Shown: piece by piece, positions 1 to 64,000 of the stretch
Numbering within the stretch: the first letter of the stretch is position 1
How the letters are laid out: every line of letters begins with the position of its first letter
NCBI RefSeq assembly: GCF_035084215.1
Contig: NW_027139559.1
Span: forward strand, 6,510,001 to 6,574,000
Direction: 5' to 3'
DNA length: 64,000 nt
DNA from: Heptranchias perlo
Lineage: Eukaryota
Position numbers and translations under genes: made by a program
The notes under the pieces: generated by a model
Seen by the model: the letters and a program-made list of their open reading frames with translations, nothing else
The model's database searches: none
Told to the model about the DNA's origin: nothing

Positions 1-2640
1 CTCAGCAAGGAACATTCTGTCAATTGTGACACACAATCAGGAACATCCTGCAAATGCTAACAGACTCTCGGGAACATCCTGTAAATACTGACGCAATCAG
101 GAACATCATGGAAATACTGACATTCACTCAGCAACATCCTGTAAATACTGAAAATCAGTGAGGAACATTCTTTCAAAACTGACACTCATTCAAGAATAAC
201 CTCCAAATACTGACACTTACTCTTGAACATCGTGTAAATACTGAAACTCACTCGGGAAAATCCTGTGAAAACTGACACATATTCAAGAACATCTTGTAAA
301 TATTGACACTCACCCAGGAACGAACTGTAAATACTGACACTCATCCAGGATCGTTCCGTACATACTGACAATCACTCGGGAACATCGTGTAAATACTGAG
401 ACCTACCAAGGAACATCGTATAAAGAAGGAATCTCGCCGAGGAGCATCCTGTAAATACTGACACTAATTCAGCAACAGCCTGTAAATACTGACACTCATT
501 TAGGATCATCCTGTAAATACTGACACACAAGCGGGATCTTCCTGAAAACACTGACACACACTCAGGAACATCCTGTAATTCCGGACACATACTCAGGACT
601 TTCCTGTAAATACTGACAATCACTCAGTGACATCGTGTAAATAAAGACACTGATTCAGGAACATCCTCCAAATACTGACACCCACTCATAAAAATCCTGT
701 AAAAACTGACACATATTCAGGAACATCCTGTAAATACTGACACTCACTCAAGAACATGCTGTAAAAACTGACATTCACTCAGCAACATCCTATAAATACT
801 GACACTCACACAAGAATATTCTGTAAATACTGACACTCACTCAAGAACTTCCTGTGAATAATGACACACGCCCAGGAACATTCTGTAAATATTTACACTC
901 ACCTGGTACATCCTGTAAATACTGACACTCAAACAGGAACATTCTTGAAATACTGACACTCACCCAGGAACATATTGTAAATACTGACACTCACCCAGGA
1001 ACATCCTGTAAATACTGACACTCACCCAGGAACATATTGTAAATACTGACACTCACCAAGGAACAGCTTGCAGATACTTACGCTCACTAAGGAACATCCT
1101 GAAAAAACTGACATGCACTGAGGAACAACCTGTCAATACTGACACTCAAACAGGAACATCCTGTAAATACTGACACGCAACCAGGAACAACCTGTAAATA
1201 CTGACACTCAAACAGGAACATCCTGTAAATACTGACACTCAAACAGGAACATCCTGTAAATACTGACAGTCAAACAGGAACAACCTGTAAATACTGACAC
1301 TCAAACAGGAACATCCTGTAAATACTGACACTCAACCAGGAACATCCTGCAACAACTGACACTCACCGAGGAACATCCTCTAAATACTGACACTCACCTG
1401 GTAACAACCTGTAAATACTGACACTCTCCTAGGAACATCATCCAAATAATGACACTCAACTTGGAACAACCAAAAATACTGACACTCACCTAGGAACAAT
1501 CTATAAATACTGACACTCACCTAGGAACAACCAGTAAATACTGACACTCATTCAGGATCATCCTGTAAATACTGGCACTCACTCAGGATCATCCTGGAAA
1601 TACTGACACGCACGCACGAACTTCCTGTAAATACTGACACGCACGCACGAACTTCCTGTAAATGTTGGACTCACAGAGGAATATCCCGTCAATGCTGACA
1701 TTCACTCAGGAACATCCTGTAAATATAAAAACTCTTTCAGGAAAAAAAGCAGCAAATACTGACACTGACCAAGGAATAAATCGTAAATAATGATACTCAC
1801 TCCGGAACATCCTGTAATTACTGACAATGACCCAGGAATAATCTGCAAATACTGACAGTCACCCAGGAATATCCTGTAAATACTGAGAATGACCCAGGAA
1901 TATCCTGTAAATACTGACATACACTCTGGAACATACTGTAAATACTGACACTCACTCAGTAACACCTGCAAATGCTGACACTCATTCAGGAATATCCTGT
2001 AAATACTGATACTCACGCAGAAACATTCTGTAAATACCCACATTCACCCAGGAGCATCCTGTGAATACTGAAACTTATACAAGTACATTCAGTTAATACT
2101 GGCACTCTCTCGGGAAAAACCTGTAAATCCTGACACTCACCCAGGAACAACCTGCAAATATTGACAATGAAACAGGAATAATCTGTCAACACTGACACTC
2201 ACACAGGCACATCCTGTAAGTACTGACAGTCACTCAGGAACATCGTGTAAATACTGACACTCACTCAGGAAACTCCTTTAAATACTCACACTCACACAGC
2301 AACACTCTGTAATATTGACACTTACCCAGGAACATTCTCTAAATACTGACACTCACTCAGGAATATCCTCGAAATACGGACACCCTCACAGCTACATCCT
2401 GTGAATAGTAACACTCCACACGGTACTTCCTGTAATTATTGAGACTCATGCAGGAAAATCCAGTGAATAATATGACTCGCTCAGCGACATGCTTTAATTA
2501 CAGGCACTCATGCAGGAACATTCTTTAAATACTGAACTATCCGAAAGAACATCCTGTAAATACTGATACTCACTGAGAAACACCTTATAAATCCTGGAAC
2601 TCGCCTGCGAACATCCTACGAAAAATGTAACGCAACTCGC
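1..2640. repeat. Minisatellite, ~31-bp unit (ACTGACACTCACCCAGGAACATCCTGTAAAT-like)
   Basis: Continuous diverged tandem copies. The minus-strand ORFs here are only repeat translations. Confidence 0.95.
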
Positions 2641-2649
2641 AACATGTTG

Positions 2650-2815
2650 TATACACTGACATACTCCCAGACCCTGTGGAAATCCTGACATACTCCCAGA
2701 CCGGGTGTATACACTGACATACTCCCAGACCCTGTGTATATACTGACATACTCCCAGACCCTGTGCATATATTGACATACTCCCAGACCCTGTGTATATA
2801 GTGACATACTTCCTG
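2650..2815. repeat. Short minisatellite, ~29-bp unit (ACTGACATACTCCCAGACCCTGTGTATAT-like)
   Basis: About 5-6 tandem copies, related to the preceding array. Confidence 0.9.
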
Positions 2816-3179
2816 TACTATTGATCAATAATTACATTCTCCGAGGATTCTATGGCATCTCTGAGACACTCCAAGGTTCAGAACTTGATTATAAACATTC
2901 CCGGGGACTCCCTGACAATCCTGTCTCACTGTACGAACCCCTGTAAACGCTCAACCACTCCCAAACATTCTGTAAATACTGCCAACTTCAATTACACTTC
3001 CTGTGAATACTGTCACAGTCCCAGGGATTAGATATCAATATTGACATTCCGTCCGGGACCCACTGTAAATACTGACACACCCCAAGGGCCCTCTTAAAGC
3101 AACCTCACACTCAGGCTCCCGATCATAGAGCTTAACTCCCAGGGACCCGTGTTCCATTAAATCTCACACCCAGAAGACC

Positions 3180-5060
3180 TGCGTAAACAGATCACCTATC
3201 CTGGAAACCCCATATAGTAATAGAGGCTCAGCAGGAGACCCTGCAATTATATCTTCCATCCCGGAAAACACCATATAGATCTATCGACTTACCAGGAGAC
3301 CCCGTAATTATATTTTCCATCCCGGAAACACCATATCTATATCGAGACTTACCAAGAGACCCTCTAATTACAACTTCCATACCGGAAAACCCCATTTAGA
3401 TACCGAAACATAGGGGGAGATCCTTTAATTACAACTTACATCCCAGAAACCCCATATCTGTATCGAGACTTACCAAGAGACGCTCTGATTAAAATTTCCA
3501 TCCCGAAAAAAACCCATATAGAGTTAGAGACTTACCAGGAGAACCTGTAATTATATCTTCTATCCCGGAAACCCCATATGGGTATAAATACTTACCAGGA
3601 AACCCCGCAATTATATCGCCATTCCCAGAAATCCCATATCGATATAGAGACTTACCAGGAGACCCCGTAATTTATCTTCTATCCCAGAAACCCTACATCG
3701 CTATAGAGACTTACCAGGAGACCATGTAATTACATTTACCATCCATATACATTATAGAGAATTAGCAGGAGTTCCCGTAATTACATCTCCCATCCCAGAA
3801 AACCCATATTGATAAAGGGACATGCCAGTCGATATCGGAATTACATCTCCCATTCTGGAACCCCACAGAGATATAAAGACTGAGCAGGACACCTCCGCAA
3901 TTACATCACCCATCCCAGAGACCGCTTCTATATATAATGACCTAAGAAGAGTGCCCGTAATGAGATCACCCATCCCGGAAACCTCATATCGATACCATGA
4001 ATTATCAGGAGACGCCTGTAATTACATTTAACATCCCAGAAACCCCACATAGATATTCAGAATTAGCAACAGAACCCCGTCATTTTATCTCGCATTCCAG
4101 AAACCCCATATAGGTGAAGAGACTTACGAGGAGACCCCAAAATTACATCGCCCATCCCGGAAAACCAATATTGACATAGAGACTTACGTGGAGTCCCCGT
4201 AATTACATCTCCCATCACGGAAAAATTCCTTACAGATATAGGGACAGACCAAGAATTCCTGTAATTATCGCTGCCATTCCTGATACCCCATACAGATTTA
4301 GAGACATCCAAGGAGACCCAGTTTCCATCCTGGAAACCATATACAGATGTAGACTTACCAGGGGATTCCTTAATAGCATTTCCGATCCTGGAAACAACAT
4401 ATAGATATAATTTCTCAGCAGAAGATCTACGTAATTATATCTCCCATCGGAGAAACCCCATATAGATATAGAGACTGAAGAGGACAGCCCAGAATTACAT
4501 CTCCCATCCCGGATAAATCATGTCGCTATCGAGACTTAGAGGGAAAACCCGTAATTGCCTCACATCCTGGAAATCGATATAGGCACAGAGGTTTACGAGG
4601 AGACCCCGTAATTACATTTTCTATCCCGACAACCCCATATGGATATAAAGACTTAACAGGAGACCCCGTAATGACATCTCGCATCCTGGAAACGCATGTA
4701 GATATCGGACTTACGAAGAGACCCCGTGCTTAAATCTCGCAACCTGGAACACATGTTGAAATAGAGACATACCAGGAGACCCCGGAATTACATCTCGCAT
4801 CCTGGAAACACATGTAGATATAGAGACTTACCAAGAGACCAAGCAATTTTATCTCGCTTCCTGGAAACACACGTAGATATAGAGACTTACCAGGAGACGC
4901 CGTAATTGCATCTCGCATCCTGGAAACAGTTGTAGATATAGAGATTTACCAGGAGACCCCGTAATTACATCTTCTTCCCAGAGATCCTATATAGATATTG
5001 AAACTTACCAGCAAACATCGTAGTTACACGTTGCGTCCCGAATACCCCAGAGACATATGC
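3180..5060. repeat. Minisatellite, ~60-bp unit (GATATAGAGACTTACCAGGAGACCCCGTAATTACATCTCCCATCCCGGAAACCCCATATA-like)
   Basis: Roughly 30 diverged tandem copies. The minus strand of many units reads ...CTCCTG/GTAAGT. Confidence 0.92.
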
Positions 5061-5620
5061 ATGCTAAGCAGGAGCTCCAGGAGAAGTGAAGATGCGGCAG
5101 TAAATTACGAGAACAGTAATGCAGTGAAAGGTAGTTTACAAAACTAACAGCTGGATATAGAGGCTTATCAACAATAGCATCATCATCGGGGAGTAGACAG
5201 TAAACGGGAAGAACAGTATCACAGTGAAACACGTGTTATAGAATTAATAGCTGATGTCGAAGTTACCAGGGACACCAACAGCAGCGAGGAGGGGATTGTA
5301 ATTTACAAGAACCGTAATACAGTGAAACATGGCTTGGAGAATTAATAGTTGGATATAGGATATAGATGATTACCAGTGAAACCAATAGAAGCGAGGAAGG
5401 AATTGTAAATGACAATAATAATAATACAGTGAAACCTGTTTTCTAGAGTTAATGGGTGAATATAGAGACTAACCAGGCGCGGCAACAAGAGCAAGGAAGG
5501 GGAAGTAAATGAGAAGAACAGTAATACAGTTGAACATGGTTTAGGGAATTAATTATATCGAATATTACCAGGGAAACCTGCAACAGCGAGGATGGGATAG
5601 TAAATCTTTTGAATAATCCG
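5060..5620 (-). repeat. Degenerate ~100-bp tandem copies of the GPCR exon 1 3' end plus splice donor
   Basis: Units start near 5064, 5165, 5262, 5370 and 5470, followed by the real junction at 5565-5617. The 5262 copy reads YNPLLAAVGVP-G/GT on the minus strand. Confidence 0.8.
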
Positions 5621-5749
5621 AAGTGCCAAATATATCCGAACAGCAAATCTTAATCCATCATAATTTGCAGAAAGATAATCAAACTCCCAGGAGAAACTCC
5701 TGCCCATTGTTGTAACATTCCAATCTACTGTCCTCAGATTATGGCCCAT
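5569..5749 (-). CDS. Exon 1 of a third GPR139/GPR142-like orphan GPCR (exon 2 expected left of the window)
   Basis: MGHNLRTVDWNVTTMG...RIIQKIYYPILAVAGFP-G followed by a phase-1 GT donor (5568-5567). Same IYYxILxxxGxP-G/GT end as the other two exon 1s. An upstream in-frame ATG exists at 5869. Confidence 0.8.
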
Positions 5750-5882
5750 TCTTGTCACTTTCCAATTTACTGATCTCAGATTCAGACGCTTTCTCCCACT
5801 CTCTGCAGAGCCGCTGATCACTGTTAAGGTCGGAGGTGGTACTTCAACTGACAAAATGGGATAACACATTGCAAGGAGCTCC

Positions 5883-5891
5883 TTATTTATA
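5883..5891 (-). promoter_or_regulatory. Putative TATA box of the minus-strand GPCR
   Basis: The minus strand reads TATAAATAA, about 140 bp upstream of the ATG at 5749. A comparable TATA lies upstream of the 43336 gene. Confidence 0.45.
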
Positions 5892-6254
5892 GCAAAGGGA
5901 AACTCTCCAGTGAAACAATTAAGGCCATTGGAGGCTGACTTGAATTACAGTCACTGAATAAACAGGTTCAGTTAACGCCTTTCAACCCAATACATTTTAT
6001 ATCACAACATATATTTATCCACGTATTTCACAGTTGTAAATCTAAAAGCTCAGCACATTATTTTAATTAATATTTGGAGAGCAGAAACTATGCGACCCGC
6101 AATCTGAGAGCATCGGTGTGAAGCGAGAGCAGCTTCAATTACAGATTGCAGATTATTTCTGAACGTGATTTATTAATTAGTTTCAGTTAGTCTCTACCCA
6201 TTTCTATAGAGTTGGGTTTACACTCAGAGATATAAACAGAATCATTTTACCAGT

Positions 6255-6850
6255 CAGCCTGAAGACCACCCTGACAATATTGGTGTAATCTCTGGATACC
6301 CCATCAATATTGGGAAATCAACGGATTATCTTGCAAATATTGGTACAGTCTCTGGGTCTACCTTTAAGTATCGGTAAATTTATGGATTGTACTGTATATA
6401 TTCGCATAGTCTATGGGTCACCCTGCAAATATTCCTGTAAACTACGATAAAGGCTCTGGATAATTCTGAAATTATTGGGCCATCTCATGATTTCCCATTA
6501 TTATTGAAACATCTCAGGATAATCCCCCAAAATATTGGCACCATTATTGCATCACTCTCTAAATACTAACACACTGTCTGCATCCCATGTAAATATTAGT
6601 CCAGTCTCTCCACGCAGAGTGAATTTCAGTGCAGTCTATGAATCTATTTGTAAATATTATTTTTGTTCTGGATCGATTTGCAATCGTTGTAGAGTGTGTG
6701 TTTCCCCTGAGATACGAATTATAGCCTTACCCTCTCATTAATTAATAGCAAGAACTCTGTAGCCTTTGCAAATATTGGTAGAGTCTCTACGTTTTCTCCT
6801 TATATAATTGAACACTAACTACATCCATTCTAAATATTGGTGCATTCCAT
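6255..6850. repeat. Highly degenerate ~30-bp satellite (CCCTGCAAATATTGGTACAGTCTCTGG-like)
   Basis: Recurring AAATATTGG..AGTCTCT motif at roughly regular spacing. Confidence 0.6.
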
Positions 6851-6904
6851 CAGACTATAGGGACTGACAGAAAGTGTAGTCTCCACGCTACACCGATAAA
6901 GATG

Positions 6905-8660
6905 AATATAAGATATCGGAGCAGCATTAGGCTATACGGCCCCTCGAGCCTGCTCCGCCATTCAATCAGATCATGGCTGATCTTCTACCAGAACTCCACT
7001 CTCCCGCCCGATTCTCATATCCCTTGGTTCCATAAGTTTCCAAAAATCTATCACCTCAGTACTCAGCGACTGAGCATCCACAGCTCCTTGGGTAGAGCAT
7101 TCCAAAAAATCACAATCCTGTGAGTAAAGAATTTTTTCTCATCTCAATCCTAAATGGCCGACCCCGTATTCTGAGACCATGACCACTTGTTCTAGACTCT
7201 CTAGCCAGGGGAAACCACCCCTCAGCATCTACCCTGTCAAGCCCGGTAAGAATTGTGTTTGCGTTTCAATGAGATGAACTCTCATTCTTCCAAACTCCAG
7301 AGAAAAAATGCCCAATCAACACAATTTCTCCTCAAAGGACAACCCTCTCATCCCTGGAATCAATCTAGTGAACCTTCGTTGCACTGCTTCTAAGGCAAGT
7401 ACATCCATCCTTATGTTCGGAGGCACAAACCGTACACATTAAATCAGGCGTACACTAAACACCTTTTTTAATTGCAGCAAGATGTCCTTCCTCTTATACT
7501 CCAACCCCATGCCATAAAGCATAACATATCATTTGCTTTCCTTATTGCTTGCTGTCCCTGCATTTTAACTTCCTGTGATTCGTTTATAACGACACCCATA
7601 TCCCTTTGAATATCAATATTTACCAGTCTCTCACATTTTAAAGAAAATTCTGCTTTTCTATTCTTCCTACAAAGTGGATGACTTCACATTTCCCCACATT
7701 ATACTTCATCTGCTACCGATTTGCCCAATCACTTGAACTGTCTTTAACTCTTTGCATCCTCTATGTGTCAATCTCACAGCTCACTTTCCCACCTAGCTTT
7801 GTACCGTCAGCAAACTTGGCTACATTACACAAGGTCGCCTCATCTAAGTCATTAATATAGATTGTAAATAGATGAGGGCCATGGACTGATCCTTGCAGCA
7901 CCCCACTAGTTAAAAACTGCCAACCCGAAAATGAACTGTTTATTCTTACTCTGTGTTTTTATTTCTGTCAACCGATCCTCTATCCATGCTAATATATTAC
8001 CCCCAACCCCACATCTTGTATGACAACCTCTTGTGATGCACATTATCAAACGCCTTTATAAAATCCAAACATACGACATCCACTGGTTCCCCCTTATCTG
8101 CCCTGCTGGATAGACCCTCAAAAAACTTTAATAGATTTGTAAAATACGATTTCCCTTTTATAAAACCGTGTTGAATCCACTTAATCAAATTATGATTTTC
8201 TTTGTGTCCTTTCACCTCAGCCCAATAATAGATTCTATCATTTTCCCTACCACTGTTGTCAGGCTAACTGGCCTGTAGTTCCCTGTATTCTCTTTCCTTC
8301 CTTTCCTGAATAGCGGGGTAATATTTGCTGCCTTAGAATCGATGGGGATCGCAGTAGAATCTAGGGAAATCTGGAAGATGAAAACGAATGCATCCACTAT
8401 CTCTGTAACCATCTCTTTTAAAACCATAGGATGTAAGCCATCAGGTCCAGGCGATTTGTTGGCTTTTAGTCCCATTAATTTATCCAGTAGCTTTTCTTTA
8501 CTAATCTTAATTACTTTAAGTTCCTCACTCTCATTCGACCCCTGGTTCACCACTATTTCCGGTACCTTTTGTGCCTTCTACTGTGAAGACATATACGACA
8601 TATTTGTTTAACGTCTCTGCCATTTCTTAATTGCCCATTATAATTTCTCCTGTCTCTGTC
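6905..8660 (-). mobile_element. CR1-type LINE fragment (ORF2 RT region plus 3' UTR), decayed
   Basis: Minus-strand peptides KSPGPDGLHP, NYRPVSLT, QHGFIKGKS and DFIKAFD, with frameshifts and stops. Confidence 0.9.
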
Positions 8661-8769
8661 TCATCTAAAACCCTTCTTTTCTAACCAGTATTGTGTGCGG
8701 CATTGCTGTCGTCGCAGCAAGACTACCGTATCTGATGTGTGGTGCAGTGTTCGTACAGTGGTTACACAC

Positions 8770-10325
8770 GTGTTAAAAAACGGGTGTAAGGAAAAACTCA
8801 ACAACTACAGGCCAGTCAGTTTAACCTCGGGAGTGAGGTAGCTTTTAGAAACGATAACCCGGGACAAAATTAATTGTCATTTTGACAAGTGTGGATAAAT
8901 TACGGAAAGCCTGCACGGATTTGTTAAAAGCAAATCATATTTCACGAACTTGATTGAGTTTTTTGAAGGGTTAACAGAGAGGGTCGATGAGGGCAATGCG
9001 GTTGATGAGGTATAAATGGACTTTCAAAAGGCGTTTGAAAAATTGCCGCATAATAGGCTTGTCATCAAAGTTCAAGCCCATGGAATAAAGGGGACAGTTG
9101 CAGCATGGATACGAAATTTATGGACTGGGAAAGATATATAGTGGTGTTCCCCGGGGGTCTGTGGTTGGACCACTGCTGTTTTTGATATATTTTAATGACT
9201 TGGACTTGGGTGTAAAGGGCACAATTTCAAAATTTGAAGATGACACAAAACTTGGAAGGGTGTTGAACAGTGAGGAGGATAGTGATAGAGTTCACTAGGA
9301 CAGAGACAGGCTGGTGGCATGTGCGGACACGTGGCTGTTGAAGTGCAACGCAGAAAAGTGTGAAATGTTATATTTCGGTGGGAAGAATGAGGAAAGGCAA
9401 TATAAACTAAAGGGTATAAACTAAAAGGGGGTGCATGAACAGAGAGACCTGGGAGCATATGAGCACAAATCGTTGAAGTTGTTAGGGCAGGTTGAGAAAA
9501 CGGTTAGCAAAGCATATGGAATCCTGGGCTTTATAAACAGAGGCATAGACTACAAAAGCAAGAATGTTATGTTGAACCTGTGTAAAACACTGGTTCGGTC
9601 ACAACTGGAGTATTGTTTCCAGATCTGGGCACAGTACTTTAGGAAGGATGTGAAGGCCTTCGAGAGGGTGCAGAAGAGATTCACTGGGATGATGCCATGG
9701 ATCAGATACATCAGAGACGGGCATAGACTGGAGAAGCTGGGGTTGTTCTCCTTATAGGAGAGAAGTTTGAGAGGAGATTTGATAGAGGTATTCAAAATCA
9801 TGAAGGGTCTGGACAGAGTAGATAGAGAAAAACTGTTCCCATTGGCGGAGGGGTCAAGAATCAGAGGACATTGATTTAAGGTGACTGGCAAAATAAACAA
9901 AGGCGACATGAGGAAAAACTTTTTGTACAGCGAGGATTCACATCCTTCTAAAGTGCGGTGCTGAGAACTGGGCACAATTACTCCTGTTGTGGCCGAACCA
10001 GTGTTATATAAAAGTTCATCATAACTTCTTTGCATTAGTACTCCATGCCTCTATTAATAAAGCCCAGGACCCCGGACGCTTTCTTGAAACTTTTTTACAC
10101 AGCGAATGGTTGTGATCTGGAATGCACTGCCTGAAGGGGGGTGGTGGAGGCAGATTCAGTCGCGGCTTTCAGAATGGTATTGGAAAAGAACTGGAAGGAA
10201 AAAATTGCAATGCTACGGGGTTAGGGCGGGACAGTGTGACTGGTTGGATTGGTCTTGCTGAGAGCCGGCACAGACTCGGCTGGCCGAATGGCCTCCTTCC
10301 GTGCTGTTGCCATTCTATGATTGTA
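8770..10325 (+). mobile_element. CR1-type LINE 3' portion, decayed, with an internal inverted insert (9934-10086)
   Basis: GVPRGSVVGPLLF, KFEDDTKLG, LVRSQLEYC and ERVQKRFT; ends in an ATTCTATGA-type tail. Confidence 0.9.
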
Positions 10326-10340
10326 TGCTGAAGTACTGAA

Positions 10341-10407
10341 CATCACGACCAGAATTCGAAGCAACGCAATCTGAACACATGGCCTTAGACCATGCGGCCA
10401 TCCTCGC
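10341..10407 (-). pseudogene. Degenerate tRNA-Leu(CAG)-like remnant
   Basis: The minus strand GCGAGGATGGCCGCATGGTCTAAGGCCATGTGTTCAG...TTCGAAT aligns by eye to vertebrate tRNA-Leu-CAG. The variable arm is lost. Confidence 0.65.
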
Positions 10408-10765
10408 TCCCGGGTGCATCATTCAAATCCATTCATCAACCGGTAACGTTCTGTTTCAAGTTGCCGGAAATCATAACATGGTTAGCGAGTCGCCGTCAAA
10501 AATGTTATATGTGGTTTGTGTTTCGCCCATGTTGATTGTCATCCATTCTCATTACACAGACGGTATTTTGGGAGTTGGTTAAAAATGTTCCGTGCTTACG
10601 TCACCAGGAATCTAAAAATAATTTAATTTCCCCACCTCACTAAAACTAAACGGTAACTATTGCCCCCATTCGATTTTGCAACTCCACCAAGTGCCGCCTC
10701 AATTAAAAAACCTGAACTAATACCATCCCTTCTCTCCGCCACTATTGTACAACCGCAAGTGTGTA

Positions 10766-11031
10766 TATACAAAGTGTAAACAATTTTACAACACCAAGTT
10801 ATAGTCCAGCAATTTTATTTTAAGTTATCAAGTTTTTGGAGGCTTCCTCCTTCCTCAGGTGAACGTTGTTGGAAAACGTTCAACAACGTTCACCTGAGGA
10901 AGGAGGAAGCCTCCGAAAACTTGTGAATTTAAAATAAAATTGCTGGACTATAACTTGGTGTTGTAAATTTGTTTACAATTGTCAACCCCAGTCCATCACC
11001 GGCATCTCCACATCATGGCTATACAAAGTGT
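10766..11031 (+). mobile_element. Short Penelope-type terminal-repeat insertion (inverted + direct copy + ~40-nt extension) with a 12-bp flanking duplication
   Basis: Palindrome at 10775-10977. TATACAAAGTGT occurs at 10766-10777 and 11020-11031. The sequence resembles the Penelope 3' end at 15735-15820. Confidence 0.85.
10889..10927 (+). ncRNA. Minimal hammerhead ribozyme-like motif (Penelope type)
   Basis: TTCAC-CTGAGGA-A-GGAGG-AAG-CCTCC-GAAA-ACTT-GTGAA: CUGANGA and GAAA boxes, a perfect stem II and stem I TTCAC/GTGAA. Confidence 0.65.
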
Positions 11032-11103
11032 GAGTGTGTTTATTTGACTGTGATATTTATGTAATGGTAGCCTCCAATCCCTTCCTGTCTATGGAAAGTT
11101 TGT

Positions 11104-11180
11104 TTGTGACGAAAGTCGAATCGCGCCCTGACAATACTGGAGCATCAATGTCCGGGCTCAGGCCACTCCACCACGCTCTA
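11104..11180 (-). pseudogene. Highly degenerate tRNA-Leu(AAG/TAG)-like remnant, left-arm copy
   Basis: Mirror copy of the 12099-12177 remnant. Confidence 0.4.
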
Positions 11181-12098
11181 TATCAATGTTGTCCAATAGA
11201 AGTTGTTGACTAATCGCAGGTGTGGTTATGGCGACACCGTTTTATCCACATGAACGGATTTTAGTAGAAAATATCTCCCACACACAATACAGGGAAATGG
11301 AGTTCACATGTGTGTATTTCAGAACATCTTTCACCATTCAGTAACCAAGGAAGTAAAACAGTCACAACGACGAAACAACACTCGCACACTCTGCTTTTCA
11401 TCTTATCATTTTACCAACACAAAAAGGTTAAAGTTCACATGCAAACCACATGCGAATATGAGTATTGAGATCACAGGCCCAAAGAATGTGTTCATTATTC
11501 ATTTTTATTTAGTGGCCAAGGTATTGGACAACACTGGTCTGTGTCACTTCTGACATTTAGACCTTTACAAAGACAGAATTATATTTTCTTCTTTCGGCTT
11601 TGGTGATTTTTCAGCCCACTTGAATTGTTCCTTCCAAAAAACCAGCCCGACATCCTTCCGCGGCAGGTTTATTTTTATTTGTTGTAAGAATGTATAGCCT
11701 TGGGGTTCAGCAGAACACGGCCGGTCCAATCAATCCATTGTGACACAGACCAGCGTTGTCCAATACCTTGGCCACAAAATAAAAATGAGGAATGACCACA
11801 GTCTTCGGGCCTGTGATCTCAAAACTCATATTCGCATGCGGTTTGCATGTGAACTTTAACCTTTTTGTGTCGTTGGTAAAATGATAAGATGAAAAGCAGA
11901 GTGTGCGAGTGTTGTTTCGTCGTTGTGAGTGTTTTACTTCCTTGGTTACTGAATGGTGAAAGATGTTATGAAATACACACATGTGAAGTCCATTACCCTG
12001 TATTGTGTGTGGGAGATGTTTTCCACTAAAATCTATTCACGGTGTCGCCATAGTCACACCTGCGGTTAGTCAGCAATTTCTATTGGACAACATTAATA

Positions 12099-12177
12099 TA
12101 GAGCGTGGTGAAGTGGCCTGAACCCGGATATTGATACTCCAGTATTGTCAGGGCGCGATTCGACTTTCGTCACTCAT
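12099..12177 (+). pseudogene. Highly degenerate tRNA-Leu(AAG/TAG)-like remnant, right-arm copy
   Basis: AGCGTGG..AGTGG.CT.A...GGAT...CTCCAGT...GGGCG..ATTCGA is colinear with tRNA-Leu AGCGTGGCCGAGCGGTCTAAGGCGCTGGAT...CTCCAGT...GGCGTGGGTTCGA. Confidence 0.4.
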
Positions 12178-12762
12178 AAACTTTCCATAGACACGGAGGG
12201 ATTGGAGGTTGCGATTACATAAATATCACAGTCAAACAAACACACTCACACTTTGTATATGCACACTTGAGGTTTTACAATAGTGGGGGGCACTAGTTAA
12301 TGTTCTTTAAATGAGGGGCAGTATTTGGGGTTGCATGATAGACTGGAGCAGTAGTTACCGTTGTGTTTTAGTGAGGTGGGGAATTTAAGATAGACTGCAC
12401 CAGATTCCTGGTGTCATAGCACGGAACATTTTTAACCAAGTCCTATAATACCGTCTGTAAAATGAGAACGGAAGACATGTGAACACATGCAAAACACAAA
12501 ACCTTATTAAAGTTTTGACTGTCTCGGTTACCATGATAGGATTTCCTTCAGTCTGAAACAGAAAGTTAGCAGTTGATTAATGGCGATTAGAACAATTATT
12601 CATCTGTTTTACAGATTTTATTGAGATTTGCTTAATTAATACAGTAAACTGTTTTGAAACATGTATTTCCCTGATTGGGAATCGAATACATCTCCCGCAT
12701 TGAAAACATTTGCAAATCGCTGTTCTATTTTGAGTTGTTCTTAGAATAATATACAGAGCTGA

Positions 12763-12839
12763 GTTTCCGTAGTGTGTGTGGTGTTTATCAGTCTCGCCTA
12801 ATACATGAAAAGTCTCTGATTTGAAATTGTGTGGAATTA
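12763..12839 (+). pseudogene. tRNA-Val(AAC)-like pseudogene
   Basis: GTTTCCGTAGTGT...TTATCA..CTCGCCTAATACATGAAAAGTCTCTGATTTGAAA aligns to tRNA-Val. Many differences are CpG-to-TpG/CpA changes and the B box is broken. Confidence 0.75.
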
Positions 12840-13489
12840 TTTTGAAAACATTCCCCATTAAAAACGAATAAATGTTACAAGATGAAGAATTCATTCTGAG
12901 GTTAAATATGAATAAAATACAATATCTCACAGCCCCGGTGTATTCTTTCATTCTCTGTACAGTTCTACACACAGTCAAACACTACACAGATACCGGCAGT
13001 ATCTCTCCCTCACTCCCGTTCCCTGCCCTGATGATGCAGAAAACCCCTCTCAAAGCTGCACATTCAGTTGATTTGTGAGAGTTCATTAAAGGATCCTGCA
13101 GCGCTGCCTCCGTTAATCACAATCGGCTGTAACCGCATTTCATCAGCGGCACCAAAGCCATCAGTTTTTCGCCTGTCCCCAGCACCAGGATTGAGTGAGG
13201 CCTCGACAAGCAGCAACATTGAGGCCGCCTGTCCAGCCCCGCTCTTCCCAATCACCCGCTGCCGGTGTAAAGCAGTGAATGGAGCCTCAGATATCGCATC
13301 ACTGCCCCTCCCTGGGAAACAAGATGCCACGGCCTGGTCAAAACTCCCCATACACCGAGCACATGGGTAGGAAATACTGGGAAGATTGTGTCCCAGTCAC
13401 TCAGACCTCCTGAAGCATTGAACGAACTCCGAAATCAGTAAAAATTCATTTGGATTTTAATCTGGAAATTAGAGAATGTGACCACGGCA

Positions 13490-13561
13490 CCCAGGAGTGG
13501 GGTGTCTGAGGCGCTGCGTTCAGGCCGCATGGAGACGTTGGTTCGAATCGCAGTCCTCACG
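13490..13561 (+). pseudogene. tRNA-Leu(CAG)-like pseudogene
   Basis: GTCTGAGGCGCTGCGTTCAGGCCGCA-TGGAGACGTTGGTTCGAATCGCAGTCCTCAC matches the tRNA-Leu-CAG anticodon and T arms. The 5' end and variable arm are damaged. Confidence 0.75.
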
Positions 13562-13939
13562 TTCAGGCCTTTAAAAAAAGATGGAGCAATTTTTGGTGCA
13601 TTCGGCTGGAGGTGATTTTTCAGCCGAGTTGATTTGCTCCTTCCTGAAAACCAACCCGACCTGCATCCGAATCCTAAGCACCAGATCATCAGGGAACCTG
13701 CTGCAATTTTCCTGCGAGCAAGCCGACAAACGCTGCTTTTCCTACTTGTACCTTTGAAATTCAGTTCACTTCCACCCAAAAGAAGCTGCTGGCTCGATAT
13801 GACATTTACTGTAAGAACACGAAAGACTTATTCAGAGAATGAAATCACCAAGTGCGGGGAGGCATGAACCTGGAATGGACAGTGAGGGGAAATACTATCA
13901 CAAGTTGCTGGTGTAACTGTTTCCATTTCCAAAACCAAC

Positions 13940-14335
13940 CTTTTTTTATTCGTTCATGGGACGTTGGCATCGATGGCAAGGCCAGCATTTATTGCCCTTG
14001 AGAATATAATGTATGAGCCGCCACCTTGAACTTCAGAAGGTGATTAAGAATCAACCATATTGCTGTGGGTCTGGAATCACATATAGGCCAGACCGGGAAA
14101 AGACGTCAGGTTTGCTTCCCGAAAGGACATTAGTGAACCAGATGGGTTTTGTACGACAATCTGGTAATTACATGGCCAGCATTACGGATCGTTTTTTTTT
14201 CCAGATTTGGAGTAAATTAATTGAATTTAAATTCCCCAGCTACCGTGGTGGGAATTTGAATTCATTTCTCCGGCTTGTTAGTCCATGCTTCGGGATTATT
14301 AGTCCAGTAACATAACCACAATGCTAGCGTACCCT
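13940..14335 (-). mobile_element. Bipartite non-autonomous retroelement (tRNA-like head plus LINE 3' tail)
   Basis: 14031-14335 matches the LINE 5' region at 61680-61985. 13940-14031 matches the LINE 3' end at 37135-37237 and ends in a poly(A)-like run. Confidence 0.8.
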
Positions 14336-14689
14336 TACCTACCGTACCCCTTACCTGCATGATCAATGCAAGGCAACGCCGGCCTATCATGCCTCATTTG
14401 AAGCAAGTGGCACTCACATTTTCTGCCAGTTTCACCTGCCATCTCCTTCTGCTTCTGTCTGTTATTTTCCTCCAGCTTCCTCTGTTCCTCCCCATGCCGG
14501 GGAACTCGATGTTCGAAGCAAATGCAACGAATGAAATAAAACCTCACCAGGAAAGCAGGGAGAGGGGAAAAAAGATGTTGGTCATTGAGAGACGATGGAT
14601 TTTGCAGGTGCCAGGATAAATAGACAAGAATATTTAATCTCCATCCCTCTTTCAGCTACTGAATATCTTAATGCTCAAGCCAATTATCT

Positions 14690-15125
14690 CGAGTCGCACT
14701 GTCCCTCCAATCCTGCACACGGTGCTTAGCTTTGAAACACTCCATCACTCCTGTGCTCGCTCAGCTACATTGGCTCGCGGTCCGCCGATGACTCGATTTT
14801 ATAAATCACATCCTTGTGTTCAAATCCCTCCGTGGCCTCGCCTCTCCCTATCGCTGTAACCACACACAACCCTACAACCCTCCGAGATCACTGAGTTCCT
14901 CAAATTATGACCTCTTGTTAACTGATTTTAATCGCTCCACCATTGACGGTCTTGCCTTCAGCTGCCTGGGCCCATATCTCTGGAATACCCGACTTAAACC
15001 CCTCCGCCTCTCTCTCCTCATTCATGACGCTCCTTAAAACCACCTTTTATGACGATGTTTTAGTTCACCTGTCCGAATATCTCCTTTCTTGCACCTGTGC
15101 CAAATTTTATCTGATTAAAAATGTG
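14690..15125 (+). mobile_element. L2-type LINE 3' fragment, decayed
   Basis: ITPVLAQLHWL and FKSLRGLASPY segments followed by GLAFSCLGPYLWN, typical of the L2 ORF2 C-terminus. Confidence 0.7.
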
Positions 15126-15734
15126 GTCTGTCTCACGCGGACCTTCAGCTCAACAGAGCCCATTCCCACCACGAGTGACCTGCAAGGAGAGGTTGCAGAT
15201 TTCACTGTTTCTGATGACGCGGATAATGAGGTTGTGTCATTTCAGTGTGTGGCATGACAGAGACAAGGGGGATGAGAACAGAAACAGGTCCTGCAAGAAC
15301 ATCAACATCCCATCAGTCCAAGTCCCTTTGCTGCTGCTGTGTTGGACCTGGCACAGAATGGCTGGAGGGAGGACAGTTTACGTTGCATTGATAACAGGGA
15401 TAAAAGTAAAACGTTATATTCCTTATACCCAAGTTGAGCGAGGCGCCAAGACATAAACAGTGTCTTGGTACAGGGACAAAGAGTTTGACTATTCGAGATG
15501 TGGAAAGTGACTTGACACTTTGGGCTGCTTGACAGAGCATCAGTTCGTTCAATGTGGAGTGAACCTGCTGAGTGACCCGGATCAGGTCGGAGGCTGGTGA
15601 CTACACCCTGTGGATTATCAGGGATGAAATGTAACTTCGGCGCGGCGGAATGACAGGCAGCAGCACATCGGCCGCCCGCTTTGCACCCCGTGACTTCAAT
15701 GGAAAGGAGAATTGAGTGGGATGTATAATAAAGG

Positions 15735-17412
15735 TAAGGAATCTTAGAACACCAGGTTATGGTCCAATAATTTTATTTTAAAATCACAAACTTTCAGAGA
15801 TTATCCCCTTCGTCAGGTGAGTGAGTGAATAAGAGGTTCTCAAATTGCATATCTTATATTAGGCTGGGACACCATCACACCAATCAAGAGGTGTCGTTAG
15901 TGTTCAGACAGGTTAGCCACGGAAAACAGTAGTTCCCAGTATGCTGAATACACATTGTGTCAAATTAGACTGACAGAGAGAAAGAGACCCAAAAGGCAGA
16001 GAGAGAGAGAGAGGGAATATTAAAAACAGATAACTTTTTTCCCCTTGCTGGTGGGGTTACGTGTAGCTTGACATGAACCCAAGATCCCGTTTGAGGCCGT
16101 CCTCATGGGTGCGGAACTTGGCTATCAATTTCTGCTCGACGATTTTGCGTTGTCGTGTGTCTCGAAGGCCGCCTTGGAGAACGCTTACCCGAAGATCGTT
16201 GGCGGAATGTCCTTTACTGCTAAAGTGTTCCCCGACTGGGAGGGAACCCTCCTGTCTGGCGATTGTTGCGCGGTGTCCGTTCATCCGTTATCGCAGTGTC
16301 TGCATGGTCTAGCCAATGTACCATGCTCCGGGGCATCCTTTCCTGCAACGTATGAGGTAGACAACGTTGGCCGAGTCACAGGAGTATGAACCATGTACCT
16401 GGTGGGTGGTGTCCTCTCGTGTGATGGTGGTATCTGTGTCGATGATCTGGCATGTTTTGCAGAGGTTGCCGTGGCAGGGTTGCGTGGTGTCGTGGAAGCT
16501 GTTCTCCTGAAATCTGGTTAATTTGCTGCGAACGATGGTCTGTTTGAGGTTGGGTGGCTGTTTGAAGGCGAGTATTGGAGGCGTGGGAATGGCCTTCGCG
16601 AGGTGTTCGTCGTCATCGATGACATGTTGAAGGCTGTGGAGAACATGGCGTAGTTTCTCCGCTCCTGGGAAGTACTGGACTACGAAGGGTACTCTGTTGG
16701 TTGCGTCCCGTGTTTGTCTTCTCAGGAGGTCCATGCGATTCTTCGCTGTGGCCCATCGGAACTGCCGATCGACAAGTCGAGCGTCATATCCCGTTCTGAC
16801 GAGGGCATCTTTCAGCGTATGTAGGTGTCCATCGCGTTCCTCCTCGTCTGAGCAGATCCTGTGTATCCGCAGTGCCTGTCCATAGGGGATGGCCTCTTTG
16901 ACATGGTTGGGGTGGAAGCTGGAAAAGTGGAGCATCGTGAGGTTGTCCGTGGGCTTGCGGTAGAGTGAGGTGCTGAGGTGCCCGTCTTTGATGGAGATTC
17001 GTGTGTCCAAGAAAGAAACTGATTCTAAGGAGTAGTCCATGGTGAGCTTGATGGTGGGATGGAACTTGTTGATGTTTTCGTGTCGTCTTTTCAGTGATTG
17101 TTCACCGTGGGTCCGTAGGAAGAAAATGTCGTCGATGTATCTGGTGTATAGTGTTAGTTGGAGGTCCTGTGCAGTGAAGAAGCCCTGCTCGAACTTGTGC
17201 ATGAAAATGTTGGCGTATTGGGGTGCGGATTTGGTCCCCATGACTGTTCTGTGTGTTTGGGTAAAGAACTGGTTATCGAAGGTGAATATATTGTGATCCA
17301 GGATGAAGCGGATGAGTTGTAGGATGGCGTCTGGAGATTGGCTGTTGTTGGTGTTGAGTACTGAGGCTGTTGCAGCGATGCCGTCATCGTGGCGGGATAC
17401 TGGTGTAGATTG
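15735..17412 (-). mobile_element. Penelope-like retroelement, 5'-truncated: RT + GIY-YIG endonuclease + 3' terminal repeat
   Basis: RT motifs MGTKSAPQYANIFM, RYIDDIF, FLD and YRKPT. GIY-YIG region NVVYLIRC..C...YIG, then RMNGHR and VGEHF. A premature stop follows YIG. Confidence 0.93.
15784..15820 (-). ncRNA. Degenerate hammerhead ribozyme-like motif in the Penelope 3' repeat
   Basis: Minus strand TCAC-CTGACGA-A-GGGGA-TAA-TCTCT-GAAA-GTTT-GTGA. Confidence 0.55.
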
Positions 17413-17549
17413 CGGAAGCTTCACCCACAGAAAGAACTGGATGGATTGAGAAATTGCAGGAGGCACAATTGGAGATCCTCCCTGACAGCGCCTTAGTTTC
17501 AGGCCTTCAGTGACAGACCTGCAGAGAGTGATTGTTAGTGTTCCTTTGT

Positions 17550-17765
17550 TTGCAGCCTTGTCTCGGGTATCAGCACTCTCGCTTTTAAGTGATGAATGTC
17601 GTGAGTTCCAGGCTCACTGCGGAAACTTGAGCAAATTATCGAGGCTGACACTTTAGTGCCGTACTGAGGGAGTGCTGCACTGTCAGAGGGGACGATAAAT
17701 GGAGGCCCAGCCTGCTCTCAGATTGACGTGAAAGATCCCACGACAATGCTCGAAGAAGGGCAGGC
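17550..17765 (+). mobile_element. tRNA-derived SINE with a Deu domain (SacSINE1/DeuSINE-like), partial
   Basis: GTACTGAGGGAGTGCTGCACTGTCAGAGG...GACGTGAAAGATCCCA..GAAGAAG core, recognised from memory, preceded by a decayed tRNA-like head. Confidence 0.7.
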
Positions 17766-17769
17766 GAGA

Positions 17770-20700
17770 AGACCTGGAGCAATCAAGAATAAAGATATTT
17801 AATCGGAGGACGGCCAATTTCAGTGCGCTGAGAACGGATCTGGCCCGGCTCAATTGGAATCAAACATAAGCAGGCAAAACAGTAAACGAACAATGGAGGG
17901 CCTTTAAAGAGGAGAAGGCTCGTGTGGAGTCTAGGTAAGTTGTTAGAGGGTATTCTGAGAGACAGGATCTACGGGCATTTGGAGAGGCAGGGACTGATTA
18001 GGAACAGTCAGCATGGTTTTGTGAGAGGAAAATCATGTCTCACGAATTTGATTGAGTTTTTTGAAGGGGTAACCAAGAAGATAGATGAGGGCTGTGCAGT
18101 CGACGTAGTCTACATGGACTTTAGCAAAGCCTTTGACAAGGTACTGCATGGTAGGTTGTTACATAAGGTTAAATCTCACGGGATCCAAGGTGAGGTAGCC
18201 AATTGGATACAACATTAGCTTGACGACAGAAGACACAGGGTGGGTGTAGAGGGTTGTTTTTCAAATTGGAGGCCTGTGACCAGCGGTGTGCCTCAGGGAT
18301 CGGTGCTGGGTCCGCTGTTATTTGTTATTTATATTAATGATTTGGATGGGAATTTAGGAGGCATGGTTAGTAAGTTTGCAGATGACACCAAGATTGGTGG
18401 CATCGTGGACAGTGAAGAAGTTTATCTAGGATTGCAACGGGATCTTGATAAATTGGGCCAGTGGGCCGATGAATGGCAGATGGAGTTTAATTTAGATAAA
18501 TGTGAGGTGATGCATTTTGGGAGATCGAATGGGGCCATTTCCTACTCCGTTAATGGTAGGGCGTTGGGGAGAGTTATCGAAGAAAGAGATCTCGGAGTAC
18601 AGGTTCATAGCTCCTTGAAAGTGGAGTCACAGGTGGATAGGGTGGTGAAGAAGGCATTCAGCTTGCTTGGTTTCATTGGTCAGAACATTGAATACAGGAG
18701 TTGGGATGTCTTGTTGAAGTTGTACAAGACATTAGTAAGGCCACACTTGGAATACTGTGTACAGTTCTGGTCACCCTATTATAGAAAGGATATTATTAAG
18801 CTAGAAAGAGTGCAGAAAAGATTTACTAGGATGCTGCCGGGACTTGATGGTTTGACTGATAGGGAGAGTTTAGATAGACTGGGACTTTTTTCCCTGGAGA
18901 TTAGGAGGTTGAGGGGTGATCTTATACAAGTCTATAAAATAATGAGGGGCATAGATAAGGTAGATAGTCAAAATATTTTCCCAAAGGTAGGGGAGTCTAT
19001 AACGAGGGGACATAGATTTAAGGTGAGAGGGGAGAGATAAAAAAGGGTCCAGAGGGGCAATTTTTTCACTCAAAGGGTGGTGAGTGTCTGGAACGAGCTG
19101 CCAGAGGCAGTAGTAGAGGCGGGTACAATTTTGTCTTTTAAAAAGCATTTGGACAGTTACATGAGTAAGATGGGTATAGAGGGATATGGGCCAAGTGCAA
19201 GCAAATGGGACTAGCTTAGTGGTATAAACTGGGCGACATGGACATGTTGGGCCGCAGGGCATGTTTCCATTTTGGAAACTTCTATGATTCCCACGAGGAG
19301 GAAAGGTAGCGCAAGCAAAGATAGAGCTCCTTGGATGACGAAAGAGATAGAGAGTAAGATGAAGCAGAAAATAGGCTGTATGACAATGTCTTGTTGATTA
19401 GGCCAGAGATAACAGGCTGAATGTAGAAAGTTCAGAGTAGAAGTGAAATTGGAAATAAGAAGGGCAAAGAGAGAGTAGGCGAATAGACTGGCGGCTCACA
19501 TAAAAGAGAATCCAAAAGACTTCTATTGGCATATAAACATTAAACTGGCAGCAAGAGGAGGGATGGGGCCTATTTGGGATGAAAAAGGAAGGAGTTCTAA
19601 CCATGGAGGCAGAGGGCATGGTTGAGGCACTAAGTGAGTACTTTGCATCTGTCTTTACCAAGGAATAAGATGCTGCTCAAGTCACGGTAAAAAAGGAGTT
19701 AGTTAAGATATTGGCTGGGGTAAAAATTGATACCAGAAATGGTGGCTGTGCTTAAAGTAGATAACTCATCCGGTCCGGGTGGATGCATCCGAGGTTTCTG
19801 ATGGAAGTAAGGGTGGAAATTGCAGAGGTATTGGCCATATTCTCCAATCCCCCTTGGATACATGGGTGCTGCCAGATGACTGAAAAATTGAAAATGTTGC
19901 AATCGTGTACAAAAAACGGTGTAAGGATAAACCCGGCAACTACAGACCAGTGAGTTTAACCTAGGTGGTGGGGAAACTTTTAGAAACGATAACCCGGGAC
20001 AAAATTAATAGTCGCTTGGACAAGTGTGGATTAATAAAGAAAAACCAGCACTGATTTGTTAAAGGCAAATCATTTTTAATTAATTTGGTTGAGTTCTTTG
20101 GATCAGATAACAGGGATGGTTGATGAGGGCAATGCGGTTGATGTTGTGCCTATTGAGTTCCAAAAGGCGTTTGATAAAGTGCCGCATAATGGGCTTTTCA
20201 ACAAAATTGAACCCCATGGAACAAAAGGGGCAGTGGCAGCATGGATACGAAATTGGTGAAGTGACAGGAAACAGAGAGTAGTGGTAAATGGCTGTTTTTC
20301 GGGTTAGAGGAAGGCAGACAGTGGTGTTCCCCAAGGGCCGGTACGAGGCACACTGCTTTTTTGATATATATGAATGATTTGAACTTGGGTGTACAGGGCA
20401 CAACTTCAAAATTTGCAGGTGACACAAAATTTGGAAGTGTAGTGTTCAATGAGGAGGATAGTAATAGACTTCAAGAGGACAGAGACAGGCTGCTGGAATG
20501 GGCGGACAGATGGCCGATCAAATTTAACGCAGAGAAGTGCGAAGTGATGCATTTTGGCAGGAAGGGCGAGGAGATGCAATATGAACGAAATGGTACTAAT
20601 CTAAGGGGGTGCAGGAACCGAGAGACATGGGGGCTTATGTGCACAAATCTTTCAAGGTGGCGTGACAGGTTGAGAACGTGATTAAACAAGCATACGGGAT

Positions 20701-20900
20701 TCTGGGCTTTATAAATAGAGGCAGAGAGTATGATAACCTTTAAAAAACACTGGTTCGGCTACAACTGGAGTATTGTTTCTAATTCTGGGCACCGCACTTT
20801 AGGAAGGATGTGAAGACTTTAGAAAAGATGCAGAAAATATTTACTGGAATGTTTCCGTGATGAGGGACTTCAGTTATGAGGATAGACTGGAGAAGCTGGG
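17770..20900 (+). mobile_element. Older CR1 LINE ORF2 fragment split by a nested younger CR1
   Basis: 17770-17935 continues colinearly at ~19288. RT motifs occur at 19900-20900. Confidence 0.8.
17935..19287 (+). mobile_element. Younger 5'-truncated CR1 LINE (RT domain plus 3' UTR)
   Basis: Long near-intact ORFs QHGFVRGKSCLTNL, GVPQGSVLGPLLF and KFADDTK; ends in TTCTATGA. Confidence 0.93.
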
Positions 20901-21410
20901 TAGTCTCAGGATAAGGGGTCAGACATTTAAGGCTTTGATGAGTCGGAATTTCTGAACTCGGAGAGTTGCGAATCTTTGGAATTTTCTTTCCCAGAGGACT
21001 GTGGATGCTGAGTCATTGAATATATTCGAGGCTGAGATCGATAGATTTTTAGATTCTACGGGAATCGATGGATATGGGGATCGGGCAGGGAAGTAGAGTT
21101 GAGGTCGAAGATCAGCCATGATATGATTGAATGGCGGAGCAGGCTCGAGGTGCCGTCTGGCCAACACCTGCTCCTATTCCTTGTGTTGTTATGTTCTTAA
21201 AACTCCTCATAATTTTGAACAACTCTATTAAATCTCCCCTTAATCCTCTTTGCTCTAACAATCACAGCTTTTCCAGTCTCTCCACATAACGGAATTCCCT
21301 CATCCCTTGTACCATTCTGGTAAATCTCCTCTGCAGCCTCTCCGAGGAAGCCTTGACATCCTTTCTAAAGTGTGGTGCCCGGAATTGGACACAATACTCC
21401 AGCTCCAAGC
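20900..21410. mobile_element. CR1 3' UTR piece (+, 20900-21200) followed by an inverted CR1 ORF2 piece (-, 21200-21410)
   Basis: Minus-strand LEYCVQFRAPHFRKDV...ERLEKL mirrors 20760-20900. Confidence 0.8.
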
Positions 21411-21519
21411 GGCATATCTTGTACGGCCGTGGATCAGACTGCATTGGTTTATCCCAGCATCTCTGTCAGACTGTTATTTCTTTCTTTTCGCTTGACACCT
21501 GCCATTAGCTGCCCTGTGG

Positions 21520-21590
21520 GCATTGGTGGTTCTGGTGTAGAATTCTAGCGTACCACGCGGGAGACACCGCTTCGATTCCCGGTCAATACA
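21520..21590 (+). pseudogene. tRNA-Gly(GCC)-derived pseudogene (anticodon position now ACC)
   Basis: GCATTGGTGGTTCTGGTGTAGAATTCTAGCGTACCACGCGGGAGACACCGCTTCGATTCCCGGTCAATACA is full length and colinear with tRNA-Gly-GCC, but has mismatched stems. Confidence 0.85.
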
Positions 21591-21818
21591 GGACATGTTG
21601 CAATCTGCACTAATGGGATCGCCTGAATTGGGATAAATTCACTTCAGCTTCAATGTCCACACCAACTTGCGACATTTTCTTCTCTCTATGTGTATTGCAT
21701 CATCAAACCAACTCCATCCTATCCACTGGAGCTCAATCATGCTCTTGGTATAAGTCAATCCTGAATTCTGCAAGGCTGAAGCCAATTGGTGAATCTTGAC
21801 TAAAAATGGAAAAGAGCA

Positions 21819-21885
21819 GTGCTTGTCCGGGATTTGAAGCAGCGAGAGCCCCAAATCATAAATCGTGCACTAAGACCACCGAGTT
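21819..21885 (-). pseudogene. Degenerate tRNA-Pro-like remnant
   Basis: The plus strand GCTTGTCCGGGATTTGAA...CCCAAA..AATC...AGACCACCGAG matches the reverse complement of tRNA-Pro(TGG). Confidence 0.6.
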
Positions 21886-22079
21886 GCTGGGATCGATGGC
21901 GTACTTCAATTCTAAAATTTCCCTGCCACCCAGAGGCGGTCAGCCACCCTTTCATCACTTCTGTCCATCCAATCTCGCTTTCTTATACGATGTACAGCAC
22001 CGTTAACTGGTGCATGAACTGTTTCAAGACAACAACATTAGGTTCTCTTCAGCAAATCCGTTTTGATTGCACGACTTCT

Positions 22080-24090
22080 ATTATCAGGCAAGAGTTTGCA
22101 GAATGGGAGGCCTTCAAATAGGCCATAGTTCGGGTACACAATAGACGGATTCCAACGAGTGCGAAAAGAAGGGCATTCAAAGCTAGAGCTCCCTGGATAA
22201 TTAAAGATATAGAGATTATACAGAAACCGAAAAAGGACGCTTATGATAAATGTCAGGTTCCTAATATATTGGACAACCAAGCTGAATACAAAATGTACAG
22301 AGGACAACTAAAAACGGAAATGAGGGGCAAAATAAGAGCGTGAGAATATTTTAGCAGCTGACATAAAAGATAATCCAAAAGTCTTCACAAAAATGTAAAT
22401 AGTAAAAGGGTAGTCAAGGGAAGGCAGTGGCTGATTCGGGACCAACATGGAGAACGACTTGTGGAGGTGAGGGCATGGCTGAGATGTTAAAGGTGTATTT
22501 TGCATCGCCATCATTAAGAAGAGCATGCTGCCAATGTGACAGTCAAGGACAAGATAGCAGTGATATTGGATAGGATAACAATGGTTAAAGAGGAGGTATT
22601 TATAATGTTGGCAGCGTTCAAAGTAGAAACATTACCTGGTCCGGACGTGATGCAACCGAGGTTACTGACGGAAGTAAGAATGGAGATAACAGAGGTTCTT
22701 GCCACAAGTTTCCAATCCTCTTTGGATATGGGAGCGGTGCCAGAGGACTGGGGGATTGCAAATTTCACATCCCTGCTCAAAAAAAAAGAAAGTGATAAAC
22801 CAGGCAACTCAAGGCCAAGCAACCTCACATCGATGGTGTGCAACTTTTAAAGGCAACAATCCAAGAAGGAATGAATTGTCACTTGGAAAAAAAAATGTTT
22901 TAATAATTTACAGCCAGCACCGATATGTTAAAGACAAATCGTGTTTGACTAACTTGATTGGATTGTTTTATGAAGTAAAGGAGAGGGTTGATGAAGGTTA
23001 ATGTTGCGTGCACGGATTTTTAAAAGGCGTTTGATAAAGCACCTCATAGTAGACGTGATAGCAAAATTGACATCCATGGGATTAACGGGGCAGGAGCAGC
23101 GTGGATACGAAATTGGCTGAGAGACAGAAGCAGAACGGTCGTTATTCAAACAGGACGGAATTATACAGTGGTGTTACCCAATCGTTAGTATTAGGACCAC
23201 TGCTCTTTTTGATATATATGAACGACCTGGGCTTGGGTATAGAGGGGACAATTTCAAAGTTTGCTTATGACACAAACTAGAAATGTAGTAAACAATGTGG
23301 AGGATTGTAACAGACTTCAGGAGGACGTAGACAGACTGTTGAAACGGGTAGACACATGGCAGATGAAATTTAACATAGAGAATTGTGAAGTAATTCATTG
23401 GGTCGTACGAATTAGGAATGTCATTAGAAACTAAGTGGTACAATTTTAAATGGAGTCCAGGAACAGAGACACCTGGAGGTGTATGCATACAAATGTTTGA
23501 AGGTGGTAGCCCAGTACAATGTTGAAGTATCATTCAAGATCCTTGGCTTCATAAACGGAGGCATAGAGTACAAAAGCAATGAGGTCATGCTAAACTTTAC
23601 AAATCATTGTTTAGGCTCCAACTGAAGTATTTTGACCAATTCTGGGGACCACGCTTTAGGATGGATGTCAAGGGCTTAGAAAGGATACAGAGAAGATTTA
23701 TTAGAATGGTACCAGGGAGGTGGGACTTCAGTTACGTGGAGAGACTGGAGAAGCTGGGGCTGTTCTCCTCACACCACAGAAAGTTAAGGGGAAATTTAAT
23801 AGAGGTGTTCAAAATCATGTATGATTTTGATAGACGAACGAGGGAGAAACTAAGTCCACTGGGCAGGAAAGTCAATTACCAGAGTACACAGATTTAAGGT
23901 CATCGGCAAAGGAACAGAGGCGAGACGAGTAGAATTATTTTTCACCAAGCAAGTTGTTATGAATACTTGAAGGGAAAACATGCAGGGTTATGGGCCAAGA
24001 GCAGGGGAATGGGTCGAATCGGGTCGCTCTTTCAAAGAGTCAGCACCGATACGATCTGCTGAATGGCCTCATTCTATGATTCTATGGTTC
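22080..24090 (+). mobile_element. CR1-type LINE ORF2 and 3' UTR, heavily decayed
   Basis: PGPDVMQPRLL, VPEDWGIAN, KSCLTNLI and ERIQRRF; ends in an ATTCTATGATTCTATG tail. Confidence 0.9.
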
Positions 24091-24648
24091 TGTATACCTG
24101 TAAGAAGTCTAGTGGTGTAACAATATTTGTAAAGGACGAGGCAAATGGAGATAATATTTGTAGGAAGTCTCCAAGCTGACCACTGATAAGGTTCAAATTC
24201 GAAGTGTGAAAATTAAGCCCGATCCTGAGAAGGGAACATTAAATCTCTTGACCTCCAATATTAATTGGTATTTGAGAGTAACATGGTCTATAATTGGAGG
24301 TACTCTCAATTCACATCAGTGCTATCAGACTGTAGGTTTCACATTCTCTGATATTCCCAGTAACCAATAAAATAATATTCTCCGATTTGAGGAATTTCAA
24401 TTAACATCGGTGAAATATCTCATGAAAATAGAAATGCATCTGAAAAATTATTGCTATGAAATGACCGAACTTAATATGTTTGTTCAATAACTAATTCATG
24501 TCTGTCTCTATGGAACCAAAGTGTCTCTCGGGAGCTTTCCATTGACTATTAATAGGAGAACCATTTCACTGGGTTATCTATTAGTGCCTGTCGGAGCATC
24601 GCCTCCAGCACACAACAGGGATAGGTGAATCTCACAGAGATCTAAAGA

Positions 24649-24742
24649 ATGATTCCGAATCTCCAAGTACAGTATCGGATACTCGTTGCACTTTGGGATA
24701 TACAAAGGATTTACTATCCTATACTGACTGCTGGAGCTCCGG
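24649..24742 (+). CDS. Exon 1 of orphan GPCR A (joins 33046-33944)
   Basis: Hand-translated MIPNLQVQYRILVALWDIQRIYYPILTAGAP-G, then a GTAAGT donor at 24743. Phase 1 fits the acceptor at 33045 (G+TT = Val). Confidence 0.8.
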
Positions 24743-25799
24743 GTAAGTCATTGTATCTCGCTATAAACGGCCAAGGTTGAGAGAGATCCGGAGCCTTAGT
24801 AGATTCGGTGCTGAAGCTGCCCCACCAATGCACAGCAGCAATGATCAAATCAGTAGAATTTGGACCAACAGCCAGGACGGTAGAAGACAATTTAGAAGAA
24901 GTTGTGATCGAACTGCAGTCCTCTCGTCGGGTTGTAGTTCAGATCGCTGAGAAACAAAAGAGACCGTCAGTCGCTTGAGGCAGTGCAGTGAAGAGTCAGG
25001 AGGTTGATCCCAGTGTGAGGAGTCTGAATGATGAGGAAATATCGGAGAGACTTGGACTTGTCAGCCTAGAAATGAGATGCTTATTGGATAAAATTAAACA
25101 TAAATCTGGAATATTACTTCAAATTAAACTGACAGTATAGGGCAAGGGAGCAGAGGTTGAATCTAATAAAAGGCAAATTGAGCAAGTTCCTCCTCACCCA
25201 AGGCGTTGTGAACTTGTGGAAATTGCGGCTTTTATTGTATCGCCGCTCTCCTCATGTATTGATTCCGCCTCACTGTAATTTACCGTGTTTCTGGTCTCTC
25301 CCCATATCCAGATGTTCGGAGGTAAATCAGTTTAGCTGTAAATACTCATTCTTTTCCTTTACGACATGATGGTCACTGATGTTGGTTCTCCTGGTTGATC
25401 AGTTATTTATTCTCTAAATGTGTTTAATGCTACTATTGTTCTTACACTTATTGTCGAATCATTGCTGTCATTGGTGTTACTGGTTATTCACTATATCCAG
25501 CTATTTATTCCCTATTTTTGAAATTTTACTGTTGTTCTTATATTTATTGTCCTATCTTTGCTGTTCCCTGTCTTCTTTGTTCATTAAAATTTCAAGCGAT
25601 TCATTCAGTGAATCATTGTAACTGGTCGTGTCATTTACAGCGCGTTTCACCTTAATCAGCAGAAAATATCGAGCTCTCAATCGCTGAAGCAGAATTTCCC
25701 CGTGTTTATCACGTTATTTCTTCCAATCTCTCTCTCCATTTTATGTGCCTGATAATGCTCCATGTTTTCAGGATATGACAATTGTGCCCTTGCCATAGT

Positions 25800-26850
25800 T
25801 CACTGAGAGGGTGCAGAATGTTTTGAGGAGGGAAGGTGAACAGCGAGAACACGTGTTCCATGTGGGAACGAATGACATTGGAGTGAAAATGTCCTCATCC
25901 TACAGTCAGAGTTTCAGAAGCGAGGGAGGAAGTTAAAAAGCAGGACCTCAAAGGTAGTAATCTCTGGACTACTCCCAGTGTTACACGCTAGTGAGTACAG
26001 TAATAGTAGGATAACACAGGTTAATGCATGGCTGGAGCAAGGATGCAGGAGGGAGGGCTGCAGATTCCTGGGGCATTGGGACCACTTCTGGGGCAAGAGG
26101 AATCTGTACAAGATGAAAACGTTGAACCTCAACAGAGCTGGGGCCAATGGCCCCGAGAGAAGATTAACTAGTGCTGTAAGGAAGGATTTAATCTAATTTG
26201 GTAGGGGGTGCGTACGAGGTTGAAACATTGGAGAGGAGAAAAATGGTCCAAAGTTGACAGGGGGAGGGAGACAAGTAGCACGAGAGTAAAGAACAGTTCA
26301 GAAATAGGAGACCTCGGACAGGGGCAAATGAGAGGCGATCTCAGATAATTTTAGACCCAAAGTGAGTAAACGCACGTACTGAGGCAGATAAGGTTGGTGA
26401 GGTGCAGGATCAAGTCTCAACATGGGACTATGATATTGTGGCAATAAGAGAGACCTGGCTCAAAGAAGAGGAGAATCGGGTACTTAATATTCCTGACTTC
26501 TAGGTATTCGGGAAAGATAGAGAAAGAAAGAAAGGAGGGGCTGGCACTATTGACCAAAGAAACTCTTATCGCTCTGGAACGGGATTGTGTAGTTGAGGGG
26601 TCAAAGACATAATCTATTTGGTGGGATTTAAGGGACAATGAGGAGCTATTAAATTACTCGTGCATAAAATAGGCCTCCAAATAGTGGGAAGGCGATCGAG
26701 GAGCAAATTTGCAGGCAAATTGTAGAAAGATGCCAGAAGTACAGATAAGTGATAATGGGGGAATTAAAATATCACGATGTTGACTGGGCAGTAACAGTGT
26801 AAATAGCAAAGAGGGGGAGGAATTCCTGAAATGTGCTCAAGAGAACTGCA
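25800..26850 (+). mobile_element. CR1 5' fragment: ORF1 esterase-like (SGNH) region plus ORF2 endonuclease remnant
   Basis: HVGTNDI, VNAWLEQGCRREGCRFLGHWDHFW and LNLNRAG, then decayed ETWL and FGKDR endonuclease segments. Confidence 0.8.
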
Positions 26851-26854
26851 GACT

Positions 26855-27785
26855 TATAGAATCTTATATATTTACGGCACAGAAGGAGGATTCTCGGCCC
26901 CTCGTGTCTGTGCCGGCTGAAAAAGCGCTATCCAGCCTCATGCCCCTTTCCAACTCTTGGTCCGTAGCCTTGAAGGTTACAACACTTCATCTCTTTTTAA
27001 ATGAGTTGACGGTTTCTGCCTCTCCCACCGTTTCAGGAAGTGAGATCCAGACACCCACCGCCCTCTGGCTGAAAATAATTCTCCTCAACTCTCCTCTAAT
27101 CCTTCTGCCAATTGCTTTAAATCTTTGCCCCCTGGATATCGACCTCACTGCTAAGAGAAATAGGTCTTTCCTATCTACTCTATCTAGGCCCATCATAATT
27201 TTATACAACTAAATTAAATCACCCCTCAGCCTCCTCTGTTCCAATGAAAACAACCCCAGCCTATCCAATCATTTGCCATAGCTAAAATTCTCCAGTACTG
27301 GCAACATCCTCGTAAATATCCTCTCCACACTCTCTTGTGTAAACACATCTTCCCTGTAATGTGGTGACCAGAACGGTACGCAATACTCTATCCGTGGCCT
27401 AACTAGTGTTTTATAGAGTTCCAGCATAACCTCCCTACTCTTATATTCTATGCCTTGCTTAATAAAGGAAAGTATCCCGTATGCCTTCATAATCACCTTA
27501 ACTACCTGTCCTGCTACCTTCAGGCATCTATGGGCATGCACTCCAATGTCCCTCTGTTCCTCTATACTTCTCAGATTCCTCCAATTTATTGTGCATTCCC
27601 TGGCCTTGTTTTTCCTTTCCAAATGCATGACCTCACACTTCTACGGATTGAATTCCATTTGGCAATTGTTTGCCCACCTGACGAGTGCATTGATAACTTC
27701 CAGCAGTCGACAGATTTCTTCCTCACTGTAAAGCAAGCAGCAAATTGTTGTGTTTCCTGCAAACTTCTTAATCATGCCCTCTACT
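26855..27785 (-). mobile_element. CR1 LINE 3' fragment
   Basis: LYKTLVRPRIEYCVPFWSP and YKIMMGLDRVD on the minus strand. Confidence 0.9.
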
Positions 27786-27919
27786 TTTTTTGGAAAGTAC
27801 GATTCCATCCCAACCAGCAGGGAAACGGTGCTGCACCTCGTTCTGGGGAATTAATTGGTGTATTTGGAGCAAAACAGTCATTGAACAATGGAAGGCCTTC
27901 AATGGGGTGTTGGTTCAGG

Positions 27920-29790
27920 TACAAAGTTGACCCATCCTTAAGGAATGCAGCGGCATCCAACGCTAGAGCCCCCAGAATGATTAAAATATAGAGATTAAAA
28001 GGAAACAGAAAAATGAGTTTTACGATGAACATAAGGTTCATAATATAGAAGGGAACCAGGCTGAATCAAAATGTAGAGATTAGATTTAAAGAAGGAATAT
28101 GAAGGGCAAAGAGAGAATTTGAGACTAGATTAGCAGCTAACTTAAAAGGAAACCCTAAAGACTTTTGCAAACAACAAATAGTAGAAGGGTAGTCAAAGGA
28201 AGGGTGGGAACGAATAGGGACAACAAAAGAGATCTTCTTGTGAAGGCAGAGTGCATGGGAGAGGGTGTTGCCACTGTAGCAATAAAGGAGGAGTAGATAA
28301 TCGACAGGATAAAGCTAGACAACGAGGAGGTAATTAAAAGATTGGCCGAACTCAAAGTAGAAAAGTCACCCGGTCCAGATGTGATGCATCCAAGTTTACA
28401 GAGGGAATTAAGGATACAAATTGCAGAGGCACTGGCCACAATTTCCAAGTTCTCCTTTGGTATGGAGACGGAGCCGGAGGACTGGAGGATTGCAAATCTC
28501 ACACCCTTTCACATAAAAGGGGAAAGGGATAAGCCTGGCAATTGGAAGTGAGTCAGCCAATCGTCAGTGGTTAGGAAGCTTTTCGGGATAGTAATCCAGG
28601 ACAAAATTACTTGGCAATTGGAAACGTATGGCCTAATAAAATGAAGACAGCACGGATTTGTTAAAGCAAAATCGTGATCGACTAACTTGATTAAGTTATT
28701 TGATGAAGTAACATCGAGGGTTGATGATGGTAATGCGGTTTATGTTGTGCATATAGACTTTCAAAAGGCATTTGATAAAGTACCACATACCACATTTGTG
28801 AGCAAAGTTAAAGCCCATGGGATTAAAGGGACAGTGGCAGCATGGATACAAAATTGGCTAAGGGACAAAATGTAGAGAGTCGTGGTGAACGGTTGTTTTT
28901 CAGACTGGAGGGAAGTATAAAGTGTTGTTCCCCAGGAGTCAGTATTCGGACCACTGTTCTTTTTGATATGTATTAATGACCTTGGGTATAGAGGATATAT
29001 TTTCAAAGTTTGCAGATGAAACGAAACTCGGAAATGTATTAAACAATGTGGAGGATAGTAACCCACTTTCTGATGACATAGGCAGACTGGTGAAACTGGC
29101 AGACATATGGCAGATGCAATTTAACGCAGAGAAAAGTGAAGTGATGTATTTTTCTCGGAAGAATGACGAGAGGCAATGTAAACGAAATGGTACAATTTTG
29201 AAGGGGTGGAGGAGCAGAGATAACTGGGGGTGTGTGTACACAAATGTTTGTAGGTGGCAGGAAAAGTTGAGAATGCTTTTGAGGAAGCATGTGGTAACCT
29301 GGGCTTTATTCATAGAGGCATCGAGTAAAAAATCAAGGAAGTTATATAACATTGGTTAGGCCTCAGCTGAGACATTGTGTTCAATTCTAGGCACCACACC
29401 ATAGGAAAGATGTCAAGGCATTAGAAAGGGGGTAGAAGAGATTTACGAGAATGGTGCCAGAATGAGTGACCGCAGTTATGCAGTGAAACTAGAGAAGCTG
29501 GGATTGATCTCCTTAGAAGGGAGAAGGTTAGGGGAGATTTGACAGAGTTGTACAAAAACATGAGCGGTTTTGACAGAGTAAATAATGGGAAACTGTCTCC
29601 AGTGGCAGAAGAGTCGGTAAAAAGAGGACAATGATTTAAGGCGATTGGTAAAAGAGCCAGAAGCTCTTGAAGGAAAAAATATGCAGGGCGATGGGCAAAG
29701 AACAATTGATGGTCGTGATCGATATCTGTTTCAAAGAGCCAGCACGGGCACAATGGGCCGAATGACCTTTTCCTATGGTGTACCTACTAT
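27920..29790 (+). mobile_element. CR1 LINE ORF2 and 3' UTR, decayed
   Basis: KSPGPDVMHP, DFQKAFDKVPH and KFADETKLG. Confidence 0.9.
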
Positions 29791-29864
29791 GAATGAATGA
29801 AAGGCACTCGCTTTTTACTGTTAGCTCCAGGTAGGACTGCATCATGTATGTTCCGTTTTATTAA

Positions 29865-31250
29865 TAGAATCGTAGAAACTTACAGCACAGTCGGAGGCAA
29901 TTCAGACCGCAGTGCCTGTGCCGGCTCATTATATGGGCTGGCCAATTTAGTCCCACACCCCATCTTTCCCCCATAATCCTGCAAATTTCTCCTCTTCAAG
30001 TTCAGGTCCAATTGCATTTGAAAGCTCCTGGTGAATCTGTTTCCACCACCATTTCACTTCGTGCGTTCCAGATCTCAAAAGCACCCTGTGTGAAAACAAT
30101 TCTCGTCATTTCCCCTCTGTTTCTTTTGCCAATTATTTTAAATCGATGACCCCTGGTTACTGACGCACTTACCAGAAGCAATAGTTTCTCCCTATTTGCT
30201 CTATCGAAACCCCTCATAATGTTGAATACCTTTATTAGGTCTCCCCTTAACCTTCTCAGCTGTAAGGACAATTCCAGCTTCTCCAATCTCTCCACATAAC
30301 TGAAGTCCCTCATTCCTGGTATCATCCTACTAAACCTCCTCTATATCCTCTCCAAGACCTTGACATCCTTTTGAAAGTGTGCTGCCCAGAATTGTACACA
30401 CTACTCTAGCTGAGGCCTAACTAGTGATTTGGAAACATTTCGCATGGCTTCCTTGTTTTTGTATTCTATGCCCCTATTTACTAAGCTAAATATCCCATAT
30501 GCTTTCTTAACTGCCTTATCAACTTGCCCTGCCACGTTCAAAGATTTGTGACGATGCACCCTCAGGTCTCTCTTCTCCTGCACCCCCTCAAAATGGTGAC
30601 ATTAAGATTATACTGCCTCTCCATGTTGTTCCTCCCAAAGTTCATCACGTGCCTCTTATCCGGATTAAATTGCAACTGTCATGTGACTGCCCATTTCACT
30701 CGTCTGTCCATGTCCTCCTGAATTCTGATACGAACCTCCTCACTTACTACAGTGCCAAGTTTTGTGTCATCTACAAACTTAGAAATTGCATTCCCAGCCA
30801 CAAGACCAAATCATTGAAATATAACAAGAAAAGCAATGGTCCGAATACCGACCCCTGTGGGACCCACCGCATACTTCGATCCAGCAAAAAAAATCCGTTC
30901 ACTCCGCCTCTCTACCTCCTATCTCTTAGTCAATTATGTACACAAGTTACCACGGTCCATATAATCCCATGTGTTTCTATTTTCCGAGTAAGTCTGTTAC
31001 TTGGTACTTTATCAAATGGTTTTTGAAAGTCCACATATATCAGATGTCCTGCACAACCCTCAACAGACATCTCTAATACTTCATCAAAGAACTCAACCAG
31101 GTTTGTGAGAAACGATTTGCCTTTAACAAATCCGCGACTGACTGTCCCTTATAAACGTATGCTTCGCCAGGTGAGAATAAATTTTGACCTTCACAATGGT
31201 CTCTAATAGTTTTCCCACCCCTGCCATTGGACTGGCTGGCCTGTATGCTA
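29865..31250 (-). mobile_element. CR1 LINE 3' fragment, decayed
   Basis: ERLEKLELSLQLRRLRGDLIKVF and LVRPQLE on the minus strand. Confidence 0.88.
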
Positions 31251-32039
31251 AAGGTTTAACATAAAACACAGGGTGATATTATGACCAATGTCCCAGGATC
31301 ATTGGTCAGTGAGCATCATTGGTAACCATAGCAGATTCTCCTTTCCTGTCCCAGGATCATTGTACAGTGCGCATCAGAAGTGTCCATCGGAAATTCCCGC
31401 CTCCCAAACCGAGATTAATAGGCCAATGATCAGCAGTGGGACATATAAACAGTCGAGTTAAAATCACAGTCCATACTGATAAAGTGTTTGTGTATGTGAT
31501 TGAAAATTCATCCTCGCTGTGATGTGGAATATTCCGATTATTTATAGTAGGTGGGGAGGTTCTAATTGCAACAGTTTGATCAATTACAGATTGTAATTTG
31601 AAGATAAAAAAGAAAACAATTGAATTAATTCCTCATGAATCGATCATTTTACCAATTATTTGTGAAACTGATTTCTGTAAAGTCTGACTCCCTCTCTCTC
31701 TTGAAGCCGTTCTCTGTTTGATGATTCTAGTTCCAAAGGATCACACTGGTACACTCAATTCCTGATTTGATGTACCATAGACCTCATCCGCCCTTCATTA
31801 CCACATCCAGGTACACATTCTGAACGTCTGAATAATGGCAGAAGATGATTCTCTTCTGTGGACCATCACAGCTCCCTCAATCATCTCCTTCCCCGCCATC
31901 CACACATATACTTTCGAGAAGAGAGAAACTGAAGGATGATCAGATACATAGAGTGGGGGTGGGGGGGTATTGCCCTCCTTACCACACGATCACTCGGAAG
32001 TGATCCAAAGATTGAAATTGGTTCTATTCAACCGTCCCT

Positions 32040-32425
32040 CACCCAGGATCATTGGTCAGTGAGCATCATTGGTAAGTATAGCAGATTCTCCTTCGTTATC
32101 CCAGGATCATTGTGTAGTGAGCATCAGAAGTGACCATGGGAAATTCCCGCCTCCCAAACCGAGAATAATAGGCCAGTGATCAGCAGCGGTGACCATGGGC
32201 GATCCCTCTCCTCAACCAATGATCATTGGGCAGTGACAATGGTGGATTCCCCTTCTCCATACCTGTATCATTGGTCAGTGATCAGCAGTGACCATGGGAG
32301 ATTCCCCAACCCTAACCCTGTATCATTGGACAGTGATGAGCACCAGGGACCATGGGAGATTCCCCTTCCCCAACCCTGTCTCACTGGGCAGTGAGCAGCA
32401 CCAGTGACCATGGGAGATTTTATCC
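32040..32425. repeat. Degenerate ~58-bp minisatellite; its first ~150 bp are duplicated at 31290-31440
   Basis: Recurrent ATCATTGGTCAGTGAKCAGCAGTGACCATGGGAGATTCC units. Confidence 0.75.
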
Positions 32426-32619
32426 TGCATTATCCAGAAGATCTGCGGCAAATGGCACCAGTTAACTGCTCAGTGACTTCGATCTGGAAGTTGATCTGGG
32501 AGCTGTTGGTCTTTTTGGATTCCCATTACAGAACGCCGTGTTTTCACGTATATTCGCCATTTTCCGCTTGTTATTTTTCATATTTGTTTCAATTGTCATT
32601 TAATAACTGCTGCCCGCCA

Positions 32620-32850
32620 CCCTACCACAGACCTGTCCATCATTTTCTCCCCCGACCACCTTTTCTCTGACCATCGATTTGCTAAAACGTTTTTCATCTC
32701 TAACGCCTTCCAGGTCTGAAGAAAGGTTATCGACTTGAAATGTGAACTATTTATCTCTCTCCACAGATGCCACCTGACCTGTTGAGTGTTCCCAGCATTT
32801 TCTCTTCTTATTTCAGATTTCAAGCATCTGCAGTATTTTCATTTGGATTT
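32620..32850 (+). mobile_element. 3' terminal remnant of a second Penelope-related family with a decayed hammerhead-like motif
   Basis: CTGAAGA-AAGGTTATCGACTT-GAAA at 32716-32740, followed by a TCTCTCCACAGATGC..CTGACCTGTTGAGT..CCAGCATTTT tail. Confidence 0.55.
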
Positions 32851-33045
32851 AATGAGAGTTGTACGTTTATTTCCAATTGCAATGCTGAGTAATTTTGCTT
32901 CAAACCCACTCAAAGGCAGAAAGTAATTAAACTTTATCTCTGGATGCAGCAACATCCTGAAAACCGGAAAAAGAAATATCTCAAGCTGTCTCTTTTGCTT
33001 TAAATCTGATGTCGAATTCCGCAGTTTCTTTCTTTTTTCTTTCAG

Positions 33046-33944
33046 TTAATTTAGTGACGATTGTGATCCTGTCTCGGGGAAAGTGCGGTCTCTCCAAATG
33101 TGTCACTCGCTACCTGGTGGCCATGGCAGCGGCGGATCTACTGGTCGTTATCATCGATCTGATATTGAGGCAAATTCCTATTACGTTTCATTCTCTGTTT
33201 GTTTTTGTGCTGGAAATTAAAGTCTGCCATATCCACGCCGTCCTTCTTTACGCAGCCACAGACTGTTCTGTCTGGTTCACCGTCACTTTCACCTTTGATC
33301 GATTTGTGGCCATTTGCTGTCAGAGGTTGAAAACAAAATATTGCACCGAGAAAACGGCGGCTGTGGTTTTAGCAACAGTGACTGTGCTATTCTTTTGTAA
33401 AAACTTAAGCTTTTACTTTACGTATACAGGCCAATATCTACTTGTCAATGAACCCCGATTTTGTTTTGTAACATTCAGTGTTACATATTCACAGATGTGG
33501 AGAGCAATTGAATTCCTATATTATGTTCTAACCCCGGGGGTCCCATTTGTTCTAATTCTGCTGCTCAATGGTTTAACCGTCAGACACATTTTAGTGGCCA
33601 ACAAAGGCCGCAGGAGACTCATGGGCCACAGCAGTGGGGAGATTCACAGAGACCCAGAGATGGAGAATCGAAGGAAATCCATAATTTTACTGTTTCTTAT
33701 CTCGGGGAATTTCATCCTGTTATGGGCTGTGTTTGTGGTATATTCACTGTGGAGACGATTGTACTATTTGGGGTATGATAATGTATTTCCACCACAATAT
33801 GTATTAGAAATAGGATTCATGCTCCAGCTCCTGAGTTGCTGCACAAATACCTCTATTTATGCAGTGACCCAGACTAAATTCAGAGAGCAGTTCAAGAGTA
33901 TGGTGAAATATCCATTTACTTTCATTGTTAATTCCATTAAATAA
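33046..33944 (+). CDS. Exon 2 of orphan class A GPCR A (GPR139/GPR142-like); 330 aa when spliced
   Basis: Polypyrimidine tract with AG at 33044-33045, seven-TM pattern, YLVAMAAADL (TM2), SVWFTVTFTFDRFVAIC (TM3) and NTSIY (TM7); frame open to the stop. Confidence 0.93.
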
Positions 33945-33984
33945 TGAAACAATGGAAAACTTTCCAGATCGCAACTCATAGGAA

Positions 33985-35500
33985 CTTATGAACTGGTAAA
34001 AGTAAAAAGACAAAGGTCCATCTAATTTGCCTTCTACCATCCTGGTGGACCCATGATATAATGATAATGGAGCTGTTGACTAATAATAGCAATCAATCTC
34101 TATCAATGGGTCTACTATAGACCCAGATATGAGGTGAGGAAGCCCCCCGTGACGGAAAGTTTTATAAACCATACGTCCAAGCCATCTGCTCCGTTCAAGA
34201 ATGCTAGACTCAATGTTTCTCAGGACTCAAATTACTGATACACTGTGTCGCAAAATTTTATTTTCTGAAATAAATCTCTCTAATTTTCATTTGAATTAAT
34301 CAAGACTAACTTTCTCCACCGTCTCCCTGTGGAAAATGTTCCATACATTGATCACTCGCTCACTGAAATATATTTACTCTGATTAGTTTTGAATTTATCA
34401 TCCTTCAAACACTGACCATTTCCTCTGGTTTTACTGTTGTGGACAACGTGAAATAGGTTGTAATGGTCTATAGTATCCAGTCCATTTAGAATCCTAATAA
34501 CAGCAATCATATCGCATCTCAACCTTCTCTTTTCAAGTGAGAATATGTCCAATTTGCGTCATCGCTCCTCAGAATCTAATCCCTCCATCCACTCAATCAT
34601 TCCGTTTGGTCACTTCTGTACGTTTCAATTGTTCCAGATCATTATTACATAATATTATATGGTATTTAAAGCACAAGAACAGTCCATTCGATCCAACAAG
34701 TCTTTGCCGATGTTCATGCTCCAGACCAGCCTCGTTCCACTTTACTTCAACTCATCTTTTTTTGTATTGTGGAGACCAAGAAGTATTGTTGCGGTAGCTT
34801 CTATTTACTCTCAATCGGGACTCCCAGATCTTTTTCATTCCCCATGCATATTACATACTTTCCATTAAAGAAACAACCACTTCCTGGATCTTTCATCCCC
34901 ACATGAAGCACGTTGCATTTCTCGACATTGAATTCCACCTGTCACCTGCCTGCCCAATCCCCAAGTCGTCAAATCCACTTGCAGTTTATCTTATTCAGCT
35001 TTGTCGTCCACCTTCTTCATTAACTGATAATTTAGCCACTGTGCTCGTGTTTCCGAGCTCTACATCATTTATAAAGATATTAAATAAAATATGCCCAAAA
35101 ACAGACTCATGTGGGACACAACCAGCAACATTCTCCCATGCTGATGATAATCCCTGATCCACTAATCCCTGGCTTCTATCGGGCAACCAATTGTATATCT
35201 ATTGTAAAATATATCCACTGATTTGTGCTTTAATTATTGACAGTGCCAGCCTTTCCGGAGGAGCTGTATCAAAGGACTTACTGAAATCCAAGTGCACAAC
35301 CGTCATTTCCTTTCCCCTAACAAGCTCTTTTGTCACACCCTGAACGGAAACCAGTCGGGTAATTTGGCATAAACTCCCCTTCATCAACACATACTGGAGA
35401 TCTATTGTGACTTTACGTCTATCCAGATGCTCGATGATTTGATCTTTAATGAGGGTTTCTATATCTTTAGCCATTCTCCACCCGGCCTCTGATATCAACC
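33985..35500 (-). mobile_element. Old CR1-like LINE fragment
   Basis: FSLEKRRLRCDMI, VPHESVFGHILFNIFIND and LDFSKSFD on the minus strand. Confidence 0.8.
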
Positions 35501-36874
35501 AGAGTACGGTCTGTATTCTTTGAAACAACAAGAACATGAACAGTTTGAATTGATACAGCGGCTATATTACAGATGATGTCCGGAGCAGATGATGGAAACA
35601 GTCATGACGCTCTAGCGTGGGATTAGATAATTTTGGTGTTGGGTGGAAAATTTCAACTGTAGCTAGTAGTCCGACACACTAAACTTTCTAACAGTCTGAC
35701 CCTTGATGAGTGGGCGAAAGGTTGAAGTTTGGGAAGAGGGTAAATTTGGCGGGTGTGTATCGGGCGACCGAATGAATCAATACCAGTGAGGTGTGAAGGT
35801 TAAATGGTAAAGAGATAATTGGAGAATTCTGTCGAAATATATCAAATTATAAGATGTTTTGGCAATACTGATCTCTCATCTAGGAACTGTCACTTGCCTG
35901 TTTACTCTTGTTAAGATCTGCCGTCCTTATTACTGATATTGTTCTGAGTTTATCCATCTCCGTAAATGTTCCGCGATAATAAAAACACAGAAACATTTCG
36001 ATATCGTTGGCAGTGCAAGTGAGAGCGGTTCTTGGTGTGAAATTATCCCAAACACACATGTCAACTCCTGCTTGATTAGTGCAATATTTTTGGAGATTTT
36101 GCTCCGATATATTTTTTTTCATATTTCTGTTCCATGGGGAATATTGCTCCAAGTTATACATTCATTGTTCATTTTATAATGTGCTCGGTCAAAACCAACA
36201 CCGACAACAGCTTGCGTTTACAGAGCGTCCTGAACCGAGTAAAACGTCCCAAGGCGCTTCACCTGAACATTATCAAATAAAAATGTGAAACCGAGCCACA
36301 TAAGGATTAGGACATGTGATCAAAAGGATTTAAGGAGCGTCACCAAGCGAAACCCCGAATAGCAGCGGTCAAAGCGCATCACCACAGTCTCCAAACCAAG
36401 TCGCTCACCAACTCATTCTAAATGGCAAACCAGCTCATAAATCACAGCAAAAAACAAAACAAATCAAGACGTAACTTCAATCACTCCTCAGATACAGCAA
36501 AGTTCGAATAACATTGAGGAAGTAAACAAAGCAATGAAAACACTGAACTGTGGAAAGGCAGTTTCACTCAATGGTAGATTGAATGCATTATTACTGCACC
36601 TCGAGACAAGAGCACGGGAATGGCTAATTTACTTTTTCATGGAAACATAAAGAAACAGAACGAGGTTTGGGGCAGTGTTAGCGTTTAGGTGCAGCTCCTC
36701 GGGCCAGTTCCTCGATTCAATAAGATGCTGGCTGATCTGTATCTTAAATCCAGCTACCCGCATTTTCTGCATATCCCATGTGATACACATAACCAAGACA
36801 AATCTATCGATCTCAGGCTTGATAACTTCAATTGACCTCCAGCTTGCACAGCCATTGGGCTTGATTGTTGCAAA

Positions 36875-37125
36875 GAGACAATGCAGATATTCAGGGCTGT
36901 GGAGACAATCCAGGTATTCAGGGATGGGTGGAAAATGCAGATACTCAGGACTGTGGAGACAATGCAGATACTCAGGACTGTGCAGATAATGCAGATACTC
37001 AAGGTTGTGGAGATAATACAGATACTCAGGACGGTGTAGATAATGCAGATACTCAGGGCTGTGGAGAGAATGAAGGTACTCAGGGCTGTGGATGAAATGA
37101 AGATACTCAGAGTTGTGGAGACATA
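36875..37125. repeat. 27-bp minisatellite (AATGCAGATACTCAGGGCTGTGGAGAC)
   Basis: About 9 tandem copies. Confidence 0.9.
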
Positions 37126-37134
37126 GAGATTTTG

Positions 37135-37755
37135 TTTTATTCGTTCATGGGATGTGGCCGTCGCTGGCGAGGCCGGCATTTATTGCCCATCACTAATTGC
37201 CCTTGAGAAGGAGGTTGTGAGCCGCCTTCTTGAACCGCTACATTCCGTGTGGTGAAGGTTCTCCCACAGTGCTGTTAGGAAGGGATTTCCAGGATTTTGA
37301 CCCAGCGACGATGAAGGAACGGCGATATATTTCCAAGTCTGGATGGTTGTGACTTGGAGGGGAACGTGCAGGTCCTGTTGTTCCAATGTACCTGCTGGTC
37401 TTGTCCTTCTTGGTAGTAGAGTTCGCGGTTTTGGGAGGTGCTGTCGAAGAAGCCTTGGCGAGTTGCTGCAGTGCATCCTGTGGATGGTACACACTGCAGC
37501 CACTGTGCACCGGTGGTGAAGGGAGTGAATGTGTATGGTGGTGGATGGGGTGCAAATCTAGCGGGCTGCTTTGTCCTGGATGATGTCGAGTGTTGTTGGA
37601 GCTGCACTCATCCAGGCAAGTGGAGAGTATTCCATCACACTCCTGACTTGTGCCTTGTAGATTGTGGAAAGTCTTTGGGGAGTCAGGAGGTGAGTCACTC
37701 GCCGCAGGATACCCAGCGTTTGGCCTGCTCTTGTGGCCACAGTATTTATATGGTG
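37135..37755 (-). mobile_element. LINE 3' fragment (CR1-group family distinct from the main CR1s)
   Basis: RAGQTLGILRRV..LSTIYKAQVRSVMEYSPLAW...IQDKAAR, with a 3' end shared with 13940-14031. Confidence 0.85.
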
Positions 37756-38229
37756 GAATTCTGTACTGCAGTTTGTGGAATTCAGTATCACTTCATAATC
37801 TGACAGCACCCCAGTGAATGAATGCAGCTCACATTCTCATTTAGATCCGCATCACCCTGAGACATTTAATATAGAAAATAACTGGATTAAAAGAACATTT
37901 TAATGGCATTGAACACATGGGACAAGGAAGATGGAGGAAAGGAAGATCGTGATATTCTATTAATTACTGTCTCTGACAGGAAAGCAGCAAAAGAATCACT
38001 TCAGGCCAAACAGAGCAAATTTCCAGACCCAGAATGGGAGCAGTAATACAATGAGACAGGAATTTTTACACTCAGCAACTGGTTACAATGAATTGCAGGG
38101 AGCTATAATGGATACACGACACACATCAGAAATCATTTTACCTGTTGAGGTTTCAATAACACTGAAAATGGACATGCGATTAATTAAACTCTCATTTCAG
38201 TAATGATGACTTAAGGTGCTCGAGGCATA

Positions 38230-40930
38230 GGGCCAGAGGGACAGGATTAGACCATTCTGCCCTTCCAGCCTGCTCCGCCATTTATTTCGATCATTGCAGA
38301 TCTGTACCTTTAAGAAAAAAGCACAGAAGAAAGAAGGAGGGTCTCCTCGAGCCTGCTCCGCCTTTCAATAAGATCATGGCTGATCTTCGACCTCCACTTT
38401 CCCGCTCGATCCCCATATCCCTTGATTCCCTTAGAGTCAAATAATATATCGATCTCAGCCTTGAATATACTGAACGACTGAGCATCTACAGCCCTCTGTG
38501 GTCGAGAATTACAAAGATTCACAACCCTCTGAGTGAAGAAATTTTTGGTCCGCTCAGTCCTAAATGGCCGACCTCTTATCCTGAGAATATGATCCCTAGT
38601 TCGAGCCTCTCCAGCCAGGGGAAACATCTTCTCAGTATCTACCCTGTCAAGTCCGCGAAGAATTAAAAATGTTTCAATGAGATCACCCATTGTTCTTCTA
38701 AACTCCAGAGAATATAGGCCCATTCTACTCAATGTCTCCTCATAGCACACCCCTCTCAACTCAAGAATCAATCTACCCACCCTTTGTTGCGCCGCCTGGA
38801 AGGCAAGTATATCCCTCCTCAGTTAAGGAGATCAAAACTGTACGCAGTACTCAAGATGTGGCCCAGCTAGTGTACTATACAGTTCTAGCATAACCTCCCT
38901 GCTCTTATATTATCTGCCTCGGCTAAGAAAGAAATGTATCCCGTATGCCTTTTTAACAAACTTATCTACCTGTCCTGCGACCTGCAGGGATCTGTGGGCA
39001 TGTACTCCAAGGACCCTCTGTTCCTCTACACCACACAGTATCCTCCCATTTATTGTGTATTCCTCCGCCTTGTTTGTCCTCCCCAAATGCAATATCTCAA
39101 ACTTCTCCGGGTTGGATTCCATTTGCCACTTTCTTGCCCACCTGACCAGTCCATTGATATATTCCTGCAGTCTACAACTTTACCACTCAATATCAACCAC
39201 ACTAGCAATTTTTGAATCATCTGCAAACTTTTTAATCATGCCACCTGCATTTAAGTCTAAATTATTAATACATACCACAATAAGCAATGGAGCTCGTACT
39301 GAGCACTGCGGAACCCCACAGGAAACAACGTTCCAGTCACAAAAAAATACGTCGACTATTCCCCTTTGCTTCCTGCCACTGAGCCAATTTTGGATCCAAC
39401 TTGCCACTTTCTCTTGGATCCCATGGGCTTCCACTTTTCTAAATTTCCCTTCACAAATCCATGTTGACTAACCTTGATTAATCCGTGCATTTCTAAATGA
39501 CAATTAACACTGTCACTCAGAATTGTTTCCAATAATTTGCCGATCACCGTGGTTATGTTGACTGTCCTTTAATTAGTCGGTCAATCCCTTTCTCACCCTT
39601 TAAACAACGGTACAATAATGGAAGTCCTCCAATCCTCCGGCACCACGCCTGGAGCCAGGGAGAATTGCAAAATGAAATGCATCCCGTGCAGCCTCCGATA
39701 TTTCATTCCGTGCTTCTCTTAACACCATTGGGTACATTTCATCCGGGCCTGGCGATTTATCAACCTACAAAGTTGCTAAGCCCCTTAATATTTCCTCCTC
39801 CATTATGTTTACCCAATCCAATATTTCACATTCCTCCTGCTTAACAATGTCTGCATCGTCCCTCTCTTTTATGACGACAGACACAAAGTATTCATTAAGA
39901 ACCATACCCACACATTCTGCCTCCACACACAGTTTACCTTTTTAGTCTCCAATAGGTCCTACTCTTTCCTTCGTTATCCTCTTGATCTTTCTGCATTTAT
40001 GAAACTTTTTGGGGTTTTCTTGATTTAACTGGCCAGTGTTTTTTTCGTGCCTTCTCGTTGCTTTCTTAATTTCCTTTTTAATTTCAACCTTGCACTTTCG
40101 ATACTCCTTTCGGCTTTCTGCAGTACTGAGCTCTCGGCATCGAACATAAGCTTCCCTTTACTGTTTCAACCTACTCTGTGTGCTTTTTGACATCCAGGGG
40201 GCTCTCGATTTAGCAATCCCAACCTTTTTCTTTGTGGGAACATATCTGCTCTGAATCCCTCACTAACTCCCGCTTGAAAGCCTCCCACTGCTCTGGACAC
40301 TCATTTAACTTCAATGAGCCGTTTCCAGTCCACTTTTGTTAAATCACTTCTCAGCTGAGTAAAATTGGCTTTTCCCCTCGTTGAGAACTTTTGCTCCCGT
40401 TCTATCTTTGCCCTTTTCCATAACTATGCTAAAGCTAACTGAATTATGATCACTACCATCAAAATGGTCTCCCACTGATACTCTTACCATCCTCCCAGCT
40501 CCACTCACTAAAACTAAATCCTGAACTGCCCCCTCTCTTGCTGGAATTTCTACGTAGTGGCTACAAATGATCCCCTGAATGAATTTTATGAATTGTGCAC
40601 CCTCTGTATCTTTTACACTGATTCTATCCCAGTTAAGATTAGAGCAGCTGAAATCCCCGACTATTACTGCCCTATTTCATTTGAACTTCTCTGAAATTTG
40701 TCAACATATTTGCTATTCTATCTCCCTCTGACTGTTTGGAAGTCTATAATACACTCCCAGCAGTGTGACTGCCGCTTTTTTGTTCTTCAGCTCAACCCAT
40801 ATTGCCTCATTTGATGATCCTTTGATCATAACATCCCTCCTTACAGCTGTAATTGCTCTTTAACCAATATTGTCACCACCATCCTTTTTACCCCACTCCA
40901 TCTCGTCTGAATACGCTGTTGCCAGACCTC
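38230..40930 (-). mobile_element. Composite decayed CR1 LINE fragments (endonuclease to 3' UTR)
   Basis: GLYSLEFRR, KFADDSKI, GVPQCSV and QHGFVKG; an endonuclease-like remnant lies near 40400-40900. Confidence 0.88.
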
Positions 40931-40934
40931 ATTG

Positions 40935-42880
40935 TCCATCGATGTCTGGTCAGTATTCTGTTCCCAGCCCTCAATGTCTATCGATGCCCGGTCAGTATTC
41001 TTTTCCCATTCGACAATGTCTATAGATGTCCGGTCAGTATTCTGTTGTCAGCCCTCATTGTCCAAATGTCCGGTCAGTATTCTGTTCCCAGCCTTCAATT
41101 TCTATCGATGTCCGGGCAGTATTCTGTTCCCAGCCCTCACTCTCTATCGATGACCGGTCAGTATTCTGTTCCCAGCCTTCAATTTCTATCGATGTCCGGT
41201 CAGTATTCTGTTCCCATCCCTCACTCTCTATTGATGTCCGGTCAGTATTCTGTTCCCATCCCTCACTCTCTATTGATGTCCGGTCAGTATTCTGTTTCCA
41301 GCCCTCACTCTCTATTGATGTCAGATCAGTATTCTGCTCCCAGCCCTCACTCTCTATTGATGTCCGGTCAGTATTCTGTTCCCAGCCCTCACTCTCTATC
41401 GATATCCGGTCAGTATTCTGTTCCCAGCCCTCGCTGTCTATCGATGTCCGGTCAGTATTCTGTTCCCAGCCCTCACTCTCTATCGATATCCGGTCAGTAT
41501 TCTGTTCCCAGCCCTCACTCTCTATCGATATCCGGTCAGTATTCTGTTCCCAGCCCTCGCTGTCTATCGATGTCTGATCGTCAGTGTGTTCCCAGCTCTC
41601 ACTTTCAATCGATGTCCTTTCTGCAGCCTTTTCCCAGCCCTCACTCTCTATCGATGTCCGGTCAATATTCTGTTCCCAGCCCTCACTGTCTATCGATGTC
41701 CGGTCACTATCCTGTTCGCAACTCTCACTATCTATTGATGTCCGGTCAGTATTCTGCTCCCAGCGCACACTGTCTGTCGGTGACCAGTTAGTTTCCTGTT
41801 AACTGCCCTCCATGTCGATCGATACCCGATCATCAGCCTGTTCCCTGCCCTCGCTCTCTATCGACGTCTCGTCGTCAGTCAGTTCCCTTCCATCACTCCC
41901 AATCGATGTTTGGTCATCAGACTCGACCCTGCCCTCACTCTCAATCGATGTTCGGTCATCGGTCAGTTTCCAGCGCTCACTGTCGATCGATGTCCTGTCA
42001 TCAGTCTGTTCCCAGCCCTAACTCTCTATCGATGTCCGGTCAGTATTCTGTTCCCAGCTCTCACTCTCTATTCATGTCCGGTCAGTATTCTGTTCCCAGC
42101 TCTCACTCTCTATTCATGTCCGGTCAGTATTCTGTTCCCACCTCTGACTCTCTGTTCATGTCCGGTCATCGGCCCGTCCCCAGCTCTCTCTGTCTATTGA
42201 TATACTGTCATTAGCCGATCCCCAGCTCTCTCTGTCTATCGATATCCGGTCATCAGCCTGTCCGCAGCTTTCTCTGTCTATCGATATCCGGTCATCAGCC
42301 TGTCCCCAGCTCTCTCTGTCTAATGATATCCGGTCATCAGTCTGTTCACAGCCCTCACTGTCTTTCAATGTCCGGTCAGTGTTCTATTACCAACCCTCAC
42401 TGTCTATCGAGGTCCGGCCATCAACCTGTTCCCAGCCCTCATTTTCAATCGATATCAGGTCAGCAGTCTGTTACCAGCCCTCACTTTCTATCGATGTCCG
42501 GTCTGCAACCTGTTCCTAGCCCTCACTCTCCATCGATATTCGGTCATCAGCCTGTTCACAGCCCTCACTGCCCATCGATGTCCGGTCATCAGCCTGTTCG
42601 CTGCCCTCACTGCCCATCGATGTCCTGTCTGCACCCCGTTCCCTGTCCTCGCTGCCTATCGATGTCCGGTCTGTAGCCTGTTCGCAGTCCTCGCTGCCCA
42701 TCGATGTCCGGTCTGTAGCATGTTTCCTGCCCTCATTGTCTTTTGATGTCCGTTCTCCAGCCTGTTCCCAGTCCTCAATGTCTACCGATGTCCGGTCAGA
42801 AGACTGTTCTCAGCCCTCAATGTCTATCGATGTCTGGTCAACTGTTTGTTTCCTGCCCTCAATATCCCACTTTAATCCGG
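40935..42880. repeat. 42-bp minisatellite (GATGTCCGGTCAGTATTCTGTTCCCAGCCCTCACTCTCTATC)
   Basis: About 45 copies. The 14-aa periodic ORFs on both strands are repeat artefacts. Confidence 0.95.
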
Positions 42881-43243
42881 TAACCACAGTTTGAAGAGTA
42901 CCCCACATCCCAGAATTGAGTAGAACAGCCCTGAGAAGGACACTCTAACATTTGAAATTTAATTACTGAATGAACACAGCTGAGTGAAGGACCTCACCAA
43001 AACAATATGAGATCGAGATGAAGGAACACCATCATTGCTCTCAGAATACAGCTAATAATTTTCATTAGTTAATTAATATTATCAAAATTGTGCAGTCTTT
43101 GGGTTTTCCAATTCAATCCCAGCACGAAATGTATTCTCTCACAATAGGGACTGAGATCGGCTGTAGCAACCTGTTTGTTCAGATAAGTAAAACTAATTTG
43201 AACGATGCTGCAACCTCAAGTCCCCACTGAATATACCACAGGA

Positions 43244-43253
43244 TATAAATTAA
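43244..43253 (+). promoter_or_regulatory. Putative TATA box of GPCR B
   Basis: TATAAATTAA about 90 bp upstream of the ATG at 43336. Confidence 0.5.
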
Positions 43254-43335
43254 AGGCTCTGGGAAAGTATCGCCTCAGAGTTTAAATCAAAGAGATTGCC
43301 TGCAGCACGAAGGGACAGATTACTTCACACTGAAA

Positions 43336-43402
43336 ATGGGTGCAACACTTTACAGCGTCGAGAAAATATACTACATGATCCTTGCCGTCATTGGTGTGCC
43401 TG
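43336..43402 (+). CDS. Exon 1 of orphan GPCR B (joins 53724-54634)
   Basis: AAAATGG start context, hand-translated MGATLYSVEKIYYMILAVIGVP-G and a GTAAGC donor at 43403. Phase 1 fits the acceptor at 53723 (G+TG = Val). Confidence 0.88.
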
Positions 43403-43699
43403 GTAAGCGAATATCACCATTTAAGTTGTGTGAATCTCTGAGTGAGCTGTCCTCTGGTTTTACTCTGTAATTGATAAAGTTATATGCTGGTCGAGTGGTG
43501 AGCATTACACAGTTAGCGGTACAGTGATATCATTTCAATAAATCAGATGTCATATTTGTTCACGATCCTTACCTTATCTCAATATAAATATTTCAGCTGA
43601 AGTCTCATGGTTAAGTTACAGGATCAAATTATTACCTTCAGTGGATGGTTGTGGAAATTTGAAGCTGCATTCAGTGCTGTCAAATGTCCGGGGATGTTT

Positions 43700-44225
43700 A
43701 TTACTGGGAGCGTCTGTCACTGCAGAATTTTACTGAGTGTGGGTCACTAACTGGAGTGGAACACCTGACCCCAGTGACCAATTATTACTGGGAATGTGTG
43801 TCAGTGTAGAATTGTACTGAGTGTGGGTCACTAATCGGAGTGGGACACCTGACCCCAGTGACCATTTATTACTGGGAATGTGTGTCAGTGTAGAATTGTA
43901 CTGAGTGTGGGTCACTAACCGGAGTGGAACAACTGACCCCAGTGATCATTTATTACTGGGAGTATCTGTCAGTGTAGAATTGTACTGAGTATGAGTCACT
44001 AACCGGAGTGGAACAACTGACCCCAGTGATCATTTATTACTAGGAGTGTGTGTCAGTGTATAATTGTACTGAGTGTGGGTCATTAACCGGAGTGGGAGAC
44101 CTGACCCCAATGACCATGTATTACTGGGAGTATCTGTCAGTGTACAATTATACTGACTGTGGGTCATTAACCGGAGTGGGAGACCTGACCCCAGTGATCA
44201 TTTATTACTATGAATATCTGTCAAC
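43700..44225. repeat. 84-bp minisatellite with an internal GGTCACT/AGTGACC inverted pair
   Basis: About 6 copies; period measured from 43787 to 43871. Confidence 0.9.
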
Positions 44226-44954
44226 TGTTTATCAATGTTGGTCCTAAGAAACACTTCCTCGTGTCAATACTAAAGTTCCCCGATGATACTCCTGATTCTG
44301 ATTCCTCTGGTCTTGAAGCATTGATGCATCTGTGAATTTTGTCCTCACTTTCCTTCTCCCTCGATTTATCTGATCTGGTGCTGCTCGGTCGCATCTGTGA
44401 TGCCTAATTTTGAGCCTGAAGAGACTGCCAAACTATGTCTGTATTTCACTCAGTGATCTAGGGAGGGTGCAGACTTAGATTGGGTATTAATTCCTCCTTT
44501 CTCAGAAATAATCCTCGAGTCATACCTGGACCTCCAATATTCACTATCATTCCGCTGCCTTCATTTAACCTCCTATTGAGCTTCAGTATGAATGATGTTG
44601 TTTTATTGCCTAGAATTACATCGAATCTACAGCGCAGGGACAGACGATTCGGCCCAAGAAATCCATGCCGGTGTTTATAATCCACACGAGCATCTTCCCT
44701 TCCTATTTCATCTCACCCGATCAGCATATCCTTCTATTCATTTCTCCCATATGTGTTCATTTAGCTTCCGCTTAAATACATCTATTCTAGTCGCCTCAAC
44801 GACTCCAATCTGCCATATTGCGGTCTACACACAATCCTTTCAAAATCCTGAAATCAGACCAACCAGAAGCAACAGGCCAAGGTAAACCTGTCAAATTTCT
44901 GCCTAGTCTCGGTAATGAGATAAACTGTCTGAACACAAGTACACTTTTACACTT

Positions 44955-45575
44955 GCACGCTAACCAGTCACACGCTAACCATTCACACCCTAACTAGTCA
45001 CACGCTAACCAGTCACAGTCTAAACATTCACACGCTGACCTGTCACACGCTAACTAGTCACACGCTAACCATTCGCACGCTAACCAGTCACACGCTAACC
45101 AGTCACGCCCTAACCAGACACACGTTATCCAGTCACAGCCTAACCATTCACACGCTGACCTGTCACACGCTAACTAGTCACACGCTAACCATTCGCACGC
45201 TAACCAGTCACACGCTAACCAGTCACGCCCTAACCAGACACACGTTATCCAGTCACAGCCTAACCATTCACACGCTAACCTGTCACACGCTAACCTGTCA
45301 CACCCTAACCATTCACACGCTAACCTGTCACACGCTAACCAGTCACAAAATAACCAGTCAAATGCGAACCAGTCACAACCTAATCATTCACACGCTAATC
45401 AGTCACACGCTTACCAGTCATCAGCTAACCAGTCATAGCCTAACCATTCACACGCTAACCTGTCACACGCTAAACAGTCACACCTGAACCAGTCACAATC
45501 TTAACCAGTCACACCCCAACCGGTCACAACGTAACTAGTCATATTCTAACCAGTCACATTCTAACCAGAAACATT
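44955..45575. repeat. 15-bp minisatellite (CACGCTAACCAGTCA)
   Basis: About 40 copies with a higher-order block repeat. Confidence 0.93.
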
Positions 45576-45639
45576 CACACATCACTCATCTCCATCCAGC
45601 TTCATAGAATCAAAGTGAATACAAACCTGATCAAGGCGC

Positions 45640-47570
45640 AGAATCCCAAAGACCAAGCCCCTTCCCATTAAGTCCAACTGTACAGAACCACAATGAACAA
45701 ACCCCTTCCCATTAACTCCCATTGTACAAAATCCCAAATGAACAAACTCCTTCCCATTCACTACCGCTGTAGAAAATCACAGTGAACAAACCCCTTCCCA
45801 TTAATTCCCACCGTACACAATCCCAATGAACAAACCGCTTCCCATTCGCTCCCACTGTAGAGAATCGCAATAATTAAACACCTTCCCATTCACTCCCACT
45901 GTACAGAATCACAATGGCACAAACCCGTTCCCTTTCACTTCCACTGTGCAGAATCATAATGCAACAAACCCCTTTCACATTCACTCGTACTGTACAGAAT
46001 CCTAATGACCAATCACCTTCACATTCACTCGTACTGTACAGAATCCCAATGACCAAACCCCTTCCCATTCACTCCCACTGTACAGAATCACAATAACACA
46101 ACATCTTCCTATTCACTCCCATTGTACAGGATCACAAAGGACCAAACCCCTTCTCATTCACTCGAATTGTACAAAATCCCAATGACCAAACTCCTTCCCA
46201 CTCAATCCCACTGTACAAAATCAAAATGACCAAACATCTTCAAATTCACTCCCATTCTATATATTCCCAATGAACAAACCCCTTCCCATTCACTTCCACT
46301 GTACAGAATCCGAAAGGACCAAACCCCTTTCCATTCATTCCCACTGTACAGAATCCCAATGACCAAAACCGCTTCCCATTTGCTGCCACTATACAGAATG
46401 CAAATGATCAAATCCCTTCCCATTCACTCCCACTGTACAGAATTACAAAGACCTAACACCTTCTGATTAACTCCCAATGTAGAGGATCCCAATGACCAAA
46501 CCCCTTCCCATTCACTCCCACTTTACAAAATCCCAATGTCCTAACCCCTTCCCATTCCCTCAAACTGATCAAAATCCCAATGACCAAACATCTTCCCATT
46601 CATTCCCACTGTACAGGATCCCAACGAACCAAACCACTTCCCATTCACTCCCACTGTACAGGATCCCAAAGGACCAAACCACTTCCCACTCACTCCCACT
46701 GTACAGAATCACAAAGGACCAGCCCCTTCCCATTCACTCCCAATGTACATACTGTCAATGACCAAACCACTTCCCATTCACTCCCGCTGACCAGAATCCC
46801 AATGGGACAAACCCCTTCCCATTCATTCGCACTGCACAGAATCGCAATGACACAAAACCTTCCCATTCACTCCCACTGTGTAGTATCCCAAAGGAACAAA
46901 CCCATTCCAAATCAGTCCCACTCTAACGAATCTCAATCGACCAAACGCCTTCCCATTCACTCCCACTGCACAGGATCCCAACGAACCAAACCACTTCCCA
47001 TTCACTCCCACTGTACAGGATCCCAAAGGACCAAACCACTTCCCACTCACTCCCACTGTACAGAATCACAAAGGACCAGCCCCTTCCCATTCACTCCCAA
47101 TGTACATACTGTCAATGACCAAACCACTTCCCATTCACTCCCGCTGACCAGAATCCCAATGGGCCAAGCGCCTTCCCATTCACTCGTACTTCCCATTCTC
47201 TTCCACTGTAAAACATTCCAATTACCAAACATCTTCACATTCACTCCCACTGTACAGAATCCCAAAGGACCAAACCCCTTCCCATTCGCTCCCACTCTAC
47301 AGAATCCCAATAACCAAACCCCTTCATATTCACTCCCAATATACAGAATCCAAATATGTCAATCCACTTCCCATTGACTCGCAATGTCCAGAATCCCAAT
47401 GTGTCAAACCCCTTACCATTCACTCTCTTTGAACTGAAAGTCAATGGACCAAAGCGCTTCCCACTCACTCCATTATATGGGATACCAATGAGTGAACCCT
47501 CTTCCCATTCACTCTCGATGGACTAAACCCACTCCATTCAATGCATTGCACAGATTCCCAATGGCATCAG
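45640..47570. repeat. ~43-bp minisatellite (CCCTTCCCATTCACTCCCACTGTACAGAATCCCAATGACCAAAC)
   Basis: About 45 copies. The block at 46591-46806 is repeated at about 46950-47163. Confidence 0.95.
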
Positions 47571-48109
47571 AATATCAATTGAACTGCACCAGCTGAAACT
47601 AATGTTAACTATTTACTAACAGATAGAAAGCAGGACAGCAGTTTTACAGTATTCAAAGTTTGTTTATAATGACTTATTCTTTCTCAATGTATAGTTACTG
47701 CAAACACTTTAGTTGTGTTGGTGCTGATTAGTCCCTTTGCCCCGATGCGGCCCTGACAGTTTGTGGGTCATGACTGTTCAAATTTATGACCTTGCTTTTC
47801 CACAGGCTGAATGTTGGTCTGTGGTTATTGATTCGCCCACTCGTGTAACTGATCAAGGTTTAATCAACCAGTTCTTATACTTGATTCAGAGTCTCAGCAC
47901 ATGCAACCTACACCGATCCATGCCCTTAGCTCAGTGAGGTCTGTTCCTGTGAGGAGAGACACGTATTACTGAAGAACAAACATATTGGGTTTCCATAATA
48001 CAGAGATCTGTCGGGGGCAGTAAATAATAAATTAGTAAACTCTTCATAGTTAAATAAATAGTGCACTGCTTCAATAAATTAATCACTTCAATATCTGCAA
48101 CATTATAAA

Positions 48110-48540
48110 ATGACTGGTGACTGTGATCAACTAATACTCATGGTGTTTAATGACAGGTGACTGTGATTAACTAATACTCATATTGTTTAATGACTGGTGA
48201 CTGTGATTATCTAATATTCATGTTGTACAATGACCGGTGACTGTGATTAACTAATACTCATGTTGTTTAATGACTGGTTACTGTGATTAACTAATACTTA
48301 TGTTGTTTAATGACAGGTGACTGTGATTAAATAATACTCATATTGTTTAATGACTGGTGACTAATTAACCAATATGCATGTTGTTTAATGACTGGTGACT
48401 GTGATTAACTAATACTTATGTAGCTTAATGACAGGTGACTGTGATTAACTAATACTCATGCTGTTTAATGACAGGAGACTGTAATTAACTAATACTCATG
48501 TTAGTTAATCACAGTCAGCAGTCATTAAACAATACTCATG
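48110..48540. repeat. 40-bp minisatellite (TGACTGGTGACTGTGATTAACTAATACTCATGTTGTTTAA) ending in an inverted unit
   Basis: About 10 direct copies; 48501-48531 is a reverse-complement copy. Confidence 0.92.
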
Positions 48541-48699
48541 ATGTTAAATCAAATTGTTAAATTATTATTTGAGATTGCTCAGTTGCTCTCGTCTCAGATC
48601 TCTCGCCCTTTTTCTGGATCTGAATCTTCATCCATTGTTTCGTTCTGACCCGACGCTCCGAGGACATACGACACTTCGTTCCAGATTTTCATTTTAAAA

Positions 48700-50670
48700 A
48701 TTAGAAAAATGGAAAATTGGAGCAGGAGTATTCCATTCGACCTTTTGAGACTTTGCCGCCATGCCATATGATCATGGCTGATCCTCTATCTCTGCACTAT
48801 ATTCCTGCTGTTTCCCCATGCCCTTTGATGCCTTTTGTGTCTGGAAGTCTATCGAGCTCATTCTTAAAGATATTCATTGACTTGGCCTCCACAGCCTTCT
48901 GTCGTGGAGAATTTCACAGTTTCACCACCCTCTGAGTGAAGAAATTTCTTCTTATCTCAGTCCTAATTGTCCTATACCATACCCTGAGACATGCCCCGTC
49001 TCGTTCTAGACCCCCCAGCCAGGGTAAACATCCTCCCTGCATCCATTCTGTCCAGCACTGTCAGAATTTTATATGTTTAAGTGAGATTCCCTCTCATTCT
49101 TCTAACCTCGAGTGAATACAGGCCGAGTCGACCCAATCTCTCCTCATACGACAGTCCTGCCATCCCAGCAATCAGTGTGGTGAACCTTCGCTGCACTCGC
49201 TCTATGCAAGTATATCCTTTCTGAGGTAAGGAGACCAAAACTCCATTCAATACTCCAGCTGTGATCGCACCAAGGCCCTGCAAAACTGCGGTAAAACATC
49301 CTTGCTCCTGTACTCAAAAAATCTTGCAATGAAGGCCAACATACAATTTGTCTTCCTAACTGCTCGCTGCACCTGCATGTTTGCTTTGAGTGACTGGTGT
49401 ACAAGGACACCCAGGTCTCTTTGTACATCAACATTTCCCAATCTATCACCATTTAAATAATACTCTGCCTTTCTGTTTTTCCTTCCGACGTGGATAAGTT
49501 CACATTTATCCACATTATACTGCATCTGCCATGTATTTGCCCACACACTGAACTTGTCTAAATCGCCTTGAAGTCTCCTTGCATCCTCCTCACAACTCAC
49601 CATCCCACCTAGTTTTGTGTCCTCACCAAACTTGGAAATATTACACTTGGTTCCCTCATCCAAATCATTGATACACATTGTGAGTAGCTGGGGCCCAAGC
49701 ACTGATCCCTGCGGTACCCCACTAGGCACAATCTGCCACCCCGAAAAACACGTGTTTACTTCTACTCTCTGTTTCCTGTTTTTAAACAATTTTGAATCCA
49801 TGCCCTTGATTACCCCCAATCCCATGTGCTTTAATTTTGCACACTAATCTCTTATGTGGTACTTTATCAAAGGCCTTCTGAAAATCCACTGCATCTCCCT
49901 TATCGATTCTAACAGTTACATCCTCAAAAAACTCCAGTAGGTTTGTCAAACATGATTTCCCTTTCATAAATCCATGTTGACTTTGTCTAATCCCTTTGAT
50001 ATTTTCTAAGTACCCTCTTATCACATCCTTTATGTCAGAATCTAACATTTTCCCCATTACTGATGTGAGGCTAAGCGGTCTGCAGTTCCCTGTTTTCTCT
50101 CTCCCTCCTTTTTAAAATAGTGGGTTTACATTTGCCACCCTCCAATCTGCAGGAACCGTTCCATAATCTATAGAATTTTGGAAGATAACAACTAATGCAT
50201 CCACTATTTCCATGGCTACCTCTTCTCGTGCTCTGGGATGCAGCTTATCAGGCCCTGGGAAATTGTCGGCTTTCAGTCCCATTCATTTCTCCAGCTCTAT
50301 CTTTTGACGAATACTAATTTCATTTATTTCCTCCTTCTCACTTGTCCCTTGGTTCCCTAGCATTTCTGGAAAGTTCTTTCTGTCTTCTTCCGTGAAGACA
50401 GAACCAAAGTATGTGTTTAATTGCTCTGCAATTTCCTTGTTGCTTATTATAAATTCTCCCGTTTCTGACTGTAAGGGACCTACATTTGTCTTCACTAGTC
50501 TTTCTCTTTTTACATACTTGTAGAAGCTTTAACAGTCCACTTTTATGTTCCTTGCAAGTTTGCTATCATACTCTATGTTTCCCTTCTTAATCAATCTCTT
50601 GGTCCTTTTTGCTGAATTCTAAACTGTTCTCAATCCTCAGACTTGCTACTTTTTCTGGCAACTTTATATA
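48700..50670 (-). mobile_element. CR1 LINE ORF2 and 3' UTR fragment
   Basis: SGVPQGSVLGPQL, KFGEDTKLGG and QHGFMKGKSCLTNLLEFF. Confidence 0.92.
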
Positions 50671-51129
50671 TTTCTGCCCCTTTCATTCCTTCTCTCTGGT
50701 CCGAAGACCAGTAAACTTGTGCTCCCCTCAAACTCACAGGGGATGGGATCATACCTGCCAGAGAGCAGACACCGAAAACTTACCCACAACCTTCCCCCGC
50801 TGGTATATTTGGGGGGCCTCACTTCTAGTCTATTGGTTCAGTTTCTTTTACTTACTGTTCCGCTCAAACTCCACGCCCTCTCATGATGTTTTATTTTACT
50901 TCACTTGCATCTATTTCATTTAAACAATGCACGATCAGTTTTTTTTTACACATTGAAATGACAAGACCTTGCTTTCATATACAACAAAAATATTCCCCAT
51001 TTTGGGCAGGGTCCAGGGTTAGGACGCTAAACACAGCGACTCTGGGCTGGGAAGGAAGAATCGTCTCAGGTTCCAGCTCATGATCCCTGTGCAGTAAATC
51101 TGCCGCAAAGTGCAGGTGTATGGGGTGAG

Positions 51130-53660
51130 AACACTAGGATATGTCCACACTCATATAATTACTGTCCGAGATGAGGAGAACACAGATAACACCACACGCT
51201 CAGAATTACTGACTGAGACCAGGACAACACGGGATATCCCCACATCCTCCCTGCCTGGCCTCACGAGAACACTGGAACTTTCCCAAATTCACATGCTTAT
51301 TCTCTGTGCCCAGCAGAACGCTGGGATATCTCCACACTCACATCCTTACTGTCTGTGCTCAGCCGAACACTGGGGTATCCCCACACTCACACAATTGCTG
51401 GCTGTGCACAGGAGAACACTGGGATATCCACAAGTTCCACAAGCCCACTGCTTGTTCCAGGCGAGCAGTGTGATATCCCAACACTCACATACTCACTGTC
51501 TGGGCTCAGGAGAACACTGGGATATCCCCACGCTCACATACTTACTATCTGGGCTCAGAAGAGTACTGGGATATCTTCACACTCGCATCCTTACTGACTG
51601 GGACCAGGCTGGACAGGTGGAAGGAGTATCAGTGGGAGAGCATTTTGGTGGTAGTGATCAAAATTCAGTTAGTTTTAGTATAGTCATGGAAAAGGATAAA
51701 TATAGAACGGTAGTAAAAGTTCTCAATTGGGGAAAGGCCAGTTTTACTAAGCTAAGAAGTGATTCAGCAAACGTGGACTGGAAACAGCTATTCGAAGTAA
51801 ATCAATGTCAGAGAAGTGGGAGGCATTCGAGGGGCCGAATCAAAGGGTTCAAAGTAAACATGTTTGCACAAAGAAAAAGGGTGGGGCTGCCACATCCAAA
51901 GCCCACTGGATGTCAAGGAGCAGGCAAGGTAAGATAGGGCAGAAAAAGAAAACTTATGTCAGACACCGAGAACTCAATACTACAGAAAGCCTTGAGGAGT
52001 ATAAAAAGTGCAGGGGTGAAATTAAAAAAAGAAATTTGGAAGGTAAAGAGAGGGCAAGTAAAATCAAGCTATTTTTGTGACTGGACGGCTGTTTCCGGTG
52101 GGGTTCCGCCGGGCTGAGTATTAGGTCCCTTGCTTTTTGTGGTATATATTAACGCTTTGGACTTAATGTAAGGGACATGATTCAGAAGTTTGCGGATAAA
52201 GCAAAAATTGGCCGTGTGGTTGATAGTGAGGAGAAAAGCTGTCGACTGTAGGAAGATATCAGTTGTTTGTTCAGGTGGGCAGAAAAGTGGAAAATGGAAT
52301 TCAATCTGGAGAAGTGTGAGGTAATGCATTTGGGGAGATCAAACAAGGCAAGGGAGCACACAATAAATGGAAGAATACTGAGAGGCCTAGAGGAACAAAG
52401 GGACCTTGGTGTGCATGTCCACGAATCCCTGAAGGTAGCAGGACAGATTATTAAAGTGGTTAAGAAGACATATTGGACACTTTCCTTTATTAGCCGAGGC
52501 ACAGAATAAAAGAGCAGGGAGGTTTTGCTGGAACTGTATAAATCATTGCTTAGGCCACAGCTTTAGTACTGTGTAGGGTTCTGGTCATCACATTACATGA
52601 AGGATGTAATTGCACGAGAGGATTTACGAGGTGGTTGCAAGAACTTGGAGAGTTTTAGCCATTAGGAAAGATTGGATTGGGTGGGGTTGTTTTCTTTTGA
52701 ACAGAGGAGGCTTAGGTGAATACATTTATAGGGAGCCGAGATAAAATGGAAAGGAAGGACCTATTTCCCTTTGCAGAGAGGTCAATAACCAGGGGGCATA
52801 AATTTAAACTAATTGGATTGGACGGGAGCTGAGGATTTTATTTTTTCACCCAGAGGGTGGTGGGGGAACTGGAACTCACTGCCTGAAAGACTGGTAGAGG
52901 CGTAAAATCTCAACTCATTTCATAAGAACCTGGATATGCAATTGAATTGCCGGAACCTACAGGGCTACGGACCAAGTGCTGAAAAGTGGGATTAGGCCTG
53001 GAAGCTCTTTTTCAACCGGCATAGACACGGTGGCACAAATGGCCTCCTTCTGTGCCGTAACTTTTTCTTTGTTTCTATGTTTCAAACACTGCATTACCCT
53101 CACACTAACATACTCACTGTCTGGACTGAGGAAAACACTGGGATACGCCTACACTCACATACTTACTGTCTGGGCTCAATGAACACTGGGATATCCCCAC
53201 ACTCACATACTTACTGTCTGGTCTCAGGAAACACTGGGATATGCCCACACTCACATACTTACTGTCTGGTCTCAGGGAACACTGGGATATCCCACACTCA
53301 CATAGTTACTGTCTGGGCTCAGGAAACACCGGGATATCCCCACACTCACATACTTACTGTCTGGGCTCAGGGAACACTGTGATATCCCCACACTCACTTA
53401 CTTACTGTCTGGGCCCAAGACAACACTGGGATATCCCCACACTCACATACATACTGTCTGGGCTCAGGGAACGCTGAGATATCCCCACACTCTCATACTT
53501 ACTGTCTGGGCTCAGGGAACACTGGATATCCCCACACTCACATATTTACTGTCTGGGCCCAGGACAACACTGTGATATCCCCACACTCACGTACTAACTG
53601 CCTGGGCTGAGAACACTGCAGTATTCCAAAACTCATATACTTACTGTGTGGGCTCAGTCA
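51130..53660. repeat. ~48-bp minisatellite (ACTGGGATATCCCCACACTCACATACTTACTGTCTGGGCTCAGGGAAC) interrupted by a CR1
   Basis: Arrays at 51130-51600 and 53090-53660. Confidence 0.9.
51600..53080 (+). mobile_element. Internally deleted CR1 LINE inserted in the 48-bp array
   Basis: VGEHFGGSDQNSVSF (endonuclease end), then a jump to the RT C-terminal part WAEKWKMEFNLEKCEVMHLG and the 3' UTR. Confidence 0.88.
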
Positions 53661-53723
53661 CGGAGAATGGCCCGTTGAGTTTGAGCAGTAATTTCCAATC
53701 CCTTTTCCTTCTTATTCTTACAG

Positions 53724-54634
53724 TGAATTTAATTGCGATTGTGATCCTATCCCGGGGAAAGTGCGGTCTCTCCACCTGCACCATTCGCTACCTGGTGGCG
53801 ATGGCAGCGGCGGATCTACTGGTCATTATCACTGAGGTAGTATTAACTCGGATCAATTATTATTATTTCCCAATATCTTTCCTGGAGATCACCCCTGTGT
53901 GTAGTGTTATCGCTGTTCTGACTCGTGCAGCCACAGACTGTTCTGTCTGGTTCACCGTCACTTTTTCCTTTGATCGATTTGTCGCCATCTGTTGCCAGAA
54001 GCTGAAAACTAAATATTGCACCGGGAAAACTGCGGCTGTGGTTTTAGCGACAACCTGCATTCTGCTCTGTTTGAAAGACGTTCCCTTCTACTTGACGTTT
54101 GAACCTGTTTCGATAATCGACAACTTACCATGGTTCTGCAATTTAAAAACAAGCTATTTTACCGAGCCCGGATGGGTGAGCTTTAACTGGATTGATACGA
54201 TTTTAAACCCATTGCTCCCATTCACCTTAATTTTGTTGCTCAACGCTCTGACAGTCAGACACATTTTAGTGTCCAGTCGGGTTCGTAAGGGACTGAGGGG
54301 TCAGAACAAGGGAGACAATCGCAATGACACAGAGATGGAGAGTAGGAGGAAGTCTGTGATTTTACTCTTCGCCATATCCGGCAGCTTCATACTTCTGTGG
54401 CTGACAACTGTTGCAGATTTCTTATATTATAACATTGCAGGAACAAGTCCCCGAGATTATAATGATTCTTTATTTACCCTTCAACAAGTCGGATATATGC
54501 TTCAGAATTTATCATCCTGCACAAACACATTTATTTATGCGGTGACTCAGTCCAAATTCAGAGAGCAGTTCAAAAGCGCGGTGAAATATCCTGTGACCTT
54601 AATTACCAAATTAATTAATTATAATAATAACTGA
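53724..54634 (+). CDS. Exon 2 of orphan class A GPCR B (GPR139/GPR142-like); 325 aa when spliced
   Basis: Acceptor CTTATTCTTACAG ends at 53723. Motifs YLVAMAAADL, SVWFTVTFSFDRFVAIC and NTFIY; frame open to the stop. Confidence 0.94.
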
Positions 54635-54744
54635 GCCCAGCCCAGGAGTGATACTGCCTGTTTCCAGTCAATTAATCTCATATTTATCCGTGGTCTTCCC
54701 TCCCCTGAATTGCAGCAAGAATCGCTCGTGACCTGGGATGGGCC

Positions 54745-55015
54745 AACCATTGTGTTTCGGCGCATCACTCTTTTGATCGACAGGTCCGCCATTCTGTTAT
54801 TTGCTAACGTCACTCTTTTGATTGACAGTTGCGCCATTCTGTTTTGGGGCGACTTCACTCTTTTGATTGGCAGGTCTGCCATTGTCTTTAGGGAGACCTC
54901 ACTCCTTTGATTGACGGGTGCTCCATTGTGTTCGGAAGACCTCACTCTTATGATTGACAGGTCCGCCATTGTGTTTAGGGAGACGTCACTCTTTTGATTG
55001 ACAGGTGCACCATTT
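54745..55015. repeat. ~42-44-bp minisatellite downstream of GPCR B
   Basis: About 6 copies of CCATTGTGTTTAGGGAGACGTCACTCTTTTGATTGACAGGTCCG. Confidence 0.88.
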
Positions 55016-55329
55016 GAGTTCTTCTGCAAAGAGTCCGTTCCGCCATTTCGTGGAGCAATTCAAATCGGAGCTTCCAGAGTGAGGCCTTCTTCAACAGGCA
55101 GACAGACAGGGCTGGGCTTTAGTCTAGAGGATGTGGGATGTAGTTCAGAGAAATGTTTCTGCAATATTTGAAACAAAACAACAGTTAAAAAATAACAATA
55201 ATGAAAAAAAACTGAGGGAATTTTAACCCAAAATATGAAGATTTATTGCGCAGTAAAACTCCTTATCTTTCAACTGATTATTTATAATTCTGGTTTTATT
55301 AAAGATTCCTGAAGTTATTATTTCTTTTA

Positions 55330-56210
55330 ACTAAAAGGGCCGCTTACTTCTCAGCTTTTTCTCTCGTCTCTCTTGATCTTTTTGTATTTCTGATCAGTCT
55401 GTTTCTCTCCATCTGCCTCGTGTTCTCTTGTTTTTTTCCCTTCCGAACACCCTTCCCTGTTCCTCACTAAGTTTCTTTTCATATTTCCTCTGTGTTTACA
55501 CCTCCCTTACTGTTTGGTGATTTTTGTTATCATTCTCTCACTCTCGGTCTTAGTCTGTCTTCTTACATCAACGCCCCTTTCTCTCCGTTTCTCGCTCATT
55601 CTGTTTTACTTTTCACTCCATATATTTCCCTCATTCTCTTGTATCTCTTGCCTTTTCCTGAGTGTTTCTCAGTGTATTTATGTTACGGCCTATCTATCAC
55701 ACTCCCTCTGTGTTTTTGTCACCTCTCCCATCTATCGCTTCTTCTCGTTCATTCTTCTTTCCCCGTGTTGCCTTTCTTCACACCTGTTTTCCGCCAGTTC
55801 CATCCTCTTCATATTCTGCTAAGGAGAAAATCAGAAACAAAGTGAGTGCAAAAAGGGAAACAATAATGAGACGAGGGAAGCGAAAATAACACAAAAAGCG
55901 AGAGTAATCGAACAGTGTGTCAGAGATAGATGGAGCGGAGACAGAAAGTGAAACAGGTGAGAAATGGAAAATGGAGAAATTTTGGAAGCAAAAAGAAGAA
56001 AAGGAGGTAAAGGCAGAAGGAAGAAAGTGATTCGAAGTAATGAAGGAATGAAAGAGAAAGAAGTGATAGGAATGGGGAAAGGAGCTCAAGGGAAAGAGAC
56101 AAACATAAAATAATGAGAAATTATGAGGAACGAGAGGAAAATATAACGAAGTTTGAGACAGAAAAGAGAAAGTCAGAAAAATGATGAAGAGCGGAAATTA
56201 AAAGGAGTCA
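55330..56210. repeat. Low-complexity pyrimidine-rich block followed by a purine-rich block
   Basis: Composition switches abruptly near 55820. Confidence 0.75.
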
Positions 56211-56291
56211 ATGAGCTTCCCCAATCCCTGGATTAAATTCAGGGCCTGGTCCAGTGATCCTTAAATCTTCTGCCTGTTGCTGCTGATTCGA

Positions 56292-59200
56292 AACAGGACT
56301 CGGTACAGTGAACAGACATTTAATACAGGACTCGGGACAGGGTACAGACAATTAATACAGGACTCGGGACAGTGAACTGACATTTAATACAGGACTCGGG
56401 ACAGGGAACAGACACTTAATACAGGACACGGGACAGGGAACAGACATTTAATACAGGACTCGGGACATGGAACAGACAATTAATACAGGACTCGGGACAG
56501 GGAACAGACATTTAATACAGGACTCGGTACAGGGAACAGACAATTAATACAGGACTCGGGACAGGGAACAGACATTTAATACAGGACTCGGGACAGGGAA
56601 CAGACATTTAATACAGGACTCGGGACAGTGAACAGACATTTAATACAGGACTCGGGACATGGAACAGACATTTAATACAGGACTCGGGACAGGGAACAGA
56701 CATTTAATACAGGACTCGGGACAGGGAACAGACATTTAATACAGGACTCGGGACATGGAACAGACATTTAATACAGGACTCGGGACAGGGAACAGACATT
56801 TAATACAGGACTCGGGACAGGGAACAGACATTTAATACAGGACTCGGGACAGGGAACAGACATTTAATACAGGACACGGGACAGGGAACAGACATTTAAT
56901 ACAGGACTCGGGACAGGGAACAGACATTTAATACAGGACTCGGGACAGTGAACAGACATTTAATACAGGACTCGGTACAGGGAACCGACATTTAATACAG
57001 GACTCGGGACAGGGAACAGACATTTAATACAGGAATCGGGGCAGGGAACAGACATTTAATACAGGACTCGGGACAGGGAACAGACATTTAATACAGGACT
57101 CGGGACAGGGAACAGACATTTAATACAGGACTCGGGACAGGGAACAGACATTTAATACAGGACTCGGGACATGGAACAGACACTTAATACAGGACTCGGT
57201 ACAGGGAACAGACATTTAATACATGAATCGGGACAGGGAACAGACATTTAATACAGGACTCGGGACAGGGAACAGACACTTAATACAGGACTCGGGACAG
57301 GGAACAGACATTTAATACAGGTCTCGGGACAGGGAACAGACATTTAATACAGGACTCGGGACAGTGAACAGACATTTAATACAGGACTCGGGACAGGGAA
57401 CAGACATTTAATACAGGACTCGGGACAGGGAACAGACATTTAATACAGGACTCGGGACAGGGAACAGACATTTAATACAGGACTCGGGACAGGGAACAGA
57501 CATTTAATACAGGACTCGGGACAGGGAACAGACATTTAATACACGACTCGGGACAGGGAACAGACACTTAATACAGGACTCGGGACAATGAACAGACATT
57601 TAATACAGGACTCGGGACAGGGAACAGACATTTAATACAGGACTCGGGACAGGGAACAAACATTTAATACAGGACTCGGGACAGGGAACAGACATTTAAT
57701 ACAGGACTCGGGACAGGGAACAGACATTTAATACAGGACTCGGGACAGTGAACAGACATTTAATACAGGACTCGGAACAGTGAACAGACATTTAATACAA
57801 GACTCGGGACAGTGAACAGACATTTAATACAAGACTCGGGACGGTGAACAGACATTTAATACAGGACTCGGGACAGGGAACAGACATTTAATACAGGACT
57901 CGGGACAGGGAACAGACATTTAATACACGACTCGGGACAGGGAACAGACATTTAATACAGGACTCGGGACAGGGAACAGACATTTAATACAGGACTCGGG
58001 ACAGGGAACAGACATTTAATACAGGACTCGGGACAGGGAACAGACATGTAATACAGGACTCGGGGCAGGGAACAGACATTTAATACAGGACTCGGTACAG
58101 GGAACAGACATTTAATACAGGACTCGGGACAGGGAACTGACATTTAATACAGGACTCGGGACATGGAACAGGCATTTAATACAGGACTCGGTACAGGGAA
58201 CAGACATTTAATACAGGACTCGGGACAATGAACAGACATTTAATACATAACTCGGGACAGGGAACAGACATTTAATACAGGACTCGGTACAGGGAACAGA
58301 CATTTAATACAGGACTCGGGACAATGAACAGACATTTAATACATAACTCGGTACAGGGAAGAGACATTTAATACAGGACTCGGGGCAGGGAACAGACATT
58401 TAATACAGGACTCGGTACAGGGAACAGACATTTAATACAGGACTCGGGACAGGGAACTGACATTTAATACAGGACTCGGGACATGGAACAGGCATTTAAT
58501 ACAGGACTCGGTACAGGGAACAGACATTTAATACAGGACTCGGGACAATGAACAGACATTTAATACATAACTCGGGACAGTGAACAGACATTTAATACAG
58601 GACTCGGGACAGGGAACAGACATTTAATACAGGACTCGGGACATGGAACAGACTTTTAATACAGGACTCGGGACAGGGAACAGACATTTAATACAGGACT
58701 CGGGACAGGGAACAGACATTTAATACAGGACTCGCTACAGGGGACAGATATTTAATACAGGACTCGGAACAGGGAACAGACATTTAATACAGGACTCGGG
58801 ACAGGGAACAGACATTTAATACAGGACTCGCTACAGGGGACAGACATTTAATACAGGACTCGGGACAGGGAACAGACACTTAATACAGGACTCGGGACAA
58901 TGAACAGACATTTAATACAGGACTCGGTACAGTGAACAGATATTTAATACAGGACTCGGGACAGGGAAAAGACATTTAATACAGGACTCGGGACAGGGAA
59001 CAGACATTTAATACAGGACTCGGTACAGGGAACAGACATTTAATACAGGACTCGGTACAGTGAACAGACATTTAATACAGGACTCGGTACAGTGAACAGA
59101 CATTTAATACAGGACTAGGGACAGGGAACTGACATTTAATACAGGACTCGGTACAGGGAACAGACATTTAATACAGGACTCGGGACAATGAACAGACACT

Positions 59201-60675
59201 TAATACAGGACTCGGTACAGTGAACAGACATTTAATACAGGACTCGGGACAGCGAAAAGACATTTAATACAGGACTCGGGACAGGGAACAGACATTTAAT
59301 ACAGGACTCGGGACAGGGAACAGACATTTAATACAGGACTCGGTACAGTGAACATACATTTAATACACGACTCGGGACAGTGAACAGACATTTAATACAG
59401 GACTCGGTACAGGGAACAGACATTTAATACAGGACTCGGTACTGTGAACAGACATTTAATACAGGACTCGGTACAGTGAACAGACATTTAATACAGGACT
59501 CGGGACAGGGAACAGACATTTAATACAGGACTCGGGACAGGGAACAGACATTTAATACAGGACTCGGTACAGTGAACAGACATTTAATACAGAACTCGGG
59601 ACAGGGAACAGACATTTAATACAGAACTCGGGACAGGGAACAGACATTTAATACAGGACTCGGGACAGGGAACAGACATTTAATACAGGACTCGGGACAG
59701 GGAACAGACATTTAATACAGGACTCGGGACAGTGAACTGACATTTAATACACGACTCGGGACAGGGAACAGACATTTAATACAGGACTCGGGACAGGGAA
59801 CAGACATTTAATACAGGACTCGGGACAGTGAACTGACATTTAATACACGACTCGGGACAGGGAACAGACACTTAATACATAAATCGGGACAGGGAACAGA
59901 CTTTTAATACAGGACTCGGGACAGGGAACAGACATTTAATACAGGACTCGGGACAGTGAACAGACATTTAATACACGACTCGGGACAGGGAACAGACACT
60001 TAATACATAAATCGGGACAGGGAACAGACTTTTAATACAGGACTCGGGACAGGGAACAGACATTTAATACAGGACTCGGGACAGTGAACAGACATTTAAT
60101 ACAGGACTCGGGACAGGGAACAGACACTTCATACATAAATCGGGACAGGGAACAGACTTTTAATACAGGACTCGGGACAGTGAACAGACATTTAATATAC
60201 GACTCGGGACAGGGAACAGACATTTAATACAGGACTCGGGACAGGGAACAGACATTTAATACACGACTCGGGACAGTGAACAGACATTTAATACACGACT
60301 CGGGACAGTGAACTGACATTTAATACAGGACTCGGTACAGGGAACAGACACTTAATACAGGACTAGGGACAGGGAACTGACATTTAATACAGGACTCGGT
60401 ACAGTGAACTGCCATTTAATACAGGACTCGGGACAGGGAACAGACACTTAATACAGGACTCGGGACATGGAACAGACATTTAATACAGGACTCGGTACAG
60501 TGAACAGACATTTAAAACTTGACTCGGGACAGGGAACAGACATTTAATACATAACTCAGTACAGTGAACAGACTTTTAATACATGACTCAGTACAGTGTA
60601 CAGACATTTAATACACGACTCGGTACAGTGAACAGACATTTAATACACGACTCGGTACAGTGAACAGACATTTAA
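56292..60675. repeat. Homogeneous 32-bp satellite (ACAGGACTCGGGACAGGGAACAGACATTTAAT), about 135 copies
   Basis: 4.4-kb uninterrupted array with few variant positions. Confidence 0.98.
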
Positions 60676-60694
60676 CACCGGAATCGATGCAGGG

Positions 60695-61050
60695 AACAGG
60701 CAGAGAAAGCAGGATCAGAGAGGTAAACGCGTGGCTAGAGAAACGGTGCAGGAGGGAAGGCTTCAGATTCCAAGAGCATTGGGACCAGTTCTCGGGCAGA
60801 AGGAATCTGCTCAACATATATGGGTTGCACCTCAACAGAGCTGGGATCAATGTCCTCGTGGGGTGGTTAACGAGAGCCGTGGGGAATTTGACAAGTGAAT
60901 GGGCACCAGGATGAAACAATGGAGACGAGAAACAAGGTTTACAGAGGACTAGGAGAGACAAACAGCACTCGAGTAAAGGGTAGTTCAGAAATAGGATGGA
61001 TCAAGCAGATGGCAAATGTGAGGCAGTGCAAGAATGGACAGGTAAGGGTA
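60695..61050 (+). mobile_element. CR1 ORF1 esterase-like fragment
   Basis: RIREVNAWLEKRCRREGFRFQEHWDQF...GLHLNRAG, paralogous to 25978-26196. Confidence 0.8.
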
Positions 61051-61679
61051 TGTTTGAGCAAGAGCCCATGAAAATACGATGCGTACATCATTTTTACTAA
61101 GCTGCTGGCAATGAAAATGTAAAAACTAAAATTCTGTGCTGTAGATTTAGGCAATGTTTGTAAAGGAATTTAGTGATAATGCTTCGTAGAGATCAACTAT
61201 TCATCGTCGACCAATCGTACTTTAGTCACCGCGGTAAAGAATTTAGCCTGTTGAGCTAAGGCCCTCAAATCTCCCACTCATCGATCTGACAATAACCAAT
61301 CAACCTCATCTTTCATGGACTTGTTATGTTCGAAAAACGACGTCACCTTTCGAGGCTCCGGGTGCAAGGGTCGGGCTGGTACCGAATATAAGACCAGTGT
61401 AAGTACAGGTGATTGTAAGGGGTCAGTAGGAGAGGAAGAAGATTCAAAGAAGAAGGAAACACCCGAGCAGGTCGAGCATCTCTACTCAGAAGCGAATGGA
61501 GTCATTTTTTTCCGTTCTTATAATTATGGCGTGAGCGTTGTAATTATTTTATTTTGTGCTTGGTTTGATCACCTCAATAAAGAACTCTTCACCATCCACA
61601 AGGTGTCAGGGTCGGATTTATTACAGCAGTCTAAGATGGGTTTAGAGTGCATGTGCATAAATGCAAATAACGCAGGATA

Positions 61680-62630
61680 TGGTTACGGTAGAACAGTGAT
61701 TATGTTACTGGACTAGTAATCGAGAGGCCTAGGGTAATGATCTGGCGACATGAATTCAACTCCTGCCATGGTAGCTGGGGAATTTAAATTCAGCTAATTA
61801 AATAAAATCTGGAATAAAAAGCAAGTATCAGTAATGGTGACCATGAAACTACCGCACTGTCACAAAAATTCATCAGGTTCACTAATGTCCTTTATGAAAA
61901 GAAACCTGCCTCGTCACCTGGTCTGGCCTATAAGTGACTTCAGACGCACAGCAATGTGGTTGAATCTTAATCGCCACCTGAAATGGCTTAGAAAGCTACT
62001 AAGTTGTACAAAACCGCTTAAAAAAGTCATAATAAGTTTAAAACCGGATGGATCACCCGGCATCGGACCACTGGGCACCAGACACGGCAAAGTCAAAAAA
62101 CCAAGCCCAGTCAACACGGCAAAATCTTCCTCACTAACATCTGGGTGGTTGTGCCAAAAATTGGGAGAGATTTTCCACTGACTCTTCCAGCAACAACCTA
62201 ACAAAGCCATACTCACAGAATAATACCTATCATCCAACGTCCCGGACTATTCCATCACCGTCCCTGGGTATGTCATGTCCAACTGGCCAAATAGATCCAC
62301 CGGAGGTGGGGGCACAATGGAATACATTCAGGAGGGAGTGGCCCTGGGAGTTCTCAACAATGACTGTGGACCCCAGGAAGTATCATGGCGTCAGGTCAAA
62401 AAAAGGCAAGGAAACCTCCTGCTGATTGCCACCGACCGCTGTCCCTTGGCTGATGAATCAGTACTCCTCCATGTTGAGCACCACTTGGAGCAAGTATTGA
62501 GGGTAGCAAGGGCACATAATGTACTCTGGGTGGGGGACTTCAATATCAATCACCAAGATTGGCTCGGTAGCACAATTACTGACCGAGTCTTGAGGACATA
62601 GCTGCCAGACTGAGCCTGCGGCAAGTGGTG
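61680..62630 (+). mobile_element. LINE 5' fragment: tRNA-like head, UTR and APE endonuclease remnant
   Basis: The head matches 14031-14335(-). It is followed by QQQPNKAILTE, VPGY, GGGT..Y and LWVGDFN endonuclease segments. Confidence 0.75.
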
Positions 62631-63015
62631 AGAGATTTAATTGAGGTGTATAAAGTTATAAGGGACATAGATAGTTTGGAGAGGGAGGACCTATCTCCCT
62701 GAGCAGAGATATCAAAAAAAATGGGCAAAGTTTTAAAGTAATTGGTAGAAGGATGAGAGGGGAGTTGAGGAGAATTTTTTTGACCAAGATGGTGGTTGGG
62801 GTACGGAACTCACTGCCTGAAAGGGTGGAAGAGGCAGAATAACTTATCATATTTAAAAATCACTTGTATATGCCCTGGAAGTCTCATAATCTGCAATGCT
62901 ACGGATCAAGTGCTGGACGGTGGGATTCGGCTGGATCGCTCTTTTTCGGCCGGCACAGACAGGATGGGCAGAATGGTCTCATTCTGTGCCCTAAATTTCT
63001 CTGATTATATGATTC
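62630..63015 (+). mobile_element. CR1 3' end fragment
   Basis: DLIEVYKVIRDID-like start and a CR1 3' UTR similar to 52740-53080. Confidence 0.8.
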
Positions 63016-63032
63016 TGATGCCCTTCTTACAG

Positions 63033-63660
63033 ATGAGTCCCAGGAAGGCAAGATGCCACCTGTTCAGCTCTCTTTCTGTTCGACTCATTCTGGATTGGAA
63101 AGGAGTACATCATTCCCAATGGATCGTTCGGAAGGATGTAGATTTCACCTCAGGACAACTCAATGGTTTCCTGGCGATTCCTGACTCCCGGTGCGACACA
63201 GAGCCTCCATTTTTGAACATGCTGGTGACCACGAGACATGAGCAGCTGGAGGAACGGGCTGACATCCGGGAGACCTGGGGCAAAGAGAGACTGATTGGGG
63301 AGAGACGGATTTGTACATATTTCCTCCTGGGTTACGATGGTGCTCACCAGTCAGATATCGAGAGAGAAAATCATCTCCACAAGGACATAATTCAGAGCAA
63401 TTTCACCGACACCTATTACGACCTGACGATCAAAGTGTTAATGAGCATGGAATGGGTTCATCGTTTCTGCTCTTCAGCGGTTTCCGTCATGAAGACAGAC
63501 TCAGACATGTTTGTGAAAAACAATTACCTGACCAAGCTCCTGTCGGTGAAGAATCCACACAATTTTTTCAGTGGAGTTGTGTTTAATAATTGGGGCCCAA
63601 TAAGGAATAAAAGTAGCAAATTTTACGTTAGTGAGGAGGAATATCCAAAGCACAAGTTCG
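63033..63660 (+). pseudogene. Beta-1,3-galactosyltransferase (GT31, B3GALT5/2-like), C-terminally truncated; probable pseudogene
   Basis: PPFL..LV, R..IRETWG, FLLG, DIIQSNFTDTYYDLTIK, MKTDSDMFV and SKFYVS..EYP are present. Similarity stops after YPKHKF with no CSGxGY or EDV motif, and there is no clear N-terminal TM anchor. Confidence 0.8.
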
Positions 63661-63879
63661 CCTGTGCCATCAATAAAGCCGATCAGCACCCCCGGCATCT
63701 GAATCGCATTCTCCCAGAACGTTTGTCTCTCACTGGATTGGCCTTCCTCCATCTCTGCCTTTCTCTGTTTCTCTCTCCATGTTTACCTGTGCTCCTCTGG
63801 ACCAATCACATTCCCTCAGTGTTTCTCTGCTCCAACATCCTTTCACAATATTTCATGTGACTATCTGCTCTTCTCACTA

Positions 63880-64000
63880 CTCACAGACACCCTGTGGAAT
63901 ATAATGTGGTAAAATGTGAAGTCATCCACTTTGGAAGGAAAAATAAAACAGCAAAATATTATTTAGTTTGAGAAATACTACAAAATGCTGCTGTACAAAG
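63880..64000 (+). mobile_element. CR1 RT fragment running off the window
   Basis: YNVVKCEVIHFGRKN-like segment. Confidence 0.75.

What the first reader, a model, noticed from the sequence alone, without database searches (positions are those of the whole stretch)
5569..54634. Cluster of two-exon orphan GPCRs with conserved cytoplasmic and hypervariable extracellular halves: candidate chemosensory-type receptor expansion
Seen: three paralogs lie within 50 kb and share a phase-1 intron after GxP in TM1. Receptors A and B are nearly identical in the intracellular-facing segments (VILSRGKCGLS, RYLVAMAAADLLV, AATDCSVWFTVTFxFDRFVAICCQxLKTKYCT, LTVRHILV, EMExRRKS, IYAVTQxKFREQFKS). They are barely alignable across ECL1, ECL2, outer TM5/TM6 and ECL3. 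TM7 has NTxIY instead of NPxxY. Known: these motifs fit the GPR139/GPR142 group, whose mammalian members are single-copy aromatic amino-acid sensors. Inference: a tandemly expanded family diversifying its ligand pocket while keeping one signalling interface, as odorant and TAAR families do. It may be an uncharacterised sensory repertoire in cartilaginous fish.
Basis: partly seen in the sequence, partly recalled or inferred. Interest (0 to 1): 0.8.

Follow-up and report, generated by a model that had tools for sequence, protein, structure and literature searches.

The report
Sharks' hidden thousand-gene receptor repertoire
These genes belong to a family of about 3,200 two-exon receptor loci in this shark genome, mostly intact and diversifying their outer binding face under positive selection; they are likely an undescribed chemical-sensing repertoire, in animals thought to have only a few dozen smell receptors.

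Summary
Confirmed, and much larger than suggested. The window holds two complete two-exon class A GPCR genes (330 and 325 aa, 55% identical) and exon 1 of a third, whose exon 2 lies 2.7 kb outside. Motif counts give about 3,200 exon-2 loci genome-wide (3,219 and 2,938 hits, controls 0). 71 of 90 motif-picked loci are intact. At least one 4-Mb block looks falsely duplicated, so I estimate 1,000-2,500 complete genes. They are not GPR139: the true GPR139 is a separate single gene, and a family+GPR139 clade is rejected. The family occurs in sharks, rays and chimaera; its sister is a conserved orphan of amphibians and sturgeon, probably a GPR210 subtype. Codon models detect positive selection in six of six subfamilies, with 64 of 70 selected sites facing outward; the inner face is conserved (omega 0.3-0.4). 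A forkhead-like motif about 70 nt before a TATA box precedes 32 of 36 first exons. Expression and ligands are untested. Best reading: a chemosensory repertoire (about 0.6); immune or reproductive sensing remain open. Ten literature searches found no description.

The parts
5569..5749 (-). Gene C exon 1 (N-terminus and first half of TM1, phase-1 donor GTAAT); exon 2 lies outside the window at C1392:6,507,292-6,506,394
   Evidence: the splice gives a 359-aa open frame; the start Met is inferred as the first ATG after the TATA box
5955..5964 (-). Gene C forkhead-like promoter motif (TGTTTATTCA)
5886..5891 (-). Gene C TATA box
5263..5465 (-). Two degenerate tandem copies of the exon-1 end with donor-like sites, inside the intron of gene C
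24477..24486 (+). Gene A forkhead-like promoter motif (TGTTTGTTCA)
24547..24552 (+). Gene A TATA-like box (TATTAA)
24649..24742 (+). Gene A exon 1 (31 codons + 1 nt, donor GTAAG)
33046..33944 (+). Gene A exon 2 (TM1 second half to stop); protein 330 aa
   Evidence: Pfam 7tm_1 E 5e-19
43172..43181 (+). Gene B forkhead-like promoter motif (TGTTTGTTCA)
43244..43249 (+). Gene B TATA box
43336..43402 (+). Gene B exon 1 (22 codons + 1 nt, donor GTAAG)
   Evidence: matches the N-terminus of the named relative P0002
53724..54634 (+). Gene B exon 2; protein 325 aa
   Evidence: Pfam 7tm_1 E 1e-20; exon-2 model has a class A helix layout, pLDDT 78.7

Best explanation
These are members of a family of about 3,200 two-exon class A GPCR loci that conserve their cytoplasmic face and diversify their outer pocket under positive selection, and they likely work as a chemosensory repertoire that reads many external ligands (predicted to be peptides or amino-acid derivatives) into one shared signalling pathway. 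Shown: copy number, tandem clusters with birth and death, mostly intact frames, selection pattern, shared promoter motif, and descent from a GPR139-related orphan lineage distinct from GPR139/142. Inferred: one receptor-bearing cell type specified by a forkhead plus homeodomain promoter code; coupling to a single G-protein type; a site in the nose, taste buds, skin, gill or gut; and peptide-like ligands (ECL2 beta-hairpin with TM3-ECL2 disulfide, neuropeptide-receptor ancestry).
For: Counts 3,219, 2,938, capture-recapture about 3,190, controls 0. 71 of 90 motif-picked exon 2 are intact. M2a vs M1a 2dL = 308, 109, 35, 34, 11, 215 in six subfamilies, omega2 2.8-7; 64 of 70 selected sites face outward against 129 of 291 background; inner-only partitions omega 0.27-0.42 with 2dL of 4.6 or less. 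Null simulations gave 2dL up to 2.5 (one tree) and up to 18 (two trees), 5 replicates each. In one subfamily the selected sites include 3.32, 3.33, 6.51 and 7.39, the ligand positions of GPR139. The promoter motif precedes 32 of 36 first exons, and 8 of 9 non-redundant ones; one variant has 381 genome hits against a control of 1. Members occur in sharks, rays, skates and chimaera. This profile matches the established pattern of OR, TAAR, V1R, T2R and MRGPR families (own knowledge).
Against: There is no expression or ligand evidence at all. The same evolutionary signature marks immune and gamete-recognition families. The 50 top genes of a catshark 'brain & olfactory epithelium' library held no GPCR (PMC11979771 passage; that list would also miss sparse V2Rs). 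Many copies are near-identical: gene A has 12 copies at 97.1-99.7% nucleotide identity, and the 30 best A matches give 21 distinct proteins, so part of the count is recent segmental amplification rather than new specificity. One 4-Mb block appears falsely duplicated. In the smallest subfamily only 2 of 5 selected sites face outward, and its 2dL of 11 is within the two-tree null range; one M8/M8a fit failed. dS is also 1.3-1.7 times higher in the outer half, which hints at gene conversion or multi-nucleotide changes that can inflate site tests. O/E sites typical of OR promoters are rare (2 vs 0.33 expected).
Confidence: 0.6

Rival explanations
1. An innate-immune or barrier-surveillance repertoire: receptors on leukocytes, mast-like cells or skin and mucosal nerve endings that detect microbial, parasite or venom peptides, playing the part FPRs and MRGPRs play in mammals.
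For: Strong positive selection on exposed loops, with omega2 about 5. Clusters near contig ends and on small chromosome-scale contigs. Tan et al. 2021 report that MAS1 and its relatives are lacking in cartilaginous fishes (PMC8455134 passage), which leaves that role open.
Against: No enrichment of ETS, NF-kB or ISRE-like sites upstream (3 vs 8.8, 0 vs 0.4, 1 vs 0.3 in 9 non-redundant regions; consensus patterns recalled). Thousands of genes exceeds any known immune GPCR family (own knowledge).
Confidence: 0.2
2. A reproductive recognition repertoire, expressed in testis, sperm or oviduct, or sensing pheromonal peptides, driven by sexual selection.
For: Fast outer-face evolution and recent segmental amplification also fit reproductive genes. 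The wider receptor clade includes the insect sex-peptide/MIP receptors (PMC8514136, PMC8557429 passages).
Against: No direct support. Subfamilies are shared between sharks and rays, so they are old rather than species-specific.
Confidence: 0.1
3. Largely passive amplification: a few functional receptors carried along by segmental duplication, with counts inflated by assembly error.
For: The A+B cassette recurs at about 21-kb spacing in 7 of 8 paired places. Eight hit pairs on C1317 share one exact offset, and two 10-kb pairs are 100% identical. Very close pairs show no outer/inner contrast. 10 of 20 loci of the small-cluster and isolated batch are broken.
Against: Purifying selection on the inner face in every subfamily, positive selection outside, a conserved promoter, 67 of 71 intact motif-picked copies differ by more than 2%, and many relatives in other species (70 of the 120 listed hits are from Heterodontus).
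Confidence: 0.07
4. Amplified GPR139/GPR142 orthologues that sense Trp and Phe.
For: The best PDB sequence hit is human GPR139 (E 1e-8). Same intron position. W6.48 is invariant and His at 5x43 occurs in 35 of 65.
Against: A separate single GPR139 exists. The clade is rejected. Identity is only 21-26%. Asn at 7.39 occurs in 4 of 65; Glu at 3.32 and Arg at 6.51 are not among the eight commonest residues.
Confidence: 0.03

Closest known systems
GPR139 / GPR142
   Same: Class A fold, phase-1 intron after GxP in TM1, Asn at 5.58, no Pro at 7.50, W6.48; public databases label the family 'probable GPR139'.
   Different: 21-26% identity; separate clade; GPR139 is single-copy here and 88% identical to human; the family has Cys3.25 and an ECL2 Cys (both absent in GPR139/142), lacks Pro6.50, has a longer ICL3 and a variable pocket.
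GPR210 orphan group (Rinne et al. 2019, PMC6504862)
   Same: Described as an orphan near GPR139/142 with three subtypes in coelacanth, gar and fishes (passage). I find three such lineages; this genome has one best orthologue each of two (C30, 62% to coelacanth; C5, 45% to anchovy), and the family is sister (100/100) to the third, seen in amphibians and sturgeon.
   Different: The match to GPR210 is by position in the tree; identifiers were not cross-checked. That survey never mentions sharks, and no expansion appears in the passages read. In amphibians the lineage looks like one conserved gene (66-74% across orders).
Vertebrate chemoreceptor families (OR, TAAR, V1R/ORA, T2R, V2R)
   Same: Works like them in genome behaviour: tandem clusters, birth and death, short N-terminus, nearly all coding sequence in one exon, variable pocket with conserved signalling face, shared promoter motif.
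   Different: Different ancestry; no hit to their Pfam families. Cartilaginous fishes have 6-13 OR, 3-5 TAAR, 2-4 V1R and 8-43 V2R genes (PMC10116579 section 5). Sensory expression is not shown here.
MRGPR and FPR families of mammals
   Same: Lineage-specific class A expansions from a peptide-type receptor with selection on the outer face, used in skin, immune or vomeronasal sensing (own knowledge).
   Different: Unrelated branch; tens of genes rather than thousands.
Protostome FMRFamide/MIP-receptor-derived expansions (nematode srw, mollusc chemoreceptor-like genes)
   Same: Same deep receptor supergroup (PMC8557429 passages); ESM Atlas neighbours carry Srw/Srx families.
   Different: Independent expansions in other phyla; their chemosensory role is recalled, not checked here.

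Membership tests
Class A (rhodopsin-like) GPCR | 7tm_1 profile above cut-off | tested here: met
   74.4 and 69.2 bits vs cut-off 30.5
Class A (rhodopsin-like) GPCR | Seven-helix fold with N1.50, D2.50, R3.50, P5.50, W6.48, N7.49/Y7.53 | tested here: met
   AlphaFold model of exon 2 of B and Foldseek hits to class A receptors; residues present in 64-65 of 65 representatives where counted; P6.50 and P7.50 absent
GPR139 | Orthology (clade with GPR139) | tested here: not met
   p-AU 8e-57; separate true GPR139 at C25
GPR139 | Ligand residues F3x33, H5x43, W6x48, N7x38, E3x32, R6x51 | tested here: not met
   W 65/65, H 35/65, F 13/65, N 4/65; E and R not among the eight commonest residues (residues from PMC5430874 abstract and PMC12775434 passages)
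GPR139 | Phase-1 intron in TM1 after GxP | tested here: met
   same acceptor position in L021 and in 137 of 139 intact loci
GPR139 | Activation by Trp/Phe | not testable with these tools
   needs an assay
GPR139+GPR142 subfamily | Clade with both | tested here: not met
   p-AU 1e-4, LG+G4, 34 rows
GPR210-like orphans | Clade with the fish, coelacanth and amphibian GPR139-like orphans | tested here: met
   99/94 for the wider group, 100/100 with the amphibian-sturgeon lineage
GPR210-like orphans | Identity with the Ensembl proteins named GPR210A/B | not testable with these tools
   identifiers could not be mapped; the supplement gave one summary row
OR / TAAR / V1R / T2R / V2R | Family profile hit | tested here: not met
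   besides 7tm_1, only one weak unrelated hit (E 0.028) at E<=0.1
Chemosensory receptor repertoire (functional class) | Large tandem family with birth and death | tested here: met
Chemosensory receptor repertoire (functional class) | Diversifying selection on pocket and loops, conserved cytoplasmic face | tested here: met
Chemosensory receptor repertoire (functional class) | Sparse expression in sensory cells | not testable with these tools
   no RNA holder listed; see Tried and rejected
Chemosensory receptor repertoire (functional class) | Activation by environmental ligands | not testable with these tools
   needs an assay

The most novel reading that the evidence does not exclude
Cartilaginous fishes independently built their main chemosensory repertoire from a neuropeptide-receptor-like orphan. 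It is a new vertebrate chemoreceptor family, rivalling or exceeding mammalian odorant receptors in size, expressed sparsely from a shared forkhead/homeodomain promoter, and it explains how sharks smell so well with about ten ORs.
Probability: 0.4. Interest if true: 0.97.

Novelty: new variant of a known kind. Interest (0 to 1): 0.85.

Why it matters
Published counts give cartilaginous fishes only about 54-65 chemosensory receptor genes (PMC6368271) and describe a relative paucity of GPCRs (PMC8455134); the small repertoire has been explained as sensitivity traded for discrimination (PMC10116579). A positively selected family of 1,000 or more receptors, hidden under the automatic label 'probable GPR139', challenges that picture whatever its tissue. 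If sensory, it is a new vertebrate chemoreceptor family. If immune, it is a germline-encoded GPCR repertoire larger than any I know of. Either way the question can be tested on existing catshark or bamboo-shark RNA data by re-counting these genes.

Tried and rejected
Expression: no RNA holder was listed; seven runs guessed as RNA held 5-15% of the words. Six of the seven were laid. They gave contigs of many paralogues, intron-like sequence running into exon 2, very deep cover of intronic repeats, no cover of exon 1 and no exon-exon joint. They look like shallow DNA and say nothing about expression. The equal strand counts (1,025/1,025) looked like a cap; splitting the pattern gave 726 + 1,324 = 2,050, so it is not. 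GPR139 orthology was rejected. A separate shark orthologue of the amphibian gene was not found: the best of 119 scored hits was 35% identical, and the listed hits lie in family clusters at 32-36%. No exon 1 or promoter motif was found for neighbour D in the 14 kb before it. OR-type O/E and immune-type promoter sites gave no convincing enrichment. The mixture-model careful tree did not finish, so the quick tree and an LG+G4 careful tree are used; the family alone has support 90/73 only. Three look-ups in earlier findings returned nothing. The supplement of PMC11979771 could not be read, and bioRxiv supplements were not available. No complex prediction was run.
Full report
OBSERVATION. The window is C1392:6,510,001-6,574,000 of a 3.25-Gb assembly. 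The closest named proteins are from the shark Heptranchias perlo (96%), and all 120 listed hits are elasmobranch, so the genome is probably that species. Two long ORFs carry the quoted motifs and match Pfam 7tm_1 above cut-off. Exon 1 candidates ending in GxP + G|GT lie at 24742, 43402 and, on the minus strand, 5569. Splicing gives open frames of 330 aa (A), 325 aa (B) and 359 aa (C, whose exon 2 lies 2.7 kb left of the window). A and B are 55% identical, with 79-95% in the inner halves of TM1, 2, 3, 6, 7 and in ICL1-2, and 0-29% in ECL1, ECL2, outer TM5, outer TM6 and ECL3. In the 264 kb around the window there are 7 exon-2 copies, all 7 open; 5 of them have a usable exon 1, one has a stop in exon 1 and one has none that I could find.

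SIZE OF THE FAMILY. Protein searches returned 4,353-4,675 first-look candidates, of which only 118-131 were scored per call, so I counted motifs. The TM3 motif has 2,050 exact hits (split as 726 + 1,324) and 3,219 with a looser pattern and one mismatch. An independent TM7 motif has 2,938 and an exon-1 donor motif 1,798. Reversed-pattern controls were 0 each time. On contig C2, 58 of 63 TM3 hits were recaptured by the TM7 motif, which scales to about 3,190. Listed hits sit in clusters near ends of large contigs (C2 0.1-7 Mb of 172 Mb; C3 138-142 Mb of 143 Mb), across smaller ones (C23, C38) and on many 3-12 Mb scaffolds. Of 90 motif-picked loci, 71 have an intact exon 2: C2 25/30, C3 18/20, C38 18/20, and 10/20 in a batch of small clusters and isolated copies (one locus was reclassified as intact by eye). 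A second contiguous 160 kb held 3 genes, all open. 29 of 30 fetched exon-1 loci have an in-frame ATG.

LIMITS ON THAT COUNT. Gene A has 12 copies at 97.1-99.7% nucleotide identity over 3.9 kb, often about 21 kb from a B copy; these look like real recent segmental duplicates. On C1317, eight hit pairs share an exact offset of 3,999,424 and two 10-kb pairs are 100% identical, probably a false duplication of about 4 Mb; others may exist. The 71 intact motif-picked copies fall into 67 groups at 98% identity and 32 at 90%. My estimate is 1,000-2,500 complete genes; this range is inferred, not counted. The protein database holds 2,398 relatives at E<=1e-10 among 3,848 candidates clustered at 90%; per-species counts were not available.

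ORIGIN. The best PDB sequence hit is human GPR139 at E 1e-8, and databases label the family 'probable GPR139'. A motif search found one true GPR139 locus in this genome, 88% identical to human, with its acceptor at the same TM1 position. The family is 21-26% identical to GPR139/142. A profile search of 1.84 billion representatives, with 29 of the 150 listed looked up by name, placed members in sharks, rays, skates and Callorhinchus, and more distant relatives in salamanders, coelacanth and teleosts. The salamander protein retrieves 20 amphibian clusters and one sturgeon protein. In a 34-row tree the family (90/73) is sister to the amphibian-sturgeon lineage (100/100); family+GPR139 and family+GPR139+GPR142 are rejected (similar shape). 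This genome also has one best orthologue each of the coelacanth-type and anchovy-type relatives. Rinne et al. 2019 named an orphan with three subtypes near GPR139/142 'GPR210' (passage); the family probably derives from one of them, but identifiers were not matched. Subfamilies mix sharks, rays and chimaera, so diversification began before those groups split (inference from the trees).

SELECTION. Pairwise counts give omega 0.7-0.9 in the outer half and 0.3-0.45 in the inner half for pairs below 97% identity; pairs above 97% show no contrast. Site models written here (F3x4, fixed relative branch lengths; not PAML) on six subfamilies of 8-25 sequences give M2a vs M1a 2dL of 308, 109, 35, 34, 11 and 215, with omega2 2.8-7.0 at 2-24% of sites. 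64 of 70 sites with posterior above 0.95 face outward, against 129 of 291 overall. Inner-only partitions give 2dL of 4.6 or less. Both halves of the gene, each on its own tree, show the signal in five of six subfamilies (2dL 6.7 or more). Null simulations for the largest subfamily reached 2.5 with one tree and 18 with two trees (5 each), so the weakest subfamily is not secure. Outer-half dS is also higher and double-hit codons are more common there (43 of 390 vs 18 of 359), which may inflate omega somewhat. The outer/inner segments were drawn by hand before the tests and agree with the modelled helices.

STRUCTURE. The exon-2 model of B (pLDDT 78.7) has the class A helices and an ECL2 beta-hairpin at 126-141. 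Foldseek's best hits are peptide receptors and GPR139, all at TM about 0.6-0.68 and not discriminating. Cys3.25 and the ECL2 Cys are present in 65 of 65 representatives and absent from GPR139/142. Selected sites cluster on the hairpin (127-146), ECL1, ECL3 and pocket positions 3.29, 3.32, 3.33, 3.37, 6.51, 6.58, 7.35 and 7.39; four of these are GPR139's ligand positions (PMC5430874 abstract, PMC12775434 passages). The wider clade is linked to protostome receptors for peptides with aromatic C-termini (PMC8557429 passages), so peptide-like ligands are my prediction.

PROMOTER. TGTTT[G/A]TTCA, allowing one mismatch, lies 197-520 nt before the donor in 32 of 36 first exons, followed by a TAAT-like element and a TATA box 70-73 nt on in A, B and C. 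The exact 9-mer is in 8 of 9 non-redundant regions. One extended variant has 381 genome hits against a control of 1; many of the 100 listed fall in family clusters. The match to a forkhead consensus is recalled, not tested. The motif supports real transcription units under common control; it does not name the tissue.

MECHANISM. Shown: a very large, mostly intact, clustered family, a conserved cytoplasmic face, a positively selected outer face and a shared promoter motif. Inferred: many ligands feed one G-protein pathway in one cell type. I put external chemosensation at 0.6, immune or barrier sensing at 0.2, reproduction at 0.1, passive amplification at 0.07 and GPR139-like amino-acid sensing at 0.03.

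LITERATURE. Ten full-text searches found no paper describing this family. Seen as term passages: PMC11979771, PMC10620051, PMC8455134 (plus its 24 supplement files, no GPR139 hit), 10.1101/2025.06.08.657570 (a tandem-gene survey of two batoids; main-text passages name SUCNR1, V2R and Pcdh, not this family), 10.64898/2026.08.31.747588, PMC12775434, PMC8514136, PMC6504862 (plus supplement), PMC8557429, PMC13320880, PMC6368271. Seen as abstract: PMC5430874. Seen as abstract and section 5: PMC10116579. Subscription journals were not searched. The unread supplements of PMC11979771 (tissue expression tables) and of the batoid preprint (cluster names) may list these genes.

VERDICT. Real and far larger than one cluster. 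The sequences are public but mislabelled, and the family is apparently undescribed in the literature searched. It behaves like a chemoreceptor repertoire but belongs to none of the known families. Expression is the decisive missing evidence.

Noticed in passing
window 62784-63857 (+): ORF with a partial Galactosyl_T domain (PF01762, E 3e-30, profile positions 2-145 of 195); a beta-1,3-galactosyltransferase-like gene or fragment next to the cluster.
   Followed up: partly
window 16312-17613 (-) and 18219-19037 (+): Reverse-transcriptase fragments of retroelements (RVT_1); similar LINE-like pieces fill the introns and spacers.
   Followed up: partly
G000:C1317:1.3-9.0 Mb: Block repeated at an exact offset of 3,999,424 with 100% identity in two 10-kb samples; probably an assembly false duplication.
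   Followed up: partly
window 5263-5465 (-); also pairs 100 bp apart on C23: Tandem degenerate copies of the exon-1 end with donor-like sites; possible alternative donors.
   Followed up: no
G000:C1392:6,491,473-6,492,372 (-): Intact exon 2 (neighbour D) with no exon 1 or promoter motif found upstream; it could be spliced from gene C's exon 1 as an alternative last exon, or be an orphan.
   Followed up: partly
window 53762-54019 (gene B exon 2): Five near-invariant cysteines on the cytoplasmic face (ICL1, start of TM2, end of TM3, ICL2); possible metal or lipid attachment site.
   Followed up: no
window 5702-5782 (-): 42-bp repeat that lengthens gene C's N-terminus and adds an N-glycosylation sequon; a longer version occurs in L189.
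   Followed up: no
L238 (C30:14.08 Mb) and L239 (C5:114.75 Mb): Shark orthologues of two further GPR139-like orphan lineages of bony fishes, one clear best hit each, with the same TM1 intron.
   Followed up: partly
P0001: A public gene model that fuses a fragment of an A-type gene to a B-type gene through intron sequence; annotation of the family is unreliable.
   Followed up: no
window 8-5011, 40916-48549, 56293-60699: Long minisatellite arrays (units of 15-133 bp; a 32-bp unit in 138 copies) flank and interrupt the genes and may promote unequal exchange.
   Followed up: no
G000:C49:20,393,493-20,393,852: The promoter motif occurs as a 48-bp tandem array of at least 8 copies upstream of a family gene.
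   Followed up: no
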